The notes under the pieces: model-generated
Seen by the model: only the letters and a program-made list of their open reading frames with translations
What the model was told of the DNA's origin: nothing
The model's database searches: none
Shown: in pieces, positions 1-64,000 of the stretch
Numbering within the stretch: position 1 is the stretch's first letter
Layout of the letters: the number at the start of each line of letters is the position of its first letter
Translations under genes and position numbers: made by a program
Source of the DNA: an uncultured delta proteobacterium
GTDB taxonomy: Bacteria > Myxococcota > UBA727 > VGSZ01
Assembly: GCA_963775425.1 (NCBI GenBank)
Contig: CAVZJB010000012.1
Span: 288,001 to 352,000 of the forward strand
DNA: 64,000 nt
Direction of reading: 5' to 3'

Positions 1-644
1 GGAACGACGTCTACGCCGACTGCGCGCTCAACCAGCTCTGGGAGCACATGCTCGGGCACCGCTTCACGCCCACGGAGAAGCGAACGCGCATGACGCTCCT
101 CGACGAGTGGAAGGCGTCGGGCCTGCGCTTCAAGGACGCCATCCGCCTGGTGACGAAGACGCCGGAGTATCGCGCGGGCACCTCCCTGAAGCTGATGACG
201 CGCGAGCTGTACGCGCGCTCCGTGCAGCGCGCCACCGGCGTCACCTGGAAGGTCGACGGCGACGTGGGCTGGGACGTCTACTACGACAAGCTCGGCGGCA
301 TGGATTACCGGAAGGTCGAGGAGCGTGACCGGAGCCCCGGTCAGGGGCACAGCCTCGCGCAGATGAAGGGCGCGGCAGAGACCTGTGATGAAGCGGTGAA
401 GGACGGCGGCGCGCTCGTGGTCGCCGGCAGCGTCGACGACATGCCCACAGACGCGCAGCTCGATCAGAACCTCCAAAACCTCTACCTGCGCGCCTTCGCG
501 CGGCCCTGGGGCGACGTCCCCGACGACGAAAAGAAGCTCATGCGCTCGCTCTTCCGCTCGGTGGCGGACAAGCGCTCCCCCGCCGCCGGCTACCGCGCGG
601 TGTGCACCGCCGTGTTCGGGTCCGAGGACTTCGCGCTGTTCTGA
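1..644 (+). CDS. 5'-truncated protein, C-terminal part of a DUF1585/DUF1553-like partner of DUF1501 proteins
   Basis: Frame is open from the window edge (NDVYADCALNQLWEHMLGHRF...FKDAIRLVTKTPEYR), resembling DUF1585-type C-termini. High-GC3 codons; DUF1501 gene nearby. Confidence 0.5.
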   Translation, partial: NDVYADCALNQLWEHMLGHRFTPTEKRTRMTLLDEWKASGLRFKDAIRLVTKTPEYRAGTSLKLMTRELYARSVQRATGVTWKVDGDVGWDVYYDKLGGMDYRKVEERDRSPGQGHSLAQMKGAAETCDEAVKDGGALVVAGSVDDMPTDAQLDQNLQNLYLRAFARPWGDVPDDEKKLMRSLFRSVADKRSPAAGYRAVCTAVFGSEDFALF

Positions 645-663
645 CGACGGCGGCGTGACGTCG

Positions 664-2175
<1,512 letters not shown>

Positions 2176-2257
2176 GGCTGCGCAGGAGCTTACTGCGGGA
2201 GCGACGGCGCGGCGCCCCGCCGTGCCCCGCCCGACGGCGCGCCGTCGCGCTACGCTG

Positions 2258-2986
2258 GTGAACGTGCGCGTGGCCACCCTCGCCGTGATCGCTTCGCTCG
2301 CCGCGGCGGGGTGCGCCGGGCGCACCGCGGTGGACGGCGCGGAGGCCACCGCCATCGCCGTCGGCACCGACGCGTGCGACTTCGGCGTCGTCGCCGTCGG
2401 CACGGTCTCGAGCTGCACCGTCACCGTCGGCAACCACGGCGGCACGCCCTTGCAGGTGGCCGTCGTCGTGGACGGTGACGACGCCTTCGACGTCATCGGC
2501 CGCATCGCCGACGACGTCATCGCGCCCGGCGTGGATCTCGATCTCGTCGTGCAGTTCGCCCCCGCCGAGCGCCGGGCGTACGCGGCCGCGTTGCACTTCT
2601 CCTCGAACGATCCCGCGACGCCGGAGGCCGGCGTCCCCCTCTCCGGCCAAGCCGTGTCGCCGCCCGTGTGCCGCGCGCGCGCGCTGAGCGTGAACGGCGT
2701 CCTCGTCCCCGCCGACGCCGACGCCCTCGCCGTCGTCACCGGTGACGACGTCGTTGTCACGCTCGAGGACTCCACCGCGTCCACCGGCGGCGGCGCCATC
2801 GCGGCGTGGCGTTGGGCCGTGCGGCAGGCGCCGGGCGCGGCGGCGCTCGGGACGCCCGAGGCGATGACCACGACCGTCGATGTCGACGCGGCCGGCATGT
2901 ACCTCGTGTGCGGCGCCGTCGTCGACGACGAAGGCCTGCGCAGCGAAAACACCTGCTGCACGTCGTTCGTCGCGAGCCCTCCTTGA
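2258..2986 (+). CDS. Lipoprotein with Ig-like (choice-of-anchor D/ASH-type) and PKD-like domains
   Basis: Lipobox LAAAGC; DFGVVAVG...TVGNHGGTPL, SSNDPATP...LSGQA; WRWAV PKD-like motif. Start inferred. Confidence 0.65.
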   Translation: MNVRVATLAVIASLAAAGCAGRTAVDGAEATAIAVGTDACDFGVVAVGTVSSCTVTVGNHGGTPLQVAVVVDGDDAFDVIGRIADDVIAPGVDLDLVVQFAPAERRAYAAALHFSSNDPATPEAGVPLSGQAVSPPVCRARALSVNGVLVPADADALAVVTGDDVVVTLEDSTASTGGGAIAAWRWAVRQAPGAAALGTPEAMTTTVDVDAAGMYLVCGAVVDDEGLRSENTCCTSFVASPP

Positions 2987-3103
2987 TGCGCCAGGCGGGT
3001 CGAGGCCGACCTGCGTTGACGCCCCCAGGCCGGCGTGGCGCCGGGGCGTGCCCCCGGGGGGGACGGCTTGTCGACGTCGGACCCGTCGGCTACAGCTTCA
3101 GGC

Positions 3104-4402
3104 GTGTCCAGCACCGACCGCCGGGGCTTCCTGCGCCGCGCCGCCCTCGCCGGCGGTGCGCTGTTGCTGCCGGGCGGCGGGCTTTTGACCTCGGTCGGCT
3201 GCGGGCCGTCGCGCATCGCGCGCCGCACCGACCACTACTTCCTCTTCTATTTCATGATGGGCGGGTGGGACCTCGTGCTCACCACCGAGCCCGTACCGCC
3301 CAAGGGCTACGACGTCTGGATCCCCTACGACAAGGGCGACGTCGTCGAGGCCGGCGGCTTCCCGTTCGGGCCCGCGTTCAAGCCGCTGTTGCCGTTCGCC
3401 GCCAAGACCGCGGTGCTGCGCGGGATCTACGTCGACGCGCTCAACCACCCGCAGGCGCGCGTGCGCATGTGCACCGGCAGCTTCAAGCCGCACGGGCCGC
3501 GGCCCGAGCTGCCGTCGGTGCAGGCCATCCTGGCCGAGAAGGTGGGGCACGCGTATCAGATCCCCAACCTCTCGAGCGACTCGCTGCGGCCCGCCACCTT
3601 CCGCGGGCCGGCGCAGGACGAGCGCCTCGAGCCCGTGCGCGTGTCGTCGGTGGAGATGCTTAAGAGCCTGGTGGGCTGGCGTGGCGGCGTCTCCGAGTCC
3701 CGCCGTGACGTCGAGGCCGTGCTGCGCGCCAAAGACGCCATGACGGTGGCCCGCTACCAGGACGCCAAGCTCGCGCGGAGCTTCCGCACCTACGCCGACC
3801 TCGCGCGCGACACGCTCGACGGCGACTACAAGAGCCGCGTGGATGAGCTCGGCGGCGACCTCCCCTTCATGCCGCGCACGAGCAAGAACGCGCGCCTCGC
3901 CGTCGAGGCGATCAAGAACGATCTCGCGCCGGTGGTCACCGTCGGCACCGGCGAGTTCGACTCGCACACGCGCGGGCAGTACGCGGCGCACCCTGCGGCC
4001 GTGCTGCGCGGCATGCGCACCGTCGCCGACATCGCCCAGGGGCTCGAAGACGTACGCATGCCGGGCGGCAAGACGCTCCTCGACCACACCACCATCGTGG
4101 TGACGTCGGAGTTCTCGCGCGCGCCCAACAAGAACGAGCTGGGCGGCAAGCACCACTGGTCCGCCAACTCCATGCTCTTCATCGGCAAGGGCATCCGGCG
4201 CACCGCCGACGGCCCCACCGTCGTCGGCGGCTGCGACGACGGCGTGCACGCGTTGCCGATGAACCCGAACAACGGCAGCTTCAAGCGGGGCGCGGAGGTC
4301 ATCGAGATGCAGCACGGCCTCGCGAGCGTGCTGGCCATGGCCGGCATCGACCCGCTCCCACACTTCGGTCCCTACGATCCCATCCTGCCGCTCTTGAGCT
4401 GA
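3104..4402 (+). CDS. DUF1501 family protein, Tat-exported
   Basis: DRRGFLRR twin-arginine signal; FMMGGWD, FDSH, TTIVVTSEFSRAP, GKHHW motifs. Confidence 0.8.
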   Translation: MSSTDRRGFLRRAALAGGALLLPGGGLLTSVGCGPSRIARRTDHYFLFYFMMGGWDLVLTTEPVPPKGYDVWIPYDKGDVVEAGGFPFGPAFKPLLPFAAKTAVLRGIYVDALNHPQARVRMCTGSFKPHGPRPELPSVQAILAEKVGHAYQIPNLSSDSLRPATFRGPAQDERLEPVRVSSVEMLKSLVGWRGGVSESRRDVEAVLRAKDAMTVARYQDAKLARSFRTYADLARDTLDGDYKSRVDELGGDLPFMPRTSKNARLAVEAIKNDLAPVVTVGTGEFDSHTRGQYAAHPAAVLRGMRTVADIAQGLEDVRMPGGKTLLDHTTIVVTSEFSRAPNKNELGGKHHWSANSMLFIGKGIRRTADGPTVVGGCDDGVHALPMNPNNGSFKRGAEVIEMQHGLASVLAMAGIDPLPHFGPYDPILPLLS

Positions 4403-4407
4403 ACTGC

Positions 4408-5241
4408 ATGCCCCCCGTCCTCGCTCTCGTCGGCCGCACCCACCTGTTGCTGCTGCATTTCCCGATCGCGCTCCTGTTCGTCGTGCTCGTCGTCGAGCTC
4501 GCGCTGCGCCGGCGCGTCCCCGAGGACAGGCGCCGGCCCATCGTCGGTACGCTCCTCGCGTTCACCGTCGTCGGCACGTTGGCGGCGGTGGGCACGGGCC
4601 TGTTGTTCGGGGCGAGCGAGAGCTGGCACGGGCACACGCGCGCGCTCATGCAACAGCACCGCACCGGCGGCCTCATCACCGGGGTGCTCGTCGTCGCCGC
4701 GGGGCTGGCGCTGTGGCGGGAGGAGCTCCACAAGGCGTTCCTGCCGTTGGTGGTGGCCGCCATCGTCGGCGTCTCGTTCACCGGGCACCGCGGGGGACAG
4801 CTCGTCCACGGCTCGAGCTACATCACGGATGCGCTCGACGGCGTCGACCGCGACCACAAGCGCGCCAACAAGGACGACGGCGGCGCCGGCGACGACCTCA
4901 AGCGCAGCCACTGGGCCGAGGGGAGCGCGCCCGAAAAACCCGACTACGAAAAGGACGTGAAGCCGATCTTCGAGCGCAGTTGCGTGAAGTGCCACGGCCC
5001 CGAGAAGCGCAAGAGCGGCCTCCGCCTCGACAAGAAGCGCTTCGCCATGCGCGGCGGCGAGACGGGCCTGGCCATCGTCCCCGGCGACGTCGAAAAGAGC
5101 CTCCTGTGCAAGTACATCCAGCTCCCCGAAGACGACGACGACATCATGCCCGCCAAGGGCAAGCTCCTCGCCAAGTCGGAGATCGAGACGCTCAAGCGCT
5201 GGGTGGAACAAGGCGCGAGCTGGCCCGACAATCCGCGCTGA
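4408..5241 (+). CDS. DUF2231-like membrane domain fused to a planctomycete-type cytochrome c
   Basis: HLLLLHFPIAL and TGHRGGQLVHG membrane domain; YEKDVKPIFERSCVKCHG (CxxCH), GLRLD, IVPGD, MP, WVEQGA. Confidence 0.85.
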   Translation: MPPVLALVGRTHLLLLHFPIALLFVVLVVELALRRRVPEDRRRPIVGTLLAFTVVGTLAAVGTGLLFGASESWHGHTRALMQQHRTGGLITGVLVVAAGLALWREELHKAFLPLVVAAIVGVSFTGHRGGQLVHGSSYITDALDGVDRDHKRANKDDGGAGDDLKRSHWAEGSAPEKPDYEKDVKPIFERSCVKCHGPEKRKSGLRLDKKRFAMRGGETGLAIVPGDVEKSLLCKYIQLPEDDDDIMPAKGKLLAKSEIETLKRWVEQGASWPDNPR

Positions 5242-5267
5242 GCTGAGCGCGCGGAGGGAGCCTGGGC

Positions 5268-5951
5268 TCAGAAGTAGAAGCGGCCGCCGATGGCGAAGCC
5301 GAGCCCGAATGAGAGGCTCGGGAAGACCAGCACGCTCGGCACCGCCTCGAGGTAGATCTCGAACGGCACCTGCGTGAGCGCGAGGTTCAGGCCGAGGGGC
5401 ACGCGGGCGGCGAGCCAGATGTTGGTCGGGTAGTAGTAGTAGGTGACGCCGGGCAGGAACGTCCGCTGCCGCGGGTTGTTGAACACGATGAGGTTGCCGC
5501 CGCCGCCGACGTACCAGGTGACCTGGTAGGCCTCACCCGCGGTGAGCAGCATCGGGTGGTACACGTAGTCCACGTGCAAGGAGAAGGCGCCGACGTCGTA
5601 GGCGAAGCCGGAGAAGCCGCCGACGCCGGCGACGATGCCCTGGTCCGGCCGCAGCATGTACTTGATGGTGAGCGCCGTGGGGTAGCCGAGCTGAAGGCCG
5701 ATGCCGAAGGTGCGCCCCTGCGGCGTGGCGGCGGCGCCCGCGGGCTCGAAGTTGCTCCCGCCCGCGGATGACGACGAGCGCGACGTCGACGAGGTCGACC
5801 GACGGCCGTCGTTGGTGGCGGCGAGCTGCGGCGGCGTGAGATCGAGGCTGGCCATGTCGTCGACGGCGGCGGCGAGGGCCGCGTCGATGCCGCCGGAGTC
5901 GACGGCGGGGGCGGAGGAGCACGCGAGAGCAGCCAAGGCGACGACGAGCAT
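5268..5951 (-). CDS. Outer-membrane beta-barrel-like protein (DUF3996-like)
   Basis: Signal peptide; FGIGLQLGYPTALTIK, ARVPLGLN, FEIYLEAVP; terminal RFYF. Confidence 0.65.
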   Translation of the reverse strand: MLVVALAALACSSAPAVDSGGIDAALAAAVDDMASLDLTPPQLAATNDGRRSTSSTSRSSSSAGGSNFEPAGAAATPQGRTFGIGLQLGYPTALTIKYMLRPDQGIVAGVGGFSGFAYDVGAFSLHVDYVYHPMLLTAGEAYQVTWYVGGGGNLIVFNNPRQRTFLPGVTYYYYPTNIWLAARVPLGLNLALTQVPFEIYLEAVPSVLVFPSLSFGLGFAIGGRFYF

Positions 5952-6065
5952 GTGTATTTGGATACACCACGCCCGGGCTTTTCGCGAGTTGAGGACGGCA
6001 CGAGGGGTCCGCGCCGCTCGTGGGGGGACCAGCGGATCAGCGAGCGGTGGGAGCGGCCGCGCCGA

Positions 6066-6458
6066 TCAGGGAGCGAACGCGCACTCGAGCGTGTAGTGAT
6101 GCGCGCCGTCGACGACGTCGATCGCCATGGTCCCGGCGATGCCGCGCAGCTCGCCGGTGCCGGACCCGGGTACGATGCGGAGGTCGAGCGAGGCGGTCTC
6201 TCCTTCCATGACACCGACGTGCAGCACCACGAAGCTCCCGCGGCGGCCCTCGATGCGGCCGGTGATGCGCTCGACGGCGACGTAGCCGGCCGCGCCTTTC
6301 ACGGGCGTCCCCGCCGCCGTCATCCACACGGTGCTCCTGGCGTCGAGCGGGCCCTTGAAGACCTTGTCGCAGCGAACGCGCGAGAGCGCGACGTCGTCCT
6401 GCTCGTCGAACGCGGGCTCGGGGTGGACGGTGACGTCGAAGGTGCCGGTGAGCTTCAT
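6066..6458 (-). CDS. DUF3224 family protein
   Basis: KVFKGPL, AGYVAVERITGRIEGRRGSFVVLH, IVPGSGTGELRGIAG. Confidence 0.85.
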   Translation of the reverse strand: MKLTGTFDVTVHPEPAFDEQDDVALSRVRCDKVFKGPLDARSTVWMTAAGTPVKGAAGYVAVERITGRIEGRRGSFVVLHVGVMEGETASLDLRIVPGSGTGELRGIAGTMAIDVVDGAHHYTLECAFAP

Positions 6459-6556
6459 GGCGTCTTGCTACCGCCGGCGGCGCTCGCCGTCTTGGACAAA
6501 CGCGACACGGCCTTCGCCCCTTTTTCTTCCGTCGCGGCTGCGCGAGGGTCCCGGCC

Positions 6557-8542
6557 ATGGCGAGACCCGGCGCAGACTGGCTGGACCCCCGAGCGACGTT
6601 GCGGCCGCGCCCGCGTTCGTTGCGCACGCGGGTGAAGCTCGTGGTCACCGCCGCGCTGCTGTTCGCCGCGGCGTTCGCGGTGTGGCGGGCGACGGGGCAG
6701 GTGGCGGCGTCGGCGGAGCCGCTGTCGTTCTTCTTCGAGGAGGAGAAGCCCGACGCCACCGGCATCCACTTCGTCCACGAGATGGGCTCGTTTGCGCCGT
6801 TCTTCGACAACGTGAAGCCCTTCATGCGCGCGGTGTCCGCGTCTGCGTGCACCGCCGACGTCGACGGCGACGGCGACCTCGACCTCTACTTCACCACCGC
6901 CGGCGACGGCGCGAAGAACGCGCTGTTTTTCAACGACGGCGGGTGGCGCTTTCACCGCGCGGAGGGCGCGGCGTGGGCGGCGCTCGACGGAGACAACGGG
7001 CGCGACGGGTTCTCGTCGGACTGCGTGTTCGCCGACGTCGACAACGACGGCTTCCCTGACCTCTTCGTCGGCGCGGTGGCCCAGCGCCCGCACCTGTTCC
7101 ACAACGACGCCGGCCACGGCTTCACCGACGTGAGCGCCGCCGCGGGCGTCCCCGACTACATGAACGGCTTCGCGGTCAGCTTCTTCGACTTTGACGCCGA
7201 CGGCGACCTCGACCTCCTCCTGTCGAGCTACTTCGGCGAGCGCTACCTCGCCGAGGACATCCCGTCGCGCCCGCGCATTCATTCGTGGAAGGTCCCCGAC
7301 GACGAAAACGCCGGGCGCATGATGCCAAACAACTGGGGCGACGCGACCAACGGCGGCCAGAAGCACTTCTTGTTGAACGACGGGACGGGTCACTTCACGG
7401 CGGTGGACCCGGCGGCGTACGGCTTCACCGAGACGCGGTTCACCTTCGACATCGGCACCGGCGACCTCGACGGCGACGGCTTCACCGACGTCTACTTCGC
7501 CAACGACTTCGGCCCCGACCAGCTCTACTTCAACGACCACGGCCGCGGCTTCGTCGAGGTGAAGGGCGTGTTGCCGACCGAGGTGGGGCGGGACTCCTTC
7601 AAGGGCATGGACGCGGAGATCGCCGACATCGACAACGACGGGTTGCCCGAGATCTACGTGACCAACGTGTTCCACCCGGTGCTCCCGGAGGGGAACATCC
7701 TGTGGAAGAACCTGGGTGGCCGCCGCTTCGAGAACGTGGCCGCGCCGCTCGGCGTCAAGGACGGCGGTTGGGGCTGGGGCGCCAAGCTCGTCGACATCGA
7801 CCTCGACGGCGACACCGACCTCGTCGAGACCAACGGGTACATCTCGCAGAACCCCGACAAGGCCGAGTACTGGTATCGCTTGTCGCGCCTGGTGGCGGGC
7901 GACCGGCGCTTCATCGTCGACACGCGCAAGTGGCCGCCGTTCGAGGACCTGAGCATGAGCGGGCATCAGGTGAGCCACGTCTTCGTGTGGGACGCGGCGT
8001 CGCACCGTTTCTTCAACCGCGCCGCGGACGCGGGCGTGACGCGGTCGTTCGACGGCCGCGGCGTGCTCATCGCGGACCTCGACGAGGACGGCCGCCCCGA
8101 CGTCCTGTACGTGGCGCAGGGCGCGCCGTACTTCCTCGGGCACAACGTGTTCCGCCCCACGCCTCAGACGCCGGCGCCGCCGCATTGGGTGGGCGTGATC
8201 GTGAAGGGCGACGGCGCGCACGTGAACAAGGACGGCGTCGGCGTCCGCGTGGAGGTGCGGGCGCACGACGCGCGCTCGTTGCCGCCGCTGTACCGCGAGG
8301 TGAGCGCGGGCAACGGCATGAGCGCCGAGAGCATGCCCTGGGTGCTCGCGGGTCTCGGCGCGTACGCCGGGCCCGTCGACGTCACCGTCCGCTGGACCGA
8401 CGGCACGGTGACCGCGGTGCGGGGGCTCCCGGCCGACCGCTACCACACGATCGTGTACGGCGCCGCCCGCGCCGTGGGCACGCGCCCCCCGGCGAGCGGC
8501 GCCGCAACGAGCGGCCCCACCGCGGGCGAGGGCGCGCCGTGA
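6557..8542 (+). CDS. CRTAC1/ASPIC-UnbV family FG-GAP repeat protein with N-terminal membrane anchor
   Basis: Multiple DxDxDGDxDL repeats, ANDFGPDQL, KGM, GWGWG, C-terminal ASPIC/UnbV domain (GVGVRVEV...GLG...VRWTDG). Confidence 0.9.
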   Translation: MARPGADWLDPRATLRPRPRSLRTRVKLVVTAALLFAAAFAVWRATGQVAASAEPLSFFFEEEKPDATGIHFVHEMGSFAPFFDNVKPFMRAVSASACTADVDGDGDLDLYFTTAGDGAKNALFFNDGGWRFHRAEGAAWAALDGDNGRDGFSSDCVFADVDNDGFPDLFVGAVAQRPHLFHNDAGHGFTDVSAAAGVPDYMNGFAVSFFDFDADGDLDLLLSSYFGERYLAEDIPSRPRIHSWKVPDDENAGRMMPNNWGDATNGGQKHFLLNDGTGHFTAVDPAAYGFTETRFTFDIGTGDLDGDGFTDVYFANDFGPDQLYFNDHGRGFVEVKGVLPTEVGRDSFKGMDAEIADIDNDGLPEIYVTNVFHPVLPEGNILWKNLGGRRFENVAAPLGVKDGGWGWGAKLVDIDLDGDTDLVETNGYISQNPDKAEYWYRLSRLVAGDRRFIVDTRKWPPFEDLSMSGHQVSHVFVWDAASHRFFNRAADAGVTRSFDGRGVLIADLDEDGRPDVLYVAQGAPYFLGHNVFRPTPQTPAPPHWVGVIVKGDGAHVNKDGVGVRVEVRAHDARSLPPLYREVSAGNGMSAESMPWVLAGLGAYAGPVDVTVRWTDGTVTAVRGLPADRYHTIVYGAARAVGTRPPASGAATSGPTAGEGAP

Positions 8543-9444
8543 CGGCGGCGACGCTGTTGCCCACCGACGCCGCCGTCGCGCGCGCGGCGGTTGACGCGCG
8601 CGGGTTCCTGGTGCGGCTCGTGTCGCGCGACGCGTGGATCATCCCCGGGCGGCGGGACCCGCGTTGGGCGTTCGCGGGCTTCCATGCGCTCTACGTGGTC
8701 GCGGGCCACCTGCTGTTGAGCTTCAACCGCTCGCCGCAGCAGATCGGGGTCGCGCTCCTCGCCTGCATGGGCCTCGAGATCGTCTACACCTTCGTCGCCA
8801 CGCGCATGTTCATCGTGCCCCTGTCCGGGCTCATCTCCGGGCTCGGGCTCGGCCTGTTGTTCACGGCGCCTGGGAACGCCTGGCTCATGCTCCTCGTCGC
8901 GTGGCTCACCATCACGAGCAAGTACCTCGTGACCTGGCGGGGCCACCACGTGTTCAACCCCACCAACCTCGCGCTCGTGGTGATGCTCGCGTTCTCCGGC
9001 GGCACCGTCGCCGTCGCCCCAGCCTACCAGTGGGGCGGCTTCTGGCAGGTGCTCGTCGTCGTGTTCGTCTTCGGCCTGGTGGTCGCCTGGCAGGCGAGGA
9101 AGCTCCCGCTGGTCCTCGCGTTTTGGGCCACCTACTCGCTCGGTGCGCTCCTGCGGGCGCACCTCACGCACATGCCGGCGGAGATCACGCTCTACGCGCA
9201 GATCTCGGGCGGCGCGTTCTGGCTGTTCACGTTCTTCATGATCACGGATCCGAAGACCAGCCCGCCGTCGCTGCGCGGGATGATCGGCTACGGCGTCGCC
9301 GTCGGCCTCGTCGACATCTGGTTCCAACTGCACTTTGCCGTGTTCTCTCTGTTCTATGCGCTCTTCGCCGTGTGCGCCGCGCGCGCGCTGTGGATGATCG
9401 GCTCGGACGTCCTGCGCCGGGCCCGCTCGTCGACGCCGGTGTAG
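8539..9444 (+). CDS. UnbU-like (RnfD/NqrB superfamily) integral membrane protein
   Basis: GTGA overlap with upstream stop; RDPR, SKYL...HVFNPTN, FFMITDPKTSP; hydrophobic throughout. Confidence 0.85.
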   Translation: MTAATLLPTDAAVARAAVDARGFLVRLVSRDAWIIPGRRDPRWAFAGFHALYVVAGHLLLSFNRSPQQIGVALLACMGLEIVYTFVATRMFIVPLSGLISGLGLGLLFTAPGNAWLMLLVAWLTITSKYLVTWRGHHVFNPTNLALVVMLAFSGGTVAVAPAYQWGGFWQVLVVVFVFGLVVAWQARKLPLVLAFWATYSLGALLRAHLTHMPAEITLYAQISGGAFWLFTFFMITDPKTSPPSLRGMIGYGVAVGLVDIWFQLHFAVFSLFYALFAVCAARALWMIGSDVLRRARSSTPV

Positions 9445-9502
9445 AAACCGGGCGTGACCGGTAGCCATCGGCCGCGTGCTCGGCGGTCGAGCCCAGGGAC
9501 GA

Positions 9503-10183
9503 TCATCCCGTCAGCTCGTCGAAGAAGGTGCTGGCGAAGCCGATCTCGCCGCCGGCGGTCTTGTGGTGGCGGGCGTGCCGCGCGGCGATCGAGCGCGCGC
9601 CCCGGGCGACGCCGAGGTGCCCGAGCGTGTTCAACGCGAGGTGCACGACGGGGAACACCACGACGGTGAGCGCGTGCAGGGGCACGAAGAAGGCGGCCAC
9701 GGGCATCACGCTGCCGAGGAGCAAGCCCTCCACGGGATGCATCGCGTAGGTCGAAAACGGCGACGGCGTCTTCGTCCGGTGATGCACCGCGTGCACACGG
9801 CGATAGAGCCAGGGCGTGTGCAGGAGCGCGTGGACGGCGAAGAAGTGCACCTCGTTCCACACGAGCAGCCCCACGATCTCCACCGCAACGGCGCCCGGCG
9901 ACGACACGGTCACGATGTGGGCGAGCCCCGCGCGCGTCGCTGCGAGCAGGATGGGGGTCCACGCGGAGAAGGCGAGGATCGCCGGCACCGCGCACAGGGC
10001 TTCGCGCCGCCGCTGACCCGGGGCGCGCGCGCCGACGCGGACCGCGAGCCCCGCGCGCTCGAGGCCGCCGGCGACGGCCTCGCCGGCGAAGGCGAAGCTC
10101 GCGTAGATCGCCGCGAAGGCCGCGGCGGTGGCGGCGAAGGCGAGCGGGAGCGGAACGGTGTGGATGAGGTCGTCGAGGGGCAT
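9503..10183 (-). CDS. Sterol desaturase / fatty acid hydroxylase superfamily enzyme
   Basis: His boxes HALLH, HAVHH, HARHH; PSPFSTYAMHPVE; NTLGHLG. Confidence 0.85.
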   Translation of the reverse strand: MPLDDLIHTVPLPLAFAATAAAFAAIYASFAFAGEAVAGGLERAGLAVRVGARAPGQRRREALCAVPAILAFSAWTPILLAATRAGLAHIVTVSSPGAVAVEIVGLLVWNEVHFFAVHALLHTPWLYRRVHAVHHRTKTPSPFSTYAMHPVEGLLLGSVMPVAAFFVPLHALTVVVFPVVHLALNTLGHLGVARGARSIAARHARHHKTAGGEIGFASTFFDELTG

Positions 10184-10245
10184 GCGCCCGGTGATGTGCA
10201 GCACGCGTGCCCGCCCTGCGCACACCCGGGCCACACGACAACGGT

Positions 10246-10261
10246 TGGCACGGCGCTTCCA
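10246..10261 (+). promoter_or_regulatory. Possible sigma-54 promoter for the ketosynthase operon
   Basis: TGGCACG-GCGC-TTCCA versus consensus TGGCACG-N4-TTGCW: perfect -24 element, one mismatch at the conserved -12 G. Confidence 0.35.
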
Positions 10262-10273
10262 ATCGAGTCCGGC

Positions 10274-10366
10274 ATGCACACGAAGAAGACCCTGGTCGCC
10301 GTCGTCGTCGGCGCCGCCTGTTTCGCGAAGCTCGCCCTCGGCCTGCTCCTGCTTGTGACGTCGTGA
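10274..10366 (+). CDS. Putative 30-aa hydrophobic peptide
   Basis: MHTKKTLVAVVVGAACFAKLALGLLLLVTS; host-like high-GC3 codons; directly upstream of the ketosynthase. Confidence 0.4.
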   Translation: MHTKKTLVAVVVGAACFAKLALGLLLLVTS

Positions 10367-10388
10367 ACGAAGACCTATGGAGGCAGCG

Positions 10389-12401
10389 ATGAAGCCCGTG
10401 TACATCACCTCGGTCGGCGCCTTTCTTCCCAACGACCCGGTCGACAACGACGGCATGGAGCGGGTGCTCGGCCTCGTCGGCGGCAAGCCGAGCCGCTTGA
10501 AGGACCGCATCCTGAGGCAGAACGGGATCAAGTCGCGCCACTACGCCCTCGACCAGGACGGGCGCACCACGCACCTCAACGAAGAGCTCGCCGCCCACGC
10601 CGTCGTCGACGCGCTGACGCGCCGCGGCCTGCGCGCGGAGCACCTCGACATGCTCGCGTGCGGCACCACCATCGGCGACGTGCCGTTGCCCGGCTTCGCC
10701 TCGATGGTCCATGGGCGCCTCGCCACCGTCGCGCCGGAGACGCCGGCGATGGAGGTGGTGTCGACCATGGGCGTGTGCTGCGCGGGCATGGCCGCGTTCC
10801 TCGCCGCCTTCCGCGGCGTGCAGTCCGGCCAGCGCCGCCTCGCCGCGGCCACGGGCAGCGAGCTCGTGTCCCGCAACCTCAAGGGCAGCAAGTTCGAGGC
10901 GGAGGCCACGCTCGAGGACCATCGAGACATCGGCTACCGCGCGTTCGACGCGGACTTCTTGCGCTTCATGCTCTCCGACGGCGCCGGCGCCGTGCTCATG
11001 GAGAACAAGCCCGCGCCGGACGGTCTGTCGTTGCGCGTGGACTGGGTGGAGATGGTGTCGCACGCGCACGAGCGCCCCGTGTGCATGTACACGGGCATGC
11101 TCGACAAGGACCGGCCCAAGGCGGGCAACACCTGGCTCGACTTCCCCACCATCGGCGCCGCAGACAAGACCGGCATGATGAAGATCCGGCAGGACACCAA
11201 GCTCCTCCCCGAGATCGTGAAGCTCGGCGTCGAGGAGTACCTGCGGCTCGTAAAGAAGGAGCGCATCCGCACCGAGGAGATCAACCACGTGCTGTGCCAC
11301 TACAGCTCGCACTTCTTCAAGGGCGAGATCGTGAAGCTCCTCGAGCAGGCCGGCGTGATGATCCCCGAGGAGAAGTGGTTCACCAACCTCTACACGCGCG
11401 GCAACACCGGCGCCGCCTCCATCTACATCATGCTCGAGGAGGCGATGCGCACGGGGCGCTTCAACAAGGGCGACACGGTGCTGTTGATGGTGCCGGAGTC
11501 GGGGCGGTTCATGGTGAGCTTCGCCCGCCTGACGGTGGTCGACGCGGCGTCGGCCACCACCTCCCCCGCGCCCGACACGGACGCCGGCGGCGGCGTCGAG
11601 GGGGACGCGCGCGAGCGGCGGTGGAGCGCGGCCGCGGGCCAGGCGGTGTCCGCGGCGCGGTCGGCGGCGGCGCCGCGCGGCGACGTCGCAGACGCCATCG
11701 CGCGCTCGCCGCTGCCCGACGCGGCTCGCAGCGAAGACGCCGTGGAGCGGTACCTCGGGGTGGAGCTCGCGCTCGTGTGGGCGGACTTCGAGCGCATGCT
11801 GCGCGCGGTGCCGGTGGTGCGCCGGCTCGAGGATGGGGAGGCCACGGTCGAGGACTACCAGCGGCTCCTCGTGAACCTGCGGCAGCAGGTGATGGAGGGC
11901 GCTCGCTGGATCGCGCGAGCGGCGTCCAACGTGTCCATCGAGCTGTTCCCGCTGCGCTCGATGTTCATCGGCCACGCCGGAGACGAGCACAAGGACTACC
12001 AGATGCTCGAGCGCGACTACGTCGCCGTCGGCGGCGCCCTCGAGGACATCGTGTCGCAGCCGAAGAACATCGGCAGCGAGGCGCTGTCGGCGTTCATGTT
12101 CCACCAGGCGAGTCAGCCGGACCCGCTCGACCTCATCGGCGCGATGTTCGTCATCGAGGGGCTCGGCATGAAGAAGGCCGCGCGTTGGGCGGAGCTCCTT
12201 CACGAGCACCTCGGGCTCACGGCGAAGCAGACGAGCTTCCTTGGCTATCACGGCAAGAACGACGACGAACACTTCGGCAAGCTGCGCGAGGTGATCGGCT
12301 CCGGCTATCTCGACGACAAGACCGCGAAGCGCGTGGTGAAGACGGCCAAGACGGTCGCGCGCCTGTACGCGCTGCAGCTCGAGGAGATCGACCATGTCTG
12401 A
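10389..12401 (+). CDS. StlD/DarB-family beta-ketosynthase fused to a C-terminal heme-oxygenase-like diiron (iron-containing redox enzyme) domain
   Basis: GGAGG RBS; VYIT...FLPNDPVDN...NGIKSRHYA, GVCCAG, FLRFMLSDGAGA, CHYSS, EKWFTNL..GNTGAAS, VPESGRF. After a low-complexity linker: QQVMEG, HAGDEHKD, FVIEG, YHGKNDDEH. Confidence 0.88.
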   Translation: MKPVYITSVGAFLPNDPVDNDGMERVLGLVGGKPSRLKDRILRQNGIKSRHYALDQDGRTTHLNEELAAHAVVDALTRRGLRAEHLDMLACGTTIGDVPLPGFASMVHGRLATVAPETPAMEVVSTMGVCCAGMAAFLAAFRGVQSGQRRLAAATGSELVSRNLKGSKFEAEATLEDHRDIGYRAFDADFLRFMLSDGAGAVLMENKPAPDGLSLRVDWVEMVSHAHERPVCMYTGMLDKDRPKAGNTWLDFPTIGAADKTGMMKIRQDTKLLPEIVKLGVEEYLRLVKKERIRTEEINHVLCHYSSHFFKGEIVKLLEQAGVMIPEEKWFTNLYTRGNTGAASIYIMLEEAMRTGRFNKGDTVLLMVPESGRFMVSFARLTVVDAASATTSPAPDTDAGGGVEGDARERRWSAAAGQAVSAARSAAAPRGDVADAIARSPLPDAARSEDAVERYLGVELALVWADFERMLRAVPVVRRLEDGEATVEDYQRLLVNLRQQVMEGARWIARAASNVSIELFPLRSMFIGHAGDEHKDYQMLERDYVAVGGALEDIVSQPKNIGSEALSAFMFHQASQPDPLDLIGAMFVIEGLGMKKAARWAELLHEHLGLTAKQTSFLGYHGKNDDEHFGKLREVIGSGYLDDKTAKRVVKTAKTVARLYALQLEEIDHV

Positions 12402-13473
12402 CGCCGCGCGCGGTGCCTCGACGTGGCGCGGCGACGTGTCCCCCGGCGCCGCCGACCCGGCGTGGGCGTCGCCAAAGAGCGCGTCCCCACGGGGCGACGA
12501 GGGGCGCGCGGGCTCGTCCCCCGCCGAGCGTGCGCCGGGCCCCCCGGATGCCCGCGGCGCGGAGGGCGGGGCCCCGCACCACGTCTCGTCGAGAGCCGCG
12601 GCGACGGAGCGAGACCGGGGAAACCCCCGCATCGCCGACGTGCTCCTGTGGGACCCGACGCAGCCGGTGGCGCCCGAGGCGCGCGTGCTCGCGGCGCGGG
12701 ACCTCACGCGCTGGTCGCACCGCGCGCTCCTGCCGCTCGCCCGCGTGGCGTCGCTCGTGTGCGTCGCGCTCATCCGCGCCTTCAAGCGCGTGCTGCCGTT
12801 TCAGTTCTCGTGGCACACGGCCATCGACGTCCTGTGCGTGTGGTTCATGCGTCGCTTCATGAGCGCCGACGCCGCCGAGCTCCTGGCGCGCCACTTCGTC
12901 GTCGAGACCAACCTGCTCGCGTTCATCGCGAGGAACTGCCGGCCGGAGGAGGGCGCGCACGGCGCGGCCGTCCCCGTGCCCACGCTGCGGCCGCTCACGC
13001 TCGCCGAGCTCGGCAAGGACAACGCCGTCATCGCCCACGACCTCGCCGTCTACAACCTCGTCATCGACGTCGGCCAGGCCGGCGCATCGCTCGAGAAGCG
13101 CGAGCACCTCGACTTCTCCATGATCCACGTGCCGCCGCTCGACGGCGAGCGCGCCCGCAAGCGCGTCCTCGAGCTCGACATCGAGACCTCGCTCTACCTG
13201 ATGAACATCCCGTTTTGCCTGTTTTGCACGGAGAGCGAGTACGAGCGCGCCGTGAACAGCTTCCAGCTCGACGAGTCCGTGTGCGCCATGCTCGCGGGCC
13301 TCACCGGCGACGCCACGTTCCGCACGTGGACCCCGGTGAAGTTCCCGTCGTGGATCTCGGTGCGCCGCGAGGTGCCCAAGGAGCTCTTCTTTCACGCGTG
13401 CGTCTGCGAGTACGCCCACACGCACCTCGAGCGCATCGCGGCCCGAAGAGACGCCGAGCGCGCCGATGCGTGA
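12394..13473 (+). CDS. Conserved hypothetical protein (DUF6999-like)
   Basis: Overlaps upstream stop; RHFVVETNLLAFI, HDLAVYN, DIETSL, AVNSFQLDE recall the DUF6999 proteins found next to DarB-like synthases (recollection only). Low-complexity N-terminus. Confidence 0.6.
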   Translation: MSDAARGASTWRGDVSPGAADPAWASPKSASPRGDEGRAGSSPAERAPGPPDARGAEGGAPHHVSSRAAATERDRGNPRIADVLLWDPTQPVAPEARVLAARDLTRWSHRALLPLARVASLVCVALIRAFKRVLPFQFSWHTAIDVLCVWFMRRFMSADAAELLARHFVVETNLLAFIARNCRPEEGAHGAAVPVPTLRPLTLAELGKDNAVIAHDLAVYNLVIDVGQAGASLEKREHLDFSMIHVPPLDGERARKRVLELDIETSLYLMNIPFCLFCTESEYERAVNSFQLDESVCAMLAGLTGDATFRTWTPVKFPSWISVRREVPKELFFHACVCEYAHTHLERIAARRDAERADA

Positions 13474-14383
13474 GCTCACCCTCGCCCTCGCCACCACCGC
13501 GCTCACGCTCCTCACCGGGCTCGGCGTGGTCCTCGGCTACCACCGGCTGCTCACGCACCGCGCGGCGTGCTTTCACCCCGTCGTCGAAAAGGCGCTCGTG
13601 TTGTTCGGTCTGGCCACGGGGACGCCGGTGCAGTGGGTGGGCAACCACCGCTTTCACCACGCGCACGTCGACACCGCGCGCGATCCGCACTCGCCCAAGC
13701 ACCGCGGCTTCTGGATCGCGCACTGCGGTTGGTACCTCGGGCTCACGGAGAAGACGCCGGCGTCGACGGCGCTGTGCGTGCTCTACGCGCTCGCGGGCCC
13801 GCTGCGCCCGCTCTTCGACGCCTTCTGGCGCCCGCGCACGAACCAGGAGCACGTCGGCCTCGCCAACGACGTCGCCGCCGACCGCTTCTACGCGTGGCTG
13901 TCGCGACCGGGGCCGTACGCGTTGGTGCTCTTGTCGTGGGTGGCGCTGCTGTGGACCGTGTTCGTCGTCGTCTGGGGCGTGGCCGGCGCCGGGGCGCTCA
14001 TCGTGGTGCACTACCTCGCGTACGCGCTCGGCGACGGCATCAACTCGCTCGGCCACATGTGGGGCGAAAAGAGCGACGCCCAGGGCGCCCACGCCGGCGC
14101 GCGCGAGGGCGGAGCCGAGGCCGGCGAGAGCCGCGACAGCGCCCTGCTCGCGTTGTTGACGCTCGGGGACGGCTGGCACCGCGCGCACCACCGCTTCCCC
14201 GGCTCCATCCGCTGCGGGCTCGCGCCCGGCCAGCTCGACGTGGCGTACCTCGTGGCCAAGGCGTTCGAGGCCGTGGGGCTCGCCACCGGCCTGCGCGTCC
14301 CCGACGGCGCGGCCCCCGCGCCCGGCGCGTGCGCGCCGGCGCCGCCGGGGGGACACCACCCGCCCCGCGAGGCGACCCCGTGA
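13466..14383 (+). CDS. Membrane fatty-acid desaturase (delta9/DesC-like)
   Basis: GYHRLLTH, WVGNHRFHHAHVD..DPHSP, INSLGH, GDGWHRAHH. Confidence 0.9.
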   Translation: MRELTLALATTALTLLTGLGVVLGYHRLLTHRAACFHPVVEKALVLFGLATGTPVQWVGNHRFHHAHVDTARDPHSPKHRGFWIAHCGWYLGLTEKTPASTALCVLYALAGPLRPLFDAFWRPRTNQEHVGLANDVAADRFYAWLSRPGPYALVLLSWVALLWTVFVVVWGVAGAGALIVVHYLAYALGDGINSLGHMWGEKSDAQGAHAGAREGGAEAGESRDSALLALLTLGDGWHRAHHRFPGSIRCGLAPGQLDVAYLVAKAFEAVGLATGLRVPDGAAPAPGACAPAPPGGHHPPREATP

Positions 14384-15111
14384 GCGCGCCGGTCCCCGCG
14401 CTCGAGCGGGCGCTCGCGGCCACGCTCAAGCGAAACCGCGAGCGCCCCGTCGTGGACTTCGCGGCGTTCGACGCCGCGTGCATCCCGAACGAAGAGCGGG
14501 AGGCGCTCTCGTTCTTCGTCGTCAACCTCGCGTTCATCGAGCGCACGAGCACGCCCAACCTCGCCGCGCTCTCCCGCTGCGCGCCCGTCGCCGCCGTGCG
14601 CGATTGCTTCGCCGCGCAGATCCACGACGAGGAGGCCCACGGCGACATGCTCGTGTCCTGGCTCGCCGCCGCCGGCGTCGCCGGCGCCGCCCACCCGCTC
14701 ACGCGCGCCGGCATCAAGGCGGCGGAACTGGTGCAGCACCACGCCTGGCTCGGCATCAAGGGCGCGGAGATCTTGACGGAGCACTACGCCGCCGCCCTCA
14801 TCGACGCGCTCTTGCCGCGGCTCGACGAGCCCTGCCTGCGCCTGGTGCTCGAGGAGATCGCGAAGGATGAGCGGCGCCACAAGGTCATCGCCGTCGAGAG
14901 CGTGCGCGCGTTGCGCGAAGCCGGCGCACACCGCGGTCTGGTCGCGCGCCTCTTCGGTCCGGTCGTCGAGCGCGGGACGGTCCTCTACTTCCGCCGCGTG
15001 TTCGGCGGCTTCCTCGAGCGCCCGTGCGCGGCGCTCGCGTTGCCGCACCGGGAGATCCTCGAGCGCGCGCTCGACGAGGTCCACGACGCCCTGCGCGTCG
15101 CCGGCGCCTGA
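14380..15111 (+). CDS. Ferritin-like diiron protein
   Basis: GTGA overlap; E...DEEAH...E...DERRH (two ExxH motifs). Confidence 0.75.
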   Translation: MSAPVPALERALAATLKRNRERPVVDFAAFDAACIPNEEREALSFFVVNLAFIERTSTPNLAALSRCAPVAAVRDCFAAQIHDEEAHGDMLVSWLAAAGVAGAAHPLTRAGIKAAELVQHHAWLGIKGAEILTEHYAAALIDALLPRLDEPCLRLVLEEIAKDERRHKVIAVESVRALREAGAHRGLVARLFGPVVERGTVLYFRRVFGGFLERPCAALALPHREILERALDEVHDALRVAGA

Positions 15112-15115
15112 ACAC

Positions 15116-15427
15116 ATGCTCGAGAAGAAGCCCCACCTCCTGCTCGTGGCGTTCCTCGCCGGTCTGGTCGCGCTCAACGCGTGGCGCCTGCAGGCGTGGG
15201 GCGTCGAGGGCCTCCGCGTCTACCTGACGCACCCGATCATGCAGACCACGCTGTACGACTTCGGATGCATCCTCGCGGTGCTCTGCGTCTTCATCCACCG
15301 GGACGCCAAGCAGCACGGCCTCACCTGGTGGTGGATCCTGCCTACCTTCCCGTTCATGCCCACGCTCGGCGTGCTCCTGTACTTCGTGGTCCGCCGCCGT
15401 GCGCTCCTCAAGCGACGCGCGACGTAG
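15116..15427 (+). CDS. Small membrane protein (DUF2834-like)
   Basis: 103 aa with about three TM segments; DFGCIL..FIHRDAKQHGLTWWW...LYFVVR. Confidence 0.65.
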   Translation: MLEKKPHLLLVAFLAGLVALNAWRLQAWGVEGLRVYLTHPIMQTTLYDFGCILAVLCVFIHRDAKQHGLTWWWILPTFPFMPTLGVLLYFVVRRRALLKRRAT

Positions 15428-16014
15428 CTCCCCACGCGCTGCGCCGCCTCCACTTCGCGTTCGCCAACGTGCGCCCCGACCTCCACGGCCGCCGCGTGCT
15501 GTTCGTCAACGTCGACGACCGCGCGACGCCCGAGCAGGATCCGAAGAGCTTCGCCGCCGACTTCGTCCGCCTCGTGGGCGTCGGCGGCCGCTTCCGCTCC
15601 ATCTACGCCGCCGACCTGCTGCCGAACCTCCAGGGCAAGGAGGCGCTCGGCCTGCGCACCGCGTGGCTCAACGGCGCCGGCGGCCGCAGCGACCTCGTCA
15701 TCGCCTCGCAGGCGAACGGCGGCACGGTCCTCGGCGTCGCGCACGAGTGCTGGGACGCGTCGGGGCTCCGCACGGCGTACCGCGACACCATCGCCGACAA
15801 CGACGCCACCGACCCCAACGAGGGCGACACCGCCCGCTGCTTCGCCCTCGACGACGACACCATGGGCGACGGCGGCATGGACAACGGGCGCGACACCGAC
15901 CCCGACCTCGACGCCCCCCTCGACGACGCCGGCGCCAACGACGTCTCCGACGACGACGCCGACGACGACTCCATCCCCGCCGCCGACGATGGCACCGACC
16001 CCGCGGCTCCCTGA
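15428..16014 (+). pseudogene. 5'-truncated remnant of a secreted/lipoprotein gene with an acidic tail
   Basis: Coding-like frame (LHFAFANVRPD...HECWDASG...DDDADDD) with no credible start or RBS after the upstream stop at 15427. Confidence 0.5.
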
Positions 16015-16026
16015 CCCGAGGCCTTC

Positions 16027-16605
16027 GTGACCAAGAGCGCCCCGCTCGCGTTCGTCGCCTGTGCGCTCGCCGCGACCCTGCTGGGTGCGGCGGGCGCGCG
16101 GGCGTTTCAGCGCGCGCGCTCGGTGGACGGCGCGGCGCTCGTGTGGCGCCCCGGGCCGGTGACGGTGAGCGCCGCGACGCTGCCGGCGAAGGAGCGGGCG
16201 GCGGTGAAGCGCGCGGTGGCGTCGTGGGCGAAGACGGGGTGCGCGCCGCTGTCGTTCGTTGACGCGGGCGGCGACATCGTGGTGAGGCGCGCGAAGCTCG
16301 CGGACGCCACCTTCGCCGCCCACACCGACGTGCACGTGCGGGACCCGCGCGCCGGCGTCGTCGACGGCGCCGTCGTCGCGCTCGACGCGTCGCGTGCGTT
16401 TTCCACCGGCGAGCTCGTGAGCAAGGGTGCGTTCGACCTCGAGAGCGTCGTGCTCCACGAGCTCGGCCACGCCCTCGGCCTCGCGCACCCGGTGACCCTC
16501 GTGCGCGACGCGGCCGCCGTGATGACCGCCGGCGCGAAGCCGGGCGCCGTCAAGCGCGCCCTCGGCGCCGACGACGTCCGCGGCGTCTGCGCCCTTCGGC
16601 GATGA
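16027..16605 (+). CDS. Matrixin-family (M10-like) zinc metalloprotease
   Basis: Signal peptide; HELGHALGLAH; Met-turn AVM; LGADDVRGVCAL. Confidence 0.85.
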   Translation: MTKSAPLAFVACALAATLLGAAGARAFQRARSVDGAALVWRPGPVTVSAATLPAKERAAVKRAVASWAKTGCAPLSFVDAGGDIVVRRAKLADATFAAHTDVHVRDPRAGVVDGAVVALDASRAFSTGELVSKGAFDLESVVLHELGHALGLAHPVTLVRDAAAVMTAGAKPGAVKRALGADDVRGVCALRR

Positions 16606-16707
16606 AGGGCCCGTCGACGAAGGCCCTCGCTGAAGGCCGGGACGTCGCGCGCCGGCGCCGGCCGGCCCGCGACATAGGGCGCCGGCTCGCCCGGTGCGTC
16701 GGGGCGG

Positions 16708-17880
16708 TCAGCGACAGGCGGCGCCCGGGTCGACGGTGTCGACGGGCGTGAGCGCCGGCGCGCCCGCGGTGGTGGTCACCGTGGCGACGGTCCAGAGGTC
16801 GCCGGCGGCGAGCGTTCGCGTGAAGTCCGTCGTCACGCCGTCGACGACGACGTGGATGACGGCGTCGCCGCCGGCGTCGGGGGCGGCCACGGCGACGAAG
16901 ACGTCACCGTCGACGGGGGCGGCGACGGCGGTGCCGCCGGCGGGGTCGAAGACGGGGTCGCCGTTGCCGCGGCCGGCGGCGCCGTCCCACTCGGGGGGCG
17001 TCGCGGCGGCGAGGCCGCAGCCGTCGACGTCGTAGCAGTCGAGCGGGCCGCAGGGGGCGTCACCCGCGGGGAACACGTGCGCCACGAAGCCCGCGAGGAA
17101 CGACGCGGTGTCGAGCGCGACCGACAGCCGCGGATCGAACACGACGTCGACGAACGCGTCGCAGGGGAACGCCTGGTTGTCGACGCCGGTGAGATCGATG
17201 TGGGCGACGCCGAGCGCCGCGTCGATGAGCGAGGGGGCGGGCGTGTCCGCGTCGATGAGCGTGCCGGGGCCGTCGACGGCCCAGATGAACGCGGCCATGG
17301 CGGTCCCCTCGGAGCTCGGCGTGCTCCCCGACGCGTCGAAGGCGACGGCGTCGGTGACGAACGCGTGCACCGGGAGCGGCGCGTCGTCGTTCGAGCTCGC
17401 CGTGCCCGCGTCGGCGCCGTCCCGGCTCACCCCTATCGAGCAGGTGGGCGGGGCCACCGCCTGCTCCGTGAGCGGGAACGAGAACGCGCCTTGCACCGTG
17501 TCCAGCGTGACCGATCCCGCGTGCGTCCCCGCGGCGGTCGGCGTGTCGCGCACGGTGAGGTCGACGTGATCGACGGCGCCGGGCAGCAGCGGGCGCACGG
17601 TGACCGACGCCTCGCCGAAGTCGGCCTCGGCGCCGGTGATGTCGGTGGGCGCGGTGCCGTGGTTGCGCAACGTCAGCGTGCAGCTCCCCTCGGTGCCGAG
17701 CACCACGAGGCCGAGATCGCAGCCGGGCTCGTCGGCCGCGAGGTGGGGCTCGGCCTCGCCTTCGCCCTCACCGGCGTCGCCCTCGCCCTCGCCCTCGCCG
17801 GGCGCGGCCGGGCAGCCGGCGGCGAGCGCGGCGAGCGCGGCGAGCGCGGCGAGGGTGACCAGGGTCGGGCAGGCGCGCAC
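16708..17880 (-). CDS. Lipoprotein with short GE repeat, Ig-like and PKD-like domains
   Basis: LAAGC lipobox; GEGEGEG; CDLGLVVLG...LRNHGTAP similar to 2258..2986; FDASGS..FIW. Confidence 0.65.
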   Translation of the reverse strand: MRACPTLVTLAALAALAALAAGCPAAPGEGEGEGDAGEGEGEAEPHLAADEPGCDLGLVVLGTEGSCTLTLRNHGTAPTDITGAEADFGEASVTVRPLLPGAVDHVDLTVRDTPTAAGTHAGSVTLDTVQGAFSFPLTEQAVAPPTCSIGVSRDGADAGTASSNDDAPLPVHAFVTDAVAFDASGSTPSSEGTAMAAFIWAVDGPGTLIDADTPAPSLIDAALGVAHIDLTGVDNQAFPCDAFVDVVFDPRLSVALDTASFLAGFVAHVFPAGDAPCGPLDCYDVDGCGLAAATPPEWDGAAGRGNGDPVFDPAGGTAVAAPVDGDVFVAVAAPDAGGDAVIHVVVDGVTTDFTRTLAAGDLWTVATVTTTAGAPALTPVDTVDPGAACR

Positions 17881-17889
17881 GCCTCGAGT

Positions 17890-18236
17890 CTAGCGGCTCG
17901 GCGATCGCTCGCGCAGCTCGCGCTTCAGGGTCCGCTCGAGCGCGGGCAGCGCCGCCGCGAGTCCCCCGTCGACGAACACCGGGGCCGGGAGCGTCCTCGT
18001 CCAGCGCGCGCCGCGGGGAAAGACGACGGCGGTGTCGTAGAGGACGCCGTCGGGATCGGCGTCGGTGCGCAGCCGCGCCTGCGCCGGCGAGCCGGGGAAC
18101 GCGAGCTCGGCCTTGCGCAGCTCCTGCGACATCCGGCGTGGAGGTCGCCGGCGGTCAGGGGCGCGGGCGCGGGCGGGCCGCCGGCGACGGCCGTGGCGAC
18201 GAGGAGAGCGAGCACGGTCACGGGGGCACGGAACAC
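17890..18236 (-). pseudogene. Small exported protein split by a single-base frameshift near 18133
   Basis: Signal peptide frame (MFRAPVTVLALLVATAVA...DLHA) continues as MSQELRKAEL... in another frame; one added base joins them. Confidence 0.5.
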
Positions 18237-18288
18237 GCGACGGCGCGGCGCTATTTCACCGGGCCCGCTTGGGGGCTACGGTCGCCGC

Positions 18289-19050
18289 ATGACGACATTC
18301 GACCTCTCGGGAAAGGTGGCGATCATCACCGGCGGCAGCCGCGGCATCGGGGAGGGCATCGCTCGCCTGCTCGCCAAGCACGGCGCCTTGGTGGTGGTGG
18401 CCAGCCGCAAGCTCGAGGGGTGCGAGCGTGTGGCGTCGTCCATCAACGAGAGCGGCGGCAAAGCCGAGGCGCTCGCCTGCCACACCGGCGACCTCGCGCA
18501 GATCGAGGCGCTGTTCGCCCACGTGGAGAAGGCACACGGCCGCTGCGACATCGTCGTCAACAACGCCGCCACCAACGTGCACTTCGGGCCCACCGAGGAG
18601 ACGTCGCCGGAGGCGTTTCGGAAGATCATCGACGTCAACCTGCGCGGTCCCTTCTTCATGTCCACGCGCGCCAAGGCGCTCATGGAGAAGACCGGCGGCG
18701 GGGCCATCGTCAACGTGTCGTCCATCAACGCCGAGATCCCCGGCGCGTTCCAGACCGTCTACTCGATGACCAAGGCGGCGCTCGTCAACCTTACCAAGGC
18801 GTGCGCCAAGGAGTGGGCGTCGTCAGGCGTCCGCGTGAACGCCATCCTGCCGGGTATCACCGACACCAAGCTCGCGGCCGCCATCGTGCAGAACGAGGAC
18901 GTGCGCGACGAGGTCGTCAAGCACGTGCCGCTCGGTCGCGTGGCGCGGCCGGAGGAGATGGCCGCGGCGGTGCTGTACCTCGTGTCTCCGGCGGCGAGCT
19001 ACACCACCGGCGCCTGCGTCCCCGTCGACGGCGGCTACCTGACCATGTGA
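18289..19050 (+). CDS. SDR family oxidoreductase
   Basis: TGGSRGIG, NNAA, YSMTK, RVNAILPG, VDGG. Confidence 0.95.
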   Translation: MTTFDLSGKVAIITGGSRGIGEGIARLLAKHGALVVVASRKLEGCERVASSINESGGKAEALACHTGDLAQIEALFAHVEKAHGRCDIVVNNAATNVHFGPTEETSPEAFRKIIDVNLRGPFFMSTRAKALMEKTGGGAIVNVSSINAEIPGAFQTVYSMTKAALVNLTKACAKEWASSGVRVNAILPGITDTKLAAAIVQNEDVRDEVVKHVPLGRVARPEEMAAAVLYLVSPAASYTTGACVPVDGGYLTM

Positions 19051-19099
19051 CGAACGGGCGGGTGACGTCGTCGCCGGCGCGGATCGCTATCTCGCCGGC

Positions 19100-19588
19100 A
19101 TGCTCTTCGATTGGCACCGGGCCTTCGTGCCCTCGTGGCCGCCGCTCGAGGTCGTGCTGCGCGCGCTCGTCATGTTCGCGCTCGTGCAGATCGGCTTCCG
19201 CGTCACCGGCCGCAAGGAGATGACGCGCTACGCCGCCCACGACGTCGCGCTCCTCCTCCTCCTCGCCGCCGCCGGGCGCCGCGCGATCGTCGGCACCGAC
19301 GACAGCCTGACCACCGCCGCCATCGCGCTCGCCACGCTGTTCGGCGCGAACTGGGCGCTGTCGGCCGCGGCGCGGCGCTGGCGGCGCGCATCCCTGTTCT
19401 GGGAGGGACCGGTGCTCGCGATCATCAAGGACGGCGCGCTCGACGTCGCCGCCCTCCGCCGCGCGCGCGTGTCCGAAGACGAGCTGCGCTCGAGCTTGCG
19501 CCGGCAGCACGGCACCGCCGACCTCGGCCGTGTGCGCGCGGCGTACCTCGAGCGTTCGGGCGCGCTGTCGTTCCAGCTCGACGGGTGA
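19100..19588 (+). CDS. DUF421/YetF family membrane protein
   Basis: RVTGRKEM, EGPVLAIIKDG, LRRQHG, AYLERSGALS. Confidence 0.85.
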   Translation: MLFDWHRAFVPSWPPLEVVLRALVMFALVQIGFRVTGRKEMTRYAAHDVALLLLLAAAGRRAIVGTDDSLTTAAIALATLFGANWALSAAARRWRRASLFWEGPVLAIIKDGALDVAALRRARVSEDELRSSLRRQHGTADLGRVRAAYLERSGALSFQLDG

Positions 19589-19591
19589 GCG

Positions 19592-20926
19592 TCAGGGCCA
19601 GATGCCGCGGGAGAGGTAGACGTCGCGCAGGCGCTCGAGCGAGATGGCGTAGCAGACGGTGCGCATGTCGTTGCTCTTGAGCTCGCGCATGCGCTCGAGC
19701 ACCGTTTGATAGGAGCGGCGCATGCGGCGCTCGAGGCGCATCTGCACTTCCTCGAGCTCCCAGCTCTCGCTGCGCTTGTTCTGCAGCCACTCGTAGTAGC
19801 TGACGATGACGCCGCCGGAGTTGGCGAGGATGTCGGGGATGACCTCGATGCCCTTGTCGAGGAGCACCTTCTCTCCCTCGAGGTCGGTGGGGCCGTTGGC
19901 GCCCTCGACGACGACCTTGCACGCCATCTCCTTGGCCTCGTCGGCGCCGATCTGCAGCTCGAGCGCGGCGGGGACGAAGATGTCGACGTCGGCGGCGAAG
20001 AACTCCTCGCGCGAGATCTCCTTGGCGCCCGGGTAGCCGTGAAGCCCGCGGTTCTTCTTGACGTAGTCGCCGAGCTTGTGCGGGTTGAAGCCTTCGGGGT
20101 TGCGGAAGTAGCCGGTGTGGTCGCCGACGGTGGTGAGCGTGACGCCCATGCGCGACAGGATGCGCGCGGCGTTGGAGCCGACGTTGCCGTAGCCCTGCAC
20201 CGCGAGGGTGCTGCCGTCGAGGTTGAAGCGCTTGGTGTGCGCCCACTCCTGGATGCAATAGACGACGCCTTGGCCCGTGGCCTGCTCGCGCCCCTGGGAG
20301 CCGCCGCACGGGAGTGACTTGCCGGTGACGACGCGTTTCACCGCCTGGCGGTCGCTGGTGCTGATGATGTTCACGTACGTGTCCATCATCCAGTCCATGG
20401 TCTGGCTGTTGGTGCCGACGTCGGGTGCGGGGACGTCCCACTCGGGGCCGATGTTGCTGCCGAGGGCGTGGGTGAAGCGGCGGGTGATGCGCTCCTTGTC
20501 CTCGGCGTCGAACTCGGCCGGGTTGAACTTCACGCCGCCCTTGGCGCCGCCGAGGGGCAGCCGCGCGAGCGCGCACTTCCACGTCATCCAGGAGGCCAGC
20601 GCCTTGCACTCGTCGAGATAGACGTCCTGGTGGTAGCGGATGCCGCCCTTGAAGGGCCCGAGGAGGTTCGAGTGCTGGACCCGGTAACCCTTGAACATCC
20701 GGATCTCACCGGACTTGAGCTTCACCGGGAAGTGGATGATCAGCTCGTTCTTGGGCTGGCCGAGGATGCCCGCGATCTCGGACGGCAGCTTGATCGCTTC
20801 GATGCCTCGCTCCAACTGAGCGGTGACGACGTCGAAGAGGTTGGCCCGCGTGTGGAAGGAGGACGCACCCCCCACCGGACCGCCCTCGCTCGAGACCTTG
20901 GGTTCCTCTGCGGTGGTTTTGGCCAT
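19592..20926 (-). CDS. gdhA: Glu/Leu/Phe/Val dehydrogenase (glutamate dehydrogenase)
   Basis: GYRVQH, GPFKGGIRY, MTWKCA, GGAKGG, DVPAPDVGT, QGYGNVG, EGANGP, NSGGVIVSYYEW. Confidence 0.92.
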   Translation of the reverse strand: MAKTTAEEPKVSSEGGPVGGASSFHTRANLFDVVTAQLERGIEAIKLPSEIAGILGQPKNELIIHFPVKLKSGEIRMFKGYRVQHSNLLGPFKGGIRYHQDVYLDECKALASWMTWKCALARLPLGGAKGGVKFNPAEFDAEDKERITRRFTHALGSNIGPEWDVPAPDVGTNSQTMDWMMDTYVNIISTSDRQAVKRVVTGKSLPCGGSQGREQATGQGVVYCIQEWAHTKRFNLDGSTLAVQGYGNVGSNAARILSRMGVTLTTVGDHTGYFRNPEGFNPHKLGDYVKKNRGLHGYPGAKEISREEFFAADVDIFVPAALELQIGADEAKEMACKVVVEGANGPTDLEGEKVLLDKGIEVIPDILANSGGVIVSYYEWLQNKRSESWELEEVQMRLERRMRRSYQTVLERMRELKSNDMRTVCYAISLERLRDVYLSRGIWP

Positions 20927-20973
20927 ATGTCCGGTCCTTTAGCACAAGGTCGGCACGGAGGTAGTGTGCCCCC

Positions 20974-21639
20974 ATGCGCAACGTCATCCTCGCCCTCCTG
21001 ATGCTCTCCCCCGCGGCCGCGCGCGCCGACGCCCTCAAGCTGGACGACGACCTCCTCGTCGAGGCAAATCGCCTCTTGGCAGAGAACACCCAGGCGGCGT
21101 CGACGCTGCCTGCGATGCTCGACCTGATGCATGAAGCGGCGTCGAAGACGTCGTCGTCGTCGTCCGGCCACGGCCCTGGGGTTCTCACCGGCGTGGGCAT
21201 CGGGCTCCAGGTGGGGACGCCCACGGCGCTCACCTTCAAATTCGGTGCGGCGGCAAACGCCAACATCGTCCTCGGCGTCGGCCTGGGCTTCGGCTTCAAC
21301 GATCCCTTCGGGCGCTTCTTTGGCTTGAGCCTCCACGGTGACTACCTGTTCACGCTCGTCACCCTCGTGAACAACGGCACCATCGACCTCACGGCGTACC
21401 TGGGGCCGGGGCTGTGGATCACGCTGTTCAACGCGAGCCACTACGTCTTCTTCAACAACTTCGTCATCGCCAACAACTACGACCTCATCGGCATCGGCGC
21501 ACGCTTGCCGCTCGGCCTCAACCTGCGCTTCTCCGCGGCGCCCATCGAGCTCTACCTCGAGCTCGACCCGGCGCTGTTCATCTTCCCGGGCATCGGCGGC
21601 TTCGTCGGCGCGTCGCTCGGCTTCCGGTGGTTCTTCTGA
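20974..21639 (+). CDS. Outer-membrane beta-barrel-like protein (DUF3996-like), paralog of 5268..5951
   Basis: GIGLQVGTPTALTFK, ARLPLGLN, ELYLEL; terminal RWFF. Confidence 0.65.
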   Translation: MRNVILALLMLSPAAARADALKLDDDLLVEANRLLAENTQAASTLPAMLDLMHEAASKTSSSSSGHGPGVLTGVGIGLQVGTPTALTFKFGAAANANIVLGVGLGFGFNDPFGRFFGLSLHGDYLFTLVTLVNNGTIDLTAYLGPGLWITLFNASHYVFFNNFVIANNYDLIGIGARLPLGLNLRFSAAPIELYLELDPALFIFPGIGGFVGASLGFRWFF

Positions 21640-22367
21640 TGCGCTTGTTCCTCCTCTCCCTCGCCGTCGTCGTCGTCGCCGCCGGCTGCGTCGACCGCGC
21701 CGCAGAACAAAAGAAGAAGGCGGCGCAGCAGAAGGCGTTCTTCGAGGCCGAGGCCAAGGCGCAGGCCGAGGAGGACAGGAAGGAGGCGCAGGCCGCCCTC
21801 GACGCCGCCACCAGCGGCTGCAGCGGCGGCGACGGCGCCAAGTGCGTCGAGCTCGGCCGCCTGCAGAAGGACAACGACAAGGCCGCCGCTGCGGCCTCCT
21901 TCGACAAGGGCTGTCACCTGAAGGACGCCGACGGCTGCCGCGAGGCGGCGGCGCTCATCGACGACGGCAAGAAGAAGCTCGAGCTGTTCACGTCGCTGTG
22001 TCACCTCAAGGACGCCGACGGCTGCGTCGAGGGCGCCAAGCTCGCCGACGCGCTCGTCGCCGATCACACGCTGCCGGAGCCGAAGAAGCTCGCGGCGCGC
22101 CCGGCCATGCAACTGCTCGAGCAGGCCTGCGTGCTCGGCCAGGCCATCGCCTGCACCGCCCGCGGCGTCGCCCTCGTCAACGACGAGCCCAAAGGCGCCG
22201 TCGCGTCCTTCGCCAAAGGCTGCGACGCCGGCGAGCCCACCTCGTGCATGCAGCTCGGCCTCATGTACAAGGAGGGCAAGGGCATGCGGAAGAAGAACGA
22301 GAAGAAGGCCGCCGAGCTCCTGAAGAAGGCGTGCGACGCCGGGCTGAAGGATGCGTGCGGCGGCTGA
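21639..22367 (+). CDS. Sel1-like repeat, Cys-rich lipoprotein (Hcp-like)
   Basis: TGATG overlap; VAAGC lipobox; repeated KGC/KAC..G...C units; LGLMYKEGKG. Confidence 0.8.
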   Translation: MRLFLLSLAVVVVAAGCVDRAAEQKKKAAQQKAFFEAEAKAQAEEDRKEAQAALDAATSGCSGGDGAKCVELGRLQKDNDKAAAAASFDKGCHLKDADGCREAAALIDDGKKKLELFTSLCHLKDADGCVEGAKLADALVADHTLPEPKKLAARPAMQLLEQACVLGQAIACTARGVALVNDEPKGAVASFAKGCDAGEPTSCMQLGLMYKEGKGMRKKNEKKAAELLKKACDAGLKDACGG

Positions 22368-22373
22368 CGGCGC

Positions 22374-23543
22374 TCAGATCGTGAAGGCGATGTCGCGCGC
22401 GGCGTCCGCGGGGCCGTCGGCGTCGCCGCCGTCGAGGAGCCAGGCGCGGTAGGCCTCGATGTCGGCGTGGAGCAGGTCCGCCTCGGTGCTGGCGAAGGCG
22501 AGCGGCTCCGGCCCGCGCATGCCCTTGCGCTGCGCCGCCATGATCTCGACGTCCTGCGTGATGACCTGCGTCGTGTACCAGAAGAGCACGCGCTCGAGCG
22601 CGCGCGCGAGCAGGTTGCCGGGCAGGTCGGCGGGCAGGCGGTAGGAGATGGCGGTGTACACCATGGAGTCGAGCGGACCGACAGGTGTGATCTGACTGTT
22701 GATGACGAAGCCCGCCCGGTCTCCCCACGTGTAGTCGACGCGGGTGATGTTCGGGACATAGTATTTGTCGGTGTGCACCATGGGCTCGGTACCGAGCGGG
22801 TTCATGATGCGGCCAAGGCCCGAGAGCAGGTCCTGCGCCTGCCGATAGGTGACGAGGACCGAGCCGTTCGCGCGCTCCACCGTGGCCGGCACCCGCTTGG
22901 TGCGCCGCCGGCGGAACCAACCGCGATGGACGTACACCGTGTGCGGCACGTCCATGAAATTCTCCACCAGGTTGGTCACGCCGTTTGGGAAACGTGTGAC
23001 CATGAAGTAGACGACCCAATCCGGGTGGTTCCAATAGGGCACCGGGAACGGGTCCTTTCGGGGCTCTCCCAGGCACACGTAGACGAGGCCGTCCTGCTCG
23101 CGCACCGCGAAGGTCTTCAGGCAGCCGACGTCGGCGGGCGCGAGGCGCAGCCCCGCCCGCTGGTGCTCGACGTCGGAGAGCACGCCCCCGCGCTGCGCAT
23201 CGCCGAGCGACGGGATGTGCACGCAGCGTCCGGCGCCGTCGTAGCTCCAGCCGTGGTAGGGGCAGCAGAGCTTGCCGTCGACGACCTCGCCCGACGACAG
23301 CGCGGTGGCCCGATGCAGACACCGGTCGCGCGCGGCGCAGGCGTGGCCGCGCTCGTCGCGAAACAGCACGATGGGCAGGCCGAACACCGTGCGCGCGAGC
23401 GGCTTCGTGCGCGACAGCTCGGTCGACAGGCACGCCGGCGTCCAGAAGTCCTTCAGGGCGCCGCAGCGCTCGACGTCGGCTTCGCGCTCGAGGTCGATCT
23501 GGGGCCGGTTGACGACCTCGCCCTTGTGGAGGTGGAGCACCAT
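22374..23543 (-). CDS. Rieske non-heme iron oxygenase, alpha subunit
   Basis: DRCLHR...CPYHGW Rieske ligands; ENFMDVPHTVYVH and QDVEI mononuclear Fe ligands. Alternative ATG at 23555. Confidence 0.92.
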   Translation of the reverse strand: MVLHLHKGEVVNRPQIDLEREADVERCGALKDFWTPACLSTELSRTKPLARTVFGLPIVLFRDERGHACAARDRCLHRATALSSGEVVDGKLCCPYHGWSYDGAGRCVHIPSLGDAQRGGVLSDVEHQRAGLRLAPADVGCLKTFAVREQDGLVYVCLGEPRKDPFPVPYWNHPDWVVYFMVTRFPNGVTNLVENFMDVPHTVYVHRGWFRRRRTKRVPATVERANGSVLVTYRQAQDLLSGLGRIMNPLGTEPMVHTDKYYVPNITRVDYTWGDRAGFVINSQITPVGPLDSMVYTAISYRLPADLPGNLLARALERVLFWYTTQVITQDVEIMAAQRKGMRGPEPLAFASTEADLLHADIEAYRAWLLDGGDADGPADAARDIAFTI

Positions 23544-23608
23544 GGCCGCGAGCATAGCGCCGGCGTGCGCGCCGCGGCCGGGTCCGTTAGGACTAGCGGG
23601 AGGCGCGC

Positions 23609-24442
23609 ATGAGCTGGGGATGGACGAGCGTTCTCGTCCGGGTGGTCAAGAAGATCGGGAGCGAGAACATCCCGCTCGTCGCCGCGGGTGTGTCCTTCTA
23701 CGCGACGCTGGCGATCTTCCCCGCGCTCATCGCGATCGTATCGATCTATGGCTTGGTCTCCGACGCGAACGACCTCGAGCGCGAGCTGCGCGCGCTGTCC
23801 GGTGCGCTGCCCGCGAGCGCGCAGGCGTTGATGCTCCGCCAGCTCACGGAGATCGTCAGGAGCTCGCCCACCGCGCTCGGCTGGGGCGTGGTGCTCAGCA
23901 TCGCAGGCGTGCTGTGGAGCGCCGCGAGCGGCGCCAAGGGCCTCATCAAGGCCGTGAACCTCGCCTGCCACGCGAAGAGGAAGCGCAACTTCGTGCACCT
24001 GACCGCGCTCGCGCTGGTGTTCGCCGTCGGCATCATCGTCGTCACCGTCGTCGTCCTCTTCGCCATCGCCGCCCTGCCGCGCCTGCTCGCGCTCCTGGGG
24101 GTGGGGAGCTCGGGCGTGGCCGCGCTCGCGTGGCTGCGCTGGCCGGTGCTCTTCCTGCTCGTGCTCGGCGCGCTCGCCGTGTTCTACACATACGCGCCGG
24201 CGGACGAGCGGCCGCGCTTTCGCTCGGTGGCGGCGGGCGCCGCGTCGGCGACCGCGCTGTGGACCGCGGCTTCGTTGTTGTTCTCGTGGTACGTCTCGAG
24301 CTTCTCCAAGCTCAACCAGACCTACGGCACGCTCGCCGGCGTGATCGTGCTGCTCCTGTGGTTCTACATCTCGGGCGTGGTGGTCCTGCTCGGCGCCGAG
24401 CTCAACGCCGAGCTCGAGCGCCGGCGGGCGCCCGCGGCTTGA
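23609..24442 (+). CDS. YihY/virulence factor BrkB family membrane protein
   Basis: AAGVSFYATLAIFP, RWP, TYGTLAGVIVLLLWFY, LLGAELN. Confidence 0.92.
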   Translation: MSWGWTSVLVRVVKKIGSENIPLVAAGVSFYATLAIFPALIAIVSIYGLVSDANDLERELRALSGALPASAQALMLRQLTEIVRSSPTALGWGVVLSIAGVLWSAASGAKGLIKAVNLACHAKRKRNFVHLTALALVFAVGIIVVTVVVLFAIAALPRLLALLGVGSSGVAALAWLRWPVLFLLVLGALAVFYTYAPADERPRFRSVAAGAASATALWTAASLLFSWYVSSFSKLNQTYGTLAGVIVLLLWFYISGVVVLLGAELNAELERRRAPAA

Positions 24443-24445
24443 CGC

Positions 24446-24910
24446 TCAGGCGGGCGCGTACTCGACGACGGTGACGTCCTCGCCCGCGAGCGCGTCGTCG
24501 ATGACCTTCGACAGGACCGCCCAGTCGCCGCCGGCGGCGCCCGCGCCGATGCGCGGCAGCCCGATGCGCTTGCCCGCGTACGCCTCGCGCACCGCGCGCA
24601 TCGCGCGGCCGACGGCGTCGACGTCGACGAGGGGGGTGGTGCTGCGCCCGCCGCGGTATTGCGTGTAGGCGTTGACGACGGTGAAGCGGTGCTCGCCGTC
24701 CCCGACCACCTCCGCCGACGACAACCTGCCGAGCTTCCCGCGGTCGCCCTTGGTGGTGCGGCAGTCGGCCGCGTAGGCCTCCGGGAAGCGCCGCTTGATC
24801 TGTCCGGCGACGCCGCTGCCGAACGCGCAGAAGCAGTTGCAGCCGTGCACGATGACGTCGAAGTCGCCGCGCTGTGCGAGAGCAAGGAGGTCACCGCGCA
24901 CGCTCTTCAT
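24446..24910 (-). CDS. Macro-domain (ADP-ribose processing) protein
   Basis: GDLL, IVHGCNC..FGSGVA, VNAYTQY, PRIGAGAAGGDW. Confidence 0.88.
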   Translation of the reverse strand: MKSVRGDLLALAQRGDFDVIVHGCNCFCAFGSGVAGQIKRRFPEAYAADCRTTKGDRGKLGRLSSAEVVGDGEHRFTVVNAYTQYRGGRSTTPLVDVDAVGRAMRAVREAYAGKRIGLPRIGAGAAGGDWAVLSKVIDDALAGEDVTVVEYAPA

Positions 24911-24971
24911 GGCGCGGAGGATGCCGCGAACCCGGGCGCGCGGCTATCCGGATCGCGCACCCTCGGCGAGC

Positions 24972-26144
24972 TCAGGACGCGCGCGCGGGGAGCCGCACGC
25001 GGAAGCGCGTGCCCTCGACCGCGTTCGAGCGGACCTCGATGGTGCCGCCGTGGGCGCGCACGATCTCGCGCGCGATGAACAGGCCGAGCCCGAGGCCGCG
25101 GCGCCCCTCGCGTGGGACGCCCCTGCGGTAGGGCTCGAAGACGTGCGGCAAGACGGCCTCGTCGATGGGCGCGCCGCCGTTGTGGACGTCGACGAGCGCC
25201 GCGCCGCCGGCGTCCGTCCGCACCGATACCGTGACGGTGGAGCCGTCACCGTGCACCACCGCGTTGGTGACGAGGTTCGACAACGCCTGAGCGAACGCGC
25301 GCCCATCGAGCTGCGCGGCTGCGCCGGGCGGGGCGTCGAGGACGATGACGGACTCGGCGTGCACGGCTTCCACCTCCGCGATGACCGCGCGACACAGCGC
25401 GCCTAGATCGTGCTCGGACGCGTGCACCGGGAAGCCGGTCTGCGCGCGCGACGCGTCCACCATCTCCTCGATCATGTCGGCCATGCGGCCGGCGCTGCGC
25501 ATGATGCGGTCGACGCGCGGGCCGATGCCGGGGCACGTCGACTGCCGCGCGATGACGCGCGCGGTCAGCGTGATGGCTGACAGCGGCGTGCGCAGGTCGT
25601 GCCCCACCACCGCGAGCAGGTGATCGCGCAACAGGTGCGTCTCGTCGACGGCGCGCCGCGACGACTCGGCCTCCTCGAGAGCGCGCTCGATGCGCTCGAG
25701 GTCGTTCTGCATCTCGCGCTGGCGGTAGGCGAGGTCGAGGAACACGCGCACCTTGGTGCGCACCACCTCGGGCGTCACCGGCTTGGTGATGAAGTCCACC
25801 GCGCCGCCGTTGGTGTAGGCGCGCAGGACCTTGGACTCGTCGTGCTGCGCCGCCGTGACGAAGATGATGGGGACGCTGCGCGTCCTCTCGATGCCGCGCA
25901 TCATCTCGGCGAGCTCGATGCCGTCCATCCCCGGCATCTGCACGTCGATGAGCGCGACCGCAAAGTCTCGCTGCAGGAGGAGCTCGAGCGCTTCGTCGGC
26001 GCAGCGCGCCATGCAGATGTGCGCGCCGGTGTCTCGCAGCAGCGCTTCGTGGGCGAAGAGGTTCTCTTCCCGGTCATCGACGAGCAGGCAACCGGGCTGG
26101 AAGGCGTTGGCAACCGAACCGTCGACCATGCTTTCGAATCTCAT
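24972..26144 (-). CDS. Hybrid response regulator-histidine kinase (REC-HisKA-HATPase)
   Basis: LLVDD, LIDVQMP, HDLRTPL, NLVTNA, GLGLGL. Start 26144 or 26129. Confidence 0.9.
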   Translation of the reverse strand: MRFESMVDGSVANAFQPGCLLVDDREENLFAHEALLRDTGAHICMARCADEALELLLQRDFAVALIDVQMPGMDGIELAEMMRGIERTRSVPIIFVTAAQHDESKVLRAYTNGGAVDFITKPVTPEVVRTKVRVFLDLAYRQREMQNDLERIERALEEAESSRRAVDETHLLRDHLLAVVGHDLRTPLSAITLTARVIARQSTCPGIGPRVDRIMRSAGRMADMIEEMVDASRAQTGFPVHASEHDLGALCRAVIAEVEAVHAESVIVLDAPPGAAAQLDGRAFAQALSNLVTNAVVHGDGSTVTVSVRTDAGGAALVDVHNGGAPIDEAVLPHVFEPYRRGVPREGRRGLGLGLFIAREIVRAHGGTIEVRSNAVEGTRFRVRLPARAS

Positions 26145-26160
26145 ATGCTGCGTACGGCGT

Positions 26161-26988
26161 CTAGCTCGATCGCTTTCGGCGATAGATGTGTTGATCCGAC
26201 ACGACGGCCTCGAACGCTGCGCGCCGCCCGTCGCGCGCGAGCCGCTCGGCGCCGCCGAGGCAGAGGTAGCCGCCGGGACACAATGCCTCCGCGAAGAGAT
26301 CGACCGCGCGTTCTTGAAGCCGCTGCTCAAAGTAGATCAGTACGTTTCGGCACATGATCAGGTGGACCTCGGAGAACACGGCGTCGGTGGCGAGGTTGTG
26401 CTCCGCGAACACCACCTTGTCGAGCAAGTGGGGCTCGAACAGCGCCGCGTCGTAGTCGACGGTGTAGTAGGCGGAGAGCGAGCGCGCGCCGCCGGCGGCG
26501 AGGTAGCTCGCGCTGTAGCCCGCCACCCGGTGTCGCGGGACCACGCCGCGGCGCGCCTTCTCGAGGCTCGCGGTGTCGATATCGGTGGCGTAGATCATCG
26601 TCCTGTCGAGGAGGCCCTCCTCGGACAGCGCGATGCAGAGGGACAGCACCTCTTCGCCGGTGCTGCAGCCCGCGACCCAGATCTTGAGCGCCGGATAGGT
26701 GCGCAGGTAGGGCAGCACCTCGGTGCGCAGCGCGGCGAACAACGGCGGGTCCCGGAACATCTCCGTGACGGCGACGGTGATGTGCGAGACGAGCATGATG
26801 AACGAGGTCTCGTCGCGCAGCACGCGCCCCTGCAGCTCCGAGAGCGTGTTGAACCCCATGCTCGCCGCCGCCTGCTCGAGGCGGCGCTTCATCGAGCTGC
26901 GCGCGTAGTCGCGGAAGTCGTACCCGTAGCGCGCGCAGACGCTCTCGAGCAGCGCATCCACCTCGATGTCTTCGACGTCGCGCGCCAC
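26161..26988 (-). CDS. cheR: CheR-type protein-glutamate methyltransferase
   Basis: YGYDFRDY, TEMFRDP, IWVAGCSTGEE, ATDID, CRNVLIYF. Confidence 0.92.
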   Translation of the reverse strand: MARDVEDIEVDALLESVCARYGYDFRDYARSSMKRRLEQAAASMGFNTLSELQGRVLRDETSFIMLVSHITVAVTEMFRDPPLFAALRTEVLPYLRTYPALKIWVAGCSTGEEVLSLCIALSEEGLLDRTMIYATDIDTASLEKARRGVVPRHRVAGYSASYLAAGGARSLSAYYTVDYDAALFEPHLLDKVVFAEHNLATDAVFSEVHLIMCRNVLIYFEQRLQERAVDLFAEALCPGGYLCLGGAERLARDGRRAAFEAVVSDQHIYRRKRSS

Positions 26989-26992
26989 GGCG

Positions 26993-29900
26993 TCACGCGA
27001 ACAGCGCGCGCCGGTGGCCCGCCCAGACCCGCAGGAGCGCGAGCAGGCGGTCCACCTCCACGGGCTTGGAGAGGTAGTCGCTCGCCCCGGCCCGCAGGCA
27101 ACGCTCCTGATCGTCCGGCATGGCGCGCGCGGTGAGCGCGATGACGGGGAGCGCGTCGAAGCGCGGGTCCGCGCGGATCTTGCGGATGGCCTCGTGCCCG
27201 TCCATCACGGGCATCATGATGTCCATCAACACGAGATCGACGGAGGCGTCGCGCTCGAGCTCGTCGAGCGCCTCCTTGCCGTTGCGCGCGATGCGGACGC
27301 GGGCGCGCTGCTCCTCGAGGACGCGCGTGAGGGCGTAGACGTTGCGGATGTCGTCGTCGACGATGAGGATGTTCTTGTGCTCGAGGGCGCGGTCGCGCTT
27401 GCGGATCTCGGCGAGCAAGCGCTGGTGGTCCTCCGGCAGCTCCTCCTCCACCTTGTGGAGGAACAGCGTGACCTCGTGGAGCAGCCGCTCTGGGGAGCGC
27501 GCGCCCTTGAGGACGATGGTGCGCGCGTAGCGTTGGAGGCGCTCCTGCTCGTCGGCCGAGAGGTCGCGCCCCGTGTAGATGATCACCGGCGGGTGCGCGA
27601 AGCGCTCACCGGCGGCCATGGTCTCCACGAGCTCGAAGCCGGACATGTCGGGCAGCCCGAGGTCGAGGACCACGCAGTCGAAGGTGACGCGCGCGAGCTC
27701 TTCGAGGGCGGCCGCCGCCGTCTGCGCGATGACGACGTCGAGGTCGTCCTGCGCGAGGAGCGCGCGGATGGCGTCGCGCTGCGCCGCGTTGTCCTCGACG
27801 ACCAGCACCCGCTTCACTGGCTGCCGCGCCCGCGCCGCGATCTCCGAGAGCGTGCGCACGATCTCTTCGCGCTTGGCGGGCTTGAGCATGGTGGAGACGG
27901 CGCCCATCTCCCGCGCGCTCTGCGTGCAGTCGAGGACCGAGAGCACGTGCACGGGGATGTGGCGGCTGCGCGGCGAGGCCTTGAGCTGATCGAGGACGGC
28001 GAGGCCGCTCATGTCCGGCAGCTTCATGTCGAGGATGATGGCGTCGGGGCGGTGCTCGCACGCCAGCGCCAGCCCGTCGGCGCCGGTGGTCGCGATGAGA
28101 CACTGGTGGTCGAGGCCGTGCACGAGGTCGTGCAGCACGAACGCGAAGTGCTCGTCGTCCTCGATGACGAGCACGGTGCGGCGTGAGCCGTCGAGCGCGT
28201 CGCGATCGTCGGCGACGCTTCGATCGCGCTCGGCACCACGAGGCGAAGAACGCGCGGCGATTGTGGCCGGCGGCGTCGCCGGGCGCGCGCCACCGTCGGC
28301 GGCGCGCGCGCTCGGAAGCGTGCGCGGGATGCGCAGCGTGAACGTGCTCCCCTCGCCGAGGGCGCTGTCCACCTCGATGTCGCCACCCATGAGGGCCGCG
28401 AGCCGCTGGGCGATGGAGAGGCCGAGGCCCGTGCCCTCGGGGCGGGCGCCGTTTTCGACCTGGTGAAACGCGTCGAAGATGCGCCCGATCTCCTCGGGGG
28501 CGATGCCGGCGCCGGTGTCGCGCACGCGGAACACCGCCCGCTCACCCTCGGCGGAGAAGGTGGCTTCGACGGCGCCCTGCTCGGTGAACTTGACGGCGTT
28601 GGCGAGGAGGTTGCGCAGGATCTGCTCGAGCCGGCCGCGGTCGGTGTGGAGGCGGGCGTCGCCGGGCGCCGTGTCGATGGTGAGCGCGAGGTTCTTTCGC
28701 TGCGCCAGGGGGCGGAAGGAGCGCTCGATGTCCGCGGCGAGCTCGGCGAGGGTGAAGCTCGAGGCCTCGACGTTCAGCTTGCCGGCCTCGACCTTGGAGA
28801 TGTCCAGCACGTCGTTGATCAAGCCGAGGAGGTCGTTGCCGGCGTGATGGATGGTCTCGGCGTACTTGACCTGCTCCGCCGTCAGGTTGCCGCCGCGGTT
28901 GTCGGCGAGGAGCCGCGCGAGGATGAGGGCGCTGTTGAGCGGCGTACGCAGCTCGTGGGACATGTTGGCGAGGAACTCGGACTTGTACTTGCTGGCGCGC
29001 TCGAGCTCGGCGGTCTTCTGTTCGAGGGCCTGCGTCACGCGCCGCAGCGAGTCGTTGCGCTCCTCGAGCTCGGCGTGCTGCTCCTCGAGCCGCGCCTGCG
29101 ACTCCTGCAGCGTGGCGGACTGGCGCTCGAGCTCGACGTTGATCTCCTGCAGCTCGCGCCGCCGCTCCTCGAGCTCGGCGGCCTGCACGCGCGACGTCTC
29201 GAGGAGCTCGCGCTGATGCTCCTGGTAGTGGGACGAGCGGAACGCCGCGCCGATGGGCTCGGCGATCTGCGTCAGGTATGCCTCGGCGAGCGCCGGCGCC
29301 TTGCCGCTGAAGCCGAGCTCGATGACGCCGGCGACGCCGCCGTTGGCCGGCAGCGGCGCCACGATCACCTCGCGCGGCGGGGCGACGCCGAGCCCGGAGC
29401 TGACGTCGGCATAGCCGCGCGGCACGTCGCTGAGCCGGATGATGCGCCGGTCGCGCGCGGCCTGACCGACGAGCCCCTCGCCCATCCCGAACGCCGGCGC
29501 GGACCGCATGCGCTCCGGGGAGACCGCGTAGCCGCCCACGAGCTTGAAGGGCGCGTGGTCGCGCGACGCGAACAGCGCACCCGTGTGGGCTCCGAGGCGC
29601 TTGCACGCCTCGGCCACCACCCGCGCGGCGAGCTGCACGCCGTCGCGCTCGCCCTGCATGGTCTCGGACAGCCGCGCCTGCCCCTCCTTCAACCAGTGGT
29701 CGGTCTGGATGCGGGTCCGCGAGACGACGAATCGCGAAGTGACCACCGCCATGACCCAGATGACCAGCGCGCCGATCTCCCGGTTCTTGAGGGCGATCTC
29801 GTCGATGCTGCCCTGCGGGGAGTGGTGGAAGCCGAGCGCCAGCAGCCCGGTGCTGACCGCCGCGGTGGCGAGCGGGACCCAGGCGCGGGACGCGAACAGG

Positions 29901-30049
29901 CAGACGACGACCGGGGCGAGATAGAGGAGCCACTCGTGCAGGCCGCGCGGCAGCCGCAGGTCGAAGACGAAGACGACGACTTCGAGCGCGACGACGCCGG
30001 CGACGACGAAGAGGTCCTGTCTACGGGCTTGCGGGAGGCTCGGCGGCAT
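26993..30049 (-). CDS. Membrane hybrid sensor kinase: TM-GAF-coiled coil-HisKA-HATPase-3xREC
   Basis: Several TM segments, GEGLVGQAA GAF, FLANMSHELRTPLN, GTGLGL, three receiver domains (ILDMKLP, VLDLGLP, LMDIMMP). Confidence 0.92.
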   Translation of the reverse strand: MPPSLPQARRQDLFVVAGVVALEVVVFVFDLRLPRGLHEWLLYLAPVVVCLFASRAWVPLATAAVSTGLLALGFHHSPQGSIDEIALKNREIGALVIWVMAVVTSRFVVSRTRIQTDHWLKEGQARLSETMQGERDGVQLAARVVAEACKRLGAHTGALFASRDHAPFKLVGGYAVSPERMRSAPAFGMGEGLVGQAARDRRIIRLSDVPRGYADVSSGLGVAPPREVIVAPLPANGGVAGVIELGFSGKAPALAEAYLTQIAEPIGAAFRSSHYQEHQRELLETSRVQAAELEERRRELQEINVELERQSATLQESQARLEEQHAELEERNDSLRRVTQALEQKTAELERASKYKSEFLANMSHELRTPLNSALILARLLADNRGGNLTAEQVKYAETIHHAGNDLLGLINDVLDISKVEAGKLNVEASSFTLAELAADIERSFRPLAQRKNLALTIDTAPGDARLHTDRGRLEQILRNLLANAVKFTEQGAVEATFSAEGERAVFRVRDTGAGIAPEEIGRIFDAFHQVENGARPEGTGLGLSIAQRLAALMGGDIEVDSALGEGSTFTLRIPRTLPSARAADGGARPATPPATIAARSSPRGAERDRSVADDRDALDGSRRTVLVIEDDEHFAFVLHDLVHGLDHQCLIATTGADGLALACEHRPDAIILDMKLPDMSGLAVLDQLKASPRSRHIPVHVLSVLDCTQSAREMGAVSTMLKPAKREEIVRTLSEIAARARQPVKRVLVVEDNAAQRDAIRALLAQDDLDVVIAQTAAAALEELARVTFDCVVLDLGLPDMSGFELVETMAAGERFAHPPVIIYTGRDLSADEQERLQRYARTIVLKGARSPERLLHEVTLFLHKVEEELPEDHQRLLAEIRKRDRALEHKNILIVDDDIRNVYALTRVLEEQRARVRIARNGKEALDELERDASVDLVLMDIMMPVMDGHEAIRKIRADPRFDALPVIALTARAMPDDQERCLRAGASDYLSKPVEVDRLLALLRVWAGHRRALFA

Positions 30050-30059
30050 CGAGGTGACC

Positions 30060-31664
30060 CTACACGACGAAATTCCTGTCGTCGCCGGTGACGAGCACCT
30101 CGTCCCAGTCATCGCGCACGTGCAGCGACGCGGCCTTGATGTCCCCGGCGCGCTGGCCGCGGGCGACGCAGGCACGCTCGTATTTTCGCAGCGCGTCGAC
30201 GACGCCGACGACGTCGACGGCGCCGAGCTGGCCGAGCTCCCGCGCGTAGCGGTACGGGTGGCCGACGCGCAGCGCGTCCTCGACGGCGCGCGCGAGGGCG
30301 GCGCGAGCGGCGGGCGGAGGGAGCGGAGGGAGCGGCCCAGGTCGATCGGGGGCGGGATCGCACTCCAGGTAGAGCCGGTAGTGGGGCGGACTGCCCTCCG
30401 GCCTGCGCGGCGCGAGCATGGCGAAGCGCGCGCGGCAGGGGCCGAGGACGCGCGCGACGGCGGCGTCGACGACGCCGCCGACGAACGCCGCAGACAGCTT
30501 CTCGCCCACGAGGTCGCTCGTCATGGCGCGGCCGATGAAGCGCACGCGCGGCGTGGCCTGGGCGCGGCCGGCGACGACGACGCGGTCGCCGAGCCGGTAG
30601 CGCACGAGGCCGGCGCTCGTGGTGAGCAGCACCTCGTAGCTGCGGCCGTCCTCGATCTCGTGGGCGAAGCAGGCGCGGCCGTCGTCGTCGAGGAACTCGA
30701 GGACGTGAGAGCGCACTGCGAGGACGGGCGCGTCGCTGCCGCCGTCGGCGGGCCACGGGATGGATACGGCCCCCTCGACGGCGAGGAGCCCCTTGCCCTG
30801 GATGGGGACGCCGGGCAGGCGCGCGCGCACGTCGTCGACGAACAGGGCCGACGACGCGTCGGTCCACATGGAGACGAGCGACAGCCGCGGCCACAGCGCC
30901 CGCAGCGATCGCGGTCGCCGCCCGCCGTCGCGCCCGGTCGCGACACCGGTGGGCGCGCCCTGGAGCTCCTCGACGGCGTCGAGCAGCAGCGTGAGGAAGG
31001 TGGGGCTCCACACCGAGATGAGCGTGAGGTCGCGGCGCTCGGCCAACAGCCGCGCCGTCTCACGGCGGCACGCGTCGACGTCTCCTGTGAGGGCGACGTC
31101 GTCGGGGACGGCGAGCACGCGCGCGAGCAGCGGCCGCAGGAAGCCGGGGAAGTACGCGCTGTCCGGCGCGCCGATGGGGACGCCGCCGGCGGTCTCGCGC
31201 GGCCGATCGCCGAGCGGCGACACCGACCAATAGGCGCAGCCGCCGGCGACGCCGGGCGTGCGCGCGTAGAGCGAGAACAGCCACGGTTGCAACGCGCGGT
31301 TCATCTCCTCGAGGAACGGGCGCGTCATCGGCAAGAGCTTCTGCGCGCCCGACGATCCTCCCGAGCGCTCGAAGCGAATCACGGGCGAGCGCGTGAGCGC
31401 GGTGCGCGCGCCGCCGGCGACGCGCTCGACGTCGAGATCCTCGTAGCGCGTGAGCGGCAGGGCCTGCAGCTCGTCGAGCGTGCGCACGCCGTCGAGCGCG
31501 CGCACCTCGCGGCGGACGCGCGCGAACGCCGCCTCCTGCGCCCGGCGCGGATCGCGCAGCGCGCGCGCGAACGCCGCTGCCGCCGGCGCCATGGCCGCCG
31601 CGAGCGGGCCGGTGATCGCCTGCGCGGGGACGAGGCCGCGACCCATGGCGCGCGTCCGGCTCAC
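30060..31664 (-). CDS. GH3 family acyl-acid amido synthetase
   Basis: FERSGGSSGAQKLLPMT, LISVWSPTF, KGLLAVEG, YEVLLTTSAGLVRYRLGD, DLVGEKL. GTG overlaps upstream stop; alternative ATG at 31646. Confidence 0.88.
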   Translation of the reverse strand: MSRTRAMGRGLVPAQAITGPLAAAMAPAAAAFARALRDPRRAQEAAFARVRREVRALDGVRTLDELQALPLTRYEDLDVERVAGGARTALTRSPVIRFERSGGSSGAQKLLPMTRPFLEEMNRALQPWLFSLYARTPGVAGGCAYWSVSPLGDRPRETAGGVPIGAPDSAYFPGFLRPLLARVLAVPDDVALTGDVDACRRETARLLAERRDLTLISVWSPTFLTLLLDAVEELQGAPTGVATGRDGGRRPRSLRALWPRLSLVSMWTDASSALFVDDVRARLPGVPIQGKGLLAVEGAVSIPWPADGGSDAPVLAVRSHVLEFLDDDGRACFAHEIEDGRSYEVLLTTSAGLVRYRLGDRVVVAGRAQATPRVRFIGRAMTSDLVGEKLSAAFVGGVVDAAVARVLGPCRARFAMLAPRRPEGSPPHYRLYLECDPAPDRPGPLPPLPPPAARAALARAVEDALRVGHPYRYARELGQLGAVDVVGVVDALRKYERACVARGQRAGDIKAASLHVRDDWDEVLVTGDDRNFVV

Positions 31665-32440
31665 GACGAGGGGGAGGCGTCGCGGGGGAGCGCGCCGCGC
31701 TCGGCGAGCGGGGCGCGCCGGCCGCCCAGCGCGCGCCGCAGTTGCTTCCAGAAGAAGCGCGGGCCGAGCGCGAAGTCGATCTCGGCGAAGCACACGAGCT
31801 CGTCGCCGTGGCGCCAGCCGGGGTTCTTGTCCGCGAAGAACGCGACGTCGGGCTCCGCGAGCGTCTCTTTGTCGAGCGGCGCCACGGCGTGCTTCACGCG
31901 GTCGTGCGGCACGCAGTAGCGCAGCACCTCGGCGCCCGCGTCGTAGTCGTCGCCCCACCACGCGCGCGCGACGCGGTCGCGCAGCGCGCGCAGCTCCGGC
32001 GCCGGCGTCGCGCCTCGGCGAGGAAACGCCGAGGGGAAGTTGTTGGTGAGGATGAGGTACGTCTTGTAGCCCTTGGACAGGAGCAGCCAGTACAGCGGCG
32101 TGAGGGGGCTTCGCAGCTTGTGGCGCACGGAGAACGCGAGGAAGCCGCGGTGGAGCGCCTTGGTGCCCCAGCAGTCGGGGTGGATGACGGTGTCTCCGGA
32201 GAACAGGATGTCCACCGGCTTTCCCGAGAGCGTCTCGCGCGCGACGCGGATGGTGGAGAAGCCCTGCACCGCGCGGTGCTCGTCGACGAGCAAGATGACG
32301 TGCTGCTTTTCGGCGAGGTCGGCGGCGAAGCGCGCGGGATCGACGTTGTCGTAGCAGAGCTGCATGAGCGCGAGCATGCGCGCGCGCGTGTGGTCGTCGA
32401 GCGCGGCGCGGGCCACGATCTTATGGCGCAGCCGGCTCAC
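31661..32440 (-). CDS. GNAT-like protein coupled to the GH3 gene
   Basis: GTGA overlap; FAADLAEKQHVILL, QGFST, FSGDTVIHPDCWG (GNAT motif A-like), YWLLLSKGYKTY. Confidence 0.7.
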   Translation of the reverse strand: MSRLRHKIVARAALDDHTRARMLALMQLCYDNVDPARFAADLAEKQHVILLVDEHRAVQGFSTIRVARETLSGKPVDILFSGDTVIHPDCWGTKALHRGFLAFSVRHKLRSPLTPLYWLLLSKGYKTYLILTNNFPSAFPRRGATPAPELRALRDRVARAWWGDDYDAGAEVLRYCVPHDRVKHAVAPLDKETLAEPDVAFFADKNPGWRHGDELVCFAEIDFALGPRFFWKQLRRALGGRRAPLAERGALPRDASPSS

Positions 32441-33069
32441 GTGAGCACCTCGGCGGCGTAGCGCGCCACGAACGCGCCCACCGCGCCCGTGACAGCGGCG
32501 TTGCACAGCGCGGTGGCGCGGTTGATGGCGGCGAAGCGCGGGTCGCCCTCGGGGGCGAACCACACACCGTGCGCGCCGGTGGTGCGGCCGCCGACGGCGC
32601 CGAAGAAGCGCCAGGCGTGGTGGATCTCGACGGCGAGCGAGCCGACGACGGCGGCGCACAGCCCGAGCGCCCAGCGGTCGATGCCCGGCGACGCCACGGC
32701 CTCGGCGACATCGTCGGCACGCCACAGGAGCGCGCCGCCGACGAGGGCGATGGAGAGCGCGCAGTGGGCGATGCCGTACGGCGGGCGCCAGCTTCGCGTC
32801 ACATAGAGCATGAACATCTCGACGGCGCCGCGGAGCCACATGAAAGCGGCGAACGCGCCGAGCGCGGTCCGGAAGCAGGGCGCGACGACGTCGTCGAGGG
32901 CGAGGGCGGGGCAGACGAGGAACCAGAACCACACGGCGAAGCCGAGCCAGTACGCCTTGGGCGACGACATCGCGCCGCCCATGGCTCCGCGACCCTGGCG
33001 TCTGCGGAACATGGCCGCGAGCGCGGCGACGGCGACCGCGCCGCCGACGATGACGACGAGGGACGTCAT
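32437..33069 (-). CDS. Hypothetical integral membrane protein
   Basis: About five hydrophobic segments; stop overlaps the next start; MLYVTRSWRPPYGIAH. Confidence 0.7.
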   Translation of the reverse strand: MTSLVVIVGGAVAVAALAAMFRRRQGRGAMGGAMSSPKAYWLGFAVWFWFLVCPALALDDVVAPCFRTALGAFAAFMWLRGAVEMFMLYVTRSWRPPYGIAHCALSIALVGGALLWRADDVAEAVASPGIDRWALGLCAAVVGSLAVEIHHAWRFFGAVGGRTTGAHGVWFAPEGDPRFAAINRATALCNAAVTGAVGAFVARYAAEVLT

Positions 33070-33164
33070 CGCGCTCGACCCCCGTCAGCGCGCTCGACCC
33101 TCGTCATCGCGCGCAGCCTCGCCCTCCGCCGGAGGTCGCGCGCGCTCATTGGACAACCTCTACG

Positions 33165-33390
33165 CCGCGGTGACGGGTTGAGCGATCTTCCCGGCGCCGT
33201 CTCCCGGGCTTCGTCGGGGAGGGCCGCGCTCGCTTGCCGGTGAACGGCCCCTGTGAGACCCGCCCCCTCGACGAAGCCGGGAGCCTTGAAGCGGCTACAG
33301 GACGTTGCGCCCGACGATGTTTGCTGACGACGACGGAGCGCCTGTCAATGAGCAACCGATCAAGGCTCCCAGCCCGGGGGACGGTACCGC
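33165..33390 (+). ncRNA. IS110 bridge RNA (ends approximate)
   Basis: Two stem-enclosed loops. Guides CGCGCTC (33225-31) and CCTGTGAG (33250-57) match the target flanks; ACAGGACGT (33297-305) and CAATGAG (33346-52) match the element ends. Confidence 0.85.
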
Positions 33391-33406
33391 AACAAGGAGG
33401 TCCGTC

Positions 33407-34612
33407 GTGTCGTACTTTGCAGGTTTGGATTGGGCGGCGAACGAACACGCCGTCTGCGTCATCGACGACAAGGGCAGCGTCGTGCTCCGCCTCGTCGTCA
33501 AGCACACCGAGGAGGGTCTCACCGGCGCTGTGGCGAAGCTCCGTAGGTTCACTGAGGAAGCGCCGCTGCGCATCGCCATCGAGCGGCCGACGGGGCTCGT
33601 CGTCGACACGCTGGTCGATGCGGGATTCCACGTCGTGCCGATTCACCCGAACGTCGTGAAAGCGACGCGTCCGCGCTACTCGAGCGTTGGCGCCAAGAGC
33701 GACCCCGGCGACAGCTACCTGCTGGCAGACTTGCTGCGCACCGATGGGCATCGCTTCAAGACGCTCACGCCGCTCGGAGACGAGACGAAGGCGCTGCGTG
33801 CCCTCGTTCGCGCACGCGGCGACCTCGTTGCCGAGCGGGTTGCACTGGCGAACCAGCTGCGCGCGCTCGTTGAGAGCTTCTGGGCCGGCGCCGCGTGCAT
33901 CTTCCGCGACATCGACTCGCCCATCGCGCTGGCGTTCCTCGGGAGGTACCCGACACCGCAGCACGCCGAGCGCGTCGGCGAGAAGCGGCTCGAAGCGTTC
34001 CTGGCGCGCAACCACTACTCCGGTCGCAGGGACGTCGCCGAGCTCCTGGGCCGCTTGCGAGGTGCGCCCAGCGGCAAGTGCGGCGAGATGGAGGCCGAGG
34101 CGAAGGGGGAAGCCGTGCAGCACCTCGTCGCGGTCCTCGACATCGTCGTCGCACGTCTCAAGAAGCTCAACGCCGCCGTCGAACACGCCGTCGAGGCGCA
34201 CCCCGACGGGCACATCGTGATGTCGTTTCCGCGCAGCGGACGCATCAACGCCGCGCAGATTCTCAGCGAGCTCGGCGACGAGCGCGCGCGCTTCGACAGC
34301 CACGAGCACCTCGAGGCCGAGGCTGGCGTGTGCCCCGTAACGTTCGCGTCCGGCAAGCACGTCGGCGTCGCGTTCCGGTGGGCGTGCAACAAGCACCTGC
34401 GCTCCGCCGTGACCCTCTGGGCCGACAACTCGCGACACAGCTCGCCATGGGCCGCCGCCCTCTACGACGCTGCCCGCGCTCGCGGCCACGACCACCCGCA
34501 TGCGACCCGCATCCTCGCTCGTGCGTGGCTCCGGGTGCTGTACGCGTGCTGGAAAGCCCGCGTCCCGTACGACCCGGCCCTTCACGGCCGCGCCGCCGCG
34601 CTCGCCGCCTGA
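33407..34612 (+). CDS. IS110 family transposase/recombinase
   Basis: AAGGAGG RBS then GTG; AGLDW, IAIE, KSDPGD (DEDD); AGVCPVTFASGK serine motif; RILARAWLRVLY. Confidence 0.95.
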   Translation: MSYFAGLDWAANEHAVCVIDDKGSVVLRLVVKHTEEGLTGAVAKLRRFTEEAPLRIAIERPTGLVVDTLVDAGFHVVPIHPNVVKATRPRYSSVGAKSDPGDSYLLADLLRTDGHRFKTLTPLGDETKALRALVRARGDLVAERVALANQLRALVESFWAGAACIFRDIDSPIALAFLGRYPTPQHAERVGEKRLEAFLARNHYSGRRDVAELLGRLRGAPSGKCGEMEAEAKGEAVQHLVAVLDIVVARLKKLNAAVEHAVEAHPDGHIVMSFPRSGRINAAQILSELGDERARFDSHEHLEAEAGVCPVTFASGKHVGVAFRWACNKHLRSAVTLWADNSRHSSPWAAALYDAARARGHDHPHATRILARAWLRVLYACWKARVPYDPALHGRAAALAA

Positions 34613-34635
34613 GATGGCGTGACGCAGCGCGGTGG

Positions 34636-34641
34636 TTGACA
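34636..34641 (+). promoter_or_regulatory. -35 box in the IS110 right end that forms a promoter on circularisation
   Basis: Perfect TTGACA; across the predicted circle junction it reads TTGACA-N17-CAACCT, pointing into the bridge RNA. Confidence 0.7.
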
Positions 34642-34650
34642 CAGGACGTC

Positions 34651-37596
<2,946 letters not shown>

Positions 37597-37705
37597 GCGC
37601 CGTCGAGCCTACCCGCTGGCGCCCCGCGAGGGCAGCGCCCGGCCGGCGCCCGGCCCTCGCAGCCGACGGTCTTGGTCGCGGCGCGCCGCTGTAGAGTCCG
37701 GCTGC

Positions 37706-38848
37706 ATGCGCTTCGACGAAACCCTCGCCGCCGTGCGCCGGGCGACGCCGGCGGACAACCAGCTCCTCGTCGATCTCATGGCCGAGGTGCCGATGGAGGG
37801 CTCCCTCGTCTTGTCCACGCGCCGCGATCCGGACTTCTTCGCCCTGTACGCGATGCAGCGCGGCAGCGCCGACGCCTTCTGCTACGACGACGGCGCCTTC
37901 GCCGGCATGGGCGCCATCCTCGTGCGCGACGGCTTCCTCGACGGGAGGCCGGCCCCGGTGGGCTACCTCGGCGATCTGCGCACCCGCGGCATGGGCCGCG
38001 CCCGCCGCGCCTTCCCCGGCGTGTTCGCCCACTTCTTCACGGACACCGTCGCGCGCACCGGCTGCGAGCACTTCCTCACCGGGGTGCTGGCGTCGAACGC
38101 GGTGGCGCTGCAGTCGCTGGTGCGCCGCAAGAGGCGGCGCGCGGAGCAGCCGTACTACCACCTGCTCAAGCGCTACCAGATGGCCTCGGTGCAGCTCGTC
38201 CTGCCCCCGCGCCGGCGCCTGCGCCCGCGCGCGGATGAGGGCGGGGGCGTGCGCGTCGACGTCGCCGGCGCGGCGGACGTCGGGGCGCTCGCGTCGTTCC
38301 TCGCGGAAGATCACCGCACGCGGCCGTTCGGCTACCGCTTCGACGCCGGCGAGCTCGAGCACCGCCTCGCAGCCTGGCCGGGCTTCTCCCTCGACGACAC
38401 CTTCGTCGCGCGCGACGACGCCGGCCGCGTCGTCGGCTGCTGCACCGCGTGGGACGCCGCGCCCGTGAAGCGCTACCGCGTGATGCGCTACGCCGGCGAC
38501 ATGCGGCTGATTCGCGCGGGGCTCGCCGTGGCCTCCAGGGTCGTCGGCTGCCCCGCGCTCCCCGCGCCCGGCGGCGACTTCCGCTACCTGTACCTGACGA
38601 ACCTCAGCGTCCTCGACGACAACCCCGCGGTGATGCGCGCGCTCCTGCGCAAGGTCTACGTCCACGCTTGGGACAAGCGCGTCCACTTCTTCTCCTTCCC
38701 GCTGTACGAGGACGACCCCTACGCCGCCGCGCTCGACGGCTTCGTCGTGCGCAAGCTGCCGTTTCACCTCTACGCGGTCACGGCGGCGTCGCGCGCCCGC
38801 ACCGACTGGCCTGCCGGCCGCCCCGGCTTCGAGATGGCGCTCGCGTAG
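37706..38848 (+). CDS. Putative tandem GNAT-fold acyltransferase
   Basis: VRRATPADN, RDPDFF, VGYLGDLR, second GNAT-like half (VVGCCTAWD, YLTNL); divergent from the UnbU-UnbV fusion. Confidence 0.65.
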   Translation: MRFDETLAAVRRATPADNQLLVDLMAEVPMEGSLVLSTRRDPDFFALYAMQRGSADAFCYDDGAFAGMGAILVRDGFLDGRPAPVGYLGDLRTRGMGRARRAFPGVFAHFFTDTVARTGCEHFLTGVLASNAVALQSLVRRKRRRAEQPYYHLLKRYQMASVQLVLPPRRRLRPRADEGGGVRVDVAGAADVGALASFLAEDHRTRPFGYRFDAGELEHRLAAWPGFSLDDTFVARDDAGRVVGCCTAWDAAPVKRYRVMRYAGDMRLIRAGLAVASRVVGCPALPAPGGDFRYLYLTNLSVLDDNPAVMRALLRKVYVHAWDKRVHFFSFPLYEDDPYAAALDGFVVRKLPFHLYAVTAASRARTDWPAGRPGFEMALA

Positions 38849-38989
38849 CGCGGCAACGAATCCCGTACGCGTCGATTCGCCGCCGATTTTGACCTCCCGA
38901 CTCGCGCCGGCGCGCGATTTGGAGAGACGGAAATCACGGGGCGCGGCGCAGCATTGTGTCCACCCGGGGCTCTCTGCCATGGTCGACAG

Positions 38990-41900
38990 ATGCGCCCCTT
39001 TCGATTCCTCGCCCTGATTCTCCCCATGGCATGCGCGACGGCGACCAGGCCGCCGCCCGCGGCGCCGCCCACGGCGTCCCCGGCGCCGGCGGCGCGGACC
39101 GGGGGCAGGGCCGATCCGGTCGTCATCGAGCTGAGCGAGATCACCGTCACGGTGGACGCCAAGGGCGACGCCGTCGAGGACGAGCACGACGTCTACCGCG
39201 TGCTCGTGAACGATCCGCCGGCGTCGTGGTCGTCCGTGTACGCGGCGTGGCGCCCGTGGGACGACGATCCGCCCACCCTCGACGCCGTCGTCGTCGGCCC
39301 CGACGGCACCACCACGCACCTCGACAAGAAGACCGTCGTGGATCAGCCGGAGCCGCGGGAGGACGGCATCCTCAGCGACGGCAAGATGCGCGTGGCGCCG
39401 CTGCCCGGACTCACGCCCGGCGCCGTCGTCGATCGCCACGTCCGCACCGTCCACCGCGCGCAGCTCGTCGCTGGCTGGTCCACGGGCTTCGGGCTCGCGG
39501 GCGACATCCCCGTCAAACGCAAGCGCATCGTCCTCGACGTCCCCCGTGACGCGCCGCTGTCCATCGCGCTCCTGCACAGCGACCTGAAGCCGCGTCGCGA
39601 GGAGAAGGACGATCGCCTCGTGCTCACGTTCGACAGCGCGCCGGCGCCGCCCTCGCCCGATGTCCCGTTCCTGTCGCCGCGCGAGGCCTGGACGTGGCCG
39701 GTGTTGCGCGTGTCGACGGTGGCGTCATGGCAGGCGGCGGCGCGGGCGTGGACTGCGCGCGCGGAGCAGCAGATCGACGTCGACAAGGTCGCGCCCCTCG
39801 CCCGCAGCATCACCAAGGCGGCCACCACGCGCGACGACAAGGTCAAGGCGGTGCTCGCCTGGCTGCGCCGGAACATCCGCTACACCGGCCTCGAGCTCGG
39901 CGAGTCCGCGTGGGTCCCGAGCACCAGCGCGCAGGTGCTCGAGCGCAAGTTCGGCGACTGCAAGGACCTGGCGCTCCTCACCGTGGCCATGCTGCGCTCC
40001 GTCGGCGTCGACGCCGACGTCGCGCTCGTCCGCTCGAGCGGCCTCGACGTGAGCCCCGAGATCCCGGGCCTCTCCCCCTTCGACCACGCCATCGTCCACC
40101 TCCCCGCGGCGCCGGACCTCTGGCTCGATCCCACCAACCCCTTCATCGCCTACGGCGAGATGACGGGCGCCCTCCTCGGCCGGCGGGCGCTCCTCGCGCG
40201 CGACGACACCACCGGCCTCACCGTCATCCAGTCGCGCGGCACGTCGCGCCTCGACGCCCTCGTGACCACCACGCTCTCCGAGCACCAGCCGGCGCGCTTC
40301 GAGCGCGTGCGCGACACCGACGGCTGGCTGTTTTCGTACCCGCGCGAGCTCGCGATGAAGAACATCGACGAGTACCGGAAGAACCTCGAGAAGTGGGCCC
40401 ACGACGCGCACAACTCCAAGCAGAGCCCGGTCATCGCCCTGGGCGATCCGTTCGCGTCGGCGCCTTTGCACGAGACGCTCACGGTGCCCGACTCGTCCTT
40501 CGGCGTCGCCGACGGCCCGTCGGCCGAGGCGCTCCTCGTCGTCGACCAACTCTTCAACCCTGTCGACGACGTCACGCAGCTCGACGAGGACGGTGACCTC
40601 GCCAAACGAGAGGCGCCGCTGTTCCTGCCGATGACGGCGGACGCCAAGGTGGTCAACCGCGTGGTCCCGCCGCCCGGCTACCGCCTCGAGACGCTGCCCG
40701 ACGACATCGCTCAAGGCGAGGGCCCGGTCGCCATCGGCCTCCACTGGGCCCACGACGGTGACGCCGTCCTCGCCACGCTCACCCTCAAGGAGGCGTCGGG
40801 CACGCTCACCGCCGACGAGGCGCGCGACCTCGTGGCGCTCGTGTCGCGCATCGAGTCGATGCGCGTGGGCTTCAAGAGCACGGTGTTCGCGGCGCTCGAG
40901 CACGGCCGCTATGTCACCGCGGTTCGCGAAGCCAAGGGGCTCACCGGCGCCGGCGACGCGCCCCCCGCGGCGCGCGCGTTGGTCGCCTACGCGCTCGCGT
41001 CGGCGGGGCTCGCGGAGCTCGCGCGGCCGGAGGCGGAGGCCGCGCTGCGCGCCGCGCCCGACGACGTGCTCGTGAGAAATCGTGTCGCCTACGCCTTTTC
41101 CGTCGACGAGCACGGCGTGGAGCTCGGCAAGACGTTCGCTCGCAAGCGCGTGCTCGAGATCTGCAAAGGCACGCTCGACAAGCACCCCGACGACGAGTGG
41201 TCCCAACGGCTCTACGTCCTCGCCGCCGCGCGCAACGAGCACGGCGTCTACCTCGGCCCCGGCGTCGACTTCGACGACCTCGCAAAGCGCGCGCAGAGCT
41301 ACCGCGACAAGACCGAGTCGACGCAGCTCGACGACGTGCTCATCGATTCGCTCCTGCGGCTCCACGCCTGGAAGGAGTTGGCGACGTTGGCGGCCAAGCT
41401 GCAGCAGACGCCGCGGCGCGACGCGGTCTGGCTCGCCGCCGACGTCTCCGTGGACGGCGCGGACAAGGCCATCGCGCACGCCCTCCACGACAAGAGGTAC
41501 AACGACACCACCGCGGGCAACGCGGTGCAGATGCTGCTGATGTCACGCGCGTACGCGAGCGCCGAGAAGCTCGTGAGCGTGGCGGCGGAGCGCAACGGGC
41601 GCGGCGCCGCCGTGCGTCCCTTCGTGGAGCTGATGCAGAAGCTGAAGCCCTGCACCCTCGTGAAGGGTGATCGCAGCGAGCCCATCCTGCGGCTCATGCG
41701 CGGCGTCGTCGACGGCGACGACAAGGAGATCGCCAGCGCGTTCGACGTCGTCGACGAACAGCACGCGCACGACATCGCCACCGGCGCGCGCAACGCGTTC
41801 ACGAGCCAGACACACGGCCAGGCCATCGCCGGCGACACCGTGTGCGACGTGATGCAGACCGCCACCACGCTCAAGAGCGAGCCGCTGCCGCCGTACGGAG

Positions 41901-42943
41901 AGGTCGTCTCGGTGGAGCCGAACCTCCCGGGCATGTTCCCTCCGATGACGGCGCTGGTGGTCCACCACAAGGACGGCTGGCGCATCGTGTCGTCGGCGGA
42001 GGAGCGCCTCGCGGTCGACGCGCTCGACGCCCTCGACCACGGCGACGCTGCGCGCGCCGCCACGCTCCTGCGCGTGCTGCGGCGTGTGAGCAACAACGAC
42101 AGCGCCGTCGTCGCGGCGGCGGAGCACGGCGAGTGGACCACGACCGTGCCGTGGTGGGCCGCGAGCATCGCCGTGCAACACGCACCTACGCGGGGGCGCG
42201 CGCTCGCGTGGATGGCCGCCCACGTCGGCGACATCGCCACGGGGCAGCAAGCGAGCTTCGCGGCGTCGGCGCTGTACACGGTGATGGTCGACGACGGAAA
42301 GCCGCCGCTCGCGCTCGGCAGCAAGCTCGCGGCGAGCGCGTCCGCCGACGTGCACCGCATCGGCGCGCGCCTCGAGATCCAGGCCCTGCGGCGGCTGGGC
42401 CGCTTCGCCGAAGCCAAGGCGCGCGTGGCCGAGGAGCTGAAGCGCACCCCCGACGACACGGTGCTGCAGTCGATGGAGATCAACGTCGCGGCCGACCTTG
42501 GCGACCTGGCGCGGGCGCGCTCGCTCGCGGTGTCGCGCGCGGCCTTGGCCGACGAGGCCCGCGCCGGCGATATGTTGAACAACGCGGCCTGGTACTCCAT
42601 CTACGACGGGCCCGACGACGCGGCGGTGCAGCAGGCCGAGCGCTCGGTGCAGATCAAGGCCAACGCGGCGCGGCTCAACACGCTCGCCGTCGTCGACGCC
42701 GAGCTCGGGCGCTTCGACGAGGCGGCCTCCGCGCTCCATCGCCAGCTCGCCGCGGAGCCCGACAACAACAATCGCCCGCCGCACGCGAGCACGCTCTTCG
42801 TCTTCGGCCGCCTCGCCGAAGCGCTTGGCTACACGGACGCGGCCAAGGCCGACTATAGGAAGATCGTGAAGCGCAAGGACGGCAGCGCCGACGACGTCTG
42901 GCGCCTCGCGCAGAGGCACCTGCGTTCGCTGGCGCACCCCTGA
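38990..42943 (+). CDS. DUF3857 + transglutaminase-like + TPR lipoprotein
   Basis: LPMAC lipobox-like; NIRYTG, GDCKD (Cys), FDHAI (His), WLDPT (Asp); TPR tail LNNAAW. Confidence 0.88.
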   Translation: MRPFRFLALILPMACATATRPPPAAPPTASPAPAARTGGRADPVVIELSEITVTVDAKGDAVEDEHDVYRVLVNDPPASWSSVYAAWRPWDDDPPTLDAVVVGPDGTTTHLDKKTVVDQPEPREDGILSDGKMRVAPLPGLTPGAVVDRHVRTVHRAQLVAGWSTGFGLAGDIPVKRKRIVLDVPRDAPLSIALLHSDLKPRREEKDDRLVLTFDSAPAPPSPDVPFLSPREAWTWPVLRVSTVASWQAAARAWTARAEQQIDVDKVAPLARSITKAATTRDDKVKAVLAWLRRNIRYTGLELGESAWVPSTSAQVLERKFGDCKDLALLTVAMLRSVGVDADVALVRSSGLDVSPEIPGLSPFDHAIVHLPAAPDLWLDPTNPFIAYGEMTGALLGRRALLARDDTTGLTVIQSRGTSRLDALVTTTLSEHQPARFERVRDTDGWLFSYPRELAMKNIDEYRKNLEKWAHDAHNSKQSPVIALGDPFASAPLHETLTVPDSSFGVADGPSAEALLVVDQLFNPVDDVTQLDEDGDLAKREAPLFLPMTADAKVVNRVVPPPGYRLETLPDDIAQGEGPVAIGLHWAHDGDAVLATLTLKEASGTLTADEARDLVALVSRIESMRVGFKSTVFAALEHGRYVTAVREAKGLTGAGDAPPAARALVAYALASAGLAELARPEAEAALRAAPDDVLVRNRVAYAFSVDEHGVELGKTFARKRVLEICKGTLDKHPDDEWSQRLYVLAAARNEHGVYLGPGVDFDDLAKRAQSYRDKTESTQLDDVLIDSLLRLHAWKELATLAAKLQQTPRRDAVWLAADVSVDGADKAIAHALHDKRYNDTTAGNAVQMLLMSRAYASAEKLVSVAAERNGRGAAVRPFVELMQKLKPCTLVKGDRSEPILRLMRGVVDGDDKEIASAFDVVDEQHAHDIATGARNAFTSQTHGQAIAGDTVCDVMQTATTLKSEPLPPYGEVVSVEPNLPGMFPPMTALVVHHKDGWRIVSSAEERLAVDALDALDHGDAARAATLLRVLRRVSNNDSAVVAAAEHGEWTTTVPWWAASIAVQHAPTRGRALAWMAAHVGDIATGQQASFAASALYTVMVDDGKPPLALGSKLAASASADVHRIGARLEIQALRRLGRFAEAKARVAEELKRTPDDTVLQSMEINVAADLGDLARARSLAVSRAALADEARAGDMLNNAAWYSIYDGPDDAAVQQAERSVQIKANAARLNTLAVVDAELGRFDEAASALHRQLAAEPDNNNRPPHASTLFVFGRLAEALGYTDAAKADYRKIVKRKDGSADDVWRLAQRHLRSLAHP

Positions 42944-42982
42944 CGCGGCCAGGCGGCGCGCCCGCCCGCGCCGGCCCCGGTG

Positions 42983-45900
42983 TTACGTGCGGGGCAAGCC
43001 CGCGGGCTCCACGGGGCCGCCGTCGACGACGACGGGCTTGCCGCCCTGCAGGCGCCGCTGCACGCGATCCATCCACACGAAGAACACGGGCGTCACGAAC
43101 AGCGTGAGGAGCTGCGAGAAGAACAGGCCGCCGACGACGGCGAGGCCGAGGGGCTGGCGGATCTCTGCGCCGCTGCCGATGCCGAGCGCGATGGGGAGCG
43201 TGCCCATGAGCGCGGCCATGGTGGTCATCATGATGGGCCGGAAGCGCACGAGGCTCGCCTCGAGGATGGCGTCCTCCGCGCTCTTGCCCTGCTTTTGCGC
43301 CTCGAGGGCGAAGTCCACCATCATGATGCCGTTCTTCTTCACGAGGCCGATGAGCATGATGATGCCGACGAAGGCGTAGACGCTCAGATCCTCGTGGAAC
43401 ACCAGCAGCGTGGCGAGCGCGCCGAAGCCGGCGAACGGCAGCGCCGACAAGATGGTCAGCGGGTGGATGAAGCTCTCGTAGAGGATGCCGAGCACCAGGT
43501 AGATGACGAGCACGGCGAGGAGCAGCAGGCCGCCCATGCCGTGCAACGAGGACTGGAAGATCTGCGCGCTGCCCTGAAAGCTCGTGGTCACCGAGGGCGG
43601 CACCACGTCGGCGGCCGCCTGCTGCACGATGTCGACGGCATCGCCCAGGGCGGTGCCCGCCTTGAGGTTGAACGAGAGCGTCACGGCCGGGAGCTGCCCG
43701 GCGTGGTTGATCTCGAGCGGCGCCGCCACCGTGTGCAGCGTGGCGAGGTCCGCGAGCGGCACCAGGGCGCCCGTGGCGGACTTGACATAGAGGCGCGACA
43801 GCGCCGCCGGGTCGAGCTGCATCTCGGGCAACAGCTCGAGGATGACCTGGTAGGTGTTGTTGGTCGCGTAGATGGTGGACACCTGCCGCGCGGCGAACGC
43901 GGAGAACAGCGTGTCCTCGACGGCCTCGGCGGAGACGCCCTTGGCGGAGGCGCGGTCGCGGTCGAGCTCGACCTCGATCTGTGGGCTTTTCACCTGGAGG
44001 TCGCTGTTGACGTCTTGGAGCTGCGGCGCGGCGCGCAGCTTCTGCTCGAGGGCGGAGGCGGTGGCGTAGAGCGTGTCGATGTCGGCGCTCTGCAGCGCGA
44101 ACTGGAACTCGCTCTTGCTCAGGTGGTTGCCGAGGCGGATGGACGGCGGCACCTGCATGAACACGCGGATGCCCGGGATCTCGGCGAGCTGCGGGCGCAG
44201 CCGATTGATGATCTCCGACGCCGACGCGCGCTCGCCCCGCGGCTTGAGGTGCAGGAACATCACGCCGGTGTTGGTGGCGCCGGCGCCCCCGCGCGCGCCC
44301 ATGCTCGACATGAACGCGTGCACGCCGGGATCGCGGGCGACGATCGCAGCGGCCGCGCGCTGGTGGCGCATCATCTCTTCGAACGACGTGCCCTCGATGG
44401 CCTGCGTCTGCACGAAGATCTGGCCGGTGTCCTCCGTGGGGAACAGGCCCTTCGGCGACCGCACGAAGAGGAACGCCGTGGCGCCGAGCACGACGACGGA
44501 GCCGGCGAGCACCAGGCCGCGGCGGCGCAGCGAGAAGCGCAGGCCGCGTTCGTAGATGGCGAGCACGCGCGCGAACAGGCGCCCCGCGCCGCTCGCCTTC
44601 GAGGGCGACCCGCCCGACGACGGCTCCGCGGGAGAGTGCGGCGCCGACGACAGCAAGCGCGAGGCGAGCATGGGGGTGAACGTGAGCGACACCACGCCCG
44701 AGATGAGGATGGCGACGCCGATGGTGATGGCGAACTCGCGGAACAGGCGGCCGAGCACGCCGCCCATGAACAACACCGGGATGAACACCGCCGACAGCGA
44801 GATGGTCATCGACACGATGGTGAAGCCAATCTCCCTGCTGCCCGTGAGCGACGCCTCGCGCGGCTCCGCCCCCTTCTCCATGTGGCGGACGATGTTTTCG
44901 AGCATGACGATGGCGTCGTCGACGACGAAGCCCAACGAGAGCGTCAGCGCCATGAGCGAGAGGTTGTCGATGGTGTAGCCGAGCACGTCGAGCACGCCGA
45001 ACGTGCCGAGCAGCGACAGCGGCAGCGCGAGGCTGGGGATGATGGTGGCGCGCACGTTGCGCAGGAAGACGTAGATGACGAGCACCACGAGCACGAGCGT
45101 GACCAAAAGCGTGGCCTGGACGTCGTTGACCGACGCGCGGATGGACGCCGAGCGATCGAAGAGCACCGCGGTGGTGACCGACGCCGGCAACTGCGACTGC
45201 AGCTTGGGCAGCAGCGCCTTGATGGCCTGCGCCACCTCGATGGTGTTGGTGCCCGGTTGGCGTTGGACGGCCAGCACCACGGAGCGCTGGTCGTGCATGA
45301 GCCCCGTCTTTTCGTCGCGCGTGACGAACCAGGCGGCGGTGCGCACGTTCTCGACGCTGTCCACCACGCGCCCGAGGTCCCCGAGGCGGACGGGCGCGCC
45401 GTTCTTCCACGCCACCACGAGCGGCTTGTACTCGGCGGCGCTCTGGAGCTGCCCGCGCGCCTCGATGGTGAAGGCACGGTGGGCGCCGTCGAGGACGCCG
45501 CCGGGGAGGTTGACGTTGGCGGACTGGACGGCCTTGGCGACGTCGTCGATGGACAGGCCGCGCGACGCGAGCGCGTCCGGCGAGAGCTGCACACGCACCG
45601 CGTACTTCTGGGAGCCGTAGACGGACACCTGCGCCACGCCGTCCACCATGGAGATGCGCTGCGCCATCATGGTCTCGCCGTACTCGTCGAGCTGCGACAG
45701 CGGCAGCGTGGGCGACGTGAGGGCGATGTAGAGGATGGGCGACGAGGCCGGGTTCACCTTGCGGTACGACGGCGGCGTCGGCATCGACGGCGGCAGCTTG
45801 CGCGCCGCGCCGGCGATGGCCGCCTGCACGTCCTGCGCGGCGGCGTCGATGTCGCGCTTGAGCGAGAACTGCAGGGTGATGGACGTGGAGCCGAGCGAAG

Positions 45901-46150
45901 ACACCGACGACATGGAGTCGATGCCGGCGATGGTGGCGAACTCCCGCTCGAGGGGCGTGGCGACGGCCGCCGACATCGTCTCCGGGCTCGCGCCGGGCAG
46001 GGACGCGCTCACCTGGATGGTGGGGAAGTCGACGTTGGGGACGTCGTTCACCGGCAGGTCGCGATAGCCGACCACGCCGAAGGCGATGATGGCGGCGACG
46101 AGCAACGTGGTCGCCACCGGCCGCCGGATGAAGATCTCGCTGACGTTCAC
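42983..46150 (-). CDS. RND efflux permease (MdtB/MdtC-like)
   Basis: FIRRPVATTLL, PNVDFPTI, GFVVDDAIVMLENI, KKNGIMMVDFA, RFRPIMMTT. Confidence 0.95.
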   Translation of the reverse strand: MNVSEIFIRRPVATTLLVAAIIAFGVVGYRDLPVNDVPNVDFPTIQVSASLPGASPETMSAAVATPLEREFATIAGIDSMSSVSSLGSTSITLQFSLKRDIDAAAQDVQAAIAGAARKLPPSMPTPPSYRKVNPASSPILYIALTSPTLPLSQLDEYGETMMAQRISMVDGVAQVSVYGSQKYAVRVQLSPDALASRGLSIDDVAKAVQSANVNLPGGVLDGAHRAFTIEARGQLQSAAEYKPLVVAWKNGAPVRLGDLGRVVDSVENVRTAAWFVTRDEKTGLMHDQRSVVLAVQRQPGTNTIEVAQAIKALLPKLQSQLPASVTTAVLFDRSASIRASVNDVQATLLVTLVLVVLVIYVFLRNVRATIIPSLALPLSLLGTFGVLDVLGYTIDNLSLMALTLSLGFVVDDAIVMLENIVRHMEKGAEPREASLTGSREIGFTIVSMTISLSAVFIPVLFMGGVLGRLFREFAITIGVAILISGVVSLTFTPMLASRLLSSAPHSPAEPSSGGSPSKASGAGRLFARVLAIYERGLRFSLRRRGLVLAGSVVVLGATAFLFVRSPKGLFPTEDTGQIFVQTQAIEGTSFEEMMRHQRAAAAIVARDPGVHAFMSSMGARGGAGATNTGVMFLHLKPRGERASASEIINRLRPQLAEIPGIRVFMQVPPSIRLGNHLSKSEFQFALQSADIDTLYATASALEQKLRAAPQLQDVNSDLQVKSPQIEVELDRDRASAKGVSAEAVEDTLFSAFAARQVSTIYATNNTYQVILELLPEMQLDPAALSRLYVKSATGALVPLADLATLHTVAAPLEINHAGQLPAVTLSFNLKAGTALGDAVDIVQQAAADVVPPSVTTSFQGSAQIFQSSLHGMGGLLLLAVLVIYLVLGILYESFIHPLTILSALPFAGFGALATLLVFHEDLSVYAFVGIIMLIGLVKKNGIMMVDFALEAQKQGKSAEDAILEASLVRFRPIMMTTMAALMGTLPIALGIGSGAEIRQPLGLAVVGGLFFSQLLTLFVTPVFFVWMDRVQRRLQGGKPVVVDGGPVEPAGLPRT

Positions 46151-47376
46151 GGCGCCGCAGCCCCGGGCGTGCGCTTGCCGTCGCCCTGCTGCGCGGGGGC
46201 TCCGCCCGCGCCCGAAGGTGCCGCCGAAGGCTCCCCGGTCACCGCCGGCTTCTCGACGATGTGCGCGCCGGGGACCAGGGCGAGCTGGCCGTCGACGACG
46301 ATCTTCTCGCCGGCGCCTACCCCGTTGTCGACGACGACGGTGCCGTCGTGCGCCGGCCCGGTCTTCACCGGCCGCATCTCCACGGTGTCGTCCGCCTTGA
46401 CCACGAAGACGAACGGGCCCTGCTGGCTGGTCTGCACGGCCGACGCCGGCACCACCACGGCGTCGTCGCGCACGCCGAGCCGGAGCACCACGCGCACGTA
46501 CGCGCCTGGCCACAAAAGCTCGTCCTTGTTGTCGAAGTCGGCCTTGCACGGCACCGAGCCCGTGGACGCGTCGACGGCGCCACCGACGAAGGTGAGCGTG
46601 CCCTTGGCGACGACGTCCTCGTGCTCGGGCAAGCGCGCCTGCACCTCCAGCGCGCCGCTCTTCATCCGCTGCTGCACGTCGTAGAGCCGCTCCTGGGGCA
46701 GACCGAAGGAGACCTGGATGGGCGACACCTGGCGGATGACGACGACGGGCGCGCCGCCGGGCTGCACGAGGTTGCCCACGGTGATCTCGCGCTTGTCGGT
46801 GCGGCCCGTGATGGGCGACGTCACGCGCGTCCAGCTCAGGTCGAGCCTGGCCTTGTCCACCGCCGCCTGGTCCGCCACCACGGTGGCGTGCAGCGCCTTG
46901 GCCGTGGCCGCCTTGCTGTCGGCCTCCTGCGGCGACACGAGCTTCTGCGTGATCATCTGCGCGTAGCGGCTGGCCTCGGCGTCGGCGTTGTCGAGCTGCG
47001 CCTGATCGCGCGCGAGCACGGCCTCCGCCTGCGCGAGCGCGGCGACGTAGGGCTCGCGATCGATCTCGAAGAGCAGCGCGCCCTTGTCGACGGTCTGGCC
47101 CTCCTTGAATTTGAGCGACGTGATCTGCCCGCTCACGCGCGGCTGCACGGACACGGTCGCGAACGGCACCACGCTGCCGACGGTGCTCACCTCGAGCGGC
47201 ACCGACGCCTTGCGCGCGACGTCGACGGTGACGGACGCCGGCGGCCTCGCGCGCTTCATCGCGCCGGCCTTGTCGCCGCCCGAGCAGCCGCCCGCGACGA
47301 GCGCCGTGACCAGCGCGGCGACGGCGACGAGCGCGCCCAAGGCGCCGCGGTCATGGTGGTGGGGGACGGTGATCAT
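46147..47376 (-). CDS. RND periplasmic adaptor (MdtA-like)
   Basis: VQPRVSGQI, GQTVDKGALLFEID, SPITGRT, LWPGAYV; lipobox-like AGGC. Confidence 0.93.
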   Translation of the reverse strand: MITVPHHHDRGALGALVAVAALVTALVAGGCSGGDKAGAMKRARPPASVTVDVARKASVPLEVSTVGSVVPFATVSVQPRVSGQITSLKFKEGQTVDKGALLFEIDREPYVAALAQAEAVLARDQAQLDNADAEASRYAQMITQKLVSPQEADSKAATAKALHATVVADQAAVDKARLDLSWTRVTSPITGRTDKREITVGNLVQPGGAPVVVIRQVSPIQVSFGLPQERLYDVQQRMKSGALEVQARLPEHEDVVAKGTLTFVGGAVDASTGSVPCKADFDNKDELLWPGAYVRVVLRLGVRDDAVVVPASAVQTSQQGPFVFVVKADDTVEMRPVKTGPAHDGTVVVDNGVGAGEKIVVDGQLALVPGAHIVEKPAVTGEPSAAPSGAGGAPAQQGDGKRTPGAAAP

Positions 47377-48683
47377 CGCTTGAGCACACCGGTGGCGGCC
47401 ATCAATCGGAGCTTGGCACCTTCGAGCCGAAACCGCGCCCCGATCACGCTCAAGAGCGCGTCGGACTGCTGCGTCTCGGCGTCGATGAGCTCGAGGAGGC
47501 CGGCCGCCCCCGCTTCGTAGCGCCCCGACGCCTGCCGGTAGTTCTCGTCGGCCTGCGTCTGGAGCTGCTCCGCCGCACGGAGCGCCGCGTCGAAGGAGCG
47601 CACGGCGATGGCCGCCTGCGCCGCCTCGCCGCGGATGGCGAGCACCTCCTGGCGGTAGGCCGCGCGCGCCACCAGGGCCTCGGCGTCGGCCGAGGCGATC
47701 TGGGCGCTGATGCCCGCGTCGAAGATGGGGACGGTCAGCGAGGCGCCGACGCCGACGGACTCGCCGGCGGTGGCCCCGGGGAGCACGGTGCCGACGAGGT
47801 CGGTGCCGGCGCCCGCCGTCGCCGACACCGCGGGCATGCGCGCGGCGCGGGCGGACATGGACGCGGCCTCCGCGGCGTCGACGCGCAGCTTGAGCGACTG
47901 CACCTCGGCGCGGCTCTGCTCGGCGAGGTCGGCGGCCTGGGCGGGATCGTCGGCGACCGCCAGCGCGCCCGGGGGCGCGATGCGCAGCGGCCTGGCCGGG
48001 TCGAGGCCGAGGGCGATGGCGAGGGAGGCGGCGTCGTCGGCGGCCGCGGCGTCGGCGCTCGTGACGTCGACCTTGGCGGTCTCGAGGGCCACCTGCGCGC
48101 GCGTCTCCTCGATGGGCGAGGCGAGGCCGCTCTGCACGCGGCCCTTGGCGACGTCGAGGAGGCGCTGGCGCTCGCCGACGAGCTTCTTGCGCGCGTCGAT
48201 GAGCTCGAGGTCGCCGGCGAGCGCGAGGAACGAGGTGCCCGCGGCGACGGCGGCGTCGTTGCGGACGGCGTTGACGTCGGCCTCGGCGGCGTCGTGGGAC
48301 AAGCGCGCGGAGCGGACGCCCTCGGAGGTGCGCCCGAAGTCGAGCAGCAGCCAGCGCGCGTCGACGCCGGCGCCGGCGTTGGCGGTGGCGCCGAACCCCT
48401 TGCCGCACGCGAGGCCGCTGCAGGGCAGGAGCGCGTTGTCGTTGGTGACCGTGGCGCCGGTGTCGATGGAGGCGGACAGCGAGGGCAGGGCGGGGGCGGC
48501 GGCCACGTCGATGCGGGTGCGGGCCACGTAGGCCTGCGCCTTGGCGGACGCCACCGCCGGCGCCTCCTCCCACGCGCGGGTGAGCACCGCGTCGAGGCTG
48601 AGCGTCTGCGTCTGCGCCGCGGCGGGCGTCGCGAGCAGCGCGGCGACGAGGAGCGCGGCGCTCCGGTGAAAGAGAGGGCGCAT
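47373..48683 (-). CDS. TolC family outer membrane efflux protein
   Basis: Signal peptide; LLDFG, LTVPIFDAG, RYEAG...LELIDA. Confidence 0.9.
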   Translation of the reverse strand: MRPLFHRSAALLVAALLATPAAAQTQTLSLDAVLTRAWEEAPAVASAKAQAYVARTRIDVAAAPALPSLSASIDTGATVTNDNALLPCSGLACGKGFGATANAGAGVDARWLLLDFGRTSEGVRSARLSHDAAEADVNAVRNDAAVAAGTSFLALAGDLELIDARKKLVGERQRLLDVAKGRVQSGLASPIEETRAQVALETAKVDVTSADAAAADDAASLAIALGLDPARPLRIAPPGALAVADDPAQAADLAEQSRAEVQSLKLRVDAAEAASMSARAARMPAVSATAGAGTDLVGTVLPGATAGESVGVGASLTVPIFDAGISAQIASADAEALVARAAYRQEVLAIRGEAAQAAIAVRSFDAALRAAEQLQTQADENYRQASGRYEAGAAGLLELIDAETQQSDALLSVIGARFRLEGAKLRLMAATGVLKR

Positions 48684-48773
48684 GGGTCGGACATGACACC
48701 TGGCGCCTCGAATGTCTAAACCCCGGCTCGCACGGATCCGGGCGCGGTCCGGCCGTGACGCGGACGGCAGCGG

Positions 48774-50207
48774 TCACGCGCGGGGCGGGTACGCGGGCTC
48801 GAAGCCGCCGAGGTCTTCCTCGAGGGCCATCGCCACGGCGATGGTGGTGCGATCGTTTCCGCCCGAGCCGATCACCTGCACGCCGCTCGGCAGGCCGTTG
48901 CCGTCGCTGCCGACGGGGACGGCGGTGGCGGCGACGTCGAGCACGTTCCACACGGCGGCGAGCACGACGTCGCCGGGGCGCCGCAGCGCCTGGCCGTGGA
49001 ACGGCGCCGTGGTGGTGTAGGGCGGAAAGAGGATCACGGCGTCGTCGCCGAGGAGCGCGCGCAGCCGCCCCTGGAAGCGCAGCGCCTTTTCGTGTCCGCC
49101 GCGCGTGAAGTGCAGCCGCGCCGCCGTGCGCTCGAGCGCCATGAACGCGAGCGCCGGCACCGTGTGCCGCGCGCGGCCGAGGGCGAGCCCGACGAGCTCG
49201 CGCCCGAGGGGGACGGACGTGTCGTCGCCGAGCCACGACTCGAAGCTCTTGTCGGCGGTGGCGCGCAGCGAGTCGCCCCACATGTCGAACGCGTCTTTGA
49301 GCTCGGGCAGCTCGGTGTCGACGACGTGCGCGCCGCGCGCCTTCAGCGCCGCCGCCGCGCGCGCCTGCGCCGTGCGCACCGCCGGCGACGGCGTGCGCCG
49401 CCCGTCGTTCCTCACGACGTGCACGGTGAGGTGCTCGATGCGAACTGCGCGCGGATCGCCGAGCGACGGATCGTGTCCGCTCATGACGTCGAGGAGCGGC
49501 CCGATGTCGCGGGCGCTGCGCGCGACGGGGCCGATGCCGACGAAGCGGCGCGCACGGGGCGACGCCTCGGGGATGTGGCCGTCGGCGGGCACGAGGCCGC
49601 CGGTGGTCTTGTGTCCGAACACGCCGCAGAAGAACGCGGGCAGGCGGATGGAGCCGCCGACGTCGGAGGCGACGCCGAACGGTGACGCGCCCGCGGCGAC
49701 GACGGCGGCCTCTCCGCCCGAGGAGCCGCCGCAGGTGCGCGCGGGATCGTGCGGGTTGTTGGTGCGGCCATAGACGCGGTTGTCCGTCTCCATCCACATG
49801 GCCATCTCGGGCATGTTGGTGACGCCGAGCGGGATGCCGCCGGCGGCGACGAGCCTCTCGACGACGAGCGCGGAGCGATCCGCGGTGCGCCCCGCGCGCA
49901 GCACGGAGCCCGAGGTGTGCGGCAGGCCGGCGACGCCGAAGCACTCCTTGACGGTGAAGGGCACGCCGAACAGCGGCGGCAAGCCCCCGACCTCGCCGCC
50001 GCCGCCGGGGCGCCGCACCAGCGCGGCCTCCTGGGCGCGCGCGTCGCCGCGCGCCTCCTCGAAGCGGTTGGCGACGACGGCGTTGATGATCGGGTTCCAG
50101 CGCAGGATCTCTTTGATGTGCGCGTCGACGAGCTCGATGGGCTTGAGCGCGCGCCGGCGCACGAGCGCCGCGAGCTCCACGACGGGGGCGCGCAGCAGGT
50201 CGCTCAC
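48774..50207 (-). CDS. Amidase signature enzyme (FAAH2-like)
   Basis: GVPFTVKE, GRTNNP, GGSSGGE, SDVGGSIRLPAFFCG; GTGA overlap with upstream gene. Confidence 0.92.
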   Translation of the reverse strand: MSDLLRAPVVELAALVRRRALKPIELVDAHIKEILRWNPIINAVVANRFEEARGDARAQEAALVRRPGGGGEVGGLPPLFGVPFTVKECFGVAGLPHTSGSVLRAGRTADRSALVVERLVAAGGIPLGVTNMPEMAMWMETDNRVYGRTNNPHDPARTCGGSSGGEAAVVAAGASPFGVASDVGGSIRLPAFFCGVFGHKTTGGLVPADGHIPEASPRARRFVGIGPVARSARDIGPLLDVMSGHDPSLGDPRAVRIEHLTVHVVRNDGRRTPSPAVRTAQARAAAALKARGAHVVDTELPELKDAFDMWGDSLRATADKSFESWLGDDTSVPLGRELVGLALGRARHTVPALAFMALERTAARLHFTRGGHEKALRFQGRLRALLGDDAVILFPPYTTTAPFHGQALRRPGDVVLAAVWNVLDVAATAVPVGSDGNGLPSGVQVIGSGGNDRTTIAVAMALEEDLGGFEPAYPPRA

Positions 50208-51208
50208 GGCGCGGGAGGCGCGGCGCTGAAGCAGGCGCTCGGGACGCTGGTGCACAGGCCGTTGTCGCAGGCCTTGGTCTGGCACTGGGCGGAGCGCTGG
50301 CACGCGCCGCCCTGCGGGACGAGCGCGGTGCACGTCGTCGACGTGCCGTCGCAAAAGCCGGAGTCGCATTCGACGTCGGCGCCGCAGCTCTCGCCGAGCT
50401 CGACGGTGGCCTGGCAGACGCCGGCGGCGCACGCGGCGGCGTACGGGCAGGCGTCGGCGAAGTCGCAGGCGTCACCGACGCCGACGTAGCTGGGCGCGGC
50501 GCACACCTGATTGTGGCAGGTGGCGCCGAGGACGCAGGGGTCGTTGCCGCCGCAGCTCTCGCCGGGGTGCTTGCGGGCCTTGCACGTCAAAGAGACGGAG
50601 TCGCACACGCTGTCGTGGCCGCAGGTGACGCCGTCGGGCTCGCAGCTCGCGCCGTCGTCGACGACGCTCTCGCAGACGCCGCACCCGGTGAGGTCGACGG
50701 CGCACACGGTGCCGGGGGCGCACGTGAAGCTCTCGATGTCGAAGCCGCACGGCTCGCCGGCGGCCTGGGTGCCGACCCACATGTCCGCGCAGGGGCCCTC
50801 GAGGTCCTGGACCTGCTGGTCGCACTCGACGGTCTGCAGGTGCGCGCGGCACGCGTCGATGCCCTCCTGCGAGAGGGTGAGGAGCCCGGCGTTGACGAGG
50901 GAGACGTACGTGGGCTCGAAGCGCGCGTTGCACGCCTCGAGGAACACCGAGCGGCACGTCTCTTCGTCGGGGACCGCCATGCGCCCGCAGCGCAGGTAGA
51001 AGGGGCAGAAGAAGTCGACGATGTCCTCGCAGTAGCCGGTGGGGTCGAGGCCGCCGGGGCCGGCGTCGACGACGCCCGCGTCGTCGGGCACGCCGGCGTC
51101 GACGACGATGTGCGGCGGCGGCGGGCACCCCGCGAGCCACACGGTGGCGGCGGCGAGCAGGCCCGCGAGCGGGCGCGCGGCGGTGGATCGGGCGACGACG
51201 CGAGGCAC
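50204..51208 (-). CDS. Cysteine-rich repeat lipoprotein
   Basis: WLAGC lipobox; repeated G(E/A/D)xC...C...C...C modules. Confidence 0.75.
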   Translation of the reverse strand: MPRVVARSTAARPLAGLLAAATVWLAGCPPPPHIVVDAGVPDDAGVVDAGPGGLDPTGYCEDIVDFFCPFYLRCGRMAVPDEETCRSVFLEACNARFEPTYVSLVNAGLLTLSQEGIDACRAHLQTVECDQQVQDLEGPCADMWVGTQAAGEPCGFDIESFTCAPGTVCAVDLTGCGVCESVVDDGASCEPDGVTCGHDSVCDSVSLTCKARKHPGESCGGNDPCVLGATCHNQVCAAPSYVGVGDACDFADACPYAAACAAGVCQATVELGESCGADVECDSGFCDGTSTTCTALVPQGGACQRSAQCQTKACDNGLCTSVPSACFSAAPPAP

Positions 51209-51394
51209 GCCCTCGCTTGTCCCGCCGCACCCGGTTTTTCAATCGCCGCAGCAGGCGGCTCGACGCCCTGTTCGCCGGCGGCGCGGACGCGTGCGCGGCG
51301 CCCGCCCGGCATCGGTCGAATGACGGACGTCGTCGGCCGGAAGACGCCCGCCCCGGACCTTGATAGCAGAATCATGATTCTAAATGGAGGCGGC

Positions 51395-52900
51395 ATGCAA
51401 ACGCGGTGGATCGGGCGGATCGGGGCGGCGGCGTGGGTGGTCCTCGGGGCGGGCTGCGTGAACGAGATCGGGCCCGCGGGGCCCGACGGGGCCGGTGAGG
51501 CCGGGGCGGAGCAAGCCATCGCGCCTTCGCCGTTCTTCGGCGGCGACGACACCGGCGCGGTCTTCGCCGTGGATCTCTCGTTTTGGGAGGGGCCGATCGC
51601 CGAGCAGGAGATGGACTGTTACTGGGACAGCGGCGTCCGCCACGTCGTCACCGGCACCCAGCTCGAGGAGGTCACGCGCCAGCAGCTCGACATGGCGGTG
51701 CGCCGGGGCATGACCGTGGACGGCTACGTCTACCTGTATTGGACCGACGACATGGCCGGGCAGGTCGACACCGCCTTCGCGCGCACCGACGGCTCCCCCA
51801 TTGGCCGCATGTGGCTCGACGTCGAGGAGGACGTCAAAGACCTCGGCGCCAACGCCGTCATCGACAAGGTGCAGGCCGCGCTCGACCGCTGCCGCATCGA
51901 CGGCGCCGCCCGCGGGGTGCAGTGCGGCATCTACAGCGGCAACGGCTTCTGGCGCGGGGCCATGGCCAACACCCCGCTCTTCGCCGACGTCCCCCTGTGG
52001 TACGCCCGCTACAACGGCGGCCACGACGTCGAAAAGCGCGCGCTGTCCTCGTGGAGCGAGGGCGAGTCGTTCGGCGCCTGGGAGGCGCCGGTGGCCAAGC
52101 AGTGGGCGGAGCAGGCGCTGTGCGGCACCGGCCCGGACGAGGACACCATGCAGGTGCTGACGCAGCCGAGCGTCGTCGTCGATCGCAGCGTACCGCCCGA
52201 CGACGGGCTCCCGCCGCCGGCCCCGACCGGGCTCATGCCCGCCGACGGCAGCGTCACCGCGCTCGACGTCGTGAAGCTCGCCGTGACGCCCATCGCGCAC
52301 GCCACGCGCTACGAATTCGCCCTCGAGAGCTTCACCCGCGGCGCCTGGCAGACCTACTTCACCTGGCCGGGCCCGAACGCGTTCCGCGTGGTCTCGCCGG
52401 CGTGGGACGACACGACCTATCGCTTCCGCGCGCGCGCCACCAACGCGCACGGCGCTGGCCCGTGGTCGCCGTGGGCCGTGTTCGACTTCGGCGCGTCGTC
52501 GTCGTCGCCGCCGCCTGCAGAGCCGCCGCCGGCGACCGACCCGCCGCCCGCGAGCAATCCGCCGCCGTCATCGCCGCCGCCCGCGAGCAATCCGCCGCCG
52601 TCGTCATCGGAGCCGCCCGTCGACGGTGCGCCCACCGGCCTCGCGCCGAGCGGCGGCACCATCAGCGGCGACAGCGTCACGCTGTCCTGCGCCGACGTCG
52701 CCGGCGCCGTACGCTACGAGTTCTCCCTCGAGACCGTCGCCGCCGGGACCGCGCGCCCCTACTACACGTACGACAAGACCGCGCCGCAGGTGACCTTCTG
52801 GCCGCAGGTCCACGGCGTCACCTATCGCTTCCAGGTGCGGGCCGACGCCGGCGCCGGCTTCGGCCCCTGGTCGGCGCCGTCGTCGTTCGACGTCCCGTGA
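51395..52900 (+). CDS. GH25-like muramidase lipoprotein with two FN3-like domains and a Pro-rich linker
   Basis: GGAGG RBS; LGAGC; AVDLSFW, WLDVE (DxE), GIYS, PLWYARY, KQW; two YRF(R/Q)xRA...GPWS modules. Confidence 0.8.
   Translation: MQTRWIGRIGAAAWVVLGAGCVNEIGPAGPDGAGEAGAEQAIAPSPFFGGDDTGAVFAVDLSFWEGPIAEQEMDCYWDSGVRHVVTGTQLEEVTRQQLDMAVRRGMTVDGYVYLYWTDDMAGQVDTAFARTDGSPIGRMWLDVEEDVKDLGANAVIDKVQAALDRCRIDGAARGVQCGIYSGNGFWRGAMANTPLFADVPLWYARYNGGHDVEKRALSSWSEGESFGAWEAPVAKQWAEQALCGTGPDEDTMQVLTQPSVVVDRSVPPDDGLPPPAPTGLMPADGSVTALDVVKLAVTPIAHATRYEFALESFTRGAWQTYFTWPGPNAFRVVSPAWDDTTYRFRARATNAHGAGPWSPWAVFDFGASSSSPPPAEPPPATDPPPASNPPPSSPPPASNPPPSSSEPPVDGAPTGLAPSGGTISGDSVTLSCADVAGAVRYEFSLETVAAGTARPYYTYDKTAPQVTFWPQVHGVTYRFQVRADAGAGFGPWSAPSSFDVP
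52541..52606 (+). repeat. 33-bp tandem duplication encoding PPPASNPPPSS
   Basis: ccgccgcccgcgagcaatccgccgccgtc occurs twice, 33 bp apart. Confidence 0.85.
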
Positions 52901-53033
52901 GGGGAGGTCGTGCCGGCCAAGCACGCGGCGCGAAGCGATGCGCACGAAGCGGCAGGCGTGCCGGCACGCGCACCGGCGGCGGGACCACCGCGCGTGCCGG
53001 CACTGACCCTGTTCCGCTATGCGGATCACTTCT

Positions 53034-54356
53034 CTAGAGCTGGTGTTGCACGACGACACCACCGCCGCCGCCGCCGCCGCCCGCGCCGTAGTCGACGTGG
53101 CCGTTTCCGCCGGCGACCCCGCTGGCGCCGCCGTCGCCGCCGCGTCTCATGCCGCCGCCGCCGCCGCTGCCGCCGTCGCGTCCGTCGGTCCCGTCGTTGC
53201 CGACGTCACCGGTGGCGCCGCCGCCGCCCGTGGTGTCGATGACTCCGGCGACGCTGACGCTTTGCGCCTCGAGGAGCACCGCGCCGCCGCTGCCGCCGCC
53301 GCCGCCGCTCTTGTCGACGCCGCCGGACCGGCCGCCGCCGCCGCCGGCGTCGATGCGGCCGCTGAGCAGGATGGTCGTCGACGACGAGATCTGCAGCGCC
53401 CCGCCTGCCGCGCCGCCGGGGCCGCCGCGGGGGGCGCCGGTGGCGTTGTCGGAGCCGCCGGAGCCGCCGGGGCAGCCGGCGCGCAGCACGCCCGCGACGA
53501 GGTCCGCGCCGGCCGCCGTGCCGCCGGGGCCGCCGACCGCGGTGTCGACACCGTCGCCGCCCGTGCCGCCGCCGCCGCCGAAGCCGCCGCCGCCGCCGCC
53601 GGAGCCCGCGGCGAAGTCGTTGCCGCCGTCGCGCCCGCTGCCTTCGCCGCAGAGCGACTGCGTGAAGCCGGGGCCGGCGGTGCTGCCGCTCGCGCCGACG
53701 TCAATGGAGCTGCTGATGGTGACGTCGCCGAACGCGAGCACGACCGGCGCGCGCGTGCCGTGGAAGCGCAGCGCTCCGCCGCCGGTGACGCTGAACCCGC
53801 GCGCGACGATCACCAGCAGCGCCGGGCCGCTCGCCTGCGGGAGGCTGGTCACGGGGACGGTGTGGCCGCACAGCGAGATCGCCGTCGTCGTCGTCGAGGT
53901 GTCGATGTCCGCGCTGCAGTCGACGATGACGTCGGTGGTCGGCTGCACGGTCACCGCGACGGCTGCGGCGTGGCTCGGCGCGCCGGCGGGGAACGGCGTC
54001 CAGCAGAAGCTGCCGCCGGCGTTGCAGACCTCTCCTTCGCCCTCGCCCTCTCCTTCGCCCTCTCCTTCTCCTTCGCCTTCGCCTTCGCCTTCGCCCTCGC
54101 CTTCGCCTTCGCCTTCACCCTCGCCTTCGCCTTCGCCCTCTCCTTCGCCCTCTCCTTCGCCTTCGCCTTCGCCTTCGCCCTCTCCTTCGCCTTCGCCTTC
54201 GCCTTCGCCGCCGACGACGAGGATGTCGACGCAGCGGCCGACCCGGCAGAACAGGCCGTCGCAGTCGGCGTCGGTGTTGCAGTTGGCGCCGGGGGCGCTC
54301 ACGCACGCGGCGAGCAACGCGAGGGGCGCTACGAGGAGCGTGGGGGCGGCGCGCAC
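53034..54356 (-). CDS. Gly-rich lipoprotein with a (Gly-Glu)30 tract
   Basis: LLAAC lipobox, small Cys motif (CNTDADC..LFCRVGRC), GE tract, GGGGGSGGAVLLEA repeats. Confidence 0.8.
   Translation of the reverse strand: MRAAPTLLVAPLALLAACVSAPGANCNTDADCDGLFCRVGRCVDILVVGGEGEGEGEGEGEGEGEGEGEGEGEGEGEGEGEGEGEGEGEGEGEGEGEGEGEGEGEGEGEVCNAGGSFCWTPFPAGAPSHAAAVAVTVQPTTDVIVDCSADIDTSTTTTAISLCGHTVPVTSLPQASGPALLVIVARGFSVTGGGALRFHGTRAPVVLAFGDVTISSSIDVGASGSTAGPGFTQSLCGEGSGRDGGNDFAAGSGGGGGGFGGGGGTGGDGVDTAVGGPGGTAAGADLVAGVLRAGCPGGSGGSDNATGAPRGGPGGAAGGALQISSSTTILLSGRIDAGGGGGRSGGVDKSGGGGGSGGAVLLEAQSVSVAGVIDTTGGGGATGDVGNDGTDGRDGGSGGGGGMRRGGDGGASGVAGGNGHVDYGAGGGGGGGGVVVQHQL
54030..54209 (-). repeat. Hexanucleotide coding repeat, 30 x GGN-GAR (Gly-Glu)
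   Basis: 180 bp of ggcgaa/ggcgag/ggagag-type units on the minus strand. Confidence 0.95.
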
Positions 54357-54444
54357 ATCGCCACTATACCTGCCCCCTCGGCGCGCCGCTGCCGCGCGCC
54401 GCGCGCTTTTTCGAAGCCGCTGTGTCGTGGTGTAGCTTCGACGC

Positions 54445-55353
54445 GTGGAGACGTTCGAGGGCACCTCGCCGGGGCGCTTCGGCCGGCTGACTCTGCTGCG
54501 ACCCATCGCGCGCGGAGGCATGGGCCAGGTGTGGTCCGCGGAGACGCCCGCGGGGGAAGCCTGCGTCGTCAAGCTCCTGCGCGCGGCCCTCGTCGACGAC
54601 GCCCAGGCGCGCCGCCGCTTCGTCGCCGAGGCCGAGCTGCTCGCGCGGCTGCACCACCCCGCCATCGTGCGCGTCATCGAGCAGGGCGAGGTCGACGGGC
54701 GTCTGTACGTCGCCCTCGAGCACATCGAGGGCGTGCCGCTGCGCTCGCTGATGAACGCGGTCGCCCGCCGCGGGCGCGTGTTGCCGCCGGCGGCGGCGTC
54801 GCGCATCGCGGGCGAGATCGCGTCGGCGCTGCACCACGCGCACAGCTCCGTCGACGCGAACGGCGCGCCGCTCGGCATCGTCCACCGCGACGTCTCGCCG
54901 CAAAACGTGATGGTCTGCTTCGACGGCGCCGTGAAGCTCATCGACTTCGGCCTCGCCACCTGGCGCGACCGCAGGGACGCGGGCGCCACCGCCGTCCACG
55001 GGACGTTCCCCTACATGTCTCCGGAGCAGGCGGCGGGCGAGCCGGTGGACGCGCGGGGCGACATCTACGCCGCCGCCGTCGTCCTGTACGAGCTCCTCAC
55101 CGGCGGCCCGTTCTTCGGCGGCCTCCTCGTCGAGCAGGCCGTCGAGCGGCTCGCGCGCGGCTATGTGCCGCCGGGCCTCACGGCCCTCGACAAGCCCGTC
55201 GCCGACGTCGTCGGGCGCGCCCTCGCCCCGCGTCCCGACCGGCGCTACGAGAGCGTGGCCGCGTTCGCCACGGCGCTCGCGCGCGCGCTACCGCCGTGCT
55301 CGCAGGAGGAGCTCGGCGCGCTCGTGGAGGCGCTCGTCTCTCCACACCCGTAG
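54445..55353 (+). CDS. Hanks-type Ser/Thr protein kinase, kinase domain only
   Basis: IARGGMGQV, VVK, HRDVSPQN, DFG, YMSPEQ, DIYA. Confidence 0.92.
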   Translation: METFEGTSPGRFGRLTLLRPIARGGMGQVWSAETPAGEACVVKLLRAALVDDAQARRRFVAEAELLARLHHPAIVRVIEQGEVDGRLYVALEHIEGVPLRSLMNAVARRGRVLPPAAASRIAGEIASALHHAHSSVDANGAPLGIVHRDVSPQNVMVCFDGAVKLIDFGLATWRDRRDAGATAVHGTFPYMSPEQAAGEPVDARGDIYAAAVVLYELLTGGPFFGGLLVEQAVERLARGYVPPGLTALDKPVADVVGRALAPRPDRRYESVAAFATALARALPPCSQEELGALVEALVSPHP

Positions 55354-55389
55354 GCGATGAAGCGCGCGCGGTCGGCGGGCGGGATCGGG

Positions 55390-55521
55390 CTACTCGTCGA
55401 GGCCGAAGGGGTCGCCGGCGTCGTGCTTCATCCACGTCCGGGCCACGGCGACGACGCCCGCGGTGAAGAACCCCGCCGCGGCGAGGAAGGGGAGGGCGAG
55501 GTCGAAGGACGAGGTCCACAT
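55390..55521 (-). CDS. 43-aa single-TM peptide, possible CcoS/FixS-like
   Basis: Start overlaps the stop of the CcoI-like gene; one TM followed by an acidic tail. Confidence 0.4.
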   Translation of the reverse strand: MWTSSFDLALPFLAAAGFFTAGVVAVARTWMKHDAGDPFGLDE

Positions 55522-57668
55522 CAGGGTCTCCGGGGCGCAGGCATCAGGCACGTGACGAGGGCGGCCGCGACGGCGGCGGCGGGGAGGGCGACGGCGGCGA
55601 GCCCGGGCGTCATGCGCCCGGCCATCGCCAGGGCGATCCACGCCGCGCCGCTCACGCCCGACAACGTCGCCGCGGCGAGCGCCGCCCTGCGCGCGCTCCG
55701 CGCGACGTCGACGATGGCGGCGAGCGGGCCGGCGCCGCCGCCGAGGAAGACGAAGTCCGCGCGCGCCGACAGCGCAGGGCGGCCGAACGCCGGCGCGGCC
55801 GTCACGCCCGCCGCGGCGAACGCCGGGGCGTCGCCGGCGCCGTCGCCGACGAACAGCACGCGCTTGCCGCCGAGCGAGCGCACCAGCGCGCTCTTGTCGT
55901 CGGGGCGCGCGCCGGGCGCGGTGTGCTCGACGATGACGCCGCGGGCGGCGAGCGCCGCCGCCTGGTCACGGCTCTCGGCCGTCGGCTGCTCGACGAACGC
56001 GAGCTGCACCAGGCGCGCGCCGCCGCGCCACAGCGCGTCGCCGGCGAAGTGCGCGCCGAGGGCGCGGGCGTGGACGCCGAGGCCGGGCTGCTCCTCGACG
56101 TCGACGCGGGTGAGCCGGAGCGACGGCTCGCGCGCGCGCAGGAACGCGGCGACGGCGCGGCTCTTCGGGTGTGACGAGCGGGCGCACAGGTCGAAGAGCG
56201 TCTGGCGGTCCACCGCGTCGAGCGACGCGAGCGCCTTGTCCGACGCCGAGTCGAGGCGCGGCTCCGTGAGGACGACCTTGCCGGTGGCGTCGAGGAGGGC
56301 GCGGTCGACGCCGAGCAGGCGCTCCACGGCGTCGGGCCCGCGCACGAGCACGCCGAGCCGGCGCAGCCGCGCGGCCACGAGTCCGTCGAGGAGCGGCGCG
56401 GCGACGCCCGCGGCGAACGGCGAGGCCGCGAGCACCACCGCCGTGGCGACGGCCACGGCGCGAGCGGGGCCGGCGCCCCACCAGGACACGCCCGCGACGG
56501 CCGCGAGCAGGAGGATGCCGACGGTCGACGCCGTGGCGTAGCGGCCCCACAGCGCGGTGGTGCCGTCGCCGCAGTCGCGGGCGGCGAGGAGCGAGGGCAG
56601 CGGTGAGCGCGCGGCGTCGTCGGCGGCGTCGACGACCGCGGCGGCGCCGCCGGCGAGCCGGGCCCCCGCGGGGACGGTGTCGCCGGCGCGGAAGGCGCGT
56701 GGCGCGCCGTCCCCGGTGAGCCACGCGAGCGAAAACGAGACGTCGTCGTGACCAGCCAGGCGCGCGGGGACGGGCAAGATCTCCTTGGGGAGGATCAGCA
56801 GGCGGTCGCCGGCGCGCACGGCGCCGGCGGCGGCGGTGCCGACGGCGTCGCGGTGAAGCGGGTGCACGACGAGGCCGTCGAGCGCGGAGGCGCCGGGGAA
56901 GCCCTCGCGGACGAGGCGGCGGGCGAGCAGGCGGGCGCCGAGCGCGAGGGCGAGCAAGACGCTGACGGCGGCGAAGGGCGCGGGGTCGGGCGCGAGGATC
57001 GCGGACGCGACGGCGCCGCCATAGGTGACGACGGCGCCGAGGAAGATGGGCAGGTCGAGGTGCGGGACGCCGCGGGCGAAGGCGCGGGCGGCGCCCCGCA
57101 GCAACCAGGAGCCGGCGACGGTGAGCGAGGCGGTGGCGACGACGAAGAGCAGGGGGAGCGCGCTCGGTCCGCGGTGGAGGACGGCGAGCACGGCCGCGGC
57201 GGCGGCGAGGCCGACGGCGAGCACCGTGCGGGCGAAGAGATCGTCGCGGGGGCCGCGCGCGGGCCGCTCCGGCCGGACGCCGAAGCCGACGCGCTCGACG
57301 TCGTCGAGGAAGGCGGGCAGGTCTCCGGCGAGGCCGGCCTCGAGCCGGCCGCTCCCGGGGTCCACGCGGCAGGCGACGCCGCGCCCGGCAGCGAGCTCCT
57401 CGATGATCAAGGCCCCGGCGGCGCCGGCGCCCTCGACCTCGACGGCGACGAGGCCCGTGTCACGGGCCCGCTCGAGGAGCTCCGGCAGCCAGGCGCGCGG
57501 GGACGGCGGGCGCGCCCGGGGCAGTGTCCCGCCCGCGAGGGCGTACGCCCGCTCGAGCCCCCGCTCCACCAGGAGCGCGTGCGCGCCCTGGCACCGCGGC
57601 CCGCAGGCAGCAGGCGCGCCGGCGGGGGCGTCGACAGGGGCTCCACAATGCAGGCAGGCGCCGCGCAT
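55521..57668 (-). CDS. Degenerate CcoI/FixI-like P1B-type ATPase
   Basis: N-terminal CLHCG...CGPRC; HLDLPI; motif variants LTGDG, ASPFA, DATGK, SSHP, RPDDK, VGDGAGD. Confidence 0.7.
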   Translation of the reverse strand: MRGACLHCGAPVDAPAGAPAACGPRCQGAHALLVERGLERAYALAGGTLPRARPPSPRAWLPELLERARDTGLVAVEVEGAGAAGALIIEELAAGRGVACRVDPGSGRLEAGLAGDLPAFLDDVERVGFGVRPERPARGPRDDLFARTVLAVGLAAAAAVLAVLHRGPSALPLLFVVATASLTVAGSWLLRGAARAFARGVPHLDLPIFLGAVVTYGGAVASAILAPDPAPFAAVSVLLALALGARLLARRLVREGFPGASALDGLVVHPLHRDAVGTAAAGAVRAGDRLLILPKEILPVPARLAGHDDVSFSLAWLTGDGAPRAFRAGDTVPAGARLAGGAAAVVDAADDAARSPLPSLLAARDCGDGTTALWGRYATASTVGILLLAAVAGVSWWGAGPARAVAVATAVVLAASPFAAGVAAPLLDGLVAARLRRLGVLVRGPDAVERLLGVDRALLDATGKVVLTEPRLDSASDKALASLDAVDRQTLFDLCARSSHPKSRAVAAFLRAREPSLRLTRVDVEEQPGLGVHARALGAHFAGDALWRGGARLVQLAFVEQPTAESRDQAAALAARGVIVEHTAPGARPDDKSALVRSLGGKRVLFVGDGAGDAPAFAAAGVTAAPAFGRPALSARADFVFLGGGAGPLAAIVDVARSARRAALAAATLSGVSGAAWIALAMAGRMTPGLAAVALPAAAVAAALVTCLMPAPRRP

Positions 57669-57773
57669 GCCCCGCATTGAGCAAAGTGCGATCCAGCCCG
57701 CCCGCCGTCCCCGCCCCGGTCTGGCGTCCTCCCTCCCGCGCCCTGCGCCAAATCACACAGCCCGTCCGGGCGC

Positions 57774-58427
57774 TCACGCGCACCGCGGCACGCCGACGAG
57801 GAGGCGGTTTTTGGGCGTCACGGCGGCGGGGATCGCCTGGGTCGAGACCGCGTAGCCCGCGGCTTTGAGGCGGGCGGCGCGCGTGGCGTCGATGGCCAGG
57901 GCGCTGTCCATCCAGCCGGCGAGGCCGCCGGTGTCGCAGGTGGCGGCGTCGTGGCAGCAGGGGAGCACGGCGACGGCGGCGCGGTGCGCGAGCGCGGCGG
58001 CGAGGACGTCGTCGGTGAGGGCGCCGCAGGCGTGGCAGGACACGACGACGTCGCCGGCCCTGAGCTCGGGCGGCGCTTCCACGAGCGAGACGCGCCCGGC
58101 GATGCGCGGCCACGCGCGTTCGAAGGCCGCGTGGAGGATCGGCGCGCTCTTTGGGAGCCGAACGTCGAACGCGACCGCGAGGGGGCTCGTGTCGTCGAGG
58201 ACGAGCATGAGGTGCGCGAGGAGCCCGTGGCCGCACGCCATGTCGACGACGCGGCCGCCGCGCACCCGCCGGCGCACCCGCCGCGCGACCTCCCACGCCT
58301 CGAACAGCTCCTTGCGCGGCAGGCAGCCCGCGCCGCACACGACGCGCGCGACGCGATGAAGCAGCGTCTCCTCGGGGAAGAGCGCCGCGTGGCGCGGCAT
58401 CAGGCGGTTCTTCGAGCCCGGGTGCAC
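57774..58427 (-). CDS. SAM-dependent methyltransferase domain protein
   Basis: LPRKELFE, VVDMACGHG, SCHACGALTD, LPCCH, TPKNRLL. Alternative start 58400. Confidence 0.82.
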   Translation of the reverse strand: MHPGSKNRLMPRHAALFPEETLLHRVARVVCGAGCLPRKELFEAWEVARRVRRRVRGGRVVDMACGHGLLAHLMLVLDDTSPLAVAFDVRLPKSAPILHAAFERAWPRIAGRVSLVEAPPELRAGDVVVSCHACGALTDDVLAAALAHRAAVAVLPCCHDAATCDTGGLAGWMDSALAIDATRAARLKAAGYAVSTQAIPAAVTPKNRLLVGVPRCA

Positions 58428-58471
58428 GGCCCCGTGTAACGCACCGGGCAACGCGCGTCGCGCCGGCTCGC

Positions 58472-58909
58472 CTACGCGAGGGCGCGGCGAGCGGCGTCGG
58501 CGGCGTCGGCGCCGGCGAGGACGGCGAACAAGCCCGGGCGGAAGCGGTCGACGCTGGCGACGTTGGCGAGGCAGGCGTTCTTCACGAGCGCCGCCGTCAG
58601 CGTGGTGCCCTCGACGTCGACGCTGGTGCGGAAGCGCAGGACGCCGCGCTCCCAGTCGAGCTCGAAGTTGCCCGTGGTCAGCGCCGCGTTCACGCGCGTG
58701 ATGTACTCGGCGACCGCGGCCCTGCGCGCGTCGTCGACGCGCTCGCCGAGCACCGACGTGAACACGAACACCTCGCCGGGCCGCTCCTCGGCGATGCACA
58801 CCCACGCGCCGCTCTTGCCGCGGAAGGGCACGCGCAGGGTGCCGTCCTCGACGTCGAAGCGCCACTGCTCGGAGGTCAGCCACTGCGTGGCCACGTCGAG
58901 CAGGCTCAC
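58472..58909 (-). CDS. YbjN domain protein
   Basis: FRGKSGAW, AEYITRVN...GNFELD...LRFRTSVD. Confidence 0.85.
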   Translation of the reverse strand: MSLLDVATQWLTSEQWRFDVEDGTLRVPFRGKSGAWVCIAEERPGEVFVFTSVLGERVDDARRAAVAEYITRVNAALTTGNFELDWERGVLRFRTSVDVEGTTLTAALVKNACLANVASVDRFRPGLFAVLAGADAADAARRALA

Positions 58910-59133
58910 GAGGCACGCTCGAGCACGTCGAAGCCCTGGAAGCACTCGGCCTGCACCGGGTCGAGCGGCGTCCGCGTCGCCCAGCCGTCATGATCGGCGC
59001 GGTTCGGGGCGTCGAGGGACGCGACCTCGGCGTCGAGGGACGCGACGTCGGCGTCGAGCCTCGACGTCGCCGGCGCTCCTGCCGTGGCCACGGTGTGGAC
59101 GACGCCTGCGGTGCCGCGGACGGGCATGGCCAA
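58906..59133 (-). CDS. Small hypothetical protein with heptad repeat
   Basis: Stop overlaps the YbjN start (GTGA); LDADVAS-LDAEVAS-LDA encoded by a 21-bp tandem repeat. Confidence 0.35.
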   Translation of the reverse strand: MAMPVRGTAGVVHTVATAGAPATSRLDADVASLDAEVASLDAPNRADHDGWATRTPLDPVQAECFQGFDVLERAS

Positions 59134-59172
59134 AAGCTAGCACGGCGCCGGTGCGGCCCCGGAAGACGCCGC

Positions 59173-59586
59173 TCAACGGGGCTGGGTCTTCTTGTCGCGC
59201 AGGGCGCGCAGCTTGGCCGCCACCGGGCTCTGCGGCGGCAGCGCCGCCTCCCGCGCCACCCGCGTGAGGGCGGGGACGCCGCGGTCGCGCACCAGGTGGG
59301 CGTTCATGGCGATCTCGGCGTCGGCGGGGCTCATGCCCGAGTAGACCGTCTCGTTGGGCTGCTCGGTGAGCGTGAGGCGATCCACCTCAGGGTCTGGGAG
59401 TTGCTCCGTGTGCCGGCGAACCACGACGTTGGGCCCGATCTCACACAGCCCGTAGCAGCCCCCGCGCAGGACCCGGCAGCGCTCGCCGTGGCCGGCGCCG
59501 ACGGCGCGGGCGCGCTCGGCGACGGCGTCGCTGCCGTTGGCCGTGCACATCCGGCCCTGGCACACCCAGACGTCGAAGAGGGCCAT
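59173..59586 (-). CDS. Thioredoxin-like [2Fe-2S] ferredoxin
   Basis: VWVCQGRMC...GCYGLCEIGPNVVV, VYSGM, HL. Confidence 0.85.
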   Translation of the reverse strand: MALFDVWVCQGRMCTANGSDAVAERARAVGAGHGERCRVLRGGCYGLCEIGPNVVVRRHTEQLPDPEVDRLTLTEQPNETVYSGMSPADAEIAMNAHLVRDRGVPALTRVAREAALPPQSPVAAKLRALRDKKTQPR

Positions 59587-59679
59587 CCCGTCAGATCTAG
59601 CGAACTCACCGCCGAAACGCCCGTCTTGTCACCTGCGGATGCGGGTGGCTAGGGTGCCGCCATCACAGGATTTGCCCCC

Positions 59680-61581
<1,902 letters not shown>

Positions 61582-61584
61582 ACC

Positions 61585-62634
61585 ATGACCACCGCCTCCG
61601 CCCCCTCCGCCCCCCCCGCCGGTCTCGTCAAGCTCACGCGACGGGACTTCCAGACCAAGAACGACGTGCGCTGGTGCCCCGGCTGCGGCGACTACGCCAT
61701 CCTCGCCACGGTGCAGCGGCTCATGCCCGAGCTCGGCGTGCCGCGCGAGAACATCGTGTTCGTCTCCGGCATCGGCTGCGCCGCGCGCTTCCCGTACTAC
61801 ATGGAGACGTACGGGATGCACACCATCCACGGGCGCGCGCCCGCCATCGCCACCGGCTTGAAGATGACGCGCCCCGACCTTGACGTCTGGGTCATCACCG
61901 GCGACGGCGACTCGCTGTCCATCGGCGGCAACCACACGCTGCACATGCTGCGCAGGAACGTCGACCTGAAGGTGCTGTTGTTCAACAACCGCATCTACGG
62001 CCTCACCAAGGGGCAGTACTCGCCGGCGTCGGAGCAGGGCAAGATCACCAAGTCCACGCCCATGGGCTCGGTGGACTTCCCGGTGAACCCCGTGCAGTTC
62101 GCGCTCGGCGCCAACGCCACCTTCGTGGCGCGCGCCGTCGACACGGAGGCCAAGGGCCTGCTCGAGGTGCTCAGGAAGGCGCACGCGCACAAGGGCGCCG
62201 CCTACATCGAGATCCTGCAGAACTGTGTGGTCTTCAACGACGGCGCCTGGGCCGACGTGCGCGACAACAAGGACAAGAAGCCGATGAGCCAGCTCCTGCT
62301 CGTCGACCAAAAGCCCATGTTGTTCGACGGCGGCAAGCGGGGCATCGGCTTCGACAAGAACACGATGAAGCCGTTCGTGATCGATCTCGACAGGGAGCCC
62401 GGCAAGAAGGACCAGGTGCTCGTGCACGACGAGAGCGACCCCTCGGGCCTGATGGCGCACGTGCTCGCGTCCATGGATTACCCGCACTTCCCCATCCCGC
62501 TCGGCATCTTGAAGCGGCACGCGCGCCCGACGTTCGACGACCTCACCGTCGAGCAGGGCAACAAGGCCCGGGAGAAGGGCACGGCGGATCTGAAGAAGCT
62601 GCTGTTCTCCGGGGATCTCTGGACCGTCTCCTGA
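61585..62634 (+). CDS. korB: 2-oxoacid:ferredoxin oxidoreductase beta subunit
   Basis: WCPGCGD, SGIGC, HGRA, GDGD...NNRIYGLTKGQ TPP motif. Confidence 0.95.
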   Translation: MTTASAPSAPPAGLVKLTRRDFQTKNDVRWCPGCGDYAILATVQRLMPELGVPRENIVFVSGIGCAARFPYYMETYGMHTIHGRAPAIATGLKMTRPDLDVWVITGDGDSLSIGGNHTLHMLRRNVDLKVLLFNNRIYGLTKGQYSPASEQGKITKSTPMGSVDFPVNPVQFALGANATFVARAVDTEAKGLLEVLRKAHAHKGAAYIEILQNCVVFNDGAWADVRDNKDKKPMSQLLLVDQKPMLFDGGKRGIGFDKNTMKPFVIDLDREPGKKDQVLVHDESDPSGLMAHVLASMDYPHFPIPLGILKRHARPTFDDLTVEQGNKAREKGTADLKKLLFSGDLWTVS

Positions 62635-62655
62635 CCACGACGGCGACGACGACGG

Positions 62656-63705
62656 TCAGCCGTCGCCGTCGCGAGGCTTGCCCGCGGTGGTGAGCACCGC
62701 GCGCCCGCCGAGCATGCCGATGGGCGTGAGCTCCGTGTCGCGGAACCCGGCGTCGGCCACCATCTGCCGCACCTCGACCTGCTCGTACGACTTCCCCTGG
62801 TCGGTCAAGACGAGCATCGTGAAGTTGAACATCAGCGCGGAGCTCGGCCCGCTCCTTCCGTCGTCGACGACCCAGTCCGACAGGAGCAGCCGGCCGCCGG
62901 GCTTCAAGCATCGGTGGCAGAACGACAGGAGCGCACGCGCCTCCGCCGGCGACTCGAGGTGGATGATGTTGGAGACGACGGCGACGTCGACCGGACCAAT
63001 CTCGGGAGGCCGTCGGTAGTCGCCGTCGACCGCGCGGAAGCAATCCGCGAGCCCGGCCGCTTCCACCACCTGCCGCGCTGCCGCGTTCACGTGCGGCAGA
63101 TCGAGCTGCGTGACCCGCGCCGCCGGGTCCGCGCGCAAAAACGCGAGCGCGTACAGCGCGCCGGCGCCGCCGCCGACGTCGAGGACCTCGGGGGCGGCGT
63201 CGCACCCGGCAGCGCGGACGACCTCCTCGGCGATGGCCCGGCCGCTGCGCGCCAGCGACGGGGTGAGCAGCGACCAGAAGGACGCCGCGTTTTCTCCTCC
63301 GATGGAGCGCGCCGGCACACCGTCGCGCACCATGCGATCGAGGTCCTGAAACGCCGTCAGCCACGCCTGGAAGAGCGCCGGCTGCTCGTCGCCGACGTAG
63401 CTCGGGCTCTCCGGCACGAGGAGCGCCTGCGCCGTCGGCGTGTTCGCGTAGCGGCCGGCGGTGACGCTCCAGAGCTTCAACGCGACCATGCCGTCGGCGA
63501 TCGCCTGTGTGCCGCGGAGCGACGTCGACGCGAACGCCGCGAGCTCTTCGACCGTCGCCGGGCCTGTGGACAGGCGCGCGCAGAAGCGGAACCGCAGCGC
63601 CGCCACGACGATGGCGTTCATGCGCGCGCCCTCGAGCGCCAGCGACACGGCGTTTGCTCCAAACACTGCACCGTTTGCTAGCACAGATCCCGGTGTGATA
63701 TTCAC
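62656..63705 (-). CDS. Class I SAM-dependent O-methyltransferase with dimerisation domain
   Basis: GPATVEELA wHTH, LDVGGGAG, DLPHV, SNIIH, LKPGG, DAGF. The true start may lie downstream of 63705. Confidence 0.88.
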   Translation of the reverse strand: MNITPGSVLANGAVFGANAVSLALEGARMNAIVVAALRFRFCARLSTGPATVEELAAFASTSLRGTQAIADGMVALKLWSVTAGRYANTPTAQALLVPESPSYVGDEQPALFQAWLTAFQDLDRMVRDGVPARSIGGENAASFWSLLTPSLARSGRAIAEEVVRAAGCDAAPEVLDVGGGAGALYALAFLRADPAARVTQLDLPHVNAAARQVVEAAGLADCFRAVDGDYRRPPEIGPVDVAVVSNIIHLESPAEARALLSFCHRCLKPGGRLLLSDWVVDDGRSGPSSALMFNFTMLVLTDQGKSYEQVEVRQMVADAGFRDTELTPIGMLGGRAVLTTAGKPRDGDG

Positions 63706-63725
63706 AGTGACGACGGGAGGAGCCG

Positions 63726-63980
63726 ATGCCGCATCCGGATCGCGAGCAGGCGGTGAAGTCGTTCATCATCGCGGAATTCCTCACCGGGAGAGAAGACGTC
63801 GTCGACGATGACAGCCATCTCCTCAAGCTGGGGATCATCGACTCCATCTCCCTCGTACGGCTGACGGGCTTCATCCAGGACGAGCTCGGGATCGAGGTGC
63901 CTCCCACCGAGGTCACGCCGGACAACTTCAAGTCCATCCGCTCCATCGTCGAGCTGCTCGGACGGCTGCGCCCCGCCTGA
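63726..63980 (+). CDS. Acyl/peptidyl carrier protein
   Basis: GGAGGAG RBS; LGIIDSISL phosphopantetheine Ser; NFKSIRSI. Confidence 0.92.
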   Translation: MPHPDREQAVKSFIIAEFLTGREDVVDDDSHLLKLGIIDSISLVRLTGFIQDELGIEVPPTEVTPDNFKSIRSIVELLGRLRPA

Positions 63981-64000
63981 TGGATTTCGCGCTGACCGAC
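63980..64000 (+). CDS. Start of a probable acyl-CoA/acyl-ACP dehydrogenase (partial)
   Basis: TGATG coupling; MDFALTD is a typical ACAD N-terminus, but only 7 codons are visible. Confidence 0.5.

Follow-up and report, generated by a model that had tools for sequence, protein, structure and literature searches.

The 64-kb window analysed here, meaning the whole stretch of DNA under study, is in our favoured reading the site of two independent conserved gene clusters that lie about 15 kb apart by chance. The first cluster, arm A, is a lineage-specific elaboration of a compact, self-contained cassette present in many phyla and hundreds of bacterial species. The second, arm B, is distinct from it and belongs to the window's phylum (probably Myxococcota). 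It combines a UnbU-UnbV fusion and a small membrane protein with a GNAT-fold protein, a GH3 enzyme and a Rieske oxygenase, and another acyltransferase-like protein is often found close by. Gene calls were based on GC3 frame plots, with annotation by Pfam and NCBIfam scans (Table 1). A first-pass annotation had listed most of these genes and described them as one PKS-less system in two arms. The gene list largely holds, and the scans found no PKS anywhere in the 64 kb, but the union of the two arms does not stand.

Table 1 Genes and elements of the two arms and the region between them. Domain matches are to Pfam unless stated otherwise.
Feature	Position	Strand	Description
A1	6557..8542	+	FG-GAP beta-propeller (FG-GAP_3, E 6e-34) with C-terminal UnbV_ASPIC (E 4.6e-10); 661 aa
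A2	8539..9444	+	Polytopic RnfD/NqrB-like (UnbU-like) membrane protein; 301 aa; NQR2_RnfD_RnfE 35 bits (cut-off 27.7)
A3	9503..10183	-	FA_hydroxylase / sterol-desaturase-family membrane enzyme (E 1.5e-19); ~226 aa from ATG at 10183; His boxes HFFAVH, HAVHH, HARHH
A4	10377..12401	+	StlD/DarB-type ketosynthase + heme-oxygenase-like dimetal oxidase (HDO); cassette core gene
A5	12394..13473	+	DUF6999 (PF22523, E 1.7e-73, 247 bits); start overlaps A4 stop
A6	13466..14383	+	Membrane fatty-acid desaturase (FA_desaturase, E 2.5e-16); three His boxes, HRLLTH, HRFHH, HRAHH
A7	14380..15111	+	Soluble protein, possible ferritin-like dimetal protein; ~243 aa; two ExxH motifs, HDEEAH, ERRH
A8	15116..15427	+	Small three-helix membrane protein, DUF2834-like; 103 aa
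Rieske	22374..23555	-	Rieske non-heme iron oxygenase (Rieske, E 1.3e-21; VanA_C)
Signalling block	23609..30175		Unrelated genes: BrkB, macro domain, HK-RR, CheR, hybrid histidine kinase
B1	30060..31646	-	GH3-family adenylating enzyme; 528 aa from internal ATG; GH3, GH3_M and GH3_C all over cut-off; motifs SGGSS, YRLGD
B2	31661..32416	-	GNAT-fold protein, unnamed family; 251 aa; start codon uncertain
B3	32437..33069	-	Small membrane protein; 210 aa; hydrophobic segments
IS110 element	~33143..34650	+	IS110-family insertion sequence in B4-B3 intergenic space; left end approximate, right end tested no further than 34650
IS110 transposase	33305..34612	+	DEDD_Tnp_IS110; transpos_IS110 182.7 bits (NCBIfam)
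B4	34651..37596	-	UnbU-like polytopic membrane domain (~1-330) + FG-GAP/UnbV_ASPIC propeller, from Pfam domains and hydrophobic segments; 981 aa
B5	37706..38848	+	Unnamed family, divergent from B4; 380 aa

A ketosynthase-HDO fusion and DUF6999 form the core of arm A

The core protein A4 consists of a ketosynthase (KS) domain (residues 7-388), a low-complexity linker and an HO-like domain (about residues 444-674). The KS domain aligns over residues 7-388 with the StlD structure (PDB 5gk0, E 5e-85 to 1e-85), its match to any FabH is far weaker (E 1e-14 or worse), and the Cys, His and Asn motifs are kept relative to StlD and invariant in 13/13 sequences. The score lies below the cut-offs of both relevant NCBIfam models (NF005293, 432.4 bits against 450; DarB NF053539, 397.3 bits against 550), which makes the fusion a sister subfamily, possibly with a different reaction. 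The HO-like domain matches Haem_oxygenas_2 (34.2 bits), and its profile matches the HO-like structure PDB 3dde (E 3.3e-7); H533, E537, E594, H625, D629 and H632 are kept in 13/13 and 11/11 sequences. The earlier description of A4 as a DarB/StlD ketosynthase fused to an HO-like domain is borne out by these matches.

The second core gene, A5, was likewise correctly recognised as DUF6999-like. The protein consists of one N-terminal hydrophobic helix followed by a domain made up entirely of helices, in which His, Asp and Glu residues are invariant. Its AF2 model is confident (pLDDT 89.7) and all-helical, and has no solved structural relative, neither Foldseek (E<=0.001) nor VIA (Z>=5) giving a match.

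Relatives of the KS-HDO fusion occur in at least 548 species genomes (548 of the 599 pattern matches listed), and among the matches listed 117/120 homologues, all at >=59% identity, carry both the KS and the HO Pfam domains. Of 80 KS-HDO loci taken with 10-kb flanks, 75 have DUF6999 directly downstream of the fusion. Across 301 genomes of the phylum, which are related and hence not independent samples, KS-HDO has 21 carriers and DUF6999 has 20, with 19 genomes carrying both, 2 KS-HDO only, 1 DUF6999 only and 279 neither. The distribution is patchy, extending to only 1 of 10 genomes in the same family. In one genome (G182), the two genes lie 3.7 Mb apart. Two proteins (P0250 and P0332) are triple KS-HDO-DUF6999 fusions, and KS and HO are split genes in three genomes (G014, G055 and G076). 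Searches for the HO domain were negative in G090 (98% complete) and G249 (96%), both of which contain the KS, so that the HDO is not a requirement in every genome; G090 retains DUF6999. Because many of the genomes are fragmented MAGs, such absences here and below mean "not found" and are unproven.

In 10 diverse loci the cassette is flanked by unrelated housekeeping genes, with no ACP or DarA and no conserved thioesterase, ligase, transporter or regulator. Literature searches, including passages of a 2026 HDO review, yielded no characterised cluster like arm A, in agreement with the first-pass annotation, and no paper on the cassette, which has apparently never been studied.

Accessory genes of arm A

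Around this core, the membrane desaturase, the fatty-acid hydroxylase and DUF2834 are optional cassette members, while the UnbV-like/UnbU-like envelope pair and the possible ferritin-like protein are additions of the window's lineage. A homologue of the desaturase A6, identified as such from the outset, adjoins KS-HDO in 10/80 loci, and one of the hydroxylase A3 in 19/80. The sterol-desaturase-type gene is present as first described, but the GC3 frame plot places it on the minus strand, divergent from the ketosynthase gene. The DUF2834 assignment of A8 rests slightly below threshold (21.3 bits, cut-off 22.9); its homologues lie downstream of DUF6999 in 11/80 loci, every one in tree clade I.

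A1 has a single N-terminal membrane anchor (hydrophobic segment 24-47). Its orthologues were seen in 2/80 KS-HDO loci, both from Myxococcota MAGs: in L001 a 59% identical gene lies upstream of KS-HDO, and in L002 a partial gene sits at the contig start (51% over the last 106 residues). A1 is accordingly seen as an arm A accessory only in the lineage of the window's genome. A2, proposed as UnbU-like, is an RnfD-like membrane protein; its nearest Atlas clusters are RnfD-like (score 0.96), and the "enediyne UnbU" cluster comes no higher than rank 27 (0.92). For A7, the two ExxH motifs agree with the proposed ferritin-like diiron protein, but the ferritin-clan matches are faint (Phenol_Hydrox E 0.2, Rubrerythrin E 0.33); homologues occur in 2/80 loci (L002 and L004).

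Arm A is a genuine translationally coupled cluster. The stop codon of one gene overlaps the start of the next at A1/A2 (GTGA), A4/A5, A5/A6 and A6/A7. The earlier statement that its codons mostly overlap holds for these junctions, but not for A7/A8, separated by a 4-nt gap, or for A3 on the opposite strand.

Proposed chemistry of arm A

Arm A could reasonably yield a lipid that is derived from fatty acids, cyclised and oxidised, as a DarB/StlD-type core and a dimetal oxidase stand alongside further putative non-heme iron enzymes; the GH3 amide step that the first-pass annotation appended to it is unsupported. Our best guess is an oxidised dialkyl-cyclohexanedione or resorcinol-type lipid made without the usual DarA aromatase, and we put this product class forward tentatively, at slightly under even chances. 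The A4 ketosynthase would join beta-ketoacyl and enoyl fatty-acyl thioesters from primary metabolism to give a 2,5-dialkyl-cyclohexane-1,3-dione. The attached HDO may then use O2 to oxidise the ring or a carboxylated precursor by aromatisation, oxidative decarboxylation or hydroxylation, a step that would replace the missing DarA aromatase, and DUF6999 and the membrane iron enzymes may tailor the product within the membrane. Two Chitinophaga genomes encode a canonical DarB above the cut-off in addition to the KS-HDO fusion, whereas Niastella, Pedobacter and Archangium encode the fusion without canonical DarB. A homologue of the presumed darA, a 306-aa query defined by its position upstream of canonical darB and carrying no family label, was not found in the window's genome or in Niastella, Pedobacter and Archangium. 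We postulate that the HDO may substitute for DarA.

A different condensation or acyl transfer by the KS, for example to a head-to-head pyrone or a beta-keto acid, is a less likely alternative. In that case the HDO would act in the manner of UndA, cleaving or decarboxylating an acid of fatty-acid origin to give an olefin, ketone or other hydrocarbon-like lipid; in another option it would desaturate to an alkyne. Both outcomes have HDO precedents, namely the C-C-cleaving decarboxylase UndA (PMC13108848) and an HDO acetylenase (PMC13185094). The sub-threshold scores of the fusion against the StlD/DarB and DarB models are consistent with such chemistry, as is the cassette's lack of need for an aromatase. 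So is the canonical DarB beside the fusion in the two Chitinophaga genomes, where their co-existence makes the fusion a separate paralogue. Against it, the KS domain matches StlD end to end (E 1e-85, compared with 1e-14 or worse for FabH), the score against the DarB model is still 397 bits, and the thioesterase, ACP or ligase on which such routes usually depend is not conserved nearby in the 10 diverse loci.

It is improbable that the cassette makes no small molecule and instead modifies an acyl chain bound to a protein, or a bulk lipid of the membrane, while its KS-like domain serves only to bind acyl groups. The housekeeping-like context, the lack of a conserved transporter or regulator in the 10 diverse loci and the membrane-anchored partners (DUF6999, desaturase, hydroxylase and DUF2834) would suit this role, but all 13 sequences keep the catalytic Cys, His and Asn motifs unchanged, and the patchy spread through 21/301 genomes and 1/10 of the same family is more in keeping with an accessory product than with basic maintenance of the membrane.

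Gene content and disruption of arm B

The UnbU-UnbV fusion, membrane protein and GH3 gene reported for arm B are all present (B4, B3 and B1). Homologues of B1 occur in 90/301 phylum genomes. B2, its constant partner, adjoins GH3 in 3/3 same-family relatives and 9/12 further phylum loci. B2 has no Pfam family, and its 647 homologue clusters are without exception unnamed or "hypothetical"; its AF2 model (pLDDT 91.0) nevertheless adopts a GNAT fold with 39 PDB matches in Foldseek at E<=0.001, headed by AAC(2'), Eis and GCN5-type acetyltransferases, so that the first "GNAT-like" assignment is upheld. For the second, B5, which also lacks a Pfam family, the profile gave sub-threshold PDB hits throughout, 16/18 of them to N-myristoyltransferases (E 0.17-0.83) and others to GNAT proteins; B5 is possibly a double-GNAT acyltransferase. 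It lies <=10 kb from GH3 in 3/3 relatives and 7/12 further phylum loci. B3, again without a Pfam family, is kept in 3/3 relatives and 3/12 further loci, and orthologues of B4 (56-61% identity) head arm B in the relatives.

The Rieske gene does lie between the arms, as first noted, but it is an arm B gene that, in the window's genome, has been displaced from GH3: it immediately adjoins GH3 in 3/3 same-family relatives (gap <100 bp) and lies <=3 kb away in 6/12 further phylum loci. Arm B is broken up in the window's genome by two features absent from the first-pass annotation. A signalling block separates Rieske from GH3 by 6.5 kb, and an IS110 copy sits between B4 and B3; four more copies elsewhere in this genome are 99-100% identical to it. 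The tblastn matches to B3 and B4 are 57 bp apart in L105.

The two arms are distributed independently

We consider it very probable that arms A and B are independent. The first-pass annotation had joined the arms, on the strength of the UnbU/UnbV content common to both, into one pathway with a final GH3 amide step, and had named co-clustering of their homologues elsewhere as the decisive comparison. That comparison went against it: such co-clustering was found in 0/80 and 0/15 loci. GH3, B2, B3, B5 (also given as a 446-aa protein) and Rieske were each found in 0/80 KS-HDO loci within the 10-kb flanks, and the B4 matches in 2/80 both fall onto arm A-type UnbV/UnbU genes. Conversely, KS-HDO was found in none of the 15 arm B loci examined (3 same-family and 12 further phylum loci). 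Among the 301 related genomes, KS-HDO (21) and GH3 (90) co-occur in 5, with 6.3 expected; 16 have KS-HDO alone, 85 GH3 alone and 195 neither (odds ratio 0.72).

Close relatives carry either arm whole without the other. Three genomes of the same family (G001, G007 and G009) contain an intact, contiguous arm B in the order B5 / B4-B3-B2-GH3-Rieske, and KS-HDO was not found in them. Three others of the same family or order (G003, G012 and G017) carry arm A with no arm B genes beside it, and their GH3 matches are paralogue-level only (E 1e-13 to 6e-18). The two UnbV-like proteins, A1 and B4, are just 40% identical, A2 and the N-terminal 270 residues of B4 33%, and both A1 and B4 have closer orthologues within their own cluster type in other genomes.

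A single system in which arm A builds and oxidises a lipid, the GH3 and GNAT proteins of arm B turn it into an amide, and the UnbU/UnbV pairs mark the pathway is the least probable reading: it could draw on two of the genome's three UnbV_ASPIC genes lying 26 kb apart in the window, on lipid-type or acyl-handling enzymes in both arms and on a GH3-like gene 3.2 kb from the cassette in G055, but it is largely refuted by the distribution of the two arms, which moreover lie on opposite strands with some 14.6 kb of unrelated genes between them (by Pfam, protease, SDR, glutamate dehydrogenase, Sel1 and others).

In G001, Rieske is followed by DUF3996, GDH and DUF3996 genes; compared with this arrangement, the window has 13.5 kb, including arm A, between the DUF3996 and GDH genes. 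The GH3-like gene of G055 is 34% identical, without B2 or Rieske, and lies on the opposite strand behind a two-component pair.

A ketosynthase-oxidase fusion with one constant neighbour

The genes of the window were called from third-position GC frame plots and then scanned against Pfam and NCBIfam; raw ORF lists are crowded with spurious frames owing to a G+C content of about 72%. Arm A comprises eight genes, A1 to A8, of which A4 encodes a StlD/DarB-type ketosynthase (KS) joined to a heme-oxygenase (HO)-like dimetal oxidase (HDO) domain, a fusion referred to here as KS-HDO. The junctions A1/A2, A4/A5, A5/A6 and A6/A7 overlap through GTGA or ATGnnTGA, and A7 and A8 are separated by 4 nt. The content that a first-pass annotation had assigned to this arm is largely right by Pfam and the frame plots, apart from the hydroxylase gene A3, which lies on the opposite strand and outside the coupled run. 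A search of PDB sequences with A7 gave no match. We rejected a mobile island as the origin of arm A, as the Pfam scans show no integrase or tRNA at either boundary and composition is flat.

Features of arms A and B and of the DNA around them, in window positions
Feature	Position	Strand	Description
A1	6557-8542	+	FG-GAP repeats and UnbV_ASPIC, single N-terminal anchor
A2	8539-9444	+	RnfD-like, polytopic
A3	9503-10183	-	FA_hydroxylase family
A4	10377-12401	+	Ketosynthase and Haem_oxygenas_2
A5	12394-13473	+	DUF6999 (PF22523), 247.5 bits (cut-off 27)
A6	13466-14383	+	FA_desaturase, three His boxes
A7	14380-15111	+	Two ExxH motifs; ferritin-clan matches faint only
A8	15116-15427	+	DUF2834-like, slightly below cut-off
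Signalling block	23609-30175 (6.5 kb)		BrkB, macro-domain, HK-RR, CheR, 1060-aa hybrid histidine kinase
IS110-family element	33143-34650		Between B4 and B3; assigned by Pfam and NCBIfam
B4	34651-37596	-	UnbU-like membrane domain fused to FG-GAP/UnbV propeller
B3		-	Membrane protein, follows B4
B2		-	Follows B3
GH3		-	Follows B2
B5		+	Divergent from B4, B3, B2 and GH3

The fusion recurs in many genomes. KS and HO Pfam domains are both present in 117 of the 120 homologues listed, at identities of at least 59%, and a pattern search of species-representative genomes lists 599 matches, at least 548 of which encode a KS-HDO relative. The hosts of the best 80 loci include Myxococcota, Acidobacteriota, Gammaproteobacteria, Acidimicrobiia, Bacteroidota (Chitinophaga, Pedobacter, Niastella and Flagellimonas), Paenibacillus and others. 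In a quick tree, 75 of the proteins fall into two fully supported clades; the window's protein groups with those of Myxococcota MAGs, Gammaproteobacteria and Acidobacteriota, and the Archangium fusion falls in the other clade.

The only constant neighbour of the fusion is DUF6999, the product of A5, encoded directly downstream in 75 of the best 80 loci. Three of the remaining five end in or just past the fusion gene, one (L039) carries a divergent copy, and in one (L049) none was found. Occasional members among the same 80 loci are a hydroxylase (19 loci), DUF2834 (11), a desaturase (10) and an UnbV/UnbU pair (2). In ten diverse loci, genes for an ACP, an aromatase or a transporter are absent from the flanks, which consist of unrelated housekeeping genes. 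Within a sample of 301 genomes of the window's phylum, DUF6999 is found in 20, of which 19 also carry KS-HO; the three mismatches are two contig edges and one 62-residue fragment.

The best evidence that KS, HO and DUF6999 act together comes from fusions. KS and HO are split into separate genes in three genomes (G014, G055 and G076), and two predicted proteins from metagenomes (P0250 and P0332) hold KS, HO and DUF6999 in one chain, either as genuine triple fusions or as read-through gene calls. Looser arrangements also occur: one genome of 98% completeness (G090) has a ketosynthase directly followed by DUF6999 and another (G249) a ketosynthase, with no HO domain found in either genome, and in a third (G182) DUF6999 lies 3.7 Mb away from the fusion gene. 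In G055, an MMPL/RND-type transporter and a desaturase are encoded directly upstream of the separate KS and HO genes and of DUF6999 (locus L155, 4159-10771); this transporter, of a type seen at none of the other loci, may serve in export. The cassette further appears in bins named Methanobacteriota archaeon, Heliomicrobium and Clostridia (L012, L023 and L030), which are odd hosts for O2-dependent enzymes, so that these cases may be binning errors or transfers. Among 14 well-known control genomes, only Caulobacter vibrioides matches the DarB model, at a sub-cut-off score like the fusions, and DUF6999, above cut-off. Judged by these profile matches, the cassette is probably present in this model organism.

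The two domains of A4

Residues 7-388 of A4 align with the StlD structure 5gk0 at E-values of 1.2e-85 to 5e-85, with FabH-type enzymes scoring far lower. The condensing domain is thus homologous to StlD over its full length, and its motifs GVCCAG, CHYSSHFF and GNTGAAS, invariant in 13 of 13 sequences, align with the StlD active-site motifs; we take their Cys, His and Asn residues to be catalytic. A4 nevertheless scores below the curated cut-offs for StlD/DarB (NF005293, 432.4 versus 450 bits) and DarB (NF053539, 397.3 versus 550 bits), for which a canonical Chitinophaga DarB reaches 592.6 and 619.9 bits. Canonical DarB is encoded alongside KS-HDO in both Chitinophaga genomes searched, and Niastella, Pedobacter and Archangium carry the fusion only. 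These sub-cut-off scores, together with the co-existence in Chitinophaga, lead us to regard KS-HDO as a sister subfamily of StlD/DarB.

Pfam Haem_oxygenas_2 (PF14518) matches the C-terminal part of A4 with 34.2 bits against a cut-off of 28.9, and a profile built from 11 HO domains matches the HO-like fold structure 3dde (E 3.3e-7). Every sequence aligned (11 of 11 and 13 of 13) carries H533, E537, E594, H625, D629 and H632, and position 507 is E or D. The resulting HxxxE...E...HxxxDxxH set resembles a 3-His/3-carboxylate dimetal site, in which we presume ligand roles by analogy with the HDO motif. The Pfam match, the fold relative and the invariant His/carboxylate set are shared with the HDOs UndA, BesC, SznF, CADD, AetD and FlcD. 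In contrast to these enzymes, the A4-type domain is joined to, or encoded beside, a ketosynthase, and it presumably acts on a lipid ring instead of on an amino acid or free fatty acid. Among 1.84 billion representatives, only 360 match this small subfamily at E<=1e-3, and its full-coverage matches comprise stand-alone proteins (about 240-260 aa) and KS fusions (about 630-640 aa). The words ketosynthase, fused, fusion and thiolase do not occur in a 2026 HDO mini-review (PMC13108848).

DUF6999 has a confident predicted structure with no relative found among solved ones

Besides a single hydrophobic helix at the N terminus, DUF6999 has His, Asp and Glu residues that are invariant; it is predicted with confidence to be all-helical (pLDDT 89.7, pTM 0.89). 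Against solved structures, the best Foldseek E-value is 0.59 and the best Z-score from VIA-align over 48,161 chains is 4.0, the top matches of the latter being generic helical bundles and GPCRs. An Atlas search gave no usable match, phmmer and profile searches of PDB sequences gave none, and hhalign relates DUF6999 to the HO domain with a probability of 0.4%. The predicted model may represent a new fold, although the absence of a structural match is no proof of one. As to function, our guess is a membrane-bound tailoring metalloenzyme.

A proposed DarB-type pathway with new partners

DarB/StlD enzymes condense beta-ketoacyl and enoyl thioesters to dialkyl-cyclohexanediones. We read arm A as a probable DarB-type pathway with new partners. 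As in the DarAB(C)/StlCD pathway, two fatty-acid-derived thioesters are the likely substrates of A4, and by analogy its KS would cyclise a beta-ketoacyl and an enoyl thioester to a dialkyl-cyclohexanedione. Canonical pathways couple DarB with DarA (PMC13192835; PMC13748660). In contrast, no DarA-like gene was found next to A4 or elsewhere in its genome, and its constant partners are the HDO domain and DUF6999. Neither the best 80 loci nor ten annotated loci show a third gene that is conserved. As the presumed darA query we used the gene upstream of canonical darB, which was assigned by position alone and carries no library family name; no homologue of this position-assigned query turned up in the genome of the window or in the Niastella, Pedobacter and Archangium carriers.

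The attached dimetal oxidase would then perform the oxidation done elsewhere by DarA, or alternatively a hydroxylation or an oxidative decarboxylation. We consider it close to an even call whether the arm A product is of the cyclohexanedione/resorcinol kind. The fuller proposal, which is possible but somewhat doubtful when all its parts are taken jointly, is that KS-HDO and DUF6999 make undescribed oxidised dialkyl-ring lipids, with the HDO replacing DarA and DUF6999 acting as a membrane metalloenzyme of new fold. Under this proposal the lipids would be of the resorcinol, quinol or hydroxy-cyclohexanedione type and would be made by hundreds of aerobic species in at least six phyla. As an O2-dependent substitute for DarA, the HDO would be the first enzyme in its superfamily whose substrate is a ketosynthase product carried by the same chain, and DUF6999 would complete the pathway. 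That the same scaffold serves some other chemistry is unlikely; the sub-cut-off scores of A4 speak for it, and the alignment with StlD speaks against it.

Within the searchable literature, with subscription journals and supplements outside its scope, no report of the fusion or of DUF6999 was found, and searches on StlD and cyclohexanediones returned canonical DarAB work alone. Searches on Caulobacter and resorcinols gave nothing on topic by title or abstract. If the proposal of oxidised dialkyl-ring lipids is right, the cassette would constitute a second, aromatase-free route to dialkyl-ring lipids, extend the fast-growing HDO superfamily by a reaction type and an architecture, the ketosynthase fusion, that are both new, and assign DUF6999 a function and perhaps a new fold. 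With two to five genes, the cassette is directly testable at the bench in cultivable Chitinophaga, Pedobacter, Niastella, Paenibacillus, Archangium and Flagellimonas, and Caulobacter vibrioides, if confirmed, would offer a model organism for this purpose.

Arms A and B are separate clusters

The first-pass annotation had proposed that shared UnbU/UnbV content ties both arms into one pathway, in which case their homologues should cluster or co-occur elsewhere. When the 80 loci around KS-HO relatives, with 10-kb flanks, were searched with every window protein, GH3, B2, B3, B5 and the Rieske oxygenase were found in none (0 of 80). In this set B4 matches twice, both times at UnbV/UnbU genes of arm A type, in L001 and L002. 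In the opposite direction, no KS-HO gene was found in three same-family loci and twelve further loci drawn from the phylum around GH3. At thresholds of E<=1e-25 for GH3 and E<=1e-60 for KS-HO, the 301 phylum genomes comprise 90 with GH3, 21 with KS-HO and 5 with both, where 6.3 are expected (odds ratio 0.72). The co-occurrence test that the annotation itself had named is therefore negative.

Individual genomes show each arm on its own. Arm B is contiguous (B5 / B4-B3-B2-GH3-Rieske) in G001, G007 and G009, where KS-HO was not found; arm A is present in G003, G012 and G017, whose GH3 matches are at paralogue level only. Next after the Rieske gene in G001 come genes for DUF3996, glutamate dehydrogenase and DUF3996. 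The window shares this backbone, with 13.5 kb that include arm A lying between the DUF3996 and dehydrogenase genes.

A single pathway spanning both arms is, on this evidence, very improbable. Two observations point towards it: two of the three UnbV_ASPIC genes of the window's genome fall inside the window, and in G055 a GH3-like gene lies 3.2 kb from the cassette. This gene is encoded on the opposite strand, with a two-component pair in between, and is accompanied by neither B2 nor a Rieske gene. UnbU/UnbV-like pairs are attached to unrelated clusters and are therefore unfit for linking loci into one pathway.

UnbU/UnbV-like proteins of the two arms

A1 and B4 match UnbV_ASPIC with 39.7 and 45.5 bits (Pfam cut-off 23.4), the domain following FG-GAP repeats in each. 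A2 has no NCBIfam match beyond a weak one to RnfD, and in the Atlas an 'enediyne UnbU' cluster ranks 27th (score 0.92), behind 26 RnfD-like clusters; the nearest relatives there are generic RnfD-like proteins from Acidobacteriota and Binatota. The likeness to the enediyne UnbV/UnbU cassette lies in UnbV_ASPIC in A1 and B4; A2 and the N-terminal domain of B4 are polytopic and RnfD-like. In contrast to the enediyne case, the pair is tied here to two different non-PKS clusters and is fused in arm B; none of the called genes of the 64-kb window encodes a PKS domain, enediyne or other. Among the best 80 loci, only the two of this lineage have an UnbV/UnbU pair in an arm A-type setting, and at the head of arm B the two occur as one fused protein, B4. 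This distribution suggests that UnbU and UnbV form a single functional unit of the envelope, which unrelated clusters have recruited. With A1 and B4 only 40% identical, we rejected a recent duplication of the UnbV gene. Elsewhere in the window's genome we noted a third UnbV_ASPIC gene (G000:C2:54960-55145) and a further UnbU-like gene (G000:C16:31486-32142).

Arm B is a second conserved cluster

Arm B is a second uncharacterised conserved cluster of the phylum, centred on GH3, a GNAT-fold family without a name and a Rieske oxygenase. The last of these had been placed between the arms; the enzyme is indeed present, but by synteny in relatives it belongs to arm B. Its gene directly follows GH3 in three of three same-family relatives and lies at most 3 kb from GH3 in 6 of 12 further phylum loci. 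In the window, the signalling block divides the two genes that are adjacent in relatives, so that either the block was gained here or the locus was rearranged. The first-pass annotation had listed neither this block nor the IS110 element.

The N-terminal, middle and C-terminal Pfam domains of GH3 score 61.3, 48.0 and 28.2 bits (cut-off 23.6). The protein contains SGGSS and YRLGD, which we read as GH3-type motifs, and the third such motif, YxxSE, was not found in it. All three domains and both motifs are shared with GH3 acyl-acid amido synthetases such as plant JAR1; in contrast to these, the bacterial branch has a GNAT-fold protein of unnamed family as its constant partner and, in many cases, a Rieske oxygenase as well. 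Literature searches, including one for GH3 with Myxococcus, yielded no studied member of this branch.

The unnamed partner, B2, belongs to no Pfam family, and weak GNAT matches occur in 2 of 33 family members. Its predicted model (pLDDT 91.0) has 39 PDB matches at E<=0.001, the top ones all being GNAT enzymes led by AAC(2'), Eis and GCN5-type proteins, which bears out the GNAT-like assignment made for B2 from the sequence; a B2 profile had no match among PDB sequences. B5 likewise has no Pfam family. Of its 18 sub-threshold PDB matches, 16 are N-myristoyltransferases (E 0.17-0.83), and hhalign relates B2 to B5 with a probability of 12%.

The IS110 element has four further copies in the window's genome at 99-100% identity, one with truncated sequence, and has probably been active recently. 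Situated in the B4-B3 intergenic space, it may be polar on B3-B2-GH3. Beyond arm B, a 1329-aa DUF3857/transglutaminase-like protein (38954-42943) is followed by an RND efflux pump with an outer-membrane factor (42983-48683). The order to which the window's genome (8.3 Mb) belongs also includes a family, f6, with genomes of 0.3-3.4 Mb at 59-100% completeness (most at least 85%), a striking range of sizes within one order.

Follow-up and report, generated by a model that had tools for sequence, protein, structure and literature searches.

An initial annotation of the window analysed here, a stretch of 64,000 nt (contig C12:288001-352000) from an assembly of 8.26 Mb with 71.9% G+C, had recognized the bridge RNA of an IS110 element just upstream of a recombinase gene, with four guides that match this very insertion. 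The locus raises the question of whether the left end of this element is really written as such an RNA, whether its two loops read the target site and the element's ends, and whether the element has moved in this genome. As developed below, positions 33145-34649 very probably correspond to an insertion sequence of the IS110 group that is intact and operates in the manner of IS621. All the strings reported in the initial annotation were found at the positions it gave, and some of the roles assigned to them had to be changed. The features of the locus are collected in Table 1.

Table 1. Positions, in the window, of the element, its RNA and its sites.
Feature	Position	Strand	Remarks
Left target (t1-t7) of this insertion, GCGCGCG	33138..33144	+	Identical to the left target guide at 6/7 positions
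IS110-group element	33145..34649	+	1,505 bp counting one CT core; boundaries from identical copies and diverging flanks
Left CT core copy	33145..33146	+	CT(CA) borders each copy on either side
Putative -10 half, AACCTC (or CAACCT, 33154-59)	33155..33160	+	Whole promoter only in the circular form
5' hairpin before both guide arms (predicted)	33174..33193	+	Minimum-free-energy fold only
Bridge RNA core	33196..33378	+	Model R1, 141.4 bits, E 1.2e-29
Closing stem P0, 5' half	33203..33209	+	Pairs with 33372-78 in the fold
Target-loop basal stem, 5' half	33210..33223	+	Pairs with 33262-33275; helix 1, 7/7 pairs compensatory
Left target guide GCGCUCG and core-binding CU	33226..33234	+	Family register; 8/9 match this flank
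Target-loop inner hairpin GCCG/CGGC (33236-39, 33245-48)	33236..33248	+	Helix 2, 98.7% paired
Right target guide CUGUGAG	33251..33257	+	Pairs with top-strand CTCACAG (34650-56), 7/7
Target-loop handshake AC	33258..33259	+	Complementary to GT, the last two right-end bases
Donor-loop basal stem, 5' half	33279..33289	+	Pairs with 33360-70; helix 3, 10/11 pairs compensatory
Donor-arm inner CGG/CCG helix	33292-94 with 33356-58	+	After the basal stem
Left donor guide ACAGGACGU and U facing core C	33297..33306	+	Identical to right end 34641-49
Donor-loop inner hairpin (GCGC 33307-10 with GCGC 33338-41)	33307..33341	+	Helix 4, 100% paired
Right donor guide CAAUGAG	33346..33352	+	Pairs with top-strand CTCATTG (33145-51), 7/7
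Donor-loop handshake CA	33353..33354	+	C33353 pairs with target G7; A33354 unpaired with target C6
Recombinase gene	33407..34612	+	GTG start, AAGGAGG at 33394-400, 401 aa
TTGACA, putative -35 half	34636..34641	+	88-100% conserved in 67 distinct right ends
Right CT core copy and right target CACAG	34650..34656	+	CTCACAG here in all four full copies

The element, its recombinase and its copies

The span of the element is shared with three other copies, L002, L003 and L004, whose flanks diverge outside positions 33145-34649. Between CTCA at 33145-48 and CTCA at 34650-53 lie a non-coding left end of 260 nt, the recombinase gene and a right end of 37 nt. We found no terminal inverted repeats, the in-register identity from end to end being 3/20 and the longest inverted match (6 nt) not being terminal. 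A left end far longer than the right end, together with the lack of terminal inverted repeats, is also the organization of the IS110 group. The element sits directly at the end of a gene for an FG-GAP/ASPIC-UnbV repeat protein of 981 aa (34651-37596, - strand); the TGA stop of this gene is the complement of 34651-53, within the core and right target, and the stop codon therefore survives the insertion. The other neighbouring gene (32437-33069, - strand) encodes a membrane-like protein of 210 aa for which no Pfam family was found. An empty site could not be recovered from relatives, which have diverged too far to show one: in a comparison of the right flank with 31 genomes, the only matches (73-77%) started more than 320 nt inside the neighbouring gene.

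The product of the gene carries the domains PF01548 (1.5e-32, residues 5-158) and PF02371 (2.3e-14, residues 269-353), and it matches NF033542, "IS110 family RNA-guided transposase", with 183.1 bits for a cut-off of 140. Its only two relatives of solved structure are IS621 (8wt6, E 3.8e-7) and the ISCro4 transposase (E 9.7e-7). Residues D99, D102 and S315 lie opposite D104, D107 and S243 of IS621 chain 8wt6_A, which would be the published D102, D105 and S241 if a tag shifts the numbering by 2 residues; neither the first D nor the E falls within the alignment. Residue E59 does not vary in 8 relatives, and D8, in the sequence GLDWA, was assigned by eye. The reading frame is uninterrupted, and the catalytic residues covered by the alignment are preserved. 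Judged from its sequence, the protein is a DEDD/Ser recombinase of the IS110 family.

Searching the genome for the two ends gave five left ends and four right ends, that is, four full copies and a shortened one. Over 1,509 nt, the three other full copies show 0, 0 and 1 mismatches with the copy studied here. The flanks of the copies agree at the junctions and are unrelated beyond about 11 bp. All five left junctions read (C/T)G-CTCA, the preceding bases being GCGCGCG (this copy), TGCCGCG, GTCGTCG, CGGGCCG and TCGGCTG, and all four right junctions read CTCA-CAG, the bases after CTCA being CAGG, CAGC, CAGG and CAGC. The element is inserted site-specifically around a short core at both junctions, and the expectation of the initial annotation that other copies would lie in like sites was borne out, since all five copies are at nnnnn(C/T)G-CT-CACAG-like sites.

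The shortened copy, L005 (G000:C18:86455-87382), shows no difference over 928 nt and then stops at the point that corresponds to position 34076. It keeps the left end, the whole bridge RNA and the first 223 codons, which makes it an orphan bridge RNA gene. Beyond the break the sequence is unrelated and contains a pair of nearly identical stretches, each about 25 nt long (GGGCAGGTCACGCCCCGGCACAGGG-like). No Pfam family was found for a 478-aa open reading frame located beside it on the other strand.

A conserved RNA scaffold in the left end

The initial annotation had proposed that the bridge RNA region, a stretch of 258 nt (33149-33406), be checked by folding and by covariance analysis. It folds at -141.6 kcal/mol and is far more stable than shuffled sequences (z = -6.3), none of 200 shuffles being as good. 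For the covariance analysis we used relatives of the element from genomes (10, with 45-67% protein identity) and from metagenomes (80, with 52-68%). The genome relatives include members of Methylomirabilota/Rokubacteria, Gemmatimonadales, Roseomonas and Actinomycetota. Eight relatives served to build a covariance model, R1, with four helices; the pairs that RNAalifold placed between the two strands of the donor loop, which are the guide strands, were dropped before the model was built. Model R1 matches 90 of the 95 sources, always on the strand of the gene and just upstream of it, and the five sources that it does not match have less than 115 nt of upstream sequence.

In 82 distinct rows, 93.7% of the helix cells are paired, compared with 34-47% when the helices are slid, and 21/26 pairs show compensatory changes, a result equalled by 0/500 shuffles; the alignment (A4) was fitted to the model structure, so that these pairing counts lean in favour of the model. 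The scaffold is nevertheless secure, because of the slid controls and of the number of compensatory pairs, and the two-arm structure put forward in the initial annotation is conserved across homologues. The left end would encode a bridge RNA, some 180 nt long (33196-33378) and made of two arms, each with an internal loop. A search of positions 32800-35000 against Rfam with E values up to 1 returned nothing relevant, the sole match being a snoRNA model (E 0.52) that falls within the gene, but on the other strand. Among the relatives L012-L101, the spacing between the left junction and the first position of the RNA model has a bimodal distribution, with values of about 45-73 or about 119-165 nt, so that some of them have about 90 additional nt in front of the RNA.

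The perfect 11-bp stem of the donor arm (33279-89 with 33360-70) was recovered just as the initial annotation had drawn it. The stem that it had proposed for the target loop, 33201-16 with 33269-83, held in part: it pairs with one bulged G, but its outer 7 pairs run into the donor-loop stem and are poorly supported in the family. Indeed, for these outer pairs (33201-07 with 33277-83) 65.8% of the cells are paired compared with 63.6% in shuffles, which is weaker than for the closing stem P0 with which they compete, and they may represent an alternative conformer. For P0, 68% of the cells are paired in the family compared with 32-46% when slid, with 70 compensatory cells compared with 39.8 in shuffled alignments, and its family support appears moderate.

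Guides, core and handshake

In IS621, as described in passages of PMC11208160, the first loop binds the target and the second the donor, the 5' strand of each loop matching the top strand and the 3' strand being complementary to it. Here too, the first loop would read the target site and the second the joined ends of the element itself. To compare guides and flanks in the relatives, the left junctions were placed by the right donor guide and the right junctions by the left donor guide. The test of the target guides is therefore independent, because the strands of the target loop were not used in placing the junctions.

The 5' strand of the first loop has 12 nt in nearly all members, namely CC, seven variable bases, CT and one base. 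With the seven variable bases taken as the left target guide (offset 0), the identity to the left flank was 0.595 compared with 0.392 in the null, and none of 1,000 permutations reached it (60 distinct non-own loci). This excess was observed only at offset 0 when offsets -5 to +4 were scanned; position by position, the signal extends from t3 to t8, is strongest at t3-t7 and is weak at t1-t2. The initial annotation had chosen CGCGCTC at 33225-31, which recurs in the flank at 33141-47, as the left guide. In that register, which corresponds to offset +3, the identity was 0.221 compared with 0.201 (75/1,000 permutations), and we take CGCGCTC for an additional match that arose by coincidence where G and C alternate. 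That register also gives a 9-nt match, GCCGCGCTC, to the flank of L002; we regard it as a coincidence in GC repeats, because it makes use of the CC that is conserved as part of the scaffold.

The right target guide shows Watson-Crick complementarity of 0.83-0.97 to the right flank at t8-t14 (70 loci). At t11-t14 the null ranges from 0.41 to 0.78 and 0/1,000 permutations were as high; at t12-t14 it is 0.41-0.50. Across the relatives, no covariation was detected at t15 or t16 (0.30 compared with 0.30 at t15). The guide had been read as 33250-57 (CCTGTGAG, reverse complement of 34650-57), of which 33251-57 stands and the eighth pair does not. This pair, C33250/G34657, is coincidental: t15 does not covary, and the copies in this genome have G, C, G and C there. 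Poor matches, 1-3 of 7, were seen at 4/59 right junctions (L018, L075, L089 and L099), all of them placed with one mismatch, and these junctions look mis-placed. With the corrected register of the left guide, the CT core and a right guide of 7 nt, the ideal target now predicted is GCGCTCG-CT-CACAG, in place of the initial CGCG-CTCA-CAGG. The first loop matches its target, with 8/9 and 7/7 matches here and covariation in the family at the correct offset only; the guides track the flanks in the relatives, which is the outcome that the initial annotation had anticipated.

How much do the matches of this single sequence tell? In a loose test of the longest match against 5,000 dinucleotide shuffles, the match of the left target guide was equalled by chance in 38% of them and that of the right target guide in 15%, whereas the figures for the left and right donor guides were 1.3% and 4.2%; all four matches together occurred in 0/5,000. 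The left-target 7-mer alone is not beyond chance in DNA of 72% G+C. For this guide the test in fact singled out a different 7-mer, GGAGGTC at 33396-33402, which overlaps the ribosome-binding site and is identical to the left flank at 33132-38; this chance 7-mer illustrates the weakness of lone 7-mer matches in G+C-rich DNA. It is the comparative evidence that is decisive, rather than the single-sequence matches.

The same figures bear on a reading of the left end as a mere leader or regulatory element, involved in translation control or serving as an antisense target, in which the guide matches would be by-products of G+C-rich repetitive sequence and conserved ends. The rates of 38% and 15% for the two target guides agree with it, as does the fact that the RNA model stops 16 nt before the ribosome-binding site, so that the RNA and the mRNA may share one transcript; regulation of expression by the non-coding ends of IS110 elements had in fact been proposed earlier (cited in PMC11208160). 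A regulatory leader would, however, have no cause to covary with DNA outside the element, and the variable strands of the loop track host flanks that are unrelated between loci: the right guide reaches 0.93 at t12-t13 compared with 0.41-0.5, and the signal of the left guide exists at one offset only. We regard a plain leader as very improbable, and a bridge RNA as the appropriate description of this left end.

The donor loop was studied with a permutation control, in which the guides of different members were swapped. The own left donor 8-mer was found at the right end (1,000-1,600 nt downstream) in 63/75 relatives, compared with a mean of 0.35 for swapped guides, and the own right donor 7-mer was found exactly within 160 nt upstream of the RNA in 53/68 relatives, compared with a mean of 0.8; the ends of the relatives having been located with these donor guides, it is this control that carries the donor pairing. 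In the element itself, both donor strings of the initial annotation proved exact: ACAGGACGT at 33297-305 is identical to the right end at 34641-49 (9/9), and CAATGAG at 33346-52 is the reverse complement of CTCATTG at 33145-51 (7/7). Within the set, the 8-mer of the left donor guide, ACAGGACG, belongs to this element alone, and it agrees with the element's right end. On the left side, CTCATTG/CAAUGAG here corresponds to CTCACTG/CAGUGAG in most relatives, a compensatory change. The second loop matches the donor, both here and in the relatives, whose ends carry their own guides. The second core base is left unpaired by the left donor guide.

We then considered the extent of the core. CTCA, or GTCA in a small clade, is present at the left end of 58/58 distinct relatives and is complementary to the UGAG of both loops. 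The initial annotation had taken the four bases CTCA as the core. In 7 distinct relatives, the right junction has G, T or C as its fourth base, to which the right target guide conforms (7/7), but the donor keeps CTCA. The fourth base differs in these cases between target and donor, and the obligatory shared core is therefore at most CTC. By homology, the core would be the dinucleotide CT, and the CA that follows it is merely common to the right target and the right donor of this element.

CTCA borders both ends of every copy in this genome, as would also a 4-bp target-site duplication produced by staggered cutting of the DDE type. A duplication copied from the host would nevertheless vary from site to site, which is not what the constant CTCA/GTCA of the 58 left ends, complementary to both loops, indicates; nor does it agree with the 7 relatives in which the right junction has a fourth base other than A and the left junction still reads CTCA, or with a protein that is a DEDD/Ser recombinase rather than a DDE transposase. 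Such a duplication is hardly credible, and we retain a shared core.

In the small clade mentioned above (L018, L019, L021, L097, L098 and L099), GT replaces CT as the first junction bases, the left end reading GTCAyTGG. Both right-hand guides shift in step, with UGAC for UGAG, and the left target guide reads GGU; on these grounds, the clade is read as a natural switch of core that the loops have followed. One of its members, L019 (junctions at about 1240 and 2733), has GCCA at the left junction, when its right donor guide predicts GTCA and its right target guide and flank have GTTA. This may be an aberrant or decayed insertion.

The initial annotation had noted that both right-hand guides could be extended in a way reminiscent of handshake pairing. 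Handshake guides are described, in excerpts of PMC11208158, as the pair of bases that comes next on the 3' side of each right-hand guide; once exchange has taken place, their partners are positions 6-7 of the other DNA, and pairing with the self DNA blocks the exchange. The extended guides GAGAC and GAGC do fit the recombined junctions. The AC of the target loop faces GT in 63/70 relatives, as the IS621 rules demand, and is unable here to pair with the target CG. For the donor loop, the first handshake base agrees with t7 at 0.98 compared with 0.89 in the null (0/1,000 permutations), target position 7 is a G in all five copies, and the CA is unable to pair with the donor GT; no signal was observed for the second base of this loop against the target across the relatives (0.47 compared with 0.45). 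After exchange of the top strands, the bases that follow each 3' guide (AC in one case, C in the other) could thus pair with the other DNA partner. Taken together, the domains of the recombinase, the copies at like sites, the covarying RNA scaffold and the covariation of guides and flanks uphold the IS110 bridge-recombinase architecture that had been recognized initially.

Mobility, site choice and relation to known systems

By analogy with IS621, the 401-aa DEDD/Ser recombinase and the bridge RNA would recombine a circular form of the element with the target at the CT that both contain. The chemistry, circular intermediate, rebuilt promoter and production of the RNA are all carried over from IS621 and would apply here in the same way. 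The two ends contain sequences suited to such a promoter. The TTGA part of TTGACA lies outside the match of the left donor guide and yet is conserved. At the left end, positions 11-16 read nACCyT in 58 distinct left ends (A12 93%, C13 97%, C14 100%), often as TACCCT, and the spacing from TTGACA to nACCyT across the junction is 18 nt (17 nt with CAACCT). We infer that TTGACA and nACCyT would be brought together into a promoter at the circle junction; a promoter rebuilt on circularisation is the published model, as given in passages of PMC11208158 and PMC11208160. The proposed junction -10 of this particular element (AACCTC or CAACCT) is weak. A scan of the integrated copy for sigma-70-type promoters gave 0 sites, and the single terminator-like hairpin detected, at 33303-16, does not exceed chance, 0.8 being expected. 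Among the sequencing runs listed for the stretch, four DNA metagenome runs share 5-8% of the sampled words, and none is an RNA run. A 2026 paper (PMC13626964) reports that IS621, too, is weakly expressed in its integrated form.

The lack of a promoter in the integrated copy and the truncation of one copy could be taken to mean that this is a genuine bridge-RNA element that is immobile now in this genome, its copies being left from past activity or from segmental duplication, and many suitable sites are indeed still empty: the genome contains 212 unoccupied CTCACAG and 44 unoccupied CGCTCACAG sites. Four full copies with 0-1 differences over 1,509 nt, the flanks of which are unrelated beyond about 11 bp, point instead to recent transposition rather than to a large duplication, and the intact reading frame and aligned catalytic residues also speak against immobility, which we hold to be rather unlikely. 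Near-identical dispersed copies imply recent movement, and the element has probably been active recently. The description of the element as "probably active" in the initial annotation is in keeping with four near-identical copies at like sites, its mobility being putative.

The ideal 14-mer target, GCGCTCGCTCACAG, is absent from the genome of the element. One unoccupied site fits 13/14 of the positions predicted by the guides (CGCTCGCTCACAG) and two fit 12, and these are the likeliest next landing sites. The sites already occupied match the left target guide at 6, 3, 4, 3 and 3 of 7 positions, when 75 of the 212 unoccupied CTCACAG sites reach at least 3 matches. Compared with this background, the left half appears to contribute weakly, the core and the right half being always matched. 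It is conceivable, if somewhat doubtful, that site choice in the natural host operates mainly through the right half of the target, the core and right target (CT-CACAG) being matched in full in all five insertions and only t6-t7 being consistent on the left. Recombination of this "half-match" type is described for IS621 in vitro in part of bioRxiv 10.64898/2026.08.31.748434. If this were true, site choice here would be an in-genome case of half-match, and the bridge RNA of L005 could supply a guide in trans.

The element resembles IS621 (PMC11208160, PMC11208158, structures 8wt6-8wt9) in its two-domain DEDD/Ser recombinase, in the placement of the RNA upstream of the gene, within a long left end, in the two looped arms that come in the order target then donor, in the strand rule and in the CT core read by the guides. 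The handshake bases directly 3' of the right-hand guides and the TTGACA of the right end, placed for a putative junction promoter, are further common points. The proteins are distant, with E 3.8e-7 and an alignment limited to residues 65-134 and 248-398, and that of the element has 401 aa compared with a chain of 328 residues. In contrast to IS621, the host is G+C-rich, the natural targets are without demonstrated identity to a repeat element, the core-facing bases of the donor loop are 2 nt nearer the inner hairpin than in the target loop, and CA follows the core in the donor and in most targets. In the bridge RNA studied here, the 5' and 3' ends are linked by a closing stem.

With the IS1111 group, the element shares the recombinase family and the RNA-guided logic. 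As described in PMC11208160, the members of that group differ by a bridge or seek RNA located in a long right end and by subterminal inverted repeats of 7-17 bp, whereas the present element has a left end of 260 nt, a right end of 37 nt and no such repeats. The relatives L012-L101 (45-68% protein identity) have in common with it the RNA scaffold, the right end GGTTGACACAGGnnGT and the left end CTCAyTGG..nACCyT, and differ in their guide bases and in their targets.

The element raises no new question, because its architecture and mechanism follow the 2024 work on IS621 and because NF033542 already names its protein an RNA-guided transposase. From a genome of 72% G+C, it adds a bridge-recombinase element that is annotated in full, occurs in several copies and seems to have moved recently, with all its guides, core and handshake bases assigned, and it is accompanied by a set of about 80 relatives with covarying guides and sites. 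For the engineering of bridge recombinases, it is another natural orthologue. For the annotation of this genome, the 260-nt "intergenic" stretch is to be regarded as an RNA gene, with likely hot spots of rearrangement at the five copies.
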